64,000 nt of DNA, taken from Perkinsela sp. CCAP 1560/9 (lineage: Eukaryota; Protista; Euglenozoa: Kinetoplastea). The stretch covers positions 620,001 through 684,000 of the forward strand of contig CBFFSA010000005.1 in the NCBI GenBank assembly GCA_965644495.1, written 5' to 3'. The notes under the pieces were generated by a model. That model was not told where the DNA came from and made no database searches. It saw nothing but the letters and a program-made list of their open reading frames with translations. This document shows positions 1 to 64,000 of the stretch, one piece after another. A program made the position numbers and the translations under genes. How positions within the stretch are numbered: the stretch's first letter is position 1; every line of letters begins with the position of its first letter.

Positions 1-120
1 GAGGTAAAGCACCTCCCCCGAAACAGCGGGTCTGCACCGCCTCGAAGGGCCAAAACAAATCATTTCAAAAGCTTGTTTCCTTCAAAATTACCTGCCACGA
101 GGTAAAGCCCCTCCCCCGCG
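1..120 (-). repeat. Partial copies of a ~120-bp GC-rich minisatellite unit (family also at 16400-16845 and 45815-45928)
   Basis: gaggtaaagcacc...ctcgaagggcc...aagcttgtttccttcaaaattac is the reverse complement of the unit in the 16.4-16.8 kb array. Confidence 0.75.
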
Positions 121-173
121 TCAAAAAAGTGAACAAAAACAGTGAAAATATTAAGAGAAACACAGTAATTAAT

Positions 174-1042
174 ATTGCGGTGGTTGTAAAACTACCGCTC
201 TACACTCGATTATTGAAAAAAAAGTGAACAAAAACAGTGAAAATATAAAGAGGAACACATTAATATAATAGAAGAAAGAAATATAAAAGGGGGCTCCGGT
301 GGTCCAAAACTGAAAAAAAATTTTGAAAAAAATGGGGGGTCCAGGGGGGGGGGCATGGTCGAGCAAATTTTTTCGAAAAAATTAGTTTTCGAAAAAAAAC
401 CGCAGAAAGGGTAGCCGGGGTCTTGGCGCGCATTTTCCACCCCCCTACCCGGGGGTGACCCCACCGCGTATCCGCAGGACGGGTCCGCCTAGTTCGGATT
501 TTTTCGGAAAAAAAATTTTGAAAAAAAATTCAACTTGGCGAAAAAAATGACAAAAACGATATTTTTCCAAAATCGTTTCCCCTATTGTATTTTGATAGTT
601 TGGGACCTATACTAGCTTTCTCGGTAGTTGTTTTCGCAAGGTATCCCTTCTTCGAACCGTGGTGCGCCCCTCAAAATGACCCATTTTTGACTAAAAAAGG
701 TGAAAAAGTATTTTTTGGACAACAAGGGGCATTTTTGTGTCGAAAGAATGGTATGGTTGAAGTCGCATTCTCTACCCAATACGTTCGGTAGGCTTTCATT
801 CATGCCTACGAGTGATTTCCCACGCGCAAATGTCGGATTTAGTGCTCTGACAGCAAAAATACACGAAAATGACCCCATTTGTACCCGAAATTCGGCTATT
901 TTTGGCTATAATCTTTCCGTTTTCCAGGCTAAATTTTCTTTTTTAGTCTCTTCGTTAAACGCGGCGGTAGTTTTCAACGCGAAGCGCGCAGCATGAGTGA
1001 CTTCTAAGTTGAAAGCAACCACCGCGTTTAACGAAGAGCCTA
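174..1042 (-). mobile_element. HINE-A: ~0.9 kb non-autonomous Helentron-like element, near full length
   Basis: Reverse complement of 44323-45244. Small end attgcggtggttgtaaaactaccgc at 174; large hairpin (~34-bp arms) at ~946-1042. Confidence 0.7.
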
Positions 1043-1389
1043 AAAAAGAAAATAATAGAAGAAAAATAAATAAAAGGGGCTCAGGTGGTCCAAAAAATTT
1101 CAAAAAAAATCGGACCCTTGGGGGGTCCATGGGGGGGCATACCGCACAATTTTTTTTTGAAAAAATTACTTTTCGAAACAAAAGCGCAGAAGGGGTAGCC
1201 GGGGTCTTGGCGCGCATTTTCCACACCCCTACCCGGGGGTGACCCCCCCTCGTATCCGCAGGACGGGTCCGCCAAGTTCGGATTTTTTCGGAAAAAAATT
1301 TTGAAAAAAAATTCAAATTGGCGAAAAAAATGGCAAAAAAAATATTTTTCCAAAATCGTTTCCCTTATTGTATTTTGATATTTTAAATA

Positions 1390-1665
1390 CCGTATGCCCC
1401 CCCAGTAATAGACCCCCCCCAGTAACAGAGATTTGTCTCGGGAGAGTGGCTGGAGGGGGGAGGGGATGTTTGGGCGGGTGGGGTCGCTGGGCTGGGTGAG
1501 GGTGGTTGCGCGGGAGCGAATGGCGTAGTTGCTGGGTTGTCTGGGCAGAAAATCAATGCATCCATGAACAAAAAATGTTTTTTCCCACCAAAAAAGCATA
1601 CCCCCAGTAACAGAGATTTGGCCATTCGGATCCAAAATCGATTCTATTACTGGGGTGGCATACGG
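1390..1665. mobile_element. MITE with TA target duplication (Tc1/mariner-pogo type)
   Basis: TIRs CCGTATGCCCCCCCAGTAATAGA / TCTATTACTGGGGTGGCATACGG, flanked by TA at 1388-1389 and 1666-1667; internal repeats of ccccagtaa. Confidence 0.85.
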
Positions 1666-1720
1666 TATGTTAAATCATCCCTGATGATATAACTCTTCCT
1701 TCTTCCTCTCATATTCCCCA

Positions 1721-1802
1721 AAACAACTACCACCTTCCCCCCATTTATCAGGGGTCGCTCGCGCTACTCCCGCTAAATAGGGGGGGAAGGTGGTAGTTGT
1801 TT
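1721..1802. repeat. Isolated inverted repeat/hairpin, related to the HINE-A terminal motif
   Basis: aaacaactaccaccttcccccc-attta ... taaat-aggggggaaggtggtagttgttt. Confidence 0.7.
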
Positions 1803-2360
1803 CCTTTTTTCTATTCTAGGGGGGGCATACCTTATAAAAAATTTTTTTGAAAAAATTATTTTTCGAAACAAACCCGAAGAAGGGGTATCCGGGGTCTTGG
1901 CGCGCATTTTCCACACCCCTACCCGGGGGTGACCTCGCCTCGTATCCGCAGGACGGGTCCGCCAAGTTCGGATTTTTTCGGAAAAAAAATTTGAAGAAGA
2001 GTTCAACTTGTTGAACAAAAAAAAAATTTGAAAAAGAGTTCAACAAAAAAAATGGCAAAAAAATATTTTTCTAAAATCGTTTCCCCTATTGTATTTTGAT
2101 AGTTTGGGACCTATACTAGATTTCTGTGCATGTGTTTTCGCAAGCTATCTCTTCTTCGAGCCGTGGTATGCCCGCGACAGTGGTCCATTTTTGACTAAAA
2201 AGGGTGAAAAAGTATTTTTCGATCCCCAAGGGGCCTTCCCGACATCGACATTTTACTAAACAAATCGAAAAGAAAATATTATTTGCTCAAGATCGCAATA
2301 AAAACAAATTCAGGAGAATTTTTTTTTCAATTTTTTTTCTCGAAAAAGTGAACGTAGTGT

Positions 2361-2475
2361 AACCAGGGGTGCGGAATAATATTTAAATGCGGATTAATAT
2401 TTAAATTTGCTTTAATATTTATATTGCGGGTTAATATTTAAATCGGAATTTAAATATTAATCCGCACCCCGGGTT
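2361..2475. mobile_element. Mini TIR element/foldback (~115 bp)
   Basis: aaccaggggtgcggaataatatttaaat ... atttaaatattaatccgcaccccgggtt, with internal taatatttaaat repeats. Confidence 0.65.
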
Positions 2476-2644
2476 AGTCACTCATGCTGCGCGCTTCGCG
2501 TTGAAAACTACCACCCCGTTTAACGAAGAGCCTAAAAAAGAAAAATTGGTCTGGAAAACTGAGGAAAAGGGTGTAGTCAAAAATAGCCGATTTTCGGGTA
2601 TTTTTGCTCTCAGAGCACTAAATCAGACATTTGCGCGCGGGAAA

Positions 2645-3445
2645 ACAGAAGGCTCCGCCTTCTGCCTTTTTGCCTTGCGCCCCCTCCTTCCTCTACGGCC
2701 TTGCGTGTCACACACTTCCAGGTACATTTTGGACTTTGTAGGTGTATTACCATGGCAGAGTGACGAAATATCGAATGAAATCAAAGCGTATACACGTACA
2801 CCCCGCCAAAAAGTATTGTCCACAAAAATGGCCGACACAAAAAGTATTGTATTTATTAGTATCGACCATTTTTTTGAGTTTTGACCAGAATTTTAGTTTT
2901 TTTCTCGAACTTTCCAGAAATTTACATAATGAGTTCTGATATACGCGGCCACTTGATCGTGATATACGTTTACAAGGATCTCATATGATAAAGTCCAACT
3001 TTTTGGAAGCCAGTAGCAACTCGTGGAAATCGACAAAACGTATTGTATTTATTAGTATCGACCAAATATTCGTGGTCGATACTAATAAATTACAATACTT
3101 TTTGGCGGGGGTGTATATCAGGCCCCAAACTCTCAAAAAACAGTCTACGAGTTGATTTGGAAAAATTATATATTTTCACTTTCACCCGTAAATTTTTAGT
3201 TTTTTTTTCAAAATTTCAGAAATTGCTTTGATCACCCTGGTGGGGAGGTGGGGGGGGGCATGGGGTACCCATCGGAATTGTTGAAAAACTAGTGATCTTG
3301 TCACTAAATTCGATTCATACGTCTTTGTAAACATTTTTTTCGAAAACTCACCTGAAACGATATCGGCACGAAATCGGGCACCAAATCGGGCCACAAATCG
3401 GCACGAAGAATTAACCTACGGTAGCGAGGGAGTAGTATCTCCATA
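2645..3445 (-). mobile_element. HINE-B partial copy, interrupted by a MITE
   Basis: Reverse complement of 19931-20440; ends in ttaacctacggtagcgagggagtagtatctcc. Confidence 0.7.
2799..3113. mobile_element. MITE with TA target duplication, inserted in HINE-B
   Basis: TIRs CACCCCGCCAAAAAGTATTGT / ACAATACTTTTTGGCGGGGGTG with TA on both sides. Other HINE-B copies show the empty site (gcgtatacacgTAtatcagg). Confidence 0.9.
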
Positions 3446-3864
3446 AAAGAGTAGTATCTCCCTAAAAAGAGTAGTATCTCCCTAAACTAGCCGCATTTCG
3501 GGTAAACATGGGGTCATTTTCGAGTATTTTTGCTCTCAGAGCACTAAATCCGACATTTCCGCGTGGGAAATCACCCCGGCTACCCTTTCTGCGGTTTTTC
3601 TTCGAAAACTAATTTTTCGAAAATACTTGCTCGACCATGACCCACCCTGGACCCCCCCCTGGACCCCCCCCTGGACCCCCCCCCTGGACCCCCCCCTGGA
3701 CCCCCTCCCCTGGACCTCCCCATGGACCCCCCATGGACCCCCCATTTTTTTCAAATTTTTCTTTTTTTTTGGACCACCGGAGCCCCCTTTTATATTTCTT
3801 TCTTCTATTATATTACTGTGTTCCTCTTTATATTTTCACTGTTTTTGTTCCCTTTTTTTTCAAT

Positions 3865-4647
3865 TAGGCTCTTCGTTAAACGCGGTGGTTGTTTTCAACT
3901 TAGAAGTCACTCATGCTACGCTCTCCAAGTTGCAAACTACCACCGCGTTTAACGAAGAGCCTAAAAAAGAAAATTTTGCCCGGAAAGCAAAAAGATTATA
4001 GCCAAAAATAGCCGAATATCGGGTGAAAATGGGGTGATTTTCGCGTATTTTTGCTCTCAGAGCAAACGTATTGGGTAGAGAATGCGACTCCAACCATACC
4101 ATTCTTTCGACGCAAAAATGCCCCTTTAGGTCCGAAAAATACTTTTTCACCTTTTTCAGTCAAAAATGGGTCATTTTGAGGGGCGCACCACGGTTCGAAG
4201 AAGGGATACCTTGCGAAAACAACTGCGGAGAAAGCTAGTGTAGGTCCCAAACTATCAAAATACAATAGGGAAACGATTTTGGAAAAATCGTTCAAAATTT
4301 TTTTTCCGAAAAATCCAAACTTGGCGGACCCGTCCTGCGGATACGCGGGGGGTCACCCCCGGGTAGGAGGGTGGAAAATGCGCGACAAGACCCCGGCTAC
4401 CCTTTCTGCCGTTTTTTTTCGAAAAATATTTTTTTCGAAAAACCATGACCCCCACTGTACCCCCTCCTGGACCCCCCCTGTACCCCCCGTTTTTTTTAAT
4501 CTTTTTTTCAGTTTTGGACCACCGGAGCCCCCTTTTATATTTTTTTCTTCTATTATATTACTGTGTTCCCCTTTATATTTTCACTGTTTTTGTTCACTTT
4601 TTTTTCAATAATCGAGGGTAGAGCGGTAGTTTTACAACCACCGCAAT
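3865..4647 (+). mobile_element. HINE-A copy, preceded head-to-tail by a partial copy (~3490-3864)
   Basis: Large hairpin taggctcttcgttaaacgcgg...ccgcgtttaacgaagagccta at 3865-3963; small end gcggtagttttacaaccaccgcaat ends at 4647. Confidence 0.7.
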
Positions 4648-4683
4648 TAACCTACGGTAGCGAGGGAGTAGTATCTCCCTCAA

Positions 4684-5442
4684 TAGAAGAAAAATATATA
4701 AAAGGGGTCTCCGGTGGTCCAAAACTGACAAAAAAATTTGAAAAACATGGGGGGTCCATGGGGGGGTCATGGTCGAGCAATTTTTTTCGAAACACAACCG
4801 CATAAAGGGTAGCCGGGGTCTTGGCGCGCATTTTCCAGCCCCCTACCCGGGGGTGACCCCCCCCCCCCGTATCCGCAGGACGGGTCCGCCGAGTTCGAAT
4901 TTTTTCGAAAAAAAAAATTGAAAAAGAGTTCAACTTGGCGAAAAAAATGGCAAAAAATATATTTTCCAAAATCGTTTCCATTATTGTATTTTGATAGTTT
5001 GGGACCTATACTAGCTTTCTCGGTAGTTGTTTTCGCAAGGTATCCCTTCTTCGAACCGTGGTGCGCCACTCAAAATGACCCATTTTTGACTGAAAAAGGT
5101 GAAAAAGTATTTTTCGGACCTAAAGGGGCATTTTTGCGTCGAAAGAATGGTATGGTTGGAGTCGCATTCTCTACCGAATACGTTCGGTAGTCTTCCATTC
5201 ATGCCTACGAGTGATTTCCCACGCGCAAATGTCGGATTTAGTGCTCTGAGAGCAAAAATATCCAAAAATGACCCCATTTTTACCCGATATTCGGCTATTT
5301 TTGGCTATAATCTTTCCGTTTTCCAGGCTAAATTTTCTTTTTTAGTCTCTTCGTTAAACGCGGTGGTGGTTTTCAACGCGAAGAGTGCAGCATGAGTGAC
5401 TTCTAAGTTGAAAACAACCACCGCGTTTAACGAAGAGCCTAA
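4684..5442 (-). mobile_element. HINE-A copy
   Basis: Same body as 174-1042; large hairpin at ~5344-5442. Confidence 0.7.
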
Positions 5443-7015
5443 ATCAAACAGGCGCTATTTCGTAGCAGCACTCAGTGGTGAGGCCCAGATTCCATTAAGC
5501 TTGCGAAACGCTGCCCATGTTCATCTCAGTCGATCTTTGATGGGGGATGCTGCCGTAACATCTTGAAGGTGACCAAGATGTAGGTAGGAATCCACGAGAG
5601 TAATCTTTCCCATTTATCCCGCCCGAAGTTCTCTTGTTCCCCCGGGAACCTTCCCGAAGGCCATCCACGCAGTCTTATGTTTTCCCACAGCAACCCTTAG
5701 ATTGGTATATTGTGCTTCATTAGCCGTAGCTTCTATCATTTCGGATATTTCATGTTTTGTCTCCGCCAGGAGAGCAATATCGTCTGCGTAATAAATGTCC
5801 TTCAATCGAAATTCTTGAATTCCCTTACTTTTTGTCCCGCTGCTCCTCAACAGAATCCCTGGAGGTTTGTTATCGATCGCTTTGTGAAGAATTCTTTCAA
5901 TAACAAGCATTAAAACAAATTAGGAGCAAGAACGTCTCCCTGGAGAATTCCTGTTTCAATAGGGAAAGAATCCGTATTGCCGTACGGTGTTTGGGCTATG
6001 CCTCTTAGATTGGAATACAGTGACATTATCATACTAGTGATCGCTGGTCCGACGTGAAAAGCTTTAAGAGCAGCACGGATTGCATAAAAAGATACCGAAG
6101 GAAAAGCTTTAGCAAAATCCATGAATGCAACTGCGACCCTCCTCTTGTTGCGTGACGACCTTATCTTCACATCATTAAGTATTTTCTGCGCTCCTGCTGT
6201 GGACCTTTCCGGGCGAAATCCGAATTGACTATCCCTTAGAAGCGGTTCAATGGCTGGTCTCATTCTTCGAAGAATCATTGCGTTCATTAATTTTACCTCG
6301 CTATTGACGAGGCAGATTGATCGCCAGTTCGAAATTTGTGTCAGGTCGCCTTTTTTAGGAATAGGAACCTGAAGTACTACCTTCCAGGACTCGGGCGAAA
6401 CTCCTTTACGGTGAACTTCATTGATGATATTTAACATTACGTTTCTCAGATCCTTGTGTTCCGTGATAATCGCAAGTACTTCCGCAGGAATTTAATCTAT
6501 TCCAGGCGCCCATTCCTTGCGCGCGAGCCGGCTTATTCCATCTTCTAGCTCTTCCATGGAAAAAATATCATCATTTATCGGTATTTTAATGGAGGTCACC
6601 GCTTCGAAGGTAATGTTTTTATCTCCACGATCATCCGAGCCCATACGCGCAAAGAAATCCTTCACAATATGAAGTGTCTCTCTCGTCGATGAGGTCTCTA
6701 TGCGAAATGTGTCCCTGTATGAACCGCAAACCCTCCGCAGCGTGCGCCACAGATTAGACCGATTTTTCCTTAAACCATATTCAATCTCGGAACATTCTTT
6801 TTGAATTTGTGCCTCAATTTCTGTTCCGTGCTTTTTTAGAACTTCTTTGAAGTGGTCTGGTTTTCTGCTTTTCAGAAACAAGTCGCGAAATCCCGAAGTT
6901 TAAGACGATTTTGTTTCCGTATTAAATTTCATCGCTGTTTCTGTCATTAATTGCGTTTGTGGTGTCGCTGCTCCTTTTCTCGATAGTTTTTGTGCAGTGT
7001 GAACTATTGTTTCTG
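5443..7015 (-). pseudogene. LINE reverse transcriptase fragment (family L5), disrupted copy of 24018-25283
   Basis: IPKKGDL..NWR, QFGFRPERST, DFAKAF, QGDVLAP and YADD motifs spread over ORFs 6492-6881, 5910-6437 and 5614-5910; CAA->TAA stop near 6493 and a frameshift near 5910. Confidence 0.9.
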
Positions 7016-7245
7016 ATACTGTGACCCCCCATTTAATATGCACCCCCTTCCCTCCCCCCCCCTTAATATGCACAAATTCCATATTGAATTTTCGGAGCGT
7101 TTTTTTGAGAGCAGATGTTTTGCCTATTTTTACCCAATCTCTTCAAAGGGCTTTGTGCTTTTAAGCCTCTGATGTGCATTTAGTGTGTGGAGATAATATA
7201 TATTTGTATACTTGTTCCTCTCTTTCTCCCGTACTTTTCACCCTT

Positions 7246-7629
7246 ATGTCAGATACTGACGGAGTTCCGACCACAGTTCACTCTATGCGTGGACCTCTGA
7301 CCACTTGGCTTCGGAATCTCCCTCCCCAACCGCAAGTAGGGGAGCGCACATCCCTTATTATTAACAACACCCCGACGGTAACAGTTCAGGAAAAACGACA
7401 GCGTACTGAACTTACTATATTCGAGAAACGAGAAATTTGCAGATCTCAAAGTTCTGTAAAGCAAATAGAACAAAAATATGGTATATCACGGAGAGCGGTT
7501 TATGAAATTCGTAAAACGGGGATTGACCACTACCAAAAGTTAATTAACCGCAACATGGGAAACCAACACCGGAACCGTGGATTCAAAAAAAGAGTGGGGG
7601 ATTATAGTGATGCGAATGCCGAAGTCTAA
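7246..7629 (+). pseudogene. pogo/CENP-B-like transposase N-terminal HTH fragment; probable left TIR at ~7019-7045
   Basis: KRQRTELTIFEKREIC...IEQKYGISRRAVYEIRK resembles an HTH-psq domain; upstream TA-ctgtgaccccccatttaatatgcac looks like a TIR; ORF is cut off by a SINE. Confidence 0.55.
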
Positions 7630-7632
7630 GAG

Positions 7633-7926
7633 GCGGCCTCACTCTAAGAGGCTGGGCTGAGAACCGTCTAGGCCCAGTACTCGGAGGACCGTCCCGGACC
7701 CTCCCCTCAGTGAACCAGCTCCCTTACCCGTCTTACACCTCTTGAGTAAGCCGTGTTGACGTACAGTTCGTCGACGCAGCGTGTTGGCAACAGCATGTTG
7801 GTGCCGCCTTGGAAAAGCGGAAACTGGTAGAGGACGTCAGTCTCGGAACTTCCAAATCTGTCTGTGAAGGGTCTGGCTTGCCAGTGACCATCCGGAGCAA
7901 TCCGGAATGATTTGGATTTCTTTTTT
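7633..7926 (+). mobile_element. SINE S1, 5'-truncated
   Basis: gcggcctcactctaagaggctggg...ccggagcaatccggaatgatttggatttctttttt matches the full copy at 8472-8852. Confidence 0.85.
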
Positions 7927-8471
7927 GTGTCAGACGATTTGTCATACGACACTATTGATGGTGTTCCCCCTGCCCCCCCCCCCCCCTGGACCCCCCCCTG
8001 GACCTCCCCCATGGACCCCCCCATGGACCCCCATGGACCCCCCATTTTTTTCAATTTTTTTTTTCAGTTTTGGACCACCGGAGCCCACTTTTATATTTCT
8101 TTCTTCTATTATATTACTGTGCTCCTCTTTACATTTTCACTGTTTTTGTTCCCTTTTTTTTCAATTAGGCTCTTCGTTAAACGCGGTGGTTGTTTTCAAC
8201 TTAGAAGTCACTCATGCTGCACTCTTCGCGTTGAAAACCACCACCGCGTTTAACGAAGAGACTAAAAAAGAAAATTTAGCCTGGAAAACGAAAAGATTAT
8301 AGCCAAAAATAGCCGAATATCGGGTAAAAATGGGGTGATTTTCGCGCATTTTTGCTCTCAGAGCACTAAATCCGACATTTGCGCGTGGGAAATCACTCGT
8401 AGGCATGAATGGAAGCCTACCGAACGTATTGGGTAGAGAATGCGACTCCAACCATACCATTCTTTCGACAC

Positions 8472-8852
8472 GGCGGAGGTGGCGGAGTGGCAAGAATTCA
8501 AAGTTTGAAGCACATGGTGCTCAGACGGCGAGTTCAAACCCACTCATCGCAATATTCCCGGCGGCCTCACTCTAAGAGGCTGGGCTGAGAACCGTCTAGG
8601 CCCAGTACTCAGAGGACCGTCCCGGACCCTCCCCTCAGTGAACCAGCTCCCTTACCCGTCTTACACCTCTTGAGTAAGCCGTGTTGACGTACAGTTCGTC
8701 GACGCAGCGTGTTGGCAACATCACGTTGGTGCCGCCTTGGACAAGCGGAAACTGGTAGAGGACGTCGGGCTCGGAACTTCCAAATCTGTCTGTGAAGGGT
8801 CTGGCTTGCCAGTGACCATCCGGAGCAATCGGGAATGATTTGGATATTTTTT
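8472..8852 (+). mobile_element. SINE S1, full length (tRNA-derived head, T-rich tail, 12-bp TSD)
   Basis: A box TGGCGGAGTGG, B box GAGTTCAAACCC, tail gatttggatatttttttt. TSD ttctttcgacac at 8460-8471 and 8853-8864 inside HINE-A; empty site visible in other HINE-A copies. Confidence 0.9.
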
Positions 8853-9321
8853 TTCTTTCGACACAAAAATGCCCCTTTAGGTCCGAAAAATACTTTTTCA
8901 CCTTTTTTAGTCAAAAATGGGTTATCAAGTCGCCAAGTTGAATTTTGTTTCAAAACTTTTTTTCCGAAAAAATCCGAACTTGGCGGACCCGTCCTGCGGA
9001 TACGCGGGGGGGTCACCCCCGGGTAGGGGGGTGGAAAATGCGCGCCAAGGCCCCGGCTACCTTTTCTGCGGTTCTTTTTCGAAATCTAATTTTTTCGAAA
9101 ACATTTGCTCGACCATGACCCCCCCTGGACCCCCCCCATGGACCCCCCATTTTTTTCATTTTTTTTTTCAGTTTTGGACCACCGGAGCCCCTTTTATATT
9201 TTTTCCTTCTATTATATTACTGTGTACCTCTTTATATTTTCACTGTTTTTGTTCACTTTTTTTTCAATAATCGAGTGTAGAGCGGTAGTTTTACAACCAC
9301 CGCAATAAGAAGCGCAGTTAA

Positions 9322-9825
9322 TTAGCCCGTCTTGGGTGAAACAGATTCCGTTGGGCAATAAGAGCCCACCAAAGATTGAACGTCTAGTTCTTCTTCCACT
9401 TCAATTAAATCAGAATCATTGGTTTCCTCCTCTGGTTCAGAAGAAACGAAACTGAATAGCTCATGGCGACTTGAACATGCTTGATTAATGTTGGTGTCAA
9501 TCAAGGTCGAAGTGTTAATACCACATTTCTGCGAAAGGCGACTGTGGCCTTTACTTGCTTTGATGAAGACATCCACTCGTAGGCTTTTGCAACTGCATCT
9601 AGAAGTCGCTCTTTTGACATGCGGGCACCAAGAGACTTCGCATCCCCTACCCTCTCACCTTGATAACGCTTTTCTCTGCAATACTTGAATATCGCACGTG
9701 TTCGTTGATAGCGTATCTGGGGCTTGAGTCGATTAAAAACCCCGACGTCGCACGGTTGAAGCCTTCCGGTGCACCGAGCAGGAACATAAAAAATTCGCAT
9801 CCAATAAAATTCATCGCCATGACGA
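9322..9825 (-). pseudogene. pogo/Tc5-like DDE transposase C-terminal fragment
   Basis: FYVPARCTGRLQPCDVGVFNRLK matches the P-x2-T-x2-LQP-x-D-x-G motif of DDE_1 transposases; acidic tail follows. Confidence 0.75.
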
Positions 9826-9859
9826 CACTTTTCCAATATGAGAGTCTTTGTTGATTCCG

Positions 9860-10565
9860 AGAATACACAAAAGTGACGACATACAGTATAGGTACTTAGG
9901 TAATGCAATAAACCCCGAAGATAACTTATCAACCCCAAGGGACCGGATTAGACTTGGGTGGTATACTATGCACAGGCTGCGTCCAGTTTGGAACTCACCT
10001 CTTTCAATTCTGTGCCGCACTCGTATATTTCAAACTTTAGTTATGCCAGTTATTTCCTATGGTTGTAGCACGTGGAAGATCTAGACCTCCGATTTACTGA
10101 AAATGGACACTGAAATTTCTAAAATGAGACGAATAGTGTGCTGCGTACATAAATACTGGGACGGTCAACGAAGCATGCGTCTTGAATCATTGTATCAGGG
10201 AGAAAACAATCTCAGTACAGTCTCCAAATGTCAGCGAGCAAGTTTAATAAGGCATTTAGTACGACATTCACCAGTTTTCTGTAATATAATGTCATGGTGC
10301 GATGATGATTCCAGTAAAAATAGATCAGTCTCCGAATTATGTGCGGAAGATCTCAATTTAAGTACAGCAGAGATTCTGTATTATCCAGTAAGTCGAACGT
10401 CATGGGCAAAGAAAGTTGATCAACTTCGCGATCGGTTGGAGCCAAGACCTTCATACACACAGTTCAATAAATCTGGATGGGAAACAAAAATTTCTGCAAT
10501 CACTAACACCAAAGTGTCACAATTCGTAGAAGAAGGTCCAAAACCATACGCTCGGCGTCAAGGTG
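9860..10565 (+). pseudogene. LINE RT thumb/C-terminal fragment
   Basis: YRYLG...RIRLGW...VWNSPLS...ISYG...MRRIVC...RASLIRHLVRH...LEPRPSY, homologous to the other LINE ORFs; stop at ~10082. Confidence 0.8.
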
Positions 10566-10566
10566 A

Positions 10567-12610
10567 ATTGAGGGAGATACTACTCCCTCTCTACCGTAGG
10601 TTAATTCGCCGTGCCCGATTTCGTGCCCGATTTGTGGCCCGATTTCATGCCCGATATCGTTTCAGGTGAGTTTTCGAAAAAAATATTTACAAAGACGTAT
10701 GAATCAAATTTAGAGACAAGATTACTAGTTTTTCAACAATTCCGATGGGTACCCCCTGTCCCCCCCCACCAGGGTGATCATAGCAAGTTTTGAAATATTG
10801 CAAAAAAAAACTAAAAATTTATGGGTGAAAGCGAAAAAACATATTTTTCCCAAATCAACTCCTAAACCGTTTTTTGAGAGTTTGTGGCCTTCTATACCTG
10901 TATACTCTTTGATTTCATTCGATATTTCTCCACCTTGTTCCGATAATACACCTACATAGTCCAAAATTTACCCGGAAGTGTGTGACACGCAAGGCCGATG
11001 AGGAAGGAGGAGGTGCAAGGAAAAAAGGCAGACGTATGAATCGAATTGAGTGACAAGATCACTAGTTTTTCAACAATTCCGATGGGTACCCCCTGCCCCC
11101 CCCCCTCTCCCCACCAGGGTGATCATAGCAAGTTTTGAAATATTGCAAACAAAAACTAAAAATTTATGGGTCAAAGCGAAAGTATTTTTCCCAAATCAAC
11201 TCCTAAACCGTTTTTTGGGAGTTTGGGGCCTGATATACGTTTATACGCTTTGGTTTCATTCGATATTTCTCCACCCTGTGCCGATAATACACCTAAATAG
11301 TCCAAAATTTACCCGGAAGTGTGTGACACGCAAGGCCGTAGAGGAAGGAGGAGGCGCAAGGCAAAAAGGCAGACGTGCAAATCGAATTGAGTGACAAGAT
11401 CACTAGTTTTTCAACAATTCCGATGAGTATCCCCTGCCCCCCCCTCCCCACCAGGGTGATCATAGCAACTTTTGAAATTTTGAAAAAATAACTGAAAATT
11501 TATGGGTCAAAGCGAAAAAACATATTTTTCCCAAATCAACTCCTAAACCGTTTTTTGAGAGTTTGGGGCCTGATATACGTGTATACGCTTTGGTTTCATT
11601 CGATATTTCTCCACCTTGTTCCGATAATACACCTACATAGTCCAAAATTTACCCGGAAGTGTGTGACACGCAAGGCCGATGAGGAAGGAGGAGGTGCAAG
11701 GAAAAAAGGCAGACGTATGAATCGAATTGAGTGACAAGATCACTAGTTTTTCAACAATTCCGATGGGTACCCCCTGCCCCCCCCCCTCTCCCCACCAGGG
11801 TGATCATAGCAAGTTTTGAAATATTGCAAACAAAAACTAAAAATTTATGGGTCAAAGCGAAAGTATTTTTCCCAAATCAACTCCTAAACCGTTTTTTGGG
11901 AGTTTGGGGCCTGATATACGTTTATACGCTTTGGTTTCATTCGATATTTCTCCACCCTGTGCCGATAATACACCTAAATAGTCCAAAATTTACCCGGAAG
12001 TGTGTGACACGCAAGGCCGTAGAGGAAGGAGGAGGCGCAAGGCAAAAAGGCAGACGTGCAAATCGAATTGAGTGACAAGATCACTAGTTTTTCAACAATT
12101 CCGATGAGTATTCCCTGCCCCCCCCTCCCCACCAGGGTGATCATAGCAACTTTTGAAATTTTGAAAAAATAACTAAAAATTTATGGGTGAAAGCGAAAAA
12201 ACATATTTTTCCCAAATCAACTCCTAAACCGTTTTTTGAGAGTTTGGGGCCTGATATACGTGTATACGCTTTGGTTTCATTCGATATTTCTCCACCCTGT
12301 TCTGGTAATACACCTAAAAAGTCCAGAATTTACCCGGAAGTGTGTGACACGCAAGGCCGTAGGGGAAGGAGGAGGCGCAAGGCAAAAAGGCAGAAGGCGG
12401 AGTCTTCTGTCTTTTTGCCGCGGCGACGACGACTTCCTTGCGTGGGAAACAGTAAATCGCCATAGGGAGCATGTTCGGATGGCTATGTAATCCAGGCTAA
12501 AGTGGACGAGGGAGATACTAAAGGCACCTTTGGAAAGCCGCCTCGAAACTGGAACGGTATCTCCCGATTTGTAGAGCATTCTGATGTGGCAAAAGGGTCT
12601 TTAACAGGGT
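10567..12610 (+). mobile_element. HINE-B containing a tandem array of ~340-bp internal units
   Basis: Starts attgagggagatactactccctc. Unit starts at ~10713, 11051, 11392, 11732 and 12073, with a 681-bp dimer periodicity. Ends in a partial large hairpin cut by a SINE. Confidence 0.8.
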
Positions 12611-12958
12611 CAAAGTTTGAAGCACATGGTGCTCAGACGGCGAGTTCAAACCCGCTCATCGCAATATTCCCGGCGGCCTCACTCTAAGAGGCTGGGCTGA
12701 TAACCGACTAGGCCCAGTACTCGGAAGACCGTCCCGGACCCTCCCCTCAGTGAACCAGCTCCCTTACCCGTCTTACACCTCTTGAGTAAGCCGTGTTGAC
12801 GTACAGTTCGTCGACGCAGCGTGTTGGTAACAGCACGTTGGTGCCGCCTTAGGCAAGCGGAAACTGGTAGAGGACGTCGGGCTCGGAACTTCCAAATCTG
12901 TCTGTGAAGGGCCTGGCTTGCCAGTGACCATCCGGAGCAATCGGGAATGATTTGGATA
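12611..12958 (+). mobile_element. SINE S1, slightly 5'-truncated
   Basis: Matches 8498-8846. Confidence 0.85.
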
Positions 12959-13217
12959 TCAAAGATGTGGCTGCAGCTGCGGGGTCGTTGGTGGATGATG
13001 CTTTTTCTAATATGTTAACACTTTCAGAGGCCAGTAGTCTAATGTTTTCTTGGGATATAGACGCGTCCGAGTAAAATGTGTTATTGCGGTGGTTGTTTAC
13101 AACCTCTGCCTCTCCCTTCTTTATGCTGTCCGGGGTAGGGCGGATCCAACAGGGTGAGAAAAGGGTCTACCCCCCCACCTATCCTCGATTTGGGCACAAA
13201 TCACGGTGCTTAAAAAC

Positions 13218-13312
13218 GCGGGTCATGGGACTCGAACCCAGGGATTCCAGTGGGTAACACCTGACCTTCATGATCTTGTGATCGCAGGTTCGACTCCCGG
13301 GAGGTACATTTT
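13218..13312. pseudogene. Degenerate tRNA-like sequence with two opposed B boxes
   Basis: GGTTCGAGTCCC on the minus strand (~13228-13239) and GGTTCGACTCC on plus (~13288-13298); stems do not pair as a functional tRNA. Confidence 0.5.
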
Positions 13313-13316
13313 CAGA

Positions 13317-13776
13317 ATTGAGGGAGATACTACTCCCTCGCTACCCAGTATTAATAAAATTTGGCCCGAAATTTCGCCCGAAATTTGGCCCGACAAAAAA
13401 ATTTCGGAAAATGCTTTTTTCGCAAAGAACCAAAGGCAGCACCATAAATAGATAGTTTTAGGAAAGAAAAACGCACCTTTTGGACGCCTCGAGACCTCCT
13501 TCGGAAGCGATTTGCAAAGACCGATTTACCACGCATGCTTTTTTCAACTTGAAGTTTGGGATACGCAAGACCGTAGAGGAAGGAGGAGGCGCAAGGCAAA
13601 AATCAGAAGGCGGAGCCTTCTGCCTTTTTGCCGCAGCGACGACGACTTCCTCGCGTGGAAAGCTGTAAGGAGTCCTAGGGAACATGTTTTTACTATGTAA
13701 CCCAGGGTAAAGGGCAAGAGGGAGATACCAACAGTGTAGGTGCGGCAGTTTCCACAGGAAAAATGGTATCTCCCTT
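13317..13776 (+). mobile_element. Diverged HINE-B-like element, truncated in its large hairpin
   Basis: attgagggagatactactccctcgc start, gcaagaccgtagaggaaggaggagg body, gagggagatacc...ggtatctccc end. Confidence 0.6.
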
Positions 13777-14134
13777 ATGGCATGAAGGCGAGCGCCTGAA
13801 AAGGTAGAGATGCCGTTTTTCCTGCGGAACCAACAACAACCGCTCGGAGCGAATTTCAATATTGGCTTTGTTAGGAGATCTTGTTTTACCTTTATCTAGA
13901 AGACACGACACGCTTTCTACCATTTCATGCTCGGGATCTTCAACATTGTTCCTGTCGAGCAAAAGAACTTCTTCAGCTTCGGCTTCTTCAATTGAAATAG
14001 GATTCCTTTCGTGGGCTATCAAAGATGTGGCTACAGCTGCGGGGTCATTGGTGGAGGATGCTTTGGTGGTCGTTGGTGGAGGATTTTTTTTTTTTGGAGG
14101 ATGCTTTTTCTAATATGTTAACACTTTCAGAGGA

Positions 14135-14582
14135 GGGACCTATACTAGCCATCTACACCGTTGTTTTCGCCAGATATCCCTTCTTCAAGACGTGGTATGC
14201 CAGCGAAATTGGCCCATTTTTGACTAAAAAAGGTGAAAAAGTATTTTTCGGACTCCAAGGGGCCTTTTAGTGTGGAAAGAAAAAGGTGTGATTGGAGTTG
14301 ATTGTAGGTGTGATTGGAGTTAAAGGTGTGATTGGAGTTGTATTCTCCACCCAATACGTTCGGTAGGCTTTCATTCATGCCTACGAGTAATTTCTCAGGC
14401 GCAAATGTCGGATTTAGTGCTCTGAGAGCAAAAATAGCTAAAATGACCCCATTTTTACCTGACAGTCGGATATTTTTAGCTCCAATCCTTCCGGTTTCTC
14501 CTGTTTTTTCAACGCGGAGCGCGCAGCATGAGTGACTTCTAAGTTGAAAGCAAACACCGCGTATAACGAAGAGCCTAAAAAA
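14135..14582 (-). mobile_element. Diverged HINE-A copy
   Basis: Body similar to other copies; large hairpin arm ending gaagagccta. Confidence 0.6.
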
Positions 14583-14584
14583 GA

Positions 14585-14705
14585 ATTGGCAGATCGCTCT
14601 ACAATGCTCAGGTTTGGAAGACCAAGGCGAGGAAGCGAAAGTCCAAAATCCCAATCTGTCTTAAATGAATGCTTCGGAACTTTGCCATTCTCAGTTCTTC
14701 GTTGC
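14585..14705 (-). pseudogene. Helitron N-terminal (DUF6570-like) fragment
   Basis: GKVPKHSFKTDWDFGLSLPRLGLPNLSIVERSA is homologous to GGIPYFSFKNDWDFGLNLRDLRLPTLGVVERSA in ORF 52364-53374. Confidence 0.75.
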
Positions 14706-16399
14706 ATGAAACATTCTCAGTTCTTCTCATTCTCAGTTCTTCCCATTCTCAGTTCTTCGTTGCAAAAAATGTTCGAACTCGGCGGACCCATCCTGCGGAT
14801 ACGCAGGGGGGTCACCCCCGGGTAGGGGTGTGGAAAATGCGCGCCAAGACCCCGGCTACCCTTTCTGCGGTTTTGTTCGAAAACTAATTTTTTCGAAAAA
14901 ATTTGCTCGAAAAAGAAGTCTGATTTAACCAATGCAGGCAATCCCAATGATTTACAGCGTAGTGAAAAAAAAGAGCTTTGTTTTTATTTTTATTATACAA
15001 ACATCCATTAACGAATCGCCAGGCGTGGGAATTCTTCAAGGACCAGTGGAAAATTTGGAGTATAAAAAAAAAAAGTTCGCTCGACTATGACACCCCCCCT
15101 GGATCCCCCCCCCTGGATCCCCCCCTGGACCCCCCATTTTTTTCAAAAATTTTTTTCAATTTTGGATCACGGGAGCCCCTTTTATATTTTTTTCTTCTAT
15201 TATATTACTGTGTTCCTCTTTATATTTTCACTGTTTTTGTTCACTTTTTTTTCAATAATCGAGGATAGAGCGGTAGTTATACAACCACCGCAATTTTCTA
15301 GGCTCTTCGTTAAACGCGGTGGTTGTTTTCAATTTAGAAAAAAAAATCTATTTAAGATTTTCTAAATTTCAATTTAGAAGTCACTCATGCTGCGCTCTTC
15401 GCGTTGAAAACTAGCTCCGCGTTTAACGAAGCGCCTAGAAAAGAAAAATTTGACAGGAGAGTAAAAGAAACCAGAGGGATAATTCTGGGTTTGGTCCAAA
15501 AAGGGCCGATAGTTGGGCAAAAATAGGGTTGTTTTTGCATATTTCCGCTCACATGTGTTTTCCTTCGGTTCGCACGATTTTGAACGTAGCAGGGTGGAGA
15601 CCTCTTTTTTTGAAAGGCCCTTGAATTCACTCCGGCTTTTGAAGGGGGGCTTTACCTCGTGTAGTTACTTCTTCGTTTTGATTCATTTGGTTTACGCCAG
15701 GGGTGCAGTTAATGCCATGTGGGAACGCTTTTCTGACAGTACGTTGGGTATGCACTAATTGAGTCATCAAAAGCATATTTCTTGAATGATCAGGCTAAAA
15801 ATAGAAGAAGTGATGACTGCAAATGTAGATCTGCTATGTAAATGTAAACATTTTTTTAACAAATTTAGTTTCAATTGTATTATTTTGGTTTAGAAAATGC
15901 GAAGTTACAAATACTTAAAGAGGGTTGAATCATGACTTCAAAATTTCAAACCAACTTTCACTTCCAAACGTCTTCTTACACACTTATTCAGAAATTTAAG
16001 TATCTGCTTCTCTTCTTTTTCCCTTTGAAGTAAACGCTCGATGCGCGCTTCGCTTCTTCCGTAGTGCTAAAACACATGTGCGCCAGTCTCTTTTTTGATA
16101 CGATTGTTATACAATCGATTTCACCATACGAAGCGGTAATGCTTGGTAAGGTCTTCTTTAGCCGTAGATGAGGGAAGGTGTTCTATTGTGATTGAGCGCT
16201 CGTCACGCTCTTCGCGCGCAGAGCGCAAAACGTGTAGAGATTCTAAGTAATCATCTCTTTTGCGCTTTGTATCTCTTTCCTTGTCGGAAATGTCGTTACC
16301 TTTGATTGATTCTCCTCCGAGGCCATAGTAAATTCAAAGAAAGTTTTCAAAGAAATCAAGATGAGTCTAGAAACATTCAACTTAAAAAGCAATACATGA

Positions 16400-16845
16400 A
16401 CGTAGAAGTCTTGTTTTTGAAGTGCCTGCCCGGAGGGGCCTTCGAGAGGGCGAAGACTCGCTGCCGCGGGGGGTGCTTTACCTCGTGACATGTAATTTTG
16501 AAGGAAACAAGCTTCTGATATCTTTTTTTGAAGGGCCCGCCCGGAGCGCCCTTCGAGAGGGTATAGGCGTCTTTTTTTTGGAGAGTGTACAGGCCCACTG
16601 CCGCGGGGGGTGCTTTACCTCGTGACATGTAATTTTGAAAGAAACAAGCTTCTGATATCTTTTTTTTGAAGGGCCCGCCCGGCGGGCCCTTCGAGACGGT
16701 GCAGACCAGCTGGCGCGGGGGGTGCTTTACTACGTGGCATATAATTTTGAAGGGACCAAGCATCTATATCTTTTTTTTGAAGGGCCCGCCCGGCGGGAGA
16801 AGACCCGCTGGCGCGGGGGTGCTTTTGAAGGAAACAAGCTTCTGA
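16400..16845 (+). repeat. Minisatellite, ~120-bp unit x ~3.5, with an internal GC hairpin
   Basis: Repeated ttttttgaagggcccgcccggcgggcccttcgag...gggggtgctttacctcgtgacatgtaattttgaaggaaacaagcttctgata. Confidence 0.85.
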
Positions 16846-17089
16846 AATTTCGATAAAAATAATTTGAAAGCAATTTTGACGAAGCATAATTCTGCAGCTA
16901 TGATGGAGAACTCTTTTTTTGGTAGAGGGCGCTTGAGCGTTGGGGTCACTCTCACTTCTTCTGCACTTGCTTGTGGCCGGTATCAAGCGTGCTTCCCCCT
17001 AGAGAGGTCTTCCTAAGAAGATCGTTTCATTCTAATTTCTTAGAATTGATAAGTCAAATCGGTAAGCCGATTTGCTTTTTCCATGGCCG

Positions 17090-17470
17090 GAAATTTAGGC
17101 CTATGATAACCTGAAGTCAGGTGTGTTCCTGGGCGATCTGTGCCCATGCCAGGGAGCACTCGAATATCATCGAGGCATTGTGCCCTGGATTTTGCTACTG
17201 TGAGCTTGGCGAGTTCCGGTCTCTTTGGCCACGCCTTATCATTCAAGTCAAGAATAACACCGTTCTTCACGGTGATACCTTGTACTTTGTGATACGTATA
17301 GGCAAATCCCAATTCCACTTTAAAGTTTCCTTGGGAAGCCTTATCATGGTGCTGCTCCTTTTTGGAGTAAAATTCTACACCTGACCCCTTCTCATTGCAT
17401 TGCATAAAAGAAGGGGCTTTTCGTAGATAACGAACACCATCAATAGTGTCGTATGACAAATCGTCTGACA
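17090..17470 (-). pseudogene. PIF1 helicase C-terminal fragment (Helitron-derived)
   Basis: ELGFAYTYHKVQGITV...ILDL...LTVAKSR corresponds to SF1B motifs V/VI. Confidence 0.8.
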
Positions 17471-17850
17471 CAAAAAAGAAATCCAAATCATTCCGGATTG
17501 CTCCGGATGGTCACTGGCAAGCCAGACCCTTCACAGACAGATTTGGAAGTTCCGAGCCCGACGTCCTCTACCAGTTTCCGCTTTTCCAAGGCGGCACCAA
17601 CGTGCTGTTACCAACACGCTGCGTCGACGAACTGTACGTCAACACGGCTTACTCAAGAGGTGTAAGACGGGTAAGGGAGCTGGTTCACTGAGGGGAGGGT
17701 CCGGGACGGTCCTCCGAGTACTGGGCCTAGACGGTTATCAGCCCAGCCTCTTAGAGTGAGGCCGTCGGGAATATTGCGATGAGCGGGTTTGAACTCACCG
17801 TCTAAGCACCACGTGCTTCAAACTTTGAGCTCTTGCCACTCCGCCACCTC
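17471..17850 (-). mobile_element. SINE S1
   Basis: Reverse complement of 8472-8852. Confidence 0.85.
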
Positions 17851-17925
17851 CCCTCCTAGGGGAAACTAGACTCCCCTCGGAGAAACTAGACTCCCCTCGG
17901 GGAAACTAGTCCCCGAGCGGAAATG

Positions 17926-18925
17926 TGTGTTTCTGCTCGGTGGCCCCGGAACCGGGAAAAATCTAATTTCCCGGTTTATAATGCAAGAACTTGGGAGCCA
18001 ATTATCACCGGTCGAGCAAAAAATTTGACATTTTTTTAATTTGATCCTTCGAGCTCGCAAAAAAAGTCGGACCAATATTTATGTGGACCACAATTTTTGG
18101 TGCCAAATTTTTCGTGCATTGAAACAAAAAAGACATATTTTCCTGGCCTCCCTCGAGGTTTGATGTCGTTATTAGATTTTTCGTTTTCCAGAAAATGAAG
18201 GACCGTACTTTTAGATTGTTTTTGCTTTGTGTGCTACTAGTAGCTTATTAGTAGCTACAATATTAGCAGCTTATTAGTAGCTTACAATACTTGCAACCTT
18301 TCGTGTCACACACAATTCTCAAATTGCTCTAACTTCAGCCTCACTATATGTGTTATAGTGATGACCCTACGTGCGTAGAGTAAATCTCTTGATCAAAGAT
18401 TTTCTGCACCCATTCAACAGACTGAGACATTACACGAAGACTAAAAAAAGAAGTGTCGATCGAAAGAAGCGAAAATTTCTAATGACGAGTTCTAAATTTA
18501 GTAAACTTTGAAAACGACTGACAATAAAGTCAAAAAGTATTTTGGACCGCCGCGGAAGGAAAAATAAAGTCGGACTAAAATTTATGTGGACCAAATTTGT
18601 TGGGGCCAAATAAAAGTGGACCAAATTTTCTGCTCGACCGGTATATTGCATTCCTTGGGATCGCCGCATCAGTACTGCACTGTTGCGCAATACACGCTTC
18701 CCTCTGCATACCTATAGGGGCTACTTCAAGAAATTTGAAACATCTTTCAAGCAGTAGCCTTCTACCATACCAACAAAGGTATCAGAAATGTCAATTAATT
18801 ATAGTCGACGAAGTGTCAATGATCAGCAAGTGTTTCCTTGCCAGTATCAACACTAGGCTGCAGCAAATCAAAGGCAATGAGCAGCTTCACTATGGAGGCA
18901 TCAACATGCTCTTTGTTGGAGATTT
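17926..18925 (+). pseudogene. PIF1 helicase N-terminal fragment split by a TIR element
   Basis: Walker A VFLLGGPGTGK at ~17927-17959. After the insertion: AFLGIAA (motif Ia), IIVDEVSMI (Walker B), YGGINMLFVGD. Confidence 0.85.
18008..18641. mobile_element. Non-autonomous TIR element (~635 bp)
   Basis: TIRs CCGGTCGAGCAAAAAATTTG / CAAATTTTCTGCTCGACCGG; subterminal ggacc-aaa repeats; interrupts the PIF1 reading frame. Confidence 0.8.
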
Positions 18926-19145
18926 GGATTTGGAGCAGTAAATCCAGCATTCTATGCAAATCGGGAATCCGAGTGCTCTAGAATTGCCTTGATTTCATAT
19001 GGTTCAAATGTAGAACCCTTAAAGGGTACTTTTGCATCACAGCGTCGGAAATGCTCCGAGCAAGATGTTGCCCGTGTCGGTATACTCATTGAGTAAACTT
19101 TCTTTCTGTTCCAGTTGCATCAGGAATGATATGTAGTCCTCCGCA

Positions 19146-19893
19146 AAAAACTCCTAGACCGTTTTTTGAGAGTTTGGAGCCTTCTATACCTGTATACTCT
19201 TTGATTTCATTCGATATTTCTCCACTTTGTTCCGATAATACACCTACATAGTCCAAAATGTACCCGGAAGTGTGTGACACGCAAGGCCGATGAGGAAGGA
19301 GGAGGCGCAAGGAAAAAAGGCAGACGTATGAATCGAATTGAGTGACAAGATCACTAGTTTTTCAACAATTCCGATGGGTATCCCCTGCCCCCCCCTCCCC
19401 ACCAGGGTGATCATAGCAACTTTTTGAAAAGAAACTGAGAAAAAAAACTGAAAATTTATGGGTGAAAGTCTAAAAATATATTGTTCCCAAATCAACTCCT
19501 AGACCGTTTTTTTAGAGTTTGGAGCCTTCTATACCTGTATACTCTTTGATTTCATTCGATATTTCTCCACCTTGTTCCGATAATACACCTACATAGTCCA
19601 AAATTTACCCGGAAGTGTGTGACACGAAAAGGCCGATGAGGAAGGAGGAGGCGCGTGGGAAACACTAAAGCGCCATAGGGAGCATTTTCGGATGGCTATG
19701 TAATCCAGGCTAAAGTGGACGAGGGAGATACTAAAGGCACCCTGGAAAACCCCCTCGAAACTGGAACGGTATCTCCCGGTTTGTAGGTCATTCTGATGTG
19801 GCAAAGGGGTCTTTAACGGGTGATACCGTTCCAGTTTCGAGGGGGTTTTCCAGGGTGCCTTTAATATCTCCCTCGTCCACTTTAGCCTGGATT
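19146..19893 (+). mobile_element. HINE-B partial copy with a complete large terminal hairpin (19702-19893)
   Basis: ~75-bp arms aatccaggctaaagtggacgagggagatac...ggtatctcccg / cgggtgatacc...tatctccctcgtccactttagcctggatt. Confidence 0.75.
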
Positions 19894-19930
19894 CGGAGAC
19901 GTAATGTGGATTCGTCCATAGTCTTATCTT

Positions 19931-20718
19931 ATTGAGGGAGATACTACTCCCTCGCTACCGTAGGTTAATTCGCCGTGCCCGATTTCGTGCCCGATTTGTG
20001 GCCCGATTTCGTGCCCGATATCGTTTCAGGTGAGTTTTCGAAAAAAATGTTTACAAAGACGTATGAATCGAATTTAATGACAAGATCACTAGTTATTCAA
20101 CAATTCCGATGGGTACCCCCTGCCCCCCCCCCACCTCCCCACCAGGGTGACCATAGCAAATTTTGAAATTTTGCGAAAAAAACTGAAAATTTATGGGTGA
20201 AAGTCTAAAAATACGTTTTTCCCAAATCAACTCCTAGACTGTTTTTTGAAAGTTTGGGGCCTGATATACGTGTATACGCCTTGGTTTCACTCGATATTTC
20301 TCCACCTTGTTCTGGTAATACACCTAAAAAGTCCAAAATGTACCCGGAAGTGTGTGACACGCAAGGCCGTAGAGGAAGGAGGAGGCGCAAGGCAAAAACG
20401 CAGACATACGAATCGAATTGAGTGCGTTCTGCCTTTTTGCCGCGGCGACGACGACTTCCTTGCGTGGGAAACAGTAAATCGCCATAGGTATCATGTTCGG
20501 ATGGCTATGTAAGCCAGGCTAAAGTGGACGAGGGAGATACTAGAGGCACCTTTGGAAAACCACCTCGAAACTGGAACGGTATCTCCCGGTTTGTAGAGCA
20601 TTCTGATGTGGTAAAAGGGTCTCTAACGGGTGATACCGTTCAGTTTCGAGGTGGTTTTCCGAAGGTGCCTTTAGTATCTCCCTCGTCGACTTTAGCCTGG
20701 ATTACATAGCCATCCGAA
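19931..20718 (+). mobile_element. HINE-B, full length
   Basis: Small end attGAGGGAGatactaCTCCCTC at 19931; large hairpin at ~20496-20718. Confidence 0.75.
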
Positions 20719-21369
20719 AAAAAGATTACACAGCCATCCAAAAAAAAACATTCGCCTGGAAAACGGAAAGATTATAGCCAAAAATAGCCGAATATCGGGT
20801 AAAAATGGGGTGATTTTCGCGTATTTTTGCTCTCAGAGCACTAAATCCGACATTTGCGCGTGGGAAATCACTCGTAGGCATGAATGGAAGCCTACCGAAC
20901 GTATTGGGTAGAGAATGCGACTCCAACCATACCATTCTTTCGACACAAAAATGCCCCTTGTTGTCCGAAAAATACTTTTTCACCTTTTTTAGTCAAAAAT
21001 GGGTCATTTTGAGGGGCGCACCACGGTTAGAAGAAGGGATACCTTGCGAAAACAACTACCGAGAAAGCTAGTGCTAGGTCCCAAACTATCAAAATACAAT
21101 AGGGGAAACGATTTTGGAAAAATATTTGTTTTGCCATTTTTTTTCGCCAAGTTGAATTTTTTTTCAATTTTTTTTCCGAAAATGTTCGAACTCGGCGGAC
21201 CCATCCTGCGGATACGGGGGGGTGTCACCCCCGGGTAGGAGGGTGGAAAATGCGCGCCAAGACCCCGGCTACCCTTTATGCGGTTTTGTTCGAAAACTAA
21301 TTTTTTCGAAAAAATTTGCTCGAAAAAGAAGTCTGATTTAACCAATGCAGGCAATCCCAATGATTATGA

Positions 21370-22260
21370 ATATCTTTTTTGCCATTTTTTTCGCCAAGTT
21401 GAACTCTTTTTCAAAAACAAAATTCGAAAAAATTCGAACTCGGCGGACCCATCCTGCGGATACGCAGGGGGGTCACCCCCGGGTAGGGGGCAGGAAAATG
21501 CGCGCCAGGACCCCGGCTACCCTTTATGCGGTTTTGTTTCGAAACAAAATTGCTCGACCATGACCCCCCCATGGACCCTCCATGTTTTTCAAAACTTTTT
21601 GTCAGTTTTGGACCACCGGAGCCCCCTTTTATATATTTTTCTTCTATTGAGGGAGATACTACTCCCTCGCTACCGTAGGTTAATTGTGGTGGTTGTAAAA
21701 CTACCGCTCTACCCTCGATTATTGAAAAAAAAGTGAACAAAAACAGTGAAAATATAAAGGGGAACACAGTAATATAATAGAAGAAAAAAATATAAAAGGG
21801 GGCTCCGGTGGTCCAAAACTTAAAAAAAAATTGAAATTCTATTATATTACTGTGTTCCCCTTTATATTTTTACTGTCTTTGTTCACTTTTTTTTCAATAA
21901 TCGAGGGTAGAGCGGTAGTTCTACAACCACCACAATTAACCTACGGTAGCGAGGGAGTAGTATCTCCCTCAATAGAAGAAAAATATATAAAAGGGGGCTC
22001 CGGTGGTCCAAAACTGACAAAAAATTTTGAAAAACATGGGGGGTCCATGGGGGGGTCATGGTCGAGCAATTTTGTTTCGAAACAAAACCGCAGAAAGGGT
22101 AGCCGGGGTCTTGGCTCGCATTTTCCACCCTCCTACCCGGGGGTGACCCCCCCCCGCGTATCCGCAGGACGGGTGCGCCAAGTCTGGATTTTTTCGGAAA
22201 AAAAAAATTGTAAAAAAATTCAACTTGGCGAAAAAAATGACAAAAAAATATTTTTCCAAA
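21370..22260. repeat. ~0.9 kb imperfect palindrome made of HINE-A/HINE-B junction sequence
   Basis: ORFs 21411..21767(-) and 21831..22304(+) give nearly the same peptide; arms ~21370-21780 and ~21838-22260. Confidence 0.85.
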
Positions 22261-22970
22261 ATCGTTTCCCCTATTGTATTTTGATAGTTTGGAACCTACA
22301 CTAGCTTTCTCCGCAGTTGTTTTCGCAAGGTATCCCTTCTTAGAACCGTGGTGCGCCCCTCAAAATGACCCATTTTTGACTAAAAAAGGTGAAAAAGTAT
22401 TTTTCGGACCTAAAGGAGCATTTTTGTGTCGAAAGAATGGTATGGTTGGAGTCGCATTCTCTACCCAATACGTTCGGTAGGCTTCCATTCATGCCTACGA
22501 GTGATTTCCCACGCGCAAATGTCGGATTTAGTGCTCTGAGAGCAAAAATGCGCGAAAATCACCCCATTTTTACCCGATATTCGGCTATTTTTGGCTATAA
22601 TCTTTTCGTTTTCCAGGCTAAATTTTCTTTTTTAGTCTCTTCGTTAAACGCGGTGGTGGTTTTCAACGCGAAGAGTGCAGCATGAGTGACTTCTAAGTTG
22701 AAAACAACCACCGCGTTTAACGAAGAGCCTAATTGAAAAAAAAGGGAACAAAAACAGTGAAAATGTAAAGAGGAGCACAGTAATATAATAGAAGAAAGAA
22801 ATATAAAAGTGGGCTCCGGTGGTCCAAAACTGAAAAAAAAAATTGAAAAAAATGGGGGGTCCATGGGGGTCCATGGGGGGGTCCATGGGGGAGGTCCAGG
22901 GGGGGTCCAGGGGGGGGGGGGGGGGCAGGGGGAACACCATCAATAGTGTCGTATGACAAATCGTCTGACA

Positions 22971-23266
22971 CAAAAAAGAAATCCAAATCATTCCGGATTG
23001 CTCCGGATGGTCACTGGCAAGCCAGACCCTTCACAGACAGATTTGGAAGTTCCGAGACTGACGTCCTCTACCAGTTTCCGCTTTTCCAAGGCGGCACCAA
23101 CATGCTGTTGCCAACACGCTGCGTCGACGAACTGTACGTCAACACGGCTTACTCAAGAGGTGTAAGACGGGTAAGGGAGCTGGTTCACTGAGGGGAGGGT
23201 CCGGGACGGTCCTCCGAGTACTGGGCCTAGACGGTTCTCAGCCCAGCCTCTTAGAGTGAGGCCGCC
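22971..23266 (-). mobile_element. SINE S1, 5'-truncated (duplicate of 7633-7926)
   Basis: Same truncation point and flanks as 7633-7926. Confidence 0.85.
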
Positions 23267-23268
23267 TC

Positions 23269-23652
23269 TTAGACTTCGGCATTCGCATCACTATAATCCC
23301 CCACTCTTTTTTTGAATCCACGGTTCCGGTGTTGGTTTCCCATGTTGCGGTTAATTAACTTTTGGTAGTGGTCAATCCCCGTTTTACGAATTTCATAAAC
23401 CGCTCTCCGTGATATACCATATTTTTGTTCTATTTGCTTTACAGAACTTTGAGATCTGCAAATTTCTCGTTTCTCGAATATAGTAAGTTCAGTACGCTGT
23501 CGTTTTTCCTGAACTGTTACCGTCGGGGTGTTGTTAATAATAAGGGATGTGCGCTCCCCTACTTGCGGTTGGGGAGGGAGATTCCGAAGCCAAGTGGTCA
23601 GAGGTCCACGCATAGAGTGAACTGTGGTCGGAACTCCGTCAGTATCTGACAT
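23269..23652 (-). pseudogene. pogo-like HTH fragment (duplicate of 7246-7629)
   Basis: Identical translation. Confidence 0.55.
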
Positions 23653-24017
23653 AAGGGTGAAAAGTACGGGAGAAAGAGAGGAACAAGTATACAAATATAT
23701 ATTATCTCCACACACTAAATGCACATCAGAGGCTTAAAAGAGCACAAAGCCCTTTGAAGAGATTGGGTAAAAATAGGCAAAACATCTGCTCTCAAAAAAA
23801 CGCTCCGAAAATTCAATATGGAATTTGTGCATATTAAGGGGGGGGGAGGGAAGGGGGTGCATATTAAATGGGGGGTCACAGTATCAGAAACAATGGTTCA
23901 CACTGCACAAAAACTATCGAGAAAAGGAGCATCGACACCACAAACGCAATTAATGACAGAACAGCGATGAAATTTAATACGGAAACAAAATCGTCTTAAA
24001 CTTCGGGATTTCGCGAC

Positions 24018-25283
24018 TTGTTTCTGAAAAGCAGAAAACCAGACCACTTCAAAGAAGTTCTAAAAAAGCACGGAACAGAAATTGAGGCACAAATTCAAAA
24101 AGAATGTTCCGAGATTGAATATGGTTTAAGGAAAAATCGGTCTAATCTGTGGCGCACGCTGCGGAGGGTTTGCGGTTCATACAGGGACACATTTCGCATA
24201 GAGACCTCATCGACGAGAGAGACACTTCATATTGTGAAGGATTTCTTTGCGCGTATGGGCTCGGATGATCGTGGAGATAAAAACATTACCTTCGAAGCGG
24301 TGACCTCCATTAAAATACCGATAAATGATGATATTTTTTCCATGGAAGAGCTAGAAGATGGAATAAGCCGGCTCGCGCGCAAGGAATGGGCGCCTGGAAT
24401 AGATCAAATTCCTGCGGAAGTACTTGCGATTATCACGGAACACAAGGATCTGAGAAACGTAATGTTAAATATCATCAATGAAGTTCACCGTAAAGGAGTT
24501 TCGCCCGAGTCCTGGAAGGTAGTACTTCAGGTTCCTATTCCTAAAAAAGGCGACCTGACACAAATTTCGAACTGGCGATCAATCTGCCTCGTCAATAGCG
24601 AGGTAAAATTAATGAACGCAATGATTCTTCGAAGAATGAGACCAGCCATTGAACCGCTTCTAAGGGATAGTCAATTCGGATTTCGCCCGGAAAGGTCCAC
24701 AGCAGGAGCGCAGAAAATACTTAATGATGTGAAGATAAGGTCGTCACGCAACAAGAGGAGGGTCGCAGTTGCATTCATGGATTTTGCTAAAGCTTTTCCT
24801 TCGGTATCTTTTTATGCAATCCGTGCTGCTCTTAAAGCTTTTCACGTCGGACCAGCGATCACTAGTATGATAATGTCACTGTATTCCAATCTAAGAGGCA
24901 TAGCCCAAACACCGTACGGCAATACGGATTCTTTCCCTATTGAAACAGGAATTCTCCAGGGAGACGTTCTTGCTCCTAATTTGTTTGTGCTTGTTATTGA
25001 AAGAATTCTTCACAAAGCGATCGATAACAAACCTCCAGGGATTCTGTTGAGGAGCAGCGGGACAAAAAGTAAGGGAATTCAAGAATTTCGATTGAAGGAC
25101 ATTTATTACGCAGACGATATTGCTCTCCTGGCGGAGACAAAACATGAAATATCCGAAATGATAGAAGCTACGGCTAATGAAGCACAATATGCCAATCTAA
25201 GGGTTGCTGTGGGAAAACATAAGACTGCGTGGATGGCCTTCGGGAAGGTTCCCGGGGGAACAAGAGAACTTCGGGCGGGATAA
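24018..25283 (+). CDS. LINE (family L5) reverse transcriptase domain; open but truncated at both ends
   Basis: 421 aa with APGID, IPKKGDL, QFGFRPERST, DFAKAF, GILQGDVLAP and YYADD. Confidence 0.85.
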   Translation: MFLKSRKPDHFKEVLKKHGTEIEAQIQKECSEIEYGLRKNRSNLWRTLRRVCGSYRDTFRIETSSTRETLHIVKDFFARMGSDDRGDKNITFEAVTSIKIPINDDIFSMEELEDGISRLARKEWAPGIDQIPAEVLAIITEHKDLRNVMLNIINEVHRKGVSPESWKVVLQVPIPKKGDLTQISNWRSICLVNSEVKLMNAMILRRMRPAIEPLLRDSQFGFRPERSTAGAQKILNDVKIRSSRNKRRVAVAFMDFAKAFPSVSFYAIRAALKAFHVGPAITSMIMSLYSNLRGIAQTPYGNTDSFPIETGILQGDVLAPNLFVLVIERILHKAIDNKPPGILLRSSGTKSKGIQEFRLKDIYYADDIALLAETKHEISEMIEATANEAQYANLRVAVGKHKTAWMAFGKVPGGTRELRAG

Positions 25284-25455
25284 ATGGGAAAGATTACTCT
25301 CGTGGATTCCTACCTACATCTTGGTCACCTTCAAGATGTTACGGCAGCATCCCCCATCAAAGATCGACTGAGATGAACATGGGCAGCGTTTCGCAAGCTT
25401 AATGGAATCTGGGCCTCACCACTGAGTGCTGCTACGAAATAGCGCCTGTTTGATT

Positions 25456-27235
25456 TAGGCTCTTCGTTAAACGCGGTGGTTGTTTTCAACTTAGAAGTCA
25501 CTCATGCTGCACTCTTCGCGTTGAAAACCACCACCGCGTTTAACGAAGAGACTAAAAAAGAAAATTTAGCCTGGAAAACGGAAAGATTATAGCCAAAAAT
25601 AGCCGAATATCGGGTAAAAATGGGGTCATTTTTGGATATTTTTGCTCTCAGAGCACTAAATCCGACATTTGCGCGTGGGAAATCACTCGTAGGCATGAAT
25701 GGAAGCCTACCGAACGTATTGGGTAGAGAATGCGACTCCAACCATACCATTCTTTCGACACAAAAATGCCCCTTGTTGTCCGAAAAATACTTTTTCACCT
25801 TTTTTAGTCAAAAATGGGTCATTTTGAGTGGCGCACCACGGTTCGAAGAAGGGATACCTTGCGAAAACAACTACCGAGAAAGCTAGTGTAGGTCCCAAAC
25901 TATCAAAATACAATAGGGGAAACGATTTTGGAAAAATATTTGTTTTGCCATTTTTTTCGCCAAGTTGAATTTTTTTTCAAATTTTTTTTCCGAAAATGTT
26001 CGAACTCGGCGGACCCGTCCTGCGGATACGGGGGGGGTCACCCCCGGGTAGGGGTGTGGAAAATGCGCGCCAAGACCCCGGCTACCCTTTCTGCGATTTT
26101 TTTCGAAAACTAATTTTTTCGAAATAATTTGCTCGACCATGACCGCCTGGATCCCCCCCCGTGGACCCTCCCCTGGACCCCCCCCTGGACCCCCCCATGG
26201 ACCCCCCATTTTTTTCAAATTTTTGTTTGAATTTTGGACCACGGGAGCCCCCTTTTATATTTTTTTCTTCTATTATATTACTGTGTTCCTCTTTATATTT
26301 TCACTGTTTTTGTTCACAAATACATGAAAATCACCCCATTTTCATCTCTACCCAATACGTTCGGTAGTCTTCCATTCATGCCTACGTAGTGATTTCCCAC
26401 GCGCAAATGTCGGATTTAGTGCTCTGAGAGCAAAAATACGTGAAAATCACCCCATTTTTACCCGAAATTCGGCTATTTTTGGCTATAATCTTTCCGTTTT
26501 TCAGGCTAAATTTTCTTTTTTAGGCTCTTCGTTAAACGCGGTGGTGGTTTTCAACTCGGAGAGCGTAGCATGTGTGACTTCTAAGTTGAAAACAACCACC
26601 GCGTTTAACGAAGAGGCTAAAAAGGAAAATTGAAAAAAAAGTGAACAAAAAAAGTGAAAATATAAAGAGGAACACATTAATATAATAGAAGGAAAATATA
26701 TAAAAGGGGGCTCCGGTGGTCCAAAACTGAAAAAAAGATTTGAAAAAAATGGGGGGTCCATGGGGGGGGGTCCAAGGGGGGGGTCCAGGGGGGGTGTCAT
26801 GGTCGAGCAATTTTTTTCGCAAAAATTAGTTTTCGAAACAATACCGCAGAAGGGGTAGCCGGGGTCTTGGCGCGCATTTTACACCCCCCTACCCGGGGGT
26901 GACCCCCCTGCGTATCCGCAGGACGGCTCCGCCAAGTTCGGATTTTTTCGGAAAAAAAATTTTGAAAAAAAATTCAACTTGGCGAAAAAAATGGCAAAAA
27001 AGATATTTTTCCAAAATCGTTTCCCCTATTGTATTTTGATAGTTTGGGACCTACACTAGCTTTTTACCCGAAATTCGGCCATTTTTGGCTGTAATCTTTT
27101 CGTTTTCCAGGCTTAATTTTCTTTTTTAGGCTCTTCGTTAAACGCGGTGGTGGTTTTCAACTCGGAGAGCGTAGCATAAGTGACTTCTAAGTTGAAAACA
27201 ACCACCGCGTTTAACGAAGAGCCTAAAAAAGAAAA
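25456..27235. mobile_element. Cluster of HINE-A copies in both orientations
   Basis: Large hairpins at ~25456-25555, ~26521-26620 and ~27128-27225 with HINE-A bodies between them. Confidence 0.65.
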
Positions 27236-27278
27236 TTATTAAGTTGTCAAGTTATTATTAAGCTTCAACAATTTAATA

Positions 27279-30035
27279 TTATTCCGTCCCCCGGTTTAGA
27301 AGCCCCGCTCCACTACGACATTCCTTGGTGATTCTTATTGAGCGGACGGATGCACCTATGTTAATATGAGCTTCTTTATCTTTATTAGGAAATGGGTCAC
27401 TACCTTCCTCCAAGAATTGTAAATCATATGAGTTTTCTTTTTCGACAGCACGCTTACAGAGACTCTTCCATTGTGATGTTTTAACGCGAGTATAATCCGG
27501 CAGTAGCTCGAGTGTGTGATGCAAAGTATCACAGAGTTTTCGCCAGTGATCGCAATCTTGGGAGTATACTAGAGCCTCTTCCAGAGTTATCCCTAAGTCC
27601 CTAATGCATGTCTCAGCTGGTGACATAGTGCGTGACGTTTCTCGGGACTTCCATTTCATGAGGTGCTTAAAAGTCAAGGAATGTCGGAGGATATGGCCAA
27701 CAAGCTTTGCGCGGCTCACGCGGTGTACGGTTGAGAACTGCGGCGTTCCACAATACAGAGACTCCAGTGGGTAACAGTGCTCAAATTCACCCAGCTTCGC
27801 GCATTGACAAGCGAATCTCCGCATCAAATTGATTTCAACCTCAATTGAGCGAATCATGGAATTAGGGATCGTTATAGCAGCTGCTCCAAATGTGAGTATG
27901 GGGTATACCAGGCAGTCAAATAATCGTAATTTTGTCGCCGCGCTCAGTGGGGATTCCCAAATTCCTTTGAGTTTCCGAAACCCTGCCCACGTTAGTCGAA
28001 GCCTATCTTGCACAGAGGAGGAATCATTGTACGCGTCTTGCATATTCCCTAAGTAACGGTATTTGTCGACATATGGCATCTTGCCGAAAAAGTTAGTACG
28101 TAGATCGCGCGTCCCACCAGGAATTTTTCCAAAAGCCAACCAAGCAGTTTTATTCTGGCCAACAGCGATGTGTAAATTAGCTTGTTTCGCTTCCTGTGCG
28201 GTAGAGTCAATCATCTTTGAAAGTTCACCCTTTGTGGGGGCCAGCAGGGCAATGCCATCAGCATAGTTAATATCCCGCAACCTCAACTCTTTGACTCCCC
28301 TGCTTTTGGTTCCGCTTGTTTCAAGAATAAGACCCAAGGGTTTCGTATCTAGAGCTCTACATAGAATGCGACCCACCACAAGCACGAAGAGATATGGCGC
28401 TAACACATCACCCTGGAGAATACCAGTTTTAATTGGAAAGCCATCCGTATTCCCGTTTGGCGTGCGAACAATCCCATTCAAACCGGTATAGATTGACATG
28501 ACGGTTCTAGTAATCAAGGGTCCTACATGAAAAGCACGGAGTGCAGCTCTAATTGCCTGAAAAGAAACTGATGGGAAGGCTTTAGCAAAGTCAAGAAACG
28601 CCACGGCAATTCCCGATTTATCTCTGGATGCTCGAGTCTTCGTTTCATTAAACAACAGCTGTGCCCCTGCAGTCGATCGTTCTGGTCGAAAACCAAATTG
28701 AGTCTCCCGAAGCACTGATTCAATCGAAGGCCGAATGCGCTGCAATATCATACTATTCATCAGTTTGACCACGCTGTTGACAAGGCATATGGGGCGCCAA
28801 TTATTGATTTGAGTGAGATCACTCTTTTTCGGAATTGGAACCTGTAGCACATTCTTCCAACAATCTGGAGCAACACCAGTTTCTGAAACATTATTGATAA
28901 GATCAAGGAGTGTGCGCCGTAATTCTCCGTGTTCCACCATTATACTAAGCACTTCGGCGGCTATTTCATCAATTCCAGGGGCTTTATTTCTTGCTAGCCT
29001 AGAGGCTCCAATCTGAAGCTCTTCTTCGGTAAATAATTCATCTCTTATTGGAATCAATGATTTCCTCGCCTCGTCGAATTCGATGTCCGGGTTTCCCTGA
29101 TCGTCGTTTCCTATGTTTGAAAAGAAATCGCGAACCACTTTCAAAGTCTCGTTCGTCGATGTAGTGTTAATACATAGGGTGTCGCGGTAAATGCCACATA
29201 TGTTCCGCAATGTTCTCCACGGGTTTGCCCTGTTAGACCGAAGCCCTTTCTCTATCTCTGCACACTCCCGAGAAATTTGATCCTCGATATACTTCCCATG
29301 TGTTTCAACAAGTGTCTTGAAGTGTTCTGGTTTCCTGCTTTTCTGAAAGACACGTCGGAACTTCATCTCTTCTTTTGTCTCGTTTGAAAAGTGCACTTTA
29401 TCGCAAGGATCTTCTTGGAAAGTCTTTAGTTCATCGCTCTTGGACATCTTTTTGCATACGCTTTTCATAGTGTCAGATATCGTTTCCCAAGTTACAACAG
29501 GTTCCTTTTGTATTGCCTCCCAAACTTTTTGCTGGAAAGTGACTCGATTCTTTTCATCACGTAATTTTATCCATGGAATCCAAGACGATCCTCGCTTACG
29601 CCCAGAGCGCCATTTGATATCAACAGTTGCCATAACTACACAATGTGTAGTTGGTATCGGTGACTTCAGAACTTTATGCCCGCATAGGCTGGAAGAAAAC
29701 CTGTCACCAACTAGAATGTGATCGAGTTGTCTCTTCACATCTCCTGTCAAAAGCTTGTTCGTCTCGGGGTACTTGCCACTATCAAGCTGTTTACCAATTT
29801 CTACAAAATCTGATTTACAGTTCTCGGAATTATTTCTGGATCCTATTAAATTCATAGATGTATGTTCCTTATGTTTGCTAATACCAGAGGGTCCTTTCGA
29901 GATTGATTTCATTCTGCTGAGCAGTTTTTCTTTCTTCCTCCTACAAGGAAGCTCACACGTCCATTTTCTTCGGATTGGGCAGATAGAATGTGCTGACTTG
30001 CAACCTATTGCCTTTTCGCGCGGTACGTCCAACAA
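27279..30035 (-). CDS. LINE polyprotein (end of APE, RT, start of RNase H), relative of L1; 5'-truncated and probably inactive
   Basis: 918 aa: RQLDHILV...TTH (APE), RT motifs, catalytic YADD changed to YADG, RNase H start degenerate (HINIGASV). Confidence 0.85.
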   Translation of the reverse strand: MLDVPREKAIGCKSAHSICPIRRKWTCELPCRRKKEKLLSRMKSISKGPSGISKHKEHTSMNLIGSRNNSENCKSDFVEIGKQLDSGKYPETNKLLTGDVKRQLDHILVGDRFSSSLCGHKVLKSPIPTTHCVVMATVDIKWRSGRKRGSSWIPWIKLRDEKNRVTFQQKVWEAIQKEPVVTWETISDTMKSVCKKMSKSDELKTFQEDPCDKVHFSNETKEEMKFRRVFQKSRKPEHFKTLVETHGKYIEDQISRECAEIEKGLRSNRANPWRTLRNICGIYRDTLCINTTSTNETLKVVRDFFSNIGNDDQGNPDIEFDEARKSLIPIRDELFTEEELQIGASRLARNKAPGIDEIAAEVLSIMVEHGELRRTLLDLINNVSETGVAPDCWKNVLQVPIPKKSDLTQINNWRPICLVNSVVKLMNSMILQRIRPSIESVLRETQFGFRPERSTAGAQLLFNETKTRASRDKSGIAVAFLDFAKAFPSVSFQAIRAALRAFHVGPLITRTVMSIYTGLNGIVRTPNGNTDGFPIKTGILQGDVLAPYLFVLVVGRILCRALDTKPLGLILETSGTKSRGVKELRLRDINYADGIALLAPTKGELSKMIDSTAQEAKQANLHIAVGQNKTAWLAFGKIPGGTRDLRTNFFGKMPYVDKYRYLGNMQDAYNDSSSVQDRLRLTWAGFRKLKGIWESPLSAATKLRLFDCLVYPILTFGAAAITIPNSMIRSIEVEINLMRRFACQCAKLGEFEHCYPLESLYCGTPQFSTVHRVSRAKLVGHILRHSLTFKHLMKWKSRETSRTMSPAETCIRDLGITLEEALVYSQDCDHWRKLCDTLHHTLELLPDYTRVKTSQWKSLCKRAVEKENSYDLQFLEEGSDPFPNKDKEAHINIGASVRSIRITKECRSGAGLLNRGTE

Positions 30036-30329
30036 CAGTCCCTTTCAATTTGTAGCTCTCTGAATTCTGCCGAAACCCCCACTCTATTACGCATTCAGTG
30101 CCTTTCCCCCATTTCGCTACGGTGTTGTGAACTTGATCTGCTGATTTTGTACTGTTGTTTAGCATCGCCATTTCTCCCTGATCAGCGTCGGAATCACTGT
30201 CTAGCGTCATTTGATCACGCGCAAGTTTTCCTGGCCAATTTTCTTTTTTAGGCTCTTCTTTAAACGCGGCGGTAGTTTTCAACGTGAAGCGCGCAGCATG
30301 ATTAACTTCTAAGTCGAAAACAACCGAGC

Positions 30330-31137
30330 AAAATTAGTTGGTCGTTTACTTCGCCACAGCACCTCTTATAAGGCTTCTCCTTATAAGCTTCTCCTCTGGA
30401 ATGGGAGAGAAAAGTCGCGTAAGCTTTCAGCGGCCAAAGAATGTATTCGTGACTTGGGAATCACGCTCGAAGAGGCCCATTTGCATTTTCGCACGATAGA
30501 GCTTACTGGCAGAACCTCGTTGAAGGTTTAAAGAATCAACTGGAACCCACCCCCTCACTTGTTGAAGTAACATCCCCGCGCTGGAAAACGATGCTCAATC
30601 GTGCAATAAGGTGTAATTCGTGTTACGACTTTCAATTCGTTGAAGAAAATACAACTCCTCTTCCAAGTATTTCCAACGAGGATCATGTGTACACGGACGG
30701 TTCGATTTACCACGAGCACGTTTCTTCGCAGAGAACAGGTGGAGCTGAAATTGTTACAGTTGGGCCAAAAGTCGCCATTGGGCCTCAGTTGGTGCGCTGC
30801 CACCCCCTCCTACTGAGCGAGGAAACTCCGGATAGGTCTGAAATTCAGACAATAATTGCTGCCTTTTCTTATTTGCCTGATGAAGCGAACACTTTCGTCT
30901 TTCACACTGACTCCGCCTACGTATGGCATTTTTTCCATGTGATTCGACATAAACAGCGGATCATTTGCTATACCGACGTTCCGAAAGGAGATTTGCTTCA
31001 GACCCTGGATTACACCATTCGCTCGCGCGAGGCAACTGGATCTACCATTTATTTATACAAAGTTATGGCTCACACTGGCAACCATTGGAATGAGGCAGGG
31101 GATCAATTGGCAAAACAAGGATCTCGGAGACATATAG
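30330..31137 (+). pseudogene. LINE 3' fragment with RNase H domain
   Basis: VYTDGS...SE..TIIAA...FHTDSAYVW...KVMAHTGNHWNEAGDQLAK in ORF 30591..; upstream AKLVGRLLRHS. Confidence 0.85.
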
Positions 31138-31547
31138 AAAAAAAATCATTTCCGGATTGCTCCGGATGGTCACTGGCAAGCCAGACCCTTCACAGACAGA
31201 TTTGGAAGTTCCGAGGCCGACGTCCTCTACCAGTTTCCGCTTTTCCAAGGCGGCACCAACATGCTGTTGCCAACACGTTGCGTCGACTAACTGTACGTCA
31301 ACACGGCTTGCCCAAGAGGTGTAAGCCGGGTAAGGGAGCTGGTTCACTGAGGGGAGGGCCAGGGACGGTCCTCCGAGTACTGGGCCTAGTCGGTTATCAG
31401 CCCAGCCTCTTAGAGTGAGCCCGCCGGGAATATTGCGATGAGCGGATTTGAACTCGCCGTCTGAGCACATCAGGAATGATATGTAGACCTTCGCGATACA
31501 TCTTTGAGTAGTCGAGCGTTGCAGGGCCGTAAAGCTCCTTACTGATC
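31138..31547 (-). mobile_element. SINE S1 variant with an alternative 5' head
   Basis: S1 body, but the A-box region is replaced by ggatcagtaaggagctttacggccc...ctacatatcattcctgatg; same head at 51268-51346. Confidence 0.8.
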
Positions 31548-34500
31548 CTCATAAAAGGCTTCTGCTTCAGCTATCTCGGAAGAAGGAGCCTCAAGTCGTA
31601 ATGATATAAACTTGTCTTTTGTCCACTTTTGTCGGATTACTAGGCCCGCTCCGCTTCTGTATTCTTGTTTGGTTTTAAGTAAGCGGACAGACCCATCGAT
31701 GTAAATGTGTACCTCTTTATCTTTGATGGGAAATGGTTCACTATCTTCTTCCAAAAACTGTAAATCATACAAGCTTTCTTTTTCGATCGCGTCTTTGTAA
31801 AGGCTTTTCCATTTTGATGTTTTAACGCGAACGTAATCAGGGAGTGGTTCTAATATTTGGTGTAAATTTTCACAGAGTTTTTTCCAATGAATGCGGTCTT
31901 GAGAGTACACCAGAGCTTCCTCCAGAGTTATCCCCAGATCTCTGATGCATGATTCAGCTGGTGACATGGAGCGCGACGTTTCCTTGCTTTTCCATTGTAT
32001 AAGTTCTCTAAACATCGAGGAGTGTCGAAGAATATGTCCTACAAGCTTTGCGCGACTGACACGGTGTATTGTTGAAAAGCGCGGTGTACCACAATAAAGA
32101 GATTCCAATGGGTAGCAGTGACCAAATTCATCCAGCTTTGCACATTGGCACGCGAATCTACGCATCATGTTTATTTCGACCTCAATTGAGCGAATCATGG
32201 CATTAGGAATTGTTATTGAAGCTGCTCCAAATGTGAGTATGGGGTAAACGAGACAATTGAACAAGCGTAGTTTCGTCTCTGCGTTCAATGGTGAATCCCA
32301 AATTCCTCGTATCTTTCACGGATGAGGAAGAATCGGCAGCGTCCTGCATGTTCCCAAGATACCGGTATTTATCGACATACGGGATTTTCCCAAAAGAAAT
32401 AGTACGAAGATCGCGAGTTCCGCCAGGAATTTTTCCGAATGCCAACCAAGCATCAGACTAAGCAGCCTTAGTCTGACCAACGGCAATGTGTAGATTAGCC
32501 TGTTTTGCCTCATTTGCTGTTGATTCAATCATTTGAGAAAGTTCACGCTTTGTGGAAGCCATCAGGGCAATATCGTCAGCGTAATTAATGTCCAGCAACC
32601 TTACTTCCTTGATCCCCCTACTTTTGGTTCCGCTGGTTTGAAGAACAATGCCTAAGGGTTTGTTGTCTATGGCTCTATATAGAATACGGTCTACAACAAG
32701 GACGAAAAGATACGGAGCTAAAACATCACCCTGGAGAATTCCAGTTTCGATCGGAAAAGGATCCGTGTTCCCATGCGGCGTCCGAACAATTCCCATCAAT
32801 CCAGTATATATAGACATAATTGTTCGAGTAAGAAGGGGCCCGACGTGAAAAGAATTTAATGCAGCTCTAATGGCTTGAAAGGAAACTGATGGGAAAGCCT
32901 TTGCGAAATCAAGAAAAGCCACAGCAATTCCTGATTTATCTAGTGATGCCCTAGCCTTTGTCTCGTTAAGCAATAAGCCCCTGCAGTAGATCGTTCGGGT
33001 CGAAATCCGTACTGACTATCCCTTAGCACTGGTTCAATGGAGGGTCTAATGCGCTGTAGAATCATACTATTCATAAGTTTCACCACGCTGTTCACCAAGC
33101 ATATGGGGCGCCAGTTAGAGATTTGAGAGAGATCACCCTTTTTCGGAATAGGAACCTGCAAAACATTCTTCCAAGAGTCCGTGGCAACCCCCGTTTCGCA
33201 AACATTATTAATAAGATCAAGGAGTGTGCTCCGTAATTCACTGTGTTCCATCATAATGCTTAGTACTTCAGCGGGTATTTCATATATTCCCGGAGCTTTG
33301 TTTCGTGCCAGTCGTGCTACTCCATTCTGAAGCTCTTCCGTTGTAAAGATTTCATCGTTAATAGGAATGGAAGACTTTCTAGCTTCGTCAAAGACAATGC
33401 TCGCATTGCCACGATCATCATTTCCTATGCTAGAAAAGAAGCCTCGAACCACTTTTAAGGTCTCATTCGTTGATGAAGTGTCAATACATAGGGTGTCACG
33501 ATAGATTCCACATATCCTTCGTAACGTTCGCCAGGGGTTCGCCCTATTAGACCGAAGACCATTTTCTATTTCTGTGCACTCCAGAGAAATTTGCTCTTCA
33601 ATAGTTTTCCCATGCAATTTAACGATTTCTTTGAACTGTGCGGGTTTCCTACTTTGCAGAAAAATATCTCGAAATTTCATCGATCCGTTTGTCTCGCCTG
33701 AAGAGTGTACGTTGTCATGTGTTACTGCTTCTTTTGTATCATCACTCTTACATATCTTGTTGCATACACTCTTCATAGTTTCAGAGAGATCACCCCACGT
33801 TACAACAGATTCCTGCTGGGTTGCCTCCAACACTTTTGTTTGGAAAGTGGCTCGTTTCGTGTCATCACGTAGTTTTATCCATGGTATTCAAGATGTGCCG
33901 CGAGTGCGCCCCTTCCGTCATTTAATTTCTACATCTGCCATAACTACGCAATGTGTGGTTGGTGTCGGTGCCTTTAAAACTTTATGCGCACATAAACTAG
34001 AAGAGAACCGATCCCCAACTAAAATATGATCAAGTTGCCTCGTCACTCTATCTCCTTCATTTTTCCCTGACTTGAAATGGTCGCCTCCACTGATGGTTTC
34101 ACTACTCTCTGCAACCTTTGATTTACAGTTATTGAACTTATCACTGGATCCCATCAAATCCAAAGATGTATGGCTCTGAATTTTGATATCATCAGACGGT
34201 CTCTTTAAGCTTGATTTCCCACCTTTGAGCTCTACTCCTGTTTTCTTTCTGCAAGGAAGTGTGCATGTCCATTTGCGTCGACTAGGGCATAGAGAATGTG
34301 CTGATTTGCATCCTATTGTTGCCATAAGACCTTTCAACTGGGAAACAGCCGGTGGGTCCATTTTCTTATTTGTTATTAAGGTAAGGGGTGCGTTGAAGCC
34401 CCCCATGACCAACAAAGGTCGTCGCCTCACCTTTGTGCCAACCTCACGGCACGCCTTTGCCACATCCCCCAGAAAGGCCGCATGTGCGGTCTCTGAGGAG

Positions 34501-35655
34501 TCCCTCGTAGGGGCGTAAACATTAAATAGCATACCCTTCCCTCCCTCAAGGGAATATTCAGCTCCCATAACCCTTCCACTCACCTTCCACACATTTCCTA
34601 GTAACCTTCGGCTAACGATAGCCATGCCGTTGTATGAATCCACGCTTGTGGCAGACTGAAGGTATACATGAAACCTATGTCCCAAATATTCGACCTTCCT
34701 ATAAATAATTCCATCCTCGTGAACATCCTTGGAAAATTTATACCTAGTTTCCTGTAAGCACATAATGTCGGCCCCCTTTTCTATCATGAAAGAGAATACC
34801 TCACAAAGACGAGTGCATCTTCGAAAGGAAAACTCGTCTTCCCCCTCAAGTTTTAGTGTCGTCACGTTCAGTGTGCTCACTGTCGTGTTTCTCCTCTCAG
34901 CGGAACCTCTAGGATTCTCCAATTGGCGTCGAGCATGCATGCCACGCAATGCCCGTGGTTTATGAGGGCTGTGACGGGCAGTTCTTCGGACCACTTTTTT
35001 AGGATGGCACACCTGCGCGGCACAGAGAACTACACCAGTAGAAGAAAAGGGGGGGAAATGGAGAGTTGTGTGCGGACGCTCCTCGTACCGCACGCGGAAT
35101 GCACCTGAACGACTTTCCGAGGAAAGCAATTCAGGATGCACCCCTAAAACACTCCCCGACCAAAGATAAAGTTTGCTACAGGTCTCGTATCTCCATACAA
35201 CACGAAGCGTTGACCCCAAGCGAGTAGTCTTACAGACTGCGCGCACCGCCCGCTGGCGGAGTTTAGCAAGCTCTTTCCCGACCGGAGGAAGGAAAACAAC
35301 TCCCCGAACACGCTTGGTCCGCAAAAGAGTTTCAACGGCCTCTGTCCCCTTCTGCGTGCCGGAAGCATCCGCCATATTTTTTATAAACGAATTATAAAGA
35401 ATGTGTTCATTATAAAAAATGTGTTCATTATAAAAAATGTGTTCATTATAAAAAATGTGTTCATTATAAAAAATGTGTTCATTATAAAAAATGTGTTCAT
35501 TATAAAAAATGTGTTCATTATAAAAAATGTGTTCTCCTGTCCCACCCTCTCTCTTTTTTTTTTTTTTTTATAAAAAATGTGTTCATTATAAAAAATGTGT
35601 TCATTATAAAAAAATGTGTTCATTATAAAAAATGTGTTCATTATAAAAAATGTGT
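31548..35655 (-). mobile_element. LINE family L1 with intact 5' end, several stops/frameshifts, 3'-truncated in RNase H
   Basis: ORFs 33918-35375 (MADASG N-terminal domain plus APE: TLNV, LQET, NVYAP, LDHI), 32940-33833 and 32458-32973 (RT, YADD), 31539-32288 (YIDGS RNase H start). Confidence 0.9.
35376..35655 (-). repeat. 18-bp tandem array (TTTTTTATAATGAACACA) at the 5' end of L1, in two blocks
   Basis: ~7 units at 35395-35532 and ~4.5 units at 35570-35655, separated by poly(A) and a 21-bp repeat of the flank. Confidence 0.95.
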
Positions 35656-36900
35656 TCTCCTGTCCCACCCTCTCTCTGAGAATAGCTCTCTCTGAGAATA
35701 GTATGACCCTGCTCGTTTTTTTTTCTCTACATATATACAAAATGCAAACCGTGTTTTTGGTGGCCAGCTGGCCACTTTTCGACGAAGCACAAACCGTATT
35801 TTTGGTGGCCAGCTGGCCACTCTTCCACAACACTCTCTTTTTATTTTTGTTTTTTAGCTGGCCACCCTTCCACAACATGGACAGCTGGCCACCCTTCCAC
35901 AACACGGCCAGCTGGCCACTCTTCCACAACACTCTCCCACCCCCGTGGGACTCACTCAGTGGACTCACTCAACGTGAGTCACTGCCCCACGTGGCAGTGC
36001 TCTGACTCTCTCACGTGCCACTGTAGGTACAGTGCCGATGCAGCCACTACCTTACGTGGCAGTACTCTCACTCTCTCACGTGCTACTGCAGCTGCACTGC
36101 ATCACTGCAGTCACTGCCTCACGTGGCATTGCCTCTCACTCTGCCACTGTATCTACACTGCGATTACTGCCTCACGTGGCAGTACACTTACTCTCTCACG
36201 TGCCACTGTATCTACACTGCAGTCGCTGCCTCACGTGACACTACTCTTACTCTCGCATGTGCCAATGCAGTTGCACTGCGATTACTGCCTCACGTGGCAG
36301 TACTCTCACTCTCTCACGTGCTACTGCAGCTACACTTCAGTCACTGCCCAACGTGGCACTACTCTTACTCTCTCACGTGCCACTGCAGCTACACTGCATC
36401 ACTGCAGTCACTGCCTCACATGGCAGTGCACTTACTCTGGCACGTGCCACTGCAGCTGCACTGCATCACTGTGCAATCACTGCCTCACGTGGCACTGCTC
36501 TCACTCTCTCAAGGGCCACTGTAGCTACACACTGTACCACTCGGACCTGCACATTATTTTTCTCTCTCTATATATATAAAATGCAAACCGTGTTTTTGGT
36601 GGCCAGCTGGCCACTTTTTTCAAGAAAAAAAAATCTGAAAAAAAAATCGTTCCGAATTTGTTTTTTTCGCGATTTTGAGCATATAATTTTTTTTGTTCAA
36701 AAATGTCGATGCCGGGAATCGAACCGCGGACATCCAGCGTCAAAATGGAACCCCTTTACCAACTGGACTACTCAAAGGACTCTCCTTAGTCAACCAGTTT
36801 GTCGTATCGCAGACCTTTGCAGACGCACTTTTTTTTACCAAAAGTGTTCTACAATTTGGGAAATGAGGTCTTTGTAGATGATTTTTCGAGTATTAAAGAG
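35656..36900. repeat. Composite satellite block rich in CAGCTG/CACGTG (27-bp units plus cacgtggca.tactc units), duplicated at 54760-56575
   Basis: ccagctggccacccttccacaacatgg and cacgtggcagtactctcactctctcacgtgccactgcag repeats, bracketed by direct repeats at ~35716 and ~36558. Confidence 0.9.
36704..36777 (-). pseudogene. tRNA-like sequence (A and B boxes intact, acceptor stem unpaired) followed by a T-run
   Basis: TAGTCCAGTTGG ... GGTTCGATTCCC-ggcatcgaca-TTTT; second copy at 56376-56449. Confidence 0.65.
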
Positions 36901-37028
36901 TTAAGGGGTGTCATGTTCTATATAAAATAACTAGCAATTGGTGAGCCCAAAACTAGCAAATGTATGTAAATTGTGCCGCTAACATGAAACAATAAAAATT
37001 AAAACAGAGAAACAAGCAAAACAAGCTA

Positions 37029-37215
37029 TTTTTTTTGAAGACCTTTGTTTTTTTGAAGACCTTTGCTTTTTTGAAGACCTTTGCTTTTTTGAAGACCTTT
37101 GTTTTTTTGAAGACCTTTGCTTTTTTGAAGACCTTTGTTTTTTTGAAGACCTTTGTTTTTTTGAAGACCTTTGTTTTTTTGAAGACCTTTGTTTTTTTGA
37201 ATATTCTTCAAAAAC
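37029..37215 (+). repeat. 18-bp tandem array (TTTTTTTGAAGACCTTTG, ~9.5 units) plus hairpin at the 5' end of L2
   Basis: Directly visible; ends tttttgaa-tattc-ttcaaaaa-c-ATG at 37216. Confidence 0.95.
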
Positions 37216-39689
37216 ATGGCGAAGGCGTCCGGGCCTTGCGAGAATAGTATAGTGAATCTTCTAGTACGGTCCACGTTAGGTCTGGGTGTCCTTTTTGAAC
37301 CAACTTTGGATTTTGATGGACATGCTAAACTTCGCCTGCGTACTGTGATGAGTATATGTAAAATTCTTCGTCCTGGAGACTGCATCGCGCTGTGCTGGCG
37401 ATATGCGGGGGCTGCGGAGTATCGGGTTTGTAGGGGGGATGTCACACATAGAGGTTATGGGTCTCTCTTTCAGCTAGGTCGCTGGCGGGTGAAATACTAC
37501 CGGCGATCGGAAACGCTTCCTTTCCCGCCGTATGACCCACGTATAGTGCTGTGTGGGGTGCGAATTCGGAAACCTCGACGTTCGAATACCCGAAAGAAAG
37601 TACGTAAAAATATGGCACTGTGTGGCAAGCATGCTCTTCGCGACAACGACCCTGAAGGGTCTGCTGTGAGGAAGTATTTATCTATAGGAACTCTTAACAC
37701 GACTTCGTTGAAACTTAAGGGCGACGACGTTTTCAGACTGAAAGCATCCTCCCGATTCCATGAAACATTGCGATATATGGCTCAGAAAGATTTGCATGTT
37801 CTGGCTTTAAAGTAAACAAGATTCTCTTTTACTTCTAGCGGTGGGTCTGACATTTTGCGCAGGCAACTACGGTACGGAGATAAACACTTTTTCATCTACC
37901 TTTTGTCGGCGGTGAATGGGTACAACGGTATGGGGTTTATCTCTCAGCATCCGTTTTTGAAGGTTTGGAAGGTGAGTGACAGGATCATGGGGGCCGAGTT
38001 TACTATAGAAGGGGGGTCGGCCTTTATCATGAATGTATACGGGCCGACGCGCGATTTTTCACAAGATGCAATGGAAGAGTTTGACATTTCTCTCACCACT
38101 GCGTTTCATGACGCAGTTGGTAAATATTCACGACGGCCAGCTCTTCTCCTTGGAGATTTGAATGCACCGCTCACTTTTAAAAATAAGACGGAAGAGGACG
38201 CGCTATCAATGGAAAGATTAGAAGGCCTTTTAGAAGGAATAAATTCTAAATCGGGGCACACCTTATGCCCAAGCCGCCGTAAATATACATGTATACTGCC
38301 GAACGATGCTAAGCGACAGCTCGATCACATTGCAGTTTGTTCGCGCTTTGCGTCTGCCCTACATAAACATCAAGTTTTTGGCGCACCAACACCAACTGTA
38401 CACTTTCTGGTGAGAGCCGAGATCAAGATCAAATGGAAAGTTTCCACAAATACCCACAGAAATAAGATTCCCTGGCTTCAACTTTCTAACCCAGAATATA
38501 GTGAAAAATTTGACAAACGAATCTGCGATCATGTCAATGGCGAACTGCACAACAAGGATTTCCCTTCCTGGGATCTTCTTGCCTCTTGCCTTCGATCGTC
38601 TGGCATGGAAATTCCAAAACCACAAAACAAAATATCTCTTGAAATCCATTCGCCAATGGAAACGCTTGAAGGAGCCGAAACTGGTTATTTGCGCAGAATC
38701 TTTGAGCTAAGCAGAAAGCATAAGGACTTCAATGAATTGGTTTTACAAACACAGGTGCCAATAGAGGAAGCAATAGCCAAATCATGTGATGTCCTGGAAA
38801 CTAAACTAAAGAAGAATCATGCCAGCCCATGGAGAGCTCTGAAAGAAATATGTGGATTTCATCGCGCCGATTTTAAGATTTCAGGGACCTGTAATAAACA
38901 AAAGCTGGCGGAAATCAAATCATTCTTCGAAGCCTTTGCGGGAGACGCCGGGGGGGACACGAATATAAAATTTCCTGAGGCCAAACCATCCCCTAACACG
39001 ATTAACGACTTCACTTTTACGGAAGAAGAGCTTCAAATTGGCATCTCACACTTTGGTATGGGAAAATCGCCAGGCAAAGACGAAATACCAATGGAAGCCT
39101 TGAAATGCATAGCTGGTAACGAGTTACTTCGAGATTGGCTGCTATGTGTCATAAACAGAGTTCACGATACCGGGATGGCTCCGGATGTTTGGGGTGATGT
39201 CTTAGAAGTTCCTATACCAAAAAAGGGTGATTTGGGTCTTCTTAAGAACTGGCGACCTATTTGCTTAGTGAATTGCATCGTCAAACTAATGAACAGTTTA
39301 ATCTTGCAACGAATGAGACCTTATGTGGAGCCCGTGCTTCGCGAGAATCAATATGGGTTTCGACCAGATCGCTCAACAACTCAAGCCCAGGAGATTCTCA
39401 ACGAAGCAAGAGTTAAAGCTTTGCGGGAAAATGGGCAACATTGGTTTCGTGGATTTTGCAAAGGCTTTTCCATCTGTTTCGTTTGATGCTATCAGGGCAT
39501 CTCTGGTAGCATTCCACATTGGCCCCAAGTTAGTAGAAATGATTATGTCGGTCTATCGCAATATGAGAGGCGTCGTTCGTACACTGTACGGGCTAACGGA
39601 AGCTTTCCCCATCACGACAGGAATTCTACAGGGCGACGTTCTCGCACCGTACCTCTTTGTTATGGTCCTGGATCGAATATTATTTAAGG
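37216..39689 (+). pseudogene. LINE family L2: N-terminal domain, APE and RT up to just after QGDVLAP, interrupted by L3
   Basis: ORFs 37216-37815 (stop at the catalytic QET position), 37855-39486 and the first part of 39323..; ends at MVLDRILFKA. Confidence 0.9.
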
Positions 39690-39778
39690 CAAAAGATCAA
39701 GTTTTTTGTAAAGATCAAGTTTTTTGTAAAGATCAAGTTTTTTGTAAAGATCAAGTTTTTTGTAAATTTATTTGCAAA
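39690..39778 (+). repeat. 18-bp tandem array (TTTTTTGTAAAGATCAAG x4) plus hairpin at the 5' end of L3
   Basis: KDQVFC x4 in translation; ttttgtaaa-ttta-tttgcaaaA(TG). Confidence 0.95.
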
Positions 39779-42745
39779 ATGGCGGATGCTTCCGGTGCAC
39801 GCATGCCCACTGCTATTATGAATCTTCTTGCGTGTTCCAAGCTTGATCGGGGGATTCTTTTCCGTCCTGCGAAGGGTGGAACGGAATGTGCTAAACTCCG
39901 CGCGAGGTCGTTAGGACGCATTATGCGACTGCTTTGTTTAGGCGCTAAGCTTGCGGTGGTTTGGAGGTACGCGGATTCATCGAACTACAGTGTTTGGGAG
40001 GGGGTAGTAGAGAGTTGGGTGCCGAGCCGCTGGCTTGTTCGCTACGCTCAGTGTTCGCGATTTACGCTTCCGTTCCCTCCATGTAGTCCTCACATCGTCC
40101 TCTGTGCTGCTCGGGTTTGTGCGCCTAAGCGTAGACGTCGTTTCAAAAAGCGCTCTCGCAAATACAGGGCACAGTCTGGCAAACGTGCTCTCCGTGACTT
40201 GGTGGGCCCTGGGGGCCCCGCTGTGAAGAGAATGTTGAGTGTGGGAACCTTGAACGTGACTACTCTTAAGCTGAAAGGTGAAGACGAGTTTAGCCTACGA
40301 AAGTGCGGACACCTTTGCGAAGTACTTGCCTTCATTGGTCTGAAGGGAATAAATATTCTGGGCCTGCAGGAAACGCGATTCAGATTCCCATCTTCTGAAA
40401 AGTCGGATGTCCTTCACCGCAAAGTACAATATCGGAACGCAGAGTTTCACTTGAACCTCATTCCAGCGCGCGCAAAGGATGCATACAATGGAATGGGATT
40501 CGTCAGCACTTTTCCCTTGTCTAAGGTATCTAAAACCAGTGAAAGGATTATGTCGGGTGAATTTGAGATGGAGGAAGGAGTCGCAACAGTTATTAACGTA
40601 TATTCTCCTACACGCGATTCTAAGGACGTCGAGGTTACGGAGTTCTACGGAGAACTCGAACGTTGCTGCTTGAGAATAAGGGAAAGCAACCCGCGTCGCC
40701 CATTAATTGTGCTGGGCGACTTTAATGCACCTTTGACACATATAACAAATAAGGATCTAGATCCCATTGCGGCCGCCCGTCTTAAAGGACTTTCTTGTTC
40801 TATAGACTGTAAGTCTGCGCACTGTCTTTGTCCAAGTAGTCGGAAATGGACATGCGAATTACCAAACAAAACTTTAAGGCAGTTAGATCACATATTTATT
40901 TGTAGCAGATTTGCATCGGCAATTCAACGACACAAAGTGATCAAGGCACCCATTCCTACTACTCACTGTTGTTTTATAGCCAGAATTAAAATTAAATGGC
41001 GAGTCAGTGATCCCAAAACGAATACGAATCAGCTCTCGTGGATTTCTTTTCGAAATAGTGAGGATAGGAAGAATTTCATCAATAAAGTTCACGACCAATA
41101 TCGAGCAACCTCGAACTCTTGTCGATCATGGAGCGCTCTCGCACAATATATGAAAAATGCTGTAAAAACTTTCAAAAAACCGACGAAACGAAATTTGAAC
41201 AAAGAAGCTGTAAAGGACTCAAAAATACATGATTTGCGCGGTTTATATCACAAGAGCAGAAACAAAAAGGTGTTCAACGCTCTCGTAATGGAGAATAAAG
41301 CGGAAGTTGAAGAGATTATTTCCGACGAATGCTTGGAGATTGAAAAACAGCTTCGTAAAAACCATTCAAACCCATGGAGAACGATTCGAAAGATATGCGG
41401 GCAATATCGTGATACCTTTAGCACGAACGGAAGCTCACGAAATGATAAACTTAACGAAATTCGATCGTACTTCATGAAATTTAGTGGCGCTGATGATGGA
41501 GATCCAAATCTTAGCTTTGAACTGCTGCCGCCGCCGTTAGTACCAATATCCGATGCAGCATTTACAAGCGAGGAGTTAAGCACATCTTTAGAACATTTCA
41601 GAAGAGGAAAAACACCGGGAAGTGACGGAATACCAATGGAAGCCCTTCAAGCTATAGCGGTCCACCCTGATCTGAGATCGCATCTCCTGAATATAATCAA
41701 CCAGGTACACGAAACGGGAGTCACAGAGGAAGCCTGGCGCAACACTCTTCAAATACCCATCCCAAAGAAAGGAGACCTCACTAACATTGAGAATTGGAGT
41801 CCTATACGCGTAGTAAATAGCGTAGTTAAGCTCATGAATCATATGATACTCTCCCGCATTAGACCCAACATTGAAAAGTCTCTTCGGGGTAACCAGTATG
41901 GGTTTCGACCTAACCGAGCGACTTCTGGAGCTCAGATTATCATGAACGAAATAAAAACCAAAGCATTCAGAGGACAAGGCCTTTCTGTAGCTTTTATAGA
42001 CTTTGCTAAAGCATTTCCTTCGGTATCGTTCGCTGCTATTAAAGCTAGTTTGCATGCATTTCGAGTAGGTCCATGTCTTTCTAAGATGATAATGTCTATA
42101 TACGATGAGCTGAAAGGCACTGTACGAACTTCTATTGGAATCACAAAACCTTTCCCTATCACTACAGGAATACTTCAAGGTGATGTATTGGCGCCTTATC
42201 TGTTCGTTATGGTGTTAGATAGAATTCTCAATAAAGCACTAGATGGAAAATCAGACGGGGTTCTTCTCAGCTCTAGGGGTACAAGAAAGCGGGGTCTTCA
42301 TGAAAAGCGCCTGAGTGACATTGAGTATGCGGACGATATAGCGTTATTTAGTGACACGAAGAGTGGTTTGACAAATATGATAGACAATGTAGCTGAAGAG
42401 TCACGCAAAGCTAATCTGAAACTAGCCGTCGGAGCAAACAAGACAGCCTGGTTAACTTTTGGTAAATCTCAAATGAGCAGCGAGAGCCTGAACAGCAAAT
42501 TCTCGGGGATGATTCCGAAAGTTACGTCTTACAAACACTTAGGGCATCGGCAGGAAAATGATTTTACATCTACAGTTAAAGATCGATTGAAACTAGCTTG
42601 GGGATCTCTCTTTCGAATGAATGGTATTTGGTCTTCACCACTTAGCCAGGAGACTAAGCTGCGCCTCTACGATTCAATAGTATCCGGTGCTAAACTTTGG
42701 GACAGGTGCACTTTCTATTTCAAAATCCATGCTCCGAAGAATTGA
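39779..42745 (+). CDS. LINE family L3 polyprotein: N-terminal domain, APE endonuclease and RT (frameshift near 42690)
   Basis: MADASG start; TLNV, GLQET, NVYSP, GDFNA, LDHI..TH (APE); PGSDG, QYGFR, DFAKAF, QGDVLAP, YADD, YKHLG. Confidence 0.92.
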   Translation: MADASGARMPTAIMNLLACSKLDRGILFRPAKGGTECAKLRARSLGRIMRLLCLGAKLAVVWRYADSSNYSVWEGVVESWVPSRWLVRYAQCSRFTLPFPPCSPHIVLCAARVCAPKRRRRFKKRSRKYRAQSGKRALRDLVGPGGPAVKRMLSVGTLNVTTLKLKGEDEFSLRKCGHLCEVLAFIGLKGINILGLQETRFRFPSSEKSDVLHRKVQYRNAEFHLNLIPARAKDAYNGMGFVSTFPLSKVSKTSERIMSGEFEMEEGVATVINVYSPTRDSKDVEVTEFYGELERCCLRIRESNPRRPLIVLGDFNAPLTHITNKDLDPIAAARLKGLSCSIDCKSAHCLCPSSRKWTCELPNKTLRQLDHIFICSRFASAIQRHKVIKAPIPTTHCCFIARIKIKWRVSDPKTNTNQLSWISFRNSEDRKNFINKVHDQYRATSNSCRSWSALAQYMKNAVKTFKKPTKRNLNKEAVKDSKIHDLRGLYHKSRNKKVFNALVMENKAEVEEIISDECLEIEKQLRKNHSNPWRTIRKICGQYRDTFSTNGSSRNDKLNEIRSYFMKFSGADDGDPNLSFELLPPPLVPISDAAFTSEELSTSLEHFRRGKTPGSDGIPMEALQAIAVHPDLRSHLLNIINQVHETGVTEEAWRNTLQIPIPKKGDLTNIENWSPIRVVNSVVKLMNHMILSRIRPNIEKSLRGNQYGFRPNRATSGAQIIMNEIKTKAFRGQGLSVAFIDFAKAFPSVSFAAIKASLHAFRVGPCLSKMIMSIYDELKGTVRTSIGITKPFPITTGILQGDVLAPYLFVMVLDRILNKALDGKSDGVLLSSRGTRKRGLHEKRLSDIEYADDIALFSDTKSGLTNMIDNVAEESRKANLKLAVGANKTAWLTFGKSQMSSESLNSKFSGMIPKVTSYKHLGHRQENDFTSTVKDRLKLAWGSLFRMNGIWSSPLSQETKLRLYDSIVSGAKLWDRCTFYFKIHAPKN

Positions 42746-43856
42746 CGTTGAAGTTAACAACATGAGAAGAATAGTTTGCCAATGCAACAGATTAGATGAA
42801 TACGGAATGAGCTACCCGAATGCTTCTCTGTATCTTGAAACTGAGCGCTTTTCTACTATACACAAGGTTCAGAAGGCCAAGCTCGTCGGGCACATGCTGA
42901 GGCACTCCAGTGATTTTCAAGAGCTTGTACAGTGGAAACAACGCCCGAATGCACGCAATTTATCTCCAAGCGAGGCTTGCTTCAAGGATCTTAACATTAC
43001 ACTGGAAGAGGCATTGGTATTTGCGTCAGACCGTGAACACTGGTATCGTCTGACAGAAAAATTGCGACGTGAACTTGAACCGCTCATAGAATACGAAAAA
43101 ATTAGGTCAGCAAGGTGGAAAACTGCTCTTGCCAAAGCTAAAAAACAAAAAAGTCCTTCAGAATTACAGTTCGTTGAAGAATCAAATGTGCCTTTTCCAG
43201 CCTATAAAGCCATACAAATATATACAGATGGCTCTGTTCTGCCGATGAAAAATACGAAAGAGATTCGAAGTGGCATAGGTATCGTAGTTCTAAAACCACG
43301 ATGCGAACCCTCACGGATATCCATACCATTGGAATCAGACACTATTGAGCGAGTAGAGATCTTAGCTTTTCAGCATGCCCTTCTCCAACTGCCGTCAAAA
43401 CCATGCGCTTGTCTGTTTCATACAGACTCTTACTATCTATGGGACTTCTTTCACAATCTTCGATATCGGCGGCGAATCGTTGGCTACAAGGGGGTTTTAA
43501 ATGGAGATTTGTTCTCCCAGTTAGACGGAAAATTACGGTCCTTAAAACATGATTTGTACTCAATATATATGTGCAAAGTCAAGGGTCACTCAGGAAATAA
43601 ATGGAACGAGGAGGCAGATGGGTTAGCACTGATTGCAGCGCGAAAAGTTCCTCGACCGCCTGAGCAGAAAAAGAGAAAAACAAGTAATGATTCCAACGCA
43701 TCACAAATCGACAAATCCTTGGAAAAGCTGATAAAACATAGAACCTTGGAAAAGGGAAAGACGAAAACCAATCCAGCACCCAAGCGCGGCGCCGAGGCTA
43801 AAGTCACTCTGTGCGGGAAGATTGCGAAAACTGGTGGGAAGAGGGCGCCTTCATAG
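42687..43856 (+). CDS. L3 C-terminal part with RNase HI domain and basic tail
   Basis: IYTDGS, ERVEILA, FHTDSYY, KVKGHSGNKWNEEADGLA: the D-E-D-H-D catalytic set is complete. Confidence 0.9.
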   Translation: MLNFGTGALSISKSMLRRIDVEVNNMRRIVCQCNRLDEYGMSYPNASLYLETERFSTIHKVQKAKLVGHMLRHSSDFQELVQWKQRPNARNLSPSEACFKDLNITLEEALVFASDREHWYRLTEKLRRELEPLIEYEKIRSARWKTALAKAKKQKSPSELQFVEESNVPFPAYKAIQIYTDGSVLPMKNTKEIRSGIGIVVLKPRCEPSRISIPLESDTIERVEILAFQHALLQLPSKPCACLFHTDSYYLWDFFHNLRYRRRIVGYKGVLNGDLFSQLDGKLRSLKHDLYSIYMCKVKGHSGNKWNEEADGLALIAARKVPRPPEQKKRKTSNDSNASQIDKSLEKLIKHRTLEKGKTKTNPAPKRGAEAKVTLCGKIAKTGGKRAPS

Positions 43857-43984
43857 TAAGAGTTGGGCGGAAGACGTGTTTCCACCAGCAGGTTCGGAAT
43901 ACCCTGAGGAAGAGTTCAGGAAGATAAAGGAAAAGTATTGTCTTTTTAAAGGAAAAGTATTAAAGGAAAATTGGATTGGATTGG

Positions 43985-44310
43985 GCGCGGCTCACTGATC
44001 TGAATTATGCTGACGATTTGCTCCTATTTGGGAGCGACAAGGAAGACTCATTTTTCATTCTCCTTCTGAAGCCTGCATGGGCGATATGGGGATCATGGTT
44101 GAACAAGCATTGGTCTAGGGAAAGAATCATACTGCATACGGATTCCTGGATAGTTTGGCATTTTGCAAATGTGATTAGAAAAAAGTATTATTTGATTGAT
44201 TTTGAAGGCCTTCCAAATAGCGATATATATTTGGATCTGGAACACGCTTTTCGAGGCTTAGAAGCGCGTAGTGTGCAGCTTTTTGTTTTTAAGGTGAAAG
44301 GTCACTGCGG
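43985..44310 (+). pseudogene. Internally deleted LINE remnant (YADD followed by RNase H), probably the rest of L2
   Basis: RLTDLNYADDLLLF then IILHTDSWIVW...FKVKGHCGN. Confidence 0.7.
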
Positions 44311-44322
44311 AAATTTCTTTTT

Positions 44323-45244
44323 TAGGCTCTTCGTTAAACGCGGTGGTTGCTTTCAACTTAGAAGTCACTCATGCTGCGCGCTTCGCGTTGAAAACTACCG
44401 CCGCGTTTAACGAAGAGCCTAAAAAAGAAAATTTAGCCTGGAAAACGGAAAGATTATAGCCAAAAATAGCCGAATTTCGGGTACAAATGGGGTCATTTTC
44501 GCATATTTTTGCTCTCAGAGCACTAAATCCGACATTTGCGCGTGGCAAATCACTCGGAGGCATGAATGGAAGCCTACCGAACGTATTGGGTAGAGAATGC
44601 GACTCCAACCATACCATTCTGTCGACACAAAAATGCCCCTTTAGGTCCGAAAAATACTTTTTCACCTTTTTTAGTCAAAAATGGGTCATTTTGGGGGGCG
44701 CACCACAGTTTGAAGAAGTGATACCTTGCGAAAACAACTGCGTAGAAAGCTAGTGTAGGTCCCAAACTATCAAAATACAATAGGGGAAACGATTTTGGAA
44801 AAATAGTTTTTTTGTCATTTTTTTCGCCAAGTTGAAATTTTTTTCAAAAAAAATTTTCCGAAAAAATCCGAACTTGGCGGACCCGTCCTGCCGATACGCG
44901 GGGGGGTCACCCCCGGGTAGGGGGGTGGAAAATGCGCGCCAAGACCCCGGCTACCCGTTCTGCGGTTTTTTTTCGAAAACTAATTTTTTCGAAAAAATTT
45001 GCTCGACCATGCCCCCCCCCCCTGGACCCCCCCCCTGGACCCCCCCCCTGGACCCCCCCCATGGACCCCCCCCATGGACCCCCCATTTTTTTCAAATTTT
45101 TTTTTCAGTTTTGGACCACCGGAGCCCCCTTTTATATTTTTTTCTTCTATTATATTACTGTGTTCCTCTTTATATTTTCACTGTTTTTGTTCACTTTTTT
45201 TTCAATAATCGAGTGTAGAGCGGTAGTTTTACAACCACCGCAAT
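44323..45244 (+). mobile_element. HINE-A, full-length reference copy
   Basis: Large hairpin 44323-44421; small hairpin GCGGTAGTT-ttac-AACCACCGC plus AAT at the end; GCGGTGGTTG present in inverted orientation at the two ends. Confidence 0.75.
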
Positions 45245-45604
45245 ATTTACAACGATAAGTGCGATTTAATAGCCAAAGCAGCTCTTTCGCGCAACTCTTC
45301 GAAGAAAAAGCGCAAAACCTCCGCCGCGACAAGCGAAGGTCAAAATTCTGATCTCCTTTCCGAGCCTGGCATGCCAGAGGTAGCAAGGACCCCTAACACC
45401 AGTGCCAATCGCCGCCGCGGTAGTCTACGTGACGGGAATCAAACAGCCCAAACAAAGCGTCGCCCCCGCTAGAAACCACGAAATGCGGCCACCTACCAGG
45501 GCAAGAGAACCGTGAGCTTTATGCAGTGAGGAATGTATTGGGGGGAAATTTCCACTTGAAAAATAAGTTGTTCGAAAGTGATATGAGGAAATTTAAGAAT
45601 GAAT

Positions 45605-45808
45605 ACCCAGATTGAAAGGGGCGAGGGAGATACGAAGCAACAGGCGTGGAAGATTACCACTGAAAAGAAATGGTATCTCCCTGCACGAAGTTTGTCTCCG
45701 AGCTAGCAAGCGCAAAGGCTTTTCTCGTGCGGGGAGATACCATTTCTTTTCAGTGGTAATCTGCCACGCCTGTTGCTTCGTATCTCCCTCGCCCCTTTCA
45801 ATCTGGGT
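45605..45808. repeat. Large hairpin (~75-bp arms) of the GGGAGATAC terminus type
   Basis: acccagattgaaaggggcgagggagatacgaagcaacaggcgtgg...ggtatctccc / ggggagatacc...cgtatctccctcgcccctttcaatctgggt. Confidence 0.85.
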
Positions 45809-46013
45809 TATACGGAGGGCCGTTCGAGGCGGTGCAGACCCGCTGGCGCGGGTGGTGCTTTACCTCGTGACAAGTGATCTTGAAGGAAACAAGCTTCTGA
45901 AATCTTTTTTTTGAGGGGCCCGCCCGGCTAACATTTTGCCTCTGGGAGGTCTATGTTCGATTCTACTTACGTCTTGTTTATGTTAAGCATTGAGCCCCTT
46001 ATGTTGTACTTTA

Positions 46014-46443
46014 GGGCGGTGCGAGTGTAGTTGGTAGACGGTGGGCCTTACAACCTGCAGGTTGTTGGTTCGATTCCCGCTATCGACAAAACTCGTTACC
46101 TGGCGGCCTCACTAAAAAGGGAAAGCGATCAGGAGTGCCTTCAAGGCCCACACCCAACCCCGCTCCCCTGGAGGACCGACCCTGAACCGTCGAGCTGAAC
46201 CAGGCTCCAGCGCAGCCGCTAAATTGCGAGCTGCCTACGCAAAGGAGGCTTGAAACACAGCCTACACGATGCAACGGGGTGGACGCCCGTCCTGGTAGCT
46301 ACGGTTTGGTAGCCGTGCTCTGGCAGCAAGGCGTCGAGTGCCGTCTTGGAAGGGGGTAGCAAGACGATGAAGGTCGGTCACCTGAGACTCTACCCTAACG
46401 GTTGGCGCTGCAGAGCCCTCTGTGTCTGTGTGTCTGTGTCTTC
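46014..46443 (+). mobile_element. SINE S2: tRNA-like head, (TC/TG)-rich tail, 12-bp TSD
   Basis: Head 46015-46088 with tagttgg and GGTTCGATTCCC; TSD tgttgtacttta at 46002-46013 and 46444-46455. Confidence 0.8.
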
Positions 46444-46719
46444 TGTTGTACTTTAATAATGCAAAAGTGCACCTATGGGCACGTTCACCGGCTCAGTGAG
46501 ACGGAACCGAGGTTCCCCCAACACTACCTTACACCAGGTCTTGCATACGGAACATTTCGTTCGTTGACAGTTCTTTATGTATCTCTGCTTGGTTAGCCAA
46601 CAGGCATTAAGCTCAGACGCCACGTCAAGGCGAGAGATAATTGTCTGAGGACCCTCTTCTCACGAAGAAGGTATTCAAAATGAATGTGATTTTCGTATCA
46701 ATTTACTCTAATTTCTTTT

Positions 46720-47946
46720 CTATTTTCCACTGTACATTTCTTGTTCCACTGTATTTCTTGTTCTTCGCTCTTTTGCCCATACCGCTTCTACCGATTCCCG
46801 GCTGACGATCTGAGCAAGTTCCGTACGAGACAGTTCAGGAGGTGTTTCGAGACCTGGAGTTGCGCACTGAATCATCCAACGGCAAACGAATAAAGCACAG
46901 TCATTGGTGCCATCATCTTGCACCAAGGTTGAGCCCTGTATAATCTACCAGCCATGTGCTCCGTGAAAGATATTTTGCGCAACAGTTTGCACATCTAAGA
47001 GCACTTCAGTTCTTCTCCTCGGATTGTGGTTAGGCAGGGAATCGAACCAAAGTAACTTTCCGCCTTCTTTATTTTCATGCGGTACGATAACACATAGAGC
47101 GAAGTGTTGATTGAAAAAGAATGGAACGGCAGTGCGGTCAGCCAAGAAAATTCTTGTTCTTATTTCTGCCGGTAAATCCCCTACTGATGTGGCATATCTC
47201 TTAAAAACCGTAGTTGCCACAGAACTATCCAATACTTGATATCTTTCAGACGGGCTTGAAAGTACTGAACCTAAAGTGTTTATAACTGTGTCCGGTATAA
47301 ATTGTCCAGGTTGTGTCCACTGATTGTCTTGCGTCCGATCTTTTAACTGGGGTCGCGTGTAAGTTTCAGTTTCGCGCGACATAGTGTATTCCCCCTTTCT
47401 TTGCAGTTTCTTTTTCTTAGATGGCGGAGGGCAACGGTACAGAGTTTTTTCAGGTACGTGTTTTTCATTGCCTTCCTTCTGCGTCATACGTTTCACGAAT
47501 TTCGAAACGTCGGCGTTGGGTCGCAAGTTTTCCAAGTAGCTAAAGCCTCCATCACTTCTTTCAGGGAGTAACCAAAGTTGACTCACACTTTTTACTCTTG
47601 AGAGGGCCACGTACACCGAGGCATGACATAACATCGTGCTGTGATAGCATGTTGGTCTGCGGTTCAAGTCTATGCAGACATTTTCTGTAAGAGTAGCTCC
47701 CTGTACTTTGTGAATGGTGTAAGAGAAGCCGCACCCAATTTCAAGCTCATCATCAACATCACTTTTTCGAAATTCAGCGGAAAGATTTCCGTCTACTGTT
47801 GAGGCCGAGATGCCAGCTATTGAGAAGGCTGTGCAATCCAAAATTTTACCAGGCCTTCCATTTTCTTTAATGTATGAGCTTAATTCTTCTTTGGTCTTCT
47901 CGTTCTTTACAATGATTTCATCTTCAACCATTAGCGTACCATTCAC
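46720..47946 (-). pseudogene. Helitron RepHel C-terminus: PIF1 motifs V/VI followed by a Ulp1/C48-like cysteine protease
   Basis: FSYTIHKVQG..VYVALSRV; HFALCVI...WFDSL; after a stop, QDDGTNDCALFV (H-D-Q-C order). Confidence 0.8.
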
Positions 47947-49814
47947 TAGTAAAAATACCTAGCGCCTCCTATTGAGAGCTCCAATACGGACATGCCTCTT
48001 TCCTGAGCAAATTCCTGACTCCGAAGTCTTGAAAGCACTTCTTTTTCTCTGTTGGTGCTCACCAGCATGCATGAATTCTTTGGTATCCCATCAGTAGCAT
48101 ACTGGGCGTTTTTTAAGAAACCCTTAAAGGATGAAGCGCATAAGCTTGGGTCCCGCAAGTTCATCAGCATTCTTTGATGTTCAAAGTCCTTTTCACTTGT
48201 TCCATCTGCTCTATGTTGGGTGGTAAGATTCGTAAAAACAAAATCATTGATTCCTAATGTACATGAATGGGGGCTGCAGCTAGCACCGTAGACCAGTGAT
48301 GAGTGTGAAGTTCGTACTGGGGGTAATTGGAAAAAATCCCCGACCATGACTATGGAAAACCCGCCAAATATTGCTTGGCTCTCAGAAACTGCACAAAGTC
48401 TTTGATGAATTTGCCACAAAGTCTTAGTTGACACACACGATGCTTCGTCGATCAAAACGGTATCCACGCCATTGAATTTTTCTTTTAACTTTTTCAGCCT
48501 CTGAGGGTTTAGATAATCTAGGAAAGCGCTCTTACTCTTTTTACTCCACGCTGCTGGGAAACAGAATCCAGAATGTATGGTCTCCCTATTGATGTTGACA
48601 GCGCAAGCCCCCGAGTATCCGAAGGCAAGTACGGATCTTGGGCGGAAAGCGTTCTTGGCTTCCATAAAGCATCGGCTGGTTTCACTTTGACCACACCCTG
48701 GACCTCCATGTAGAAAGGCTTTGTATCCTTCTGACAATCCTATATGATTTTCTGTTTGCTTTAGTGTGTTGAGAAAGAATTGCTCTTGATCCTTATCCAA
48801 CTTTTTGTCGAGAGACCTATTCCTTATATGTTTTTCACCTACACGAAAAATGAGCTCAACACTTTTATTTATACTAAGAACTCGGGATTTCGAGAACGGA
48901 TTCTGATTCAAACTTTCCAATACATCTTCTTGCGTTGCATTATTTTGCTTGAGCTCATCAATATCATGATCAGGCGTTTGATTTGAAATTATCCTCCTGG
49001 ATTTCCCAGCTGACACCTTTATCTGAAACTTGTATGTTTTGTTGTCGAATTTATCACGACAGGATGTACTCATTGCGCCGATGCTCTGAGGCGCAGCATA
49101 GCAATGATTCGTTCTCTGATCCGATGCCCATGTATCTTTCAAAAGCCTTTCTACTTGATCTTCAAGTTCAACCAAGAAAAGTTCAGTTTCAACGTTTCTT
49201 TTCTTTCCTTTCTTCGAATTTGCTTGATGTTGTGCAAGGAGATCGTTCGCTTCCTGAATTCCATCCGCAGCTTCTTTTTCTAAACACCCAGTAGCTTCTG
49301 CAACATCTTGCGCTGTTTCTGTTAAGCCTTTTGATTTCCATTCTTCATAAGTAGTAGCTTCCTGGTGCCTAAACATGTTGATCATGCATCTTGGTTCTTC
49401 AAAGGAAGAATCCTGAATTCCGATTCTCAAGTTATTGATGATCTTAATTAAGCAAGAGCAAATTTCCGGAGGGTATTCCGTTCCTTCCACCTTTTTTCCC
49501 TCACTACACTCCTTGAGTATCTTCAAGTACTCTTTCCAGTCTCTTGGCCTATATGATATTTTCTTATCTTTTGAGAAGGGGCGCATAAGGGCAGAAAAAT
49601 ATTTCGCGTGTTTTTTTGCTAAAACAGTTGTAGAATGATCGCAATCTGTAGCGACATCCCGGAGATGTGACCAGTGTGGTATATACCCTGGAGATGGGAT
49701 AACATATTTGCTACGTATTCGCTGAGTAAAAATTTCAATCAGCGGATGTCCTTTCTTGAATGCGAATGTAGTGTTTCTTGATCTCCCTTTCTTGGTTTTA
49801 CCAATTGTTTTCAC
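47946..49814 (-). pseudogene. Helitron RepHel: linker and PIF1 helicase core
   Basis: HGGPGCGQS (Walker A with K->Q), TIHS, LIDEAS, FGG..GDFFQLPPV, LTTQHRA. Confidence 0.85.
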
Positions 49815-49874
49815 TGATGATATGCGAACTCTCGCAATAGTGGCGTCGTAAAGGTAAAAATTTAAGAACTCAAG

Positions 49875-52227
49875 TTATGTGCCTCGAAAGTAATAGTCCA
49901 GAGCCTTACTGCACATTTCAGTAGACCCATCATCCCTTACAATCACATCAGAGAGGCCTTCATTATCTGATATTTCGCTATCAGTCTCTGTTTCGTCTTC
50001 CTGTACTCCTGAAACGCCTTTGACCATTAATTTAGATGCCTGCCGTACATCCAAGTAGGAAACTATATGGCTGCATTCTTCCGACTCATAACCAAGGCAG
50101 CAATACATGGCCAGCTGGGCCGACACTTCTTGCATTCCTAGTTGACTATTCCCAAGCCTATTGCAGAGCAACGTGTCTGCTGAACTCTCGTGCGATCTTC
50201 GGCTTCCGTATTTTTCTTTGTGTTTTGCTGCTTGAACTGCCACAATACAAGTATTGATATCAAGCAAGTTTTTGGACAAATATTTAAAAAGATAGAAAGT
50301 AGTTATCGCTGCAACGCAAGCTGATCCGAGAAAAACAACATTTGTATTGAATCCCAGGAGGCAGGACATGATCGAATTGTATTCTGCAGTATTTTTATCC
50401 CTTGATGATATCTTAGGCAAGTACAATAGAGGGCGAAAGTCGGGTGACATATAACCAAAGAAAGAGGGCTCTGTACTTTCAGCACGGGCCGCCATATTTT
50501 CTGAAAATGTTTTTGCCACTACTTTTCCTGGTGTAGAAATTGATTGTTCTAACGAATAAAAAGCATTCAATGGCGTAACCTGGCGTGGGTATGCATATCG
50601 GCATTTTGTTGGCGCTACACCTATATTTTTGAAACATTTCTCCGTATGCACATGCTGTTGCACAGTTGATGCAACTCGATGCTCTCTGATATCCATTGCT
50701 TTCTGATTATCGAATGGCGGGCATGCCTCTAACCCCACTCTTCCCCCGACGCTTCTCGTATCTCCTTTATCCCACGGCACGGAAACCGTCAACCAATCAG
50801 AAACTAATTGGCTTATACTGTTTCTTTCTGATTCCATATGAATCTTTTCGGAAGCATACTCAGCGAGAGGGATGCCCCATAGAACAATATGCATATGCAA
50901 ATTTCCTCTACCTTGTGTCTCAACCAAAAAAAAAAAAATCCAAATCATTCCGGATTGCTCCGGATGGTCACTGGCAAGACAGACCCTTCACAGACAGATT
51001 TGGAAGTTCCGAGGCCGACGTCCTCTACCAGTTTCCGCTTGTCCAAGGCGGCACCAACGTGATGTTGCCAACTCGCTGCGTCGACGAACTGTACGTCAAC
51101 ACGGCTTACCCAAGAGGTGCAAGCCGGGTAAGGGAGCTGGTTCCCTGAGGGGAGGGTCCGGGACGGTCCTCCGAGTACTGGGCCTAGTCGGTTATCAGCC
51201 CAGCCTCTTAGAGTGAGGCCGCCGGGAATATTGCGATGAGCGGATTTGAACTCGCCGTCTGAGCACATCAGGAATGATATGTAGACCTTCGCGATACATC
51301 TTTGAGTAGTCGAGCGTTGCAGGGCCGTAAAGCTCCTTACTGATCCCACGACACGGAAACCGTCATCCAATCAGAAACTAATTGGCTTATACTGTTTCTT
51401 TCTGATTCCATATGAATCTTTTCGGAAGCATACTCAGCGAGAGGGATGCCCCATAGAACAATATGCATATGCAAATTTCCTCTACCTTGTGTCTCAACCA
51501 CCCCAAACATTCCCTTCATAATCTTGAAAATTCCAACGGGTATTTCTTCTGAAATAGCACTGACCGATTGGCCTGATTTTTTAAATCGTTTGTGCGGGAC
51601 TACACCAAATATCGTGGTAAGTAACGCATCAATAATTAAATGAAATGTTTGCGCTGCATATGCAGGGTGATCTCGCACTTTTTGTACTCTTTGGTACGCA
51701 TCGTCAATTAGAAAATCCTCTTGCACGCTTTTTGAAGAGGCGCATAGGTATTTCAGGGTAATTTTCATATCTGGATCGCATGGGGATACGGTGACGTAGA
51801 GTGTCGGATGGCCCATGAACCCATGAATTGCCACCATTTGTTTAAAGCACGCATTCCGAGCTGCGTCGGAAAATGGAACATCACGAGTTACAATATGCAG
51901 GACATTGCATGCTTCCAACAGAAGCTTACGATTTTCCTTTCGTTGAGGGTCCTTCTGTGCCTCCTTCAACTGCACAATTATATTTTCTTTTTCCAAAAGT
52001 TTCTTTGCTTTTTTCCACATATTGGGCTTGACCCTCACACTTCGAGCTAAGGAATGGCGCCTGATTTGATCCCAATGTAAGAAACCAAAATTTCCGTTTC
52101 TGCACCAACGAGGGTCTTTTTGCAACAACAAATGCTTCAGGCCGCTGTCAGGAGTAAGGGGGCGCTTTAGGAGATTGGCAGACGCTTCAGAAAGAACTGG
52201 AAAAAGATATGGAAACCCCATTCCCAA
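49875..52227 (-). pseudogene. Helitron HUH Rep domain interrupted by a SINE
   Basis: FPYLFP, GHPTLYVTVSP (motif 1), VETQGRGNLHMHIVLW (HUH motif 2), QQHVHTEKC..CRYAYP, YLFKYLSK (Y2 motif 3). Confidence 0.9.
50927..51346 (-). mobile_element. SINE S1 variant flanked by a ~155-bp direct duplication
   Basis: 50772-50926 is repeated at ~51346-51500. Confidence 0.85.
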
Positions 52228-52363
52228 AATTTTGTCATTCTCGTTAAACTCGTTAGCTGCACTTGTAAAGTGAATTCTGGCATGGTGCCTTCTTTGGTCA
52301 TTACCTTTTATGAGGTTTGTTAGTCTTTCGACTATCTCATCCTCAGCATTTCGTTGGGGAGGT

Positions 52364-53374
52364 TCACATAGTAAAACGTTTTCTACCTCCGGCTTTTCTT
52401 CTTCTATTAGCGTTTCGTTTATGAGCTAATAGTGAAGCTGCCACTGAAATGGCATTGTTGACAACAGTTGCTTCTTCAAGTATTCTTTTGCTTTCGTTCA
52501 CCAAATCCTCTATTCTCTGTTCCGATATGTGAATATCTGAGTAGAATACATTGTGTTCTTTAAGAAAATAAAGCCAAGCTCTTGTAGCGTCAGCCCGAAC
52601 AGAGAAATATGCCTGTAGGGGAGCATCTGTTTCAGCTTTCCTTTTTGTTTGTTCACCGACAAATGTCACAAACACCCTCTGTTCAGTAGCTGGAAGAATC
52701 TGAGCTATGTCCTGAGGTCCTGTTGAAAACAATGAAATAACATGATTTCGAAATTTTTTCTCAAAATTCCGCTCATGACGAATTTCACAGAGCGTCTGGA
52801 AATTCAGAATACGGCATATGGCCGATCGTTCGACAACTCCCAATGTTGGCAAACGGAGATCTCTTAAATTCAGACCAAAGTCCCAGTCGTTCTTAAACGA
52901 AAAGTATGGGATGCCTCCTAGTCTAACGCGTTTCCTGCAACGAGAACACGAGCGCAACTCAGTACCAAACACCGCCTCCGAATCTATGCAATACACATTT
53001 CCACCTATCGAAGACGTGTGTTTTCCTTTTAAGTTTGCATCCATGCTAGCACGAAGCATGTCACGGTCTTTTACAGGGATTCCTTCCAAAATCTCATGGG
53101 AAGGTTCAATAACCCCACACACGCCACACGACGTAGCTTTAAGCTCTGTATTCCTTTGGAAAATATGAAAACATTCAGCTTTTTCTTCAGACGTGCAAGG
53201 CTTCAATTCCTGCTTCCAATCCTTTGGAAACATTGGTGATCCCTGTAAAAGCCTTTTTTTTTTTGCAATTAATAAGGGGAGAGAAGTATGAATCGCGGCA
53301 CTGCCTCTATATTTTGACCCAGTAGACGAACCAAGTAGGTCCATTGGGGTGGAATACGAGTTGAAAACAAGCAA
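52364..53374 (-). pseudogene. Helitron N-terminal region (DUF6570-like, Cys cluster)
   Basis: CGVC...CSRC..IPYFS..NDWDFG..LPTL..VE..AI...HVIS...WLYFLKEHNVFY; lies directly upstream of the Rep domain. Confidence 0.75.
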
Positions 53375-53966
53375 TCAAATTAGCAATTCTTTTTCTTTCC
53401 ACAGATGTACCTTTTTTTTGTAATTAATAGGGTGGAAGAGTATGAGTTCTAACTTTCTATGAATGTACGGTATCACTTTCTTACTTACTTTCCTACTTAC
53501 TTTACTTCGCCCTTATCAACTTCGCCCTTATCAACTTCGCCCGCTTCTCTCCCTTATCTCCCCCCCCCCAAAGAAACCATCCGCGACTTCCCGACTTCAC
53601 CCGCTTCTTTCCCTCACTCCCCCCCCCCCGAGCATCCATCCGCGCCTTCCAAACTTTGCCTTCCTCTTTCTCTCACTTCCCCCCAGAGTACCTTTTTTTT
53701 TTCTTTTTTTGCACAAAACTAGCAATTTAAGCACCCCTAAGTATATACTACAAACAAGAAACAGTAAAAGTTTTTTTTTTTTTTTGCAAATAATTGGGGG
53801 GAATAGTATTGAGTTTAACGTTTTTATCTACTTTTCGAACACTTTCGCTTTTTTTTTTTAATACCAAACTAAATAAATGAAATCTCTAAACAAAACAAAC
53901 AAATCATATCTCATAATATAAATATTATGTGCCCCGAAGGGCCATTATATCAATCATCCTAAATTT

Positions 53967-54356
53967 CTAAACATGCAGTTTCACGTTTTCCAGTGAAGCA
54001 GCACCTCTATATTTGCAGCAGGAGCATCTGAACACTCGCCTGCTAGGTAAGAAAAGCACCTTTCTATGGGATTTGTTATACGTTGCTAAGAAGGCTCTAA
54101 TTTGATGAGATTCCCCTTTCTCATGCCGTTGAACGTTCTTTCTCACTACTTCAATATTGCAAACATCGCACATGTAAAGTGCAACGTTAACGCTTCCTTC
54201 TACTTTCTGAACATCATACATTTCCTCACCATCTTTGCAATGCTTCTCCCGCATGTGCCGCTTCATATTTCTTTGCAAACTAAAGCATCCGCAAATATTG
54301 CAACGTACTTTTTGACTCTCGTGAGACGACAGGTGGGTATGTCTCTTTTTCGGCAT
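53967..54356 (-). CDS. Small C2H2 zinc-finger protein, probably a Helitron accessory/upstream ORF
   Basis: CNIC-x12-HMREKH, CDVC-x11-HEKGESH and a third CSCC...H. Confidence 0.6.
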   Translation of the reverse strand: MPKKRHTHLSSHESQKVRCNICGCFSLQRNMKRHMREKHCKDGEEMYDVQKVEGSVNVALYMCDVCNIEVVRKNVQRHEKGESHQIRAFLATYNKSHRKVLFLPSRRVFRCSCCKYRGAASLENVKLHV

Positions 54357-54759
54357 ACCAGAGGAATAAAAAAAAGGTTTGAAATTACTCTAGCACGAAA
54401 TGCCGCTCGATTACTGTACCTGAACACACTTCAACCTCGTAAACGCCAACTTCACTTTTCATACATTGTCAAACCATACAAAATTTCAAATTCCTTTCAT
54501 GGCAGTCTTCCTCCAAAAGTGGCTTTTTCACTACTAATACAGTAATGATTCAATTTCCTACTTGTACCACTATAGTGAAGTGTCTTAGCTCGGGCGGCGG
54601 GGTGCGCTAAGCCCCAACACTACTAGCCTAAATCATCAACCAAAGCTTTCAAAGTATGCTAGCAGTGCCCCTGGCCGGAGTGATTCTCTTTCTCTTTCCT
54701 TTATTTCTACCGCCCACCTTTCCACGCCCTTCTTTTTCTACACATCCTCGCTCTGTGTC

Positions 54760-56575
54760 TCTCCTGTCCCACCCTCTCTCTGAGAATAGCTCTCTCTGAG
54801 AATAGTATGACCCTGCTCGTTTTTTTTTCTCTACATATATACAAAATGCAAACCGTGTTTTTGGTGGCCAACCTTCCACAACATGGCCAGCTGGCCACCG
54901 TTCCACAACATGGCCAGCTGGCCACCCTTACACAAATTGGCCAGCTGGCCACCCTTACACAACATGGCCAGCTGGCCACCGTTCCACAACATGGCCAGCT
55001 GGCCACTCTTCCACATCATGGCCAGCTGGCCACCCTTACACAACATGGCCAGCTGGCCACCCTTCCACAACATGGACAGCTGGCCACCCTTCCACAACAT
55101 GGACAGCTGGCCACCCTTCCACAACATGGACAGCTGGCCACCCTTCCACAACACGGCCAGCTGGCCACTCTTCCACAACACTCTCCCACCCCCGTGGGAC
55201 TCACTCAGTGGACTCACTCAACGTGAGTCACTGCCCCACGTGGCAGTGCTCTGACTCTCCCACGTGCCACTGTAGGTACAGTGCCGATGCAGTCACTACC
55301 TTACGTGGCAGTACTCTCACTCTCTCACGTGCTACTGCAGCTGCACTGAATCACTGCAGTCACTGCCTCACGTGGCATTGCCTCTCACTCTGCCACTGTA
55401 TCTACACTGCAATCACTGCCTCACGTGGCAGTACACTTACTCTCTCACGTGCCACTGTATCTACACTGCAGTCGCTGCCTCACGTGACACTACTCTTACT
55501 CTCGCACGTGCCAATGCAGCTGCACTGCGATCACTGCCTCACGTGGCAGTAATCTTACTCCCTCACGCGCCACTGTAGCTACACTGCAGTCAATGCCTCA
55601 CGTGGCACTACTCTTACTCTCGCACGTGCCACTGCAGCTACACTGCATCACTGCCTCACGGGGCACTGCTCTCACTCTCTCACGTGCCACTGTAGGTACA
55701 GTGCCGATGCAGTCACTGCCTCACGTGGCAGTACTCTCACTCTCTCACGTGCTACTGCAGCTGCACTGCATCACTGCAGTCACTGCCTCACGTGGCAGTA
55801 ATCTTACTCTCTAACGTGCCACTGTAGCTACACTGCAGTCACTGACTCTCTCACATTCCACTGTATCTACACTGCATTCACTTCCTCACGTGGCAGTAAT
55901 CTTACTCTCGCACGTGCCGCTGCAGCTGCGCTGCATCACTGCAGTCACTACCTCACGTGGCACTACTCTTACTCTCTCACGTGCCACTGCAGCTACACTG
56001 CATCACTGCAGTCACTGCCTCACATGGCAGTGCACTTACTCTCGCACGTGCCACTGCAGTTACACTGCATCACTGCAGTCACTACCTCACATGGCAGTGC
56101 ACTTACTCTGGCACGTGCCACTGCAGCTGCACTGCATCACTGTGCAATCACTGCCTCACGTGGCACTGCTCTCACTCTCTCAAGGGCCACTGTAGCTACA
56201 CACTGTACCACTCGGACCTGCACATTATTTTTCTCTCTATATATATACAAAATGCAAATCGTGTTTTTGGTGGCCAGCTGGCCACTTTTTTCAAGAAAAA
56301 AAATTCTGAAAAAAAAAATCGTTCCGAATTTGTTTTTTTCGCGATTTTGAGCATATAATTTTTTTTGTTCAAAAATGTCGATGCCGGGAATCGAACCGCG
56401 GACATCCAGCGTCAAAATGGAACCCCTTTACCAACTGGACTACTCAAAGGACTCCCCTTAGTCAACCAGTTTGTCGTATCGCAGACCTTTGCAGACGCAC
56501 TTTTTTTTACCAAAAGTGTTCTACAATTTGGGAAATGAGGTCGTTGTAGATGATTTTTCGAGCATTAAAGAGTTC
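54760..56575. repeat. Expanded second copy of the satellite block, with the tRNA-like sequence at 56376-56449(-)
   Basis: Collinear with 35656-36900 but with more 27-bp and CACGTG units. Confidence 0.9.
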
Positions 56576-56855
56576 ATCTAATGAGCTACTGCTACGTTTT
56601 AAAATTTTGAAAAAACTCGATCTCTCGCTTCTTTGAGGGGCATTTTCAAGTTTTGGAATTAACCTTAGTAAGCGAGTTAGATACTCCGTATCTCCCTCAA
56701 TAGTATAGTCACCTAATAGTACCCATAGATAGTTCACCTCAGTTCGTTCTGCCCAAGAATAAAGAATGAACTTAAAAACAAATAGCATTCGAAATGTTTT
56801 TTTGCTACCTAAATATTATAATCCGAATCCAGGTTAAAGTGGACGAGGGAGATCC

Positions 56856-57240
56856 AAAATCCAAAAAATCCAAATCATTCCGGATTGCTCCGGATGGTCA
56901 CTGGCAAGCCAGACCCTTCACAGACAGATTTGGAAGTTCCGAGGCCGACGTCCTCTACCAGTTTCCGCTTGCCCAAGGCGGCACCAACGTGCTGTTACCA
57001 ACACGCTGCGTCGACGAACTGTACGTCAACACGGCTTACCCAAGAGGTGTAAGCCGGGTAAGGGAGCTGGTTCCCCGAGGGGAGGGTCCGGGACGGTCCT
57101 CCGAGTACTGGGCCTAGTCGGTTATCAGCCCAGCCTCTTAGAGTGAGGCCGCCGGGAATATTGCGATGAGCGGGTTTGAACTCGCCTTCTGAGCACCATG
57201 TGCTTCAAACTTTGAATTCTTGCCACTCCGCCACCTCCGC
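56856..57240 (-). mobile_element. SINE S1 inserted into a HINE-B-type large hairpin (56826-57392)
   Basis: Left flank aatccaggttaaagtggacgagggagat; right flank continues the hairpin to gtatctccctcgtccacttt; tail has TTGGA repeats. Confidence 0.85.
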
Positions 57241-57557
57241 TAAAAACACCTCAGGCAAACCACCACAAAAATGAAACGTTATCTCCCGATTTGTAAAGGA
57301 TTCTGATGGGACAAAAGAATCTTTAACGGGAGATACTGTTGCATTTTTGTGGTGGTTTGCCTGAGGTGTTTTTAGTATCTCCCTCGTCCACTTTTTTTTT
57401 TTTGCCAGCGTCTCGAGTATTGGTTGCATCAAGTGCCGCAGAGCTGAAGAAGAGTCAAGGAGAATGTTGCAGCCAGGGCACTGGAGATTGCACGGTATGT
57501 CGGGGTGTGGGAGATATTTCCTCTTAGGAATCCCCCATCTTCAATCTTCGATAAATT

Positions 57558-58282
57558 TTAGGCTCTTCGTTAAACGCGGTGGTTGTTTTCAACTTAGAAG
57601 TCACTCATACTGCGGGCTTCGCGTTGAAAACTACCGCCGCGTTCAACGAAGAGCCTAAAAAAAAAAATTTAGCCTGGAAAACGGAAAGATTATAGCCAAA
57701 AATAGCCGAATTTTGGGTAAAAATGGGGTGATTTTCGCATATTTTTGCTCTCAGAGCACTAAATCCGACATTGCGCGTGGGAAATCACTCGTGGGCAGGA
57801 ACAAAAGCCTACCGAACGTATTGGGTAGAGAATACGACTCCATACCATTCTTTCGACACAAAAATGCCCCTTCAGGTCCGAAAATCACTTTTTCACCTTT
57901 TCTAGTCAAAAATGGGTCATTTTGAGGGGCGCACCACGGTTCGAAGAAGGGATACCTTGAGAAAGCAACTGCGGAGAAAGCTCGTGTAGGTCCCAAACTA
58001 TCAAAATACAATAGGGGAATCGATTTTGGAAAAATATTTTTTTTGTCATTTTTTTCGCCAAGTTGAATTTTTTTTCAAAATCTTTTTTCCGAAAAATTCC
58101 GAACTTGGCGGACCCGTCCTGCGGATACGCGAGGATCCGTAGTCACCCCCGGGTAGGGTGGTGGAAAATTCGCGCCAAGACCCCGGCTACCCTTTCTGCG
58201 GTTTTTTTTTTAAAAAACTAATTTTTTCGAAAAAATTTGCTCGACCATGACCCCCCCCCTGGACCCCCCCCCTGGACCCCCC
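57558..58282 (+). mobile_element. HINE-A copy, 3'-truncated
   Basis: Large hairpin at ~57558-57657 followed by the body. Confidence 0.7.
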
Positions 58283-58408
58283 GCACATTGATAATGCATA
58301 TTAAGCGGCACATTGATAATGCATATTAAGCGGCACATTGATAATGCATATAGCACATTGATAATGCATATAGCACATTGACCTTCAGAATTTTATTTGA
58401 CCTCCAGA

Positions 58409-58618
58409 ATGTCAGTTTCCCAACGTAAAACGAAACGCCTAGACACCGAGGCCCGGGAAACTATCGCAGTGCTCTATAATCAACAAGGCTTCTCCCAAGA
58501 AGAAATAGCAGAAAAACTTGGAGTAAGCCAGGCTACTGTGAGCCGGGAGCTCAAGCGAGGCGCACGTCTCGGCGAGTACAGTGCAAAGCGTGCGCAAGGG
58601 ACGAGTGAAAAACCATGA
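58409..58618 (+). pseudogene. HTH transposase N-terminal fragment, IS30-like
   Basis: KRL..EARETI..L..QGFSQEEIAEKLGVSQATVSRELKRG...EYSAKRAQ; preceded by 25-bp gcacattgataatgcatattaagcg repeats. Confidence 0.55.
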
Positions 58619-58721
58619 ATTGTTACCGGTATCAAGCGTGCTTCCGCCCTGGAGAGGTCTTCCTGAGAAATCGGTGAGCCGATTTGCTTTTTCCATGGCC
58701 GGAAATTTAGGCCTATGGTAA

Positions 58722-59090
58722 CGTGAGGGGAGGGTCCGGGACGGTCCTCCGAGTACTGGGCCTAGTCGGTTCTCAGCCGAGCCTCTTTTGGATGAGGCCG
58801 CCAGGAATATTGCGATGAGTGGGTTTGAACTCGCCGTCTGAGCACCATGTGCTTCAAACTTTGGCCACATGCTGAGGCACTCGACCGCTTTTCGCGAGCT
58901 TGTTCAATGGAATACTAAAGAGAGAACACAAAGTATTTCCCCCAGTGAGGCAAGTTTAACGATCTAGGTATTACGCTCGAACAAGCTCTTGTTTACTCCC
59001 AGGATCGAGAACACTGGCAAAAGCTTTGTGACAATCTCCGACAAAAACTTGAGCCTCTTCCGGAGTACGAAGTATTACGGTCTTCGAAAT
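58722..59090. mobile_element. Partial SINE S1 (-) joined to a short LINE fragment (+)
   Basis: 58722-58862 matches the S1 5' half; 58863-59090 encodes GHMLRHS...DLGITLEQALVYSQDREHW. Confidence 0.75.
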
Positions 59091-59143
59091 CGGGAACGAA
59101 ATCGGGCACGGCGAATTAACCTACGCTTCCTCCTCCCGCGAAA

Positions 59144-62100
59144 GTAACCAACCAACCAACCAACCATCACTGGGATAATAAATTAATATGTCCCAGTTGA
59201 AAGCTTCACAAATTTCTCCTACCCATAAATCACTTTGGCGGTGTCCACAAAACTAACATATTCACCAGAATCTTTTCAAAAACATCTTGCAACAACTTCC
59301 ATGTATCCTAATCATTCGAGGTGGATGGCGTTCCAGTACTTAGTCAAAGAATTGTGATATGAAATCGACTTTTCATTTTCAGCACAAACGGTTTACCTAA
59401 TAAAACATTTTCACGCGAAACAACAGCATACCACCTTATCACACTATCCCTCACCTGTTCAGAAAATGCGATCAAGGGGGGTATGAGGGGGGTACCATTT
59501 CTTTGGTGTTCGTAATACGTTCTTAGTTCGCGATCTATCGTCTTTCCCCTGACGCTTTTCTGTCTTTTTGACGCAGTTCTCTCTTTTACTGGGTGTTTTT
59601 TGACGTGACCCCTTTGTTTCCAGACTTTCATAGCTTGGCTCATCATTCTCCTGGTATAACTGATTACTCCTCTTTCTTTGCGGAGCTCTAAATTTAACCC
59701 GATCACTAATAACAATACGTGCTACATGAGGCAACTGTTGATTTGACTCAATGTATTTTAGCCTTTTTGTGTTGTTGGACTGTACGCGTTCTTGTGATCT
59801 TGTGCGTTTCGTTTCCGTTTCTATCTCTGTATGTTTGCCTTTGCTAACTGTCCTACTTTTTGGCAATATTTTTACGTGCTCACCATGGGTGCATATTTGG
59901 CTAGAGGTTACCGATTTAAGTTTGCGCTGCATTTTGCTGCCATTAGAATCACCATTGGTATGGTTTTTGCGCTTGTCTTCTGCATGAGGAATCTCGCCGT
60001 AGAATCTCAAGGCCTTTTATCCCTTGCTTATTTTACTTGCTTGTTTAGCCACCCAGTCTGCCATATAATTATGTGGATTTTCGTTATGCGCTTTAACTTT
60101 TACGCAGTAGAAGCGCTTTGTCCCTCTTAGCGAAATATATGTTTCTTGCAATTTCTGAAGTATAGCGCCTCCCTCAAACGATTTAAATCCTATGAATCTG
60201 AACCTATGGATAGCTCCATGAAAGAAATCCCAAACATACTCAGAGTCCGTGTGCAAAATGACATCTCCATCGTAGGACAATGCGATGAGAAGAGCCTCGT
60301 GCGCGGCAAAGGATTCTATTTCTTGAATAGATTGAGAGAATTCATGAGGAGGTTTTAACCCAAGAGATATAGAGGGCTCGCGGCGGCGTAGGCAGACTAC
60401 CCCACAGCCTGTGTGAGTTTCATCCTTTTTAACGATTCGTGCTCCATCTGTATAAATGTGTGTTTCATTTGGCCCGATTGGAAATGGTTGCTGCCCTTCT
60501 TCAATGTATTGTAGGGTTTCGTAGCACCCCTTGTTTACCCCCTTTACCAAAAGATTTTCCCATAGTTTTGAAGTTGTTTTAGTGTACGAGGGCCTGGGTT
60601 CAAGCTGATTTTGAAGAATTTCAAGTTTCTTGCACCATTGAGACCGATTTTGACCAAGTTTTAGAATCTCATACGTCAGAATGTAACTCTTTTGCACATC
60701 TTTCTGATAGCGAGGGCTTGGAACTCTCATCATTCGTTCTCCATAGTACGGCAGTTACGAATGGAGTAGGGTGACGAATAAGGTGGCCTACTAGCGAGGC
60801 ACGTTGCAATTGTATCACAGTATTGGGCTTTAGGTCAGTGGGGTAAAGAGAGTCTACTCTGCAATGCGCCTCTTTCGAGCACTTGACTCCCAATACGACC
60901 CTCCTCATTCTGTTCATTTGGACTTCCACTTCATGTAGCTCTTTCTGATTTAAATTCCAAGTCCCTGGATTATAGTAGACCACTGATTGAACGAGGGACT
61001 TAAAGATGTGTAATTTTCTTTTTGGTGATATAGTAGAACCCCATATGGCTTTGAGTTTGCGCATTATTGCACAACCTAATCGTACACGTTCTTGTGAGTT
61101 TGAGCTGCGATCCTCCTCGTTCTGAGTGCTACGCAAGTAGCGATAAGATGTAACTTTTGGTATATCGCCGAGTGTCGCTACTTGCAGAGGTCTTCCATCA
61201 TCCTTAACTTTACCTAGTGTCATCCATGCCGTTTTGTTTGGTCCGACATTTATTTTCAAATTAGCTTTTTCTGCGGAAGTTTTAAGTTTGTGCAACATTG
61301 TGCTTAGCTCCTCCTTGGATTCGGAGAAGAGAACTATATCATTCTTCTTCTGTATGGTGTTTTCACGTGCGATATGAGATTTTGATAAATACACATGATC
61401 GTAGAACTGAGATTTTCAGAAATATCTAAAGCACGTAATGTCTCTTTTATCGCAGCGAATGATAATGAAGGAAAGGCTTGTTGAAAGTCGACGAAACAGA
61501 CGAACACCCCAGCCCCTCGGCGCGATTTTTCCATTATTTCTAAAAACGTTGCCTGAGCGCCAGCTGTTGAGCGGTTAGGTCGAAATCCGAATTGATTCCC
61601 GCGAAGCGAACTTTCCACTGCTGGTTGTATTCTGTCTAAAATGATTCGATTCAAAATCTTCACTACATGATTCACAAGACAGATTGGTCTCCAATTTGTG
61701 AGTGAGCGCAAGTTACCTTTCTTTGGCAATGGGACCTGCAATATCGATTTCCAAGATTCATCCGCTTTTCCGGTTTTTCGTACTTCGTTCATTATATCCA
61801 GGAGAGCATTACGCAAGTCTTGATCAGCTGAAATAGCACGTAGAGCTTCAACCGGGATATTATCATCGCCTGTAGCTTTTCCTGACTTAATCTTTACCAT
61901 CGCAGCAGTTAGTTCCTCCACTCGAAATTCACCATCATCAATTTTTGCCAGTCGTTTTGGTGCAGTAGGTAAACTTATTGCTTCATGACCTTTGTAAGCA
62001 CTACCCCCTACCATGCTGAAATGATTCTTCACTATATTAAGGCTGCTGTTTACCGTAGTTGAAAATAGCGGAAAATCTTGCTTCTTGTCCCCTACAATTT

Positions 62101-63756
62101 TTCGAATTGTTCTGTACGCGGATTTTGGAGTTGATTTAAGCTCTTTTTCCAGGGCGTCGCACTCATTTATAATAGAGGAGTCTAGTTTTTCAGAGAATTC
62201 TTTTGATGCAGTAGCAAACATAGTTTTATTGCCCACGATCTTCAGCAGAGACTTCATGACAAATCCGGATAGATCTGTTTCAGCATCAATGCGAATTTCT
62301 TTTGCGTTACTAGTTTTATTGGGAAGACTAGATGCGGACACTCTAACAGCAGAAGAGAGTCTTGTCCAAGATATTTCGCTGGCCTTATCTATTTCCATTT
62401 TTGGCGCGTTTTCGGACTTCTCATCCTCCGACCGAATTCTTTTTGGCACAGATTTTAATGATTCCTTTACTTTCGAAACAAACTTATTTCGGATTTCATC
62501 ATTTTTCAATGCCTCCCAAAAAGGCTTTTGTTGAGACAGTTTTTGATTTTTCCATCGAAAATTGAAGTTCGATGTCAAAGCACAATGTCTGGTAGGTATG
62601 GGTGCGATGTGGCATTTTGTGGATCGTATAGAAGAGAAAAACCTTTTGTTATCAACGATGTGGTCAAGTTGCTTGGTCATTCCCTCTGGATGCCGACGAG
62701 TTTTAGGAAACCTATACGTCCATTTTCTTCTTGCACAACAGCCTTCATGCACAGATTGAGCTCCAAGCGAGCATAGTAGCTTTCGTAACTGTTTTGCACG
62801 CTTTGTATAACATTTCCTCCCCCCTGGGTTTAGTAGCGGCGAATTTAGATCTCCACTAATGATTCTTACCATACCATCATCTTCATAACATGCATCGAAT
62901 AAGTCTTCGTCAAAACTTTGTTGCGTCGATTTGTTAGCTTTCGCTGTAGGTGAATAGACGTTGTAAATGCAGGCTTTCGTTTCACCTAGAATGAAGTGTC
63001 CACTCATAATGCGATCGCTAATCTTCTGAACAGATAGAGGTTTAGTGCTCAAAAATGCCATGCCATTGTACCCGTTGATTGCACTCATCAGGTAGAGGTG
63101 AAGTGAGATGCCGTTTAAAAAGAGCTGCCTATGTAAAATAGAATCCTTATCATCAAATTTTAACCTTGTTTCCTGAAGCGCCATGATGTCAACATGTTGA
63201 CTCCTCATGAGACCTGCCACTTGATATAGTCTAATCGACTTCCGAAGCGTGAAAGTATCAGTCGCTTTGACTTTCAAGGTGTCCACTTTTAGGGTACTTA
63301 TCGTAAAACCCCCTCTCTTAGCATTCTTCTCGGATCCCTGACCCCGGTAGCCACTTCGAGGACAGTTGGTGCGTTTCCTATTTCGTTTGGATTTCCATTT
63401 TCCCAAGAAACCTACCCTACCACCCAGAATTTGAACTCGTTCATCTTTCGGAGGAAACAGGAAAAGGCGATCATCCACTAAATCATACTTCACTAGACGT
63501 CTACCGTCCGGAAGCATAGATTTAACAGTCCCCTCCCACAACCTCGTACGTAAATCATATGACATACTCCAGGCAACAGCAGAGCGTTTTCCAGGAGACA
63601 AAAGACATGACATTCGAAACAGGTCCCGCGGCCGGAGTTTGGCTACTCCCCATTTCCGCTTTTTAGGTAGAAACAGGTTTCCCCGACAACACGTGGCCAA
63701 TCGGAGTTTTTCTTTGACCGCCAAGAAACCCCAAAAGGTCCGGACGCCTCCGCCAA
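59144..63756 (-). mobile_element. LINE family L4, near full length, with an internal deletion removing QG..YADD; (GGTT)n tail
   Basis: ORFs 61334-63724 (N-terminal domain, APE, RT), 60669-61394 (thumb), 60017-60733 (YTDG, HTDS, KAH RNase H); tail aaccaaccaacc at ~59146-59166. Confidence 0.88.
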
Positions 63757-63899
63757 ATTATTATTAATTGCCATTAATAAAAATTGTTATCTTAATAAAA
63801 ATTGTTATCTTAATAAAAATTGTTATCTTAATAAAAATTGTTATCTTAATAAAAATTGTTATCTTAATAAAAATTGTTATCTTAATAAAAATTGTTATC
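63757..63899 (-). repeat. 18-bp tandem array (TTTTTATTAAGATAACAA, ~7 units) plus hairpin at the 5' end of L4
   Basis: LIKIVI x7 on the plus strand; sense strand ttattaat-ggca-attaataa-taat-TTGGCGGAGGCGTCCGG. Confidence 0.95.
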
Positions 63900-64000
63900 G
63901 ACATATATCTATCGACATATCTATCGACATATAGCTATCGACATATACGTGGAACTCCTCAGGCCTAACTCCTCAGGCTGTTGGGATCACTCGCACTTCT

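Follow-up and report, generated by a model that had tools for sequence, protein, structure and literature searches.

Four LINEs in the 64-kb stretch of DNA analysed here (the window), labelled L1 to L4 and belonging to one clade of single-ORF APE-RT(-RNase H) elements, begin with tandem arrays of short units that adjoin a predicted HDV-like ribozyme. The ribozyme probably strips the array in each generation, with the RT rebuilding it by repeated jumps on the 5' remnant of the RNA during insertion. The completion and protection of non-LTR 5' ends are poorly understood, and this clade seemingly uses a self-made, disposable repeat buffer. If the arrays are written by the RT, then the RT of a retrotransposon can generate extended tandem repeats with no need of the alignment repeat used by telomerase. 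Such a result would be relevant to the telomerase-retroelement question as well as to the origins of minisatellites, and might furnish a useful repeat-writing enzyme.

The arrays, their junctions and their variation among siblings

Re-examination of the window recovered the four arrays, the adjoining hairpins and the common motif where the initial annotation had placed them (Table 1), and a search of the whole 64 kb showed that perfect 17-19-bp tandem repeats are confined to the four LINE starts. The kinetoplastid-like host genome contains about 100 5' ends of this clade, for part of which the sequence was read, and relatives were found in six unrelated metagenome contigs. On this scale the unit, initially described as always 18 bp, is 17, 18 or 19 bp, with 18 bp prevailing in 20 of 26 family representatives. 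The suggested 4-10 copies per array gave way to a range of 1 to more than 300 units, with two or more units at 67/92 loci and one unit or less in about 20 of the ~87 copies extending as far as the 5' end (repeat matching in this tally was tolerant; unit counts alone were used and period values set aside). The T-run skeleton ascribed to the units recurs without being universal, as two families have a CCT-containing arm with compensatory changes. The arrays are specific to the family and pair with a strand inside its own ORF. In 23/26 representatives the unit consists of G1, the first position of the predicted ribozyme, plus 16-18 nt, and the periodicity ends one period past this G; unit length is held to 17-19 nt from G1 in seven sources, and full-length copies with a single unit start at G1.

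Table 1. Features of the four LINEs in the window (G1, first position of the predicted ribozyme)
Feature	Start	End	Strand	Details
L1 coding region	31539	35375	-	N-terminal beta-barrel, APE, RT, RNase H start
L1 ribozyme (predicted)	35255	35408	-	G1 35408; P3 35366; P1' 35311-35306; catalytic C 35266
L1 proximal array	35391	35534	-	8 units of 18 bp, in register with G1
L1 distal array	35554	35657	-	5 units, A-run at end
L1 upstream target	35657	35676	-	Helitron copy
L2 array	37030	37201	+	~9.6 units of 18 bp
L2 ribozyme (predicted)	37184	37335	+	G1 37184; catalytic C 37325
L2 coding region	37216	39697	+	APE, RT; L3 element inserted inside RT
L3 element array	39692	39766	+	4 units of 18 bp
L3 element ribozyme (predicted)	39749	39901	+	G1 39749; P1.2 hairpin 39758-39779; P2 39782; P3 39788; loop-L3 helix 39794-39838; P1' 39843-39848; P1.1 GG 39849; catalytic C 39891
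L3 element ORF	39779	43856	+	Small beta-barrel, APE, RT, RNase H
L3 element 3' tail	43971	43985	+	TTGGA repeats
L4 body	59146	63756	-	APE, RT, RNase H-like ORF, broken
L4 ribozyme (predicted)	63632	63791	-	G1 63791; catalytic C 63642
L4 array	63774	63899	-	7 units of 18 bp, starting exactly at G1

The insertion junctions bear out the earlier proposal that the array travels with the element: arrays are enclosed by TSDs of 9-18 bp in 12 copies, and the empty site of the L3 element, present in other samples, has no array, just a 9-nt microhomology. Array starts, tallied by hand, lie within -3..+2 of G1 at 37/59 junctions (p~4e-6 versus a uniform distribution), a phase that by itself fits both de novo synthesis and cleavage at an upstream unit. 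At two junctions, window positions 35534-35676 and locus L149, target copies are interleaved with unit pieces. In the former, the 20-nt target of L1 recurs at 35534-35553, between the distal and proximal arrays; in an intact Helitron at 54761-54780 the same 20 nt are found in one copy and with no array.

Among siblings of >99% identity the arrays range from 1 to >300 units, and those separated by only 5-23 nt over 2.2 kb carry 4, 45, >215, ~290 and >330 units. One copy has a P1 variant in its proximal unit and in all 26 visible units, and its sibling, with 3 differences in 480 nt, is without it. In five loci, length variants of one A map to the junction between units and spare the longer T run. 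Some arrays comprise long blocks switching 18-17-18 or 18-19, a behavior that requires memory beyond one fixed remnant, and the points of switching differ (about 14, 19 and 134 units). A 17-nt unit form is absent from all proximal units; its presence in independent short-read contigs rules out an assembly artefact, and the same 17-nt variant is common to three siblings. Higher-order repeats are seen in L004, L015 and L136, and one array contains a duplicated ~600-bp block, indicating that DNA-level growth contributes to the arrays. The recurrent AAGG-then-18 pattern of L004 was considered as a state machine and rejected, as it lies partly inside the duplicated block. A telomere role, raised by three contig ends that lie in arrays, was likewise abandoned: these arrays occur in both orientations, pointing to assembly breaks, and searches for TERT and TTAGGG were blank, carrying no weight either way.

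A predicted HDV-like ribozyme at the element start

The LINE 5' ends very likely carry an HDV-like ribozyme fold beginning at G1, its structure being derived from covariation and its self-cleavage predicted. The comparison took in 27 representatives, drawn from the host and from five other contigs. P1 is paired in 155/162 (partner-shuffled mean 102, maximum 123; slid 33-72; anchor-only pairing 124/135), P3 at 108/108, P2 at 145/162, and P1.1 at 52/54, including a U-A compensatory pair; P4 is seen as a variable stem and was left out of the pairing counts. Covariation thus recovers the nested double pseudoknot of P1, P1.1, P2, P3 and P4 in HDV order. Further, the catalytic C of J4/2 is present in 27/27 and its C-N-A-A context in 24/27. 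The L2 ribozyme of the window has a private G-to-T change in P1.1.

HDV-like ribozymes have a short L3 loop with a U-G reverse wobble. Here, loop L3 instead holds an inserted helix of 19-57 nt, and its U pairs with A in 26/27 representatives. Additionally, P1 has 6 bp with a G1-C pair, as against about 7 bp in HDV-like ribozymes (PMC3774820), and the Rfam models returned no match to the predicted ribozyme. On account of the non-canonical loop, the 6-bp P1 and the lack of an Rfam match, ribozyme activity stays a prediction. The fold spans 152-160 nt and overlaps the coding sequence of the ORF, and would constitute a new HDV-like architecture accompanied by a large natural covariation set.

This fold leads to a different reading of two elements of the initial annotation. 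The common motif, termed there a start motif, is not one of translation, having no ATG in the element at 63756, and corresponds to the P2/P3/L3 strand. The hairpin is the P1.2 helix and not a template boundary. The notion that the hairpin loop marks the unit boundary suits many families and was dropped because it fails for L091, L105, L041 and L042.

How the arrays might arise

In the proposed mechanism, the element would be transcribed by read-through from upstream, and the predicted ribozyme beginning at G1 of the last unit would cleave itself, so that the parent array is discarded and the transposition RNA begins with exactly one unit. Target-primed reverse transcription would arrive at G1, whereupon the RT would continue, jumping repeatedly to a 17-19-nt remnant left from the 5' end of the same RNA and landing at its 3' end. 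The length of this remnant might be set by the RT/hybrid footprint, with trimming by the RNase H of the element or the host. The remnant would be copied head to tail, zero to hundreds of times, before the upstream target end is joined, and long arrays could later be reshaped by DNA-level duplication. We consider it likely, with good confidence, that the arrays are synthesised de novo at insertion; for the exact chemistry, repeated RT jumps onto the 5' remnant, the chances appear even. End-to-end jumping has been shown for the R2 RT (PMC8594491, PMC8857657). The array likely serves as an expendable buffer, preserving G1 and P1 if a few bases are lost at the junction, and likely also as a fixed leader for cleavage. 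The idea that the unit must be measured by an RNase H encoded in the element was dismissed: the complete ORF of L043 contains no RNase H, and by Pfam the same is true of L133, yet both carry arrays of 19-nt units, and with two such array-bearing relatives an RNase H of the element cannot be the general cause.

Rebuilding by reiterative reverse transcription, suggested in the initial annotation, remains the most likely course, though not in the form given there, with 1.5 units and telomerase-like realignment. Since periodicity ends one period after G1 and one-unit copies start there, the RNA should contain one unit and no alignment repeat. An RNA of about 1.5 units, on which the cDNA realigns as in telomerase or DRT10 (A-B-A'), would give the same long perfect arrays, and as most units end in A, 1-2 nt of pairing would be possible; it is nevertheless very improbable, because 23/26 representatives show zero overlap beyond a single G1-phased unit and the RNA is predicted to begin at G1, as the one-unit copies do. 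Without an A-B-A' overlap the process is not telomerase-style realignment. The arrays could alternatively be inherited on the RNA, cleavage being possible at the G1 of any unit and regrowth occurring by DNA slippage or unequal exchange, for which the alternative use of a duplicated P1 proposed in R2 (PMC3774820) is a precedent. Such inheritance accounts for the array starts at G1 and for the location of arrays within TSDs, and is in keeping with the DNA-level change in L004, L015 and L136 and the 17-nt variant shared by three siblings. We regard it as unlikely, in that passage through RNA only shortens an array, whereas siblings 0.2-1% apart span 1 to >300 units; the differing switch points, the interleaved target copies, the occupation of a whole array at once by a new P1 variant and the unit fixed at 17-19 from G1 in seven sources also speak against it.

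Long error-free runs and block-wise 17/18/19 states, with need for neither overlap nor the element's RNase H, would follow if a 17-19-nt piece were closed by ligation into a small circle of RNA and then copied by rolling-circle reverse transcription; the piece could be the 5' remnant or a unit excised by ribozyme cleavage on both sides (5'-OH, cyclic phosphate). This appears improbable: such circles are without supporting evidence, templates from the parent array would not track a new proximal-unit variant, and the interleaved target copies would still require jumps. The remaining options, that the arrays are pre-existing satellite targets, monomer promoters, trans-splice signals or assembly artefacts, draw on L025 and L090, which lie within the array of a different family and in the opposite orientation to it, on the kinetoplastid-like host and on the breaking of some contigs within arrays. 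As the origin of the arrays they are largely refuted and have only the slightest likelihood, given the family-specific arrays that pair with their own ORF strand, the location within TSDs and absence from the empty site, and the occurrence of arrays in short-read contigs of three other samples. The promoter and trans-splice alternatives offered initially are also unneeded and fit poorly, with one family's unit containing no AG, although the arrays may have a secondary promoter or splice role.

Returning to synthesis by the RT, the genomic products make it reasonably probable that this enzyme is a processive tandem-repeat polymerase that needs no alignment repeat and, at every insertion, extends the first 17-19 nt behind the ribozyme cut into kilobase arrays. 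It would represent a third route to RT-made repeats, next to those of telomerase and DRT10, and would be coupled to a new HDV-like ribozyme class (with the helix in loop L3) that doubles as coding sequence.

Element bodies and comparison with known systems

APE (PF03372) and RT (PF00078) domains were matched in the ORF by Pfam. The L1 coding region is split into several ORFs and has lost its 3' end; the L3 element ORF has a single frameshift near 42690-42745, and its RNase H keeps the D-E-D-D residues. The N-terminal domain is a small beta-barrel with no specific match (best Z 5.9). The 3' tails are repeats of TTGGA, TG, TATG, ATAGG or TGT and not poly(A), and L4 has a probable GGTT-repeat tail at 59146-59165. 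In the RT tree the neighbors are unnamed only and the sister rows are without arrays. The RT motifs may point to the RTE/RTEX/Proto2 group, with which the clade shares APE-RT and tandem-repeat 3' tails; HDV-like ribozymes have been reported in RTE elements (PMC6765202).

The ingi/L1Tc elements of trypanosomatids, whose Pr77 contains the HDV-like ribozyme L1TcRz (PMC3185411, PMC4035085, PMC12278014), are similar in the single ORF with APE, RT and RNase H (two relatives here being without RNase H), TSDs, a kinetoplastid-type host and a 5' HDV-like ribozyme, here predicted, that frees the RNA from a co-transcript. Compared by description, Pr77 is 77 nt with the whole ribozyme ahead of the ORF, whereas the present fold is ~150 nt, overlaps the ORF and includes P1.2 and the L3 helix; further, ingi has poly(A) rather than short tandem repeats at the 3' end, and no 5' arrays are described for it (PMC3185411, PMC4035085, PMC12278014). 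In R2, too, an HDV-like ribozyme sets the 5' end, as predicted here, and occasional duplications and extra-template jumps occur at 5' junctions (PMC3774820, PMC11331408); its RT jumps end to end in vitro, as we infer for this clade. Unlike these LINEs, R2 is site-specific with an RLE nuclease, and what it duplicates is target rDNA, in rare and short events, as opposed to regular arrays made from the first 17-19 nt of the element itself.

As in telomerase and DRT10, an RT would turn a short RNA template into long tandem repeats, and DRT10 requires A-B-A' (PMC12632851). The template in those systems is a separate ncRNA containing an alignment repeat (A-B-A'), in contrast to the element's own 5' end with zero overlap, and here the product is integrated. 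No account of reiterative 5' arrays in LINEs was found in the literature covered, which left most subscription papers and Repbase outside its scope. The 5' monomers of rodent L1 and the modules of Dictyostelium TRE5-A are promoter modules of ~200 bp, few in number and carried on the RNA. They resemble the present arrays in that the number of tandem units at the 5' end of the LINE varies, but the units described here are of 17-19 bp, reach hundreds of copies and are situated upstream of the predicted site of self-cleavage.

Array-bearing LINEs in the assembly and in metagenomes

The four arrays, hairpins and common motif reported in the initial annotation are all present as described in the window sequence, where perfect 17-19-bp tandem repeats are confined to the four LINE starts. 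A domain search shows these LINEs to be single-ORF elements with a ~150-aa N-terminus, APE, RT and RNase H, the last retaining its D-E-D-D residues; their 3' tails are short, family-specific repeats. The N-terminus holds a small beta-barrel, Tudor/KOW/WYL-like at Z below 6 and followed by a basic linker, which is a candidate binder of the RNA 5' end. Across the 21-Mb assembly this N-terminus has 159 matches, and the conserved 5' nucleotide pattern about 100, versus 14 for a reversed control. The host is kinetoplastid-like, since its HSP90 genes are tandem and intronless, with Trypanosoma and Leishmania HSP83 as best domain matches; the whole assembly contains 0 runs of eight TTAGGG and 0 matches to the TERT RNA-binding domain (control uninformative), and no telomeric function is proposed for the arrays.

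Two or more units are found in 67 of the 92 LINE loci read; about 20 have a single unit, whole or partial, and five are truncated within the ORF. Units are family-specific, as originally proposed; their length, given as exactly 18 bp, is so in the window arrays but is 17, 18 or 19 bp genome-wide. Within the 39779 element's family, siblings with 5-23 nt differences in 2.2 kb carry 4, 45, >215, about 290 (where the contig ends) and >330 units. The same kind of start recurs in relatives from unrelated metagenomes (about 35-38% identity across the ORF for the best matches): L035, L041 and L042 have 18-bp arrays, L043 a 19-bp array, and the unitigs of L039 and L133 open at a 19-bp repeat boundary. 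Array-bearing relatives and window elements form one clade in the tree (support 100/99), and no array was seen in a small sample of three sister elements with readable DNA.

A predicted ribozyme at the 5' end

With the array end placed mechanically, at the point where periodicity stops, the first base of the last unit is G in 23/26 representatives. The six bases starting at this G1 form pairs with a segment of the ORF that lies about 90 nt further downstream and is directly followed by GG. This helix, P1, is paired at 155 of 162 positions, against a partner-shuffled mean of 102 (sd 4.8, maximum 123 in 10,000) and 33-72 after sliding by 1-3 nt; these partners came from a search that required pairing, and partners set by sequence anchors alone are paired in 124/135 cases at five variable positions. 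The model places a full HDV-like double pseudoknot around P1: P3 is paired at 108/108, P2 at 145/162 and P1.1 at 52/54, one U-A compensatory pair included, and the C in J4/2 is invariant. As the representatives are related to each other, none of these counts, those for P1 included, stands for independent events. The predicted fold is non-canonical, with a P1 of 6 bp, a U after P3 that pairs with A, and a helix inserted in loop L3, its length mostly a multiple of three bases; the fold was not detected by Rfam.

The hairpin noted before each LINE start thus exists, but in the role of P1.2 in J1/2, a type of helix that speeds such ribozymes (PMC4908430), and the supposed start motif is instead the 5' strand of P2 and P3 plus the beginning of loop L3. 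The conserved codons ASG, RG and AKLR are bases of the predicted ribozyme. Self-cleavage is predicted directly 5' of G1; if so, the transposition RNA would lose the parent array, and its first 17-19 nt would be exactly one unit.

Origin and role of the arrays

Full-length one-unit copies (L087, L108, L123, L124, L144) begin at G1, and arrays start within -3 to +2 of G1 at 37/59 junctions (p about 4e-6 versus uniform; hand tally), a second junction set on its own giving 9/16 (p 0.05). Taken alone, this phase also fits inheritance, in which cleavage may occur at the G1 of upstream units, much as has been proposed for R2 with a duplicated P1 (PMC3774820). Arrays lie inside the target-site duplication (TSD) in 12 copies, 9 of these multi-unit. 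At one empty target site, represented by short-read contigs of other samples in which the RT gene of L2 lacks the L3 insertion, there is no array, and similarity to the unit is limited to a 9-nt microhomology.

Several observations point to synthesis during insertion. Outwards from the element at 35375 come eight units, a 20-nt target copy, an A-run, five units and target, while an intact Helitron has this target sequence once, without array; this one case may also be read as a second, poly(A)-tailed insertion into that site. Three TSD-sequence copies alternate with partial units in L149. In L097 a P1 variant occupies the proximal unit and all 26 visible units, and is absent from a sibling with three differences in 480 nt. 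One-A gains or losses fall at the unit junction, not in the longer T run (L003, L004, L005, L073, L093, L100), and a 17-nt unit form occurs in three short-read samples and in 0/6 proximal units. Because of these patterns, and because the R2 RT has been shown to jump between templates end to end, with 1-2 added bases helping (PMC8594491, PMC8857657), we favour a model in which the RT would build the array by jumping repeatedly onto a 17-19-nt piece left over from the RNA 5' end. The earlier scheme of about 1.5 units with realignment is not supported: nothing is repeated past one unit, so synthesis of the telomerase or DRT10 type, which depends on A-B-A' realignment (PMC12632851), is unavailable.

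Repeated jumping does not readily explain block-wise 18/17/19 switching, which calls for several templates, a circle, or later growth at the DNA level. Such growth does occur, given a ~600-bp duplicated block in L004 and higher-order repeats in L015 and L136. The element's own RNase H is ruled out as a general unit-length ruler by two relatives with 19-nt units, L043, whose complete ORF lacks this domain, and L133, in which Pfam detects none; the ruler must therefore be the RT footprint plus a host nuclease, or something else.

RNA processing, here by the predicted ribozyme, resembles that of ingi/L1Tc and R2, and repeat writing resembles telomerase and DRT10 by outcome; however, the window clade departs from ingi in Pr77 geometry and poly(A), and from telomerase/DRT10 in A-B-A' synthesis. 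No LINE with such 5' arrays was found in the open literature, and the array-writing mechanism is probably undescribed so far.

As to function, of the copies that carry no more than a single unit, about half have lost G1 at the junction (L009, L088, L101, L103, L104, L126, L137, L145). A multi-unit array would give up only its outer unit, and could thus serve as a buffer for the first ribozyme bases and as a constant leader.

Further features

Locations of elements, arrays and neighbouring features (window coordinates unless a contig or locus is named)
Feature	Location	Observation
LINE starts L1, L2, L3, L4	35375 (-), 37216 (+), 39779 (+), 63756 (-)	
N-terminal beta-barrel	39899-40138 (+)	Conserved; ORF residues ~40-120; W-G-Y-FPP invariant
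Interleaved units and target	35534-35676	
Intact Helitron target	54761-54780	
L2-family array	37030-37201	Run X3: word depth (summed contig depth, no measure of copy number) thousands of times element body, far above other samples; very long or free arrays possible
Helitron-like element	46945-55200 (-)	DUF6570, Rep-like ORFs, PIF1 helicase; broken
Minisatellite in Helitron flank	35977-36530	59/67-bp
Tandem repeat	10693-12394	341-bp unit, five repeats
Short element	55226-56201	12-13-bp C-rich repeats; many copies throughout window
Locus L015	C46:55298-56790	Old degenerate array turning into satellite; higher-order repeat of about 15 units
Loci L025, L090	C2:959450-965589; C1:3269240-3269810	In or beside other family's array, in opposite orientation; possible preference for arrays as AT-rich targets
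Array-less sister L131	L131:1210-1290	Structured 5' region, 7-bp GC-rich complementary pair; may be a different ribozyme
Relative L035	L035:4400-4486	GAT-repeat tail, then immediately a different 18-bp array; suggests second element in tandem downstream
Host assembly contig ends	C1, C5, C22	Assembly breaks within arrays

In loci L022 and L151, of two families, the outermost distal unit is an aberrant short form with its first three bases fused directly to the T run. Four TE clades are listed for trypanosomatids, Helitrons not among them (PMC12278014); the repeated flanks of the Helitron-like element are the insertion site of several LINE copies.
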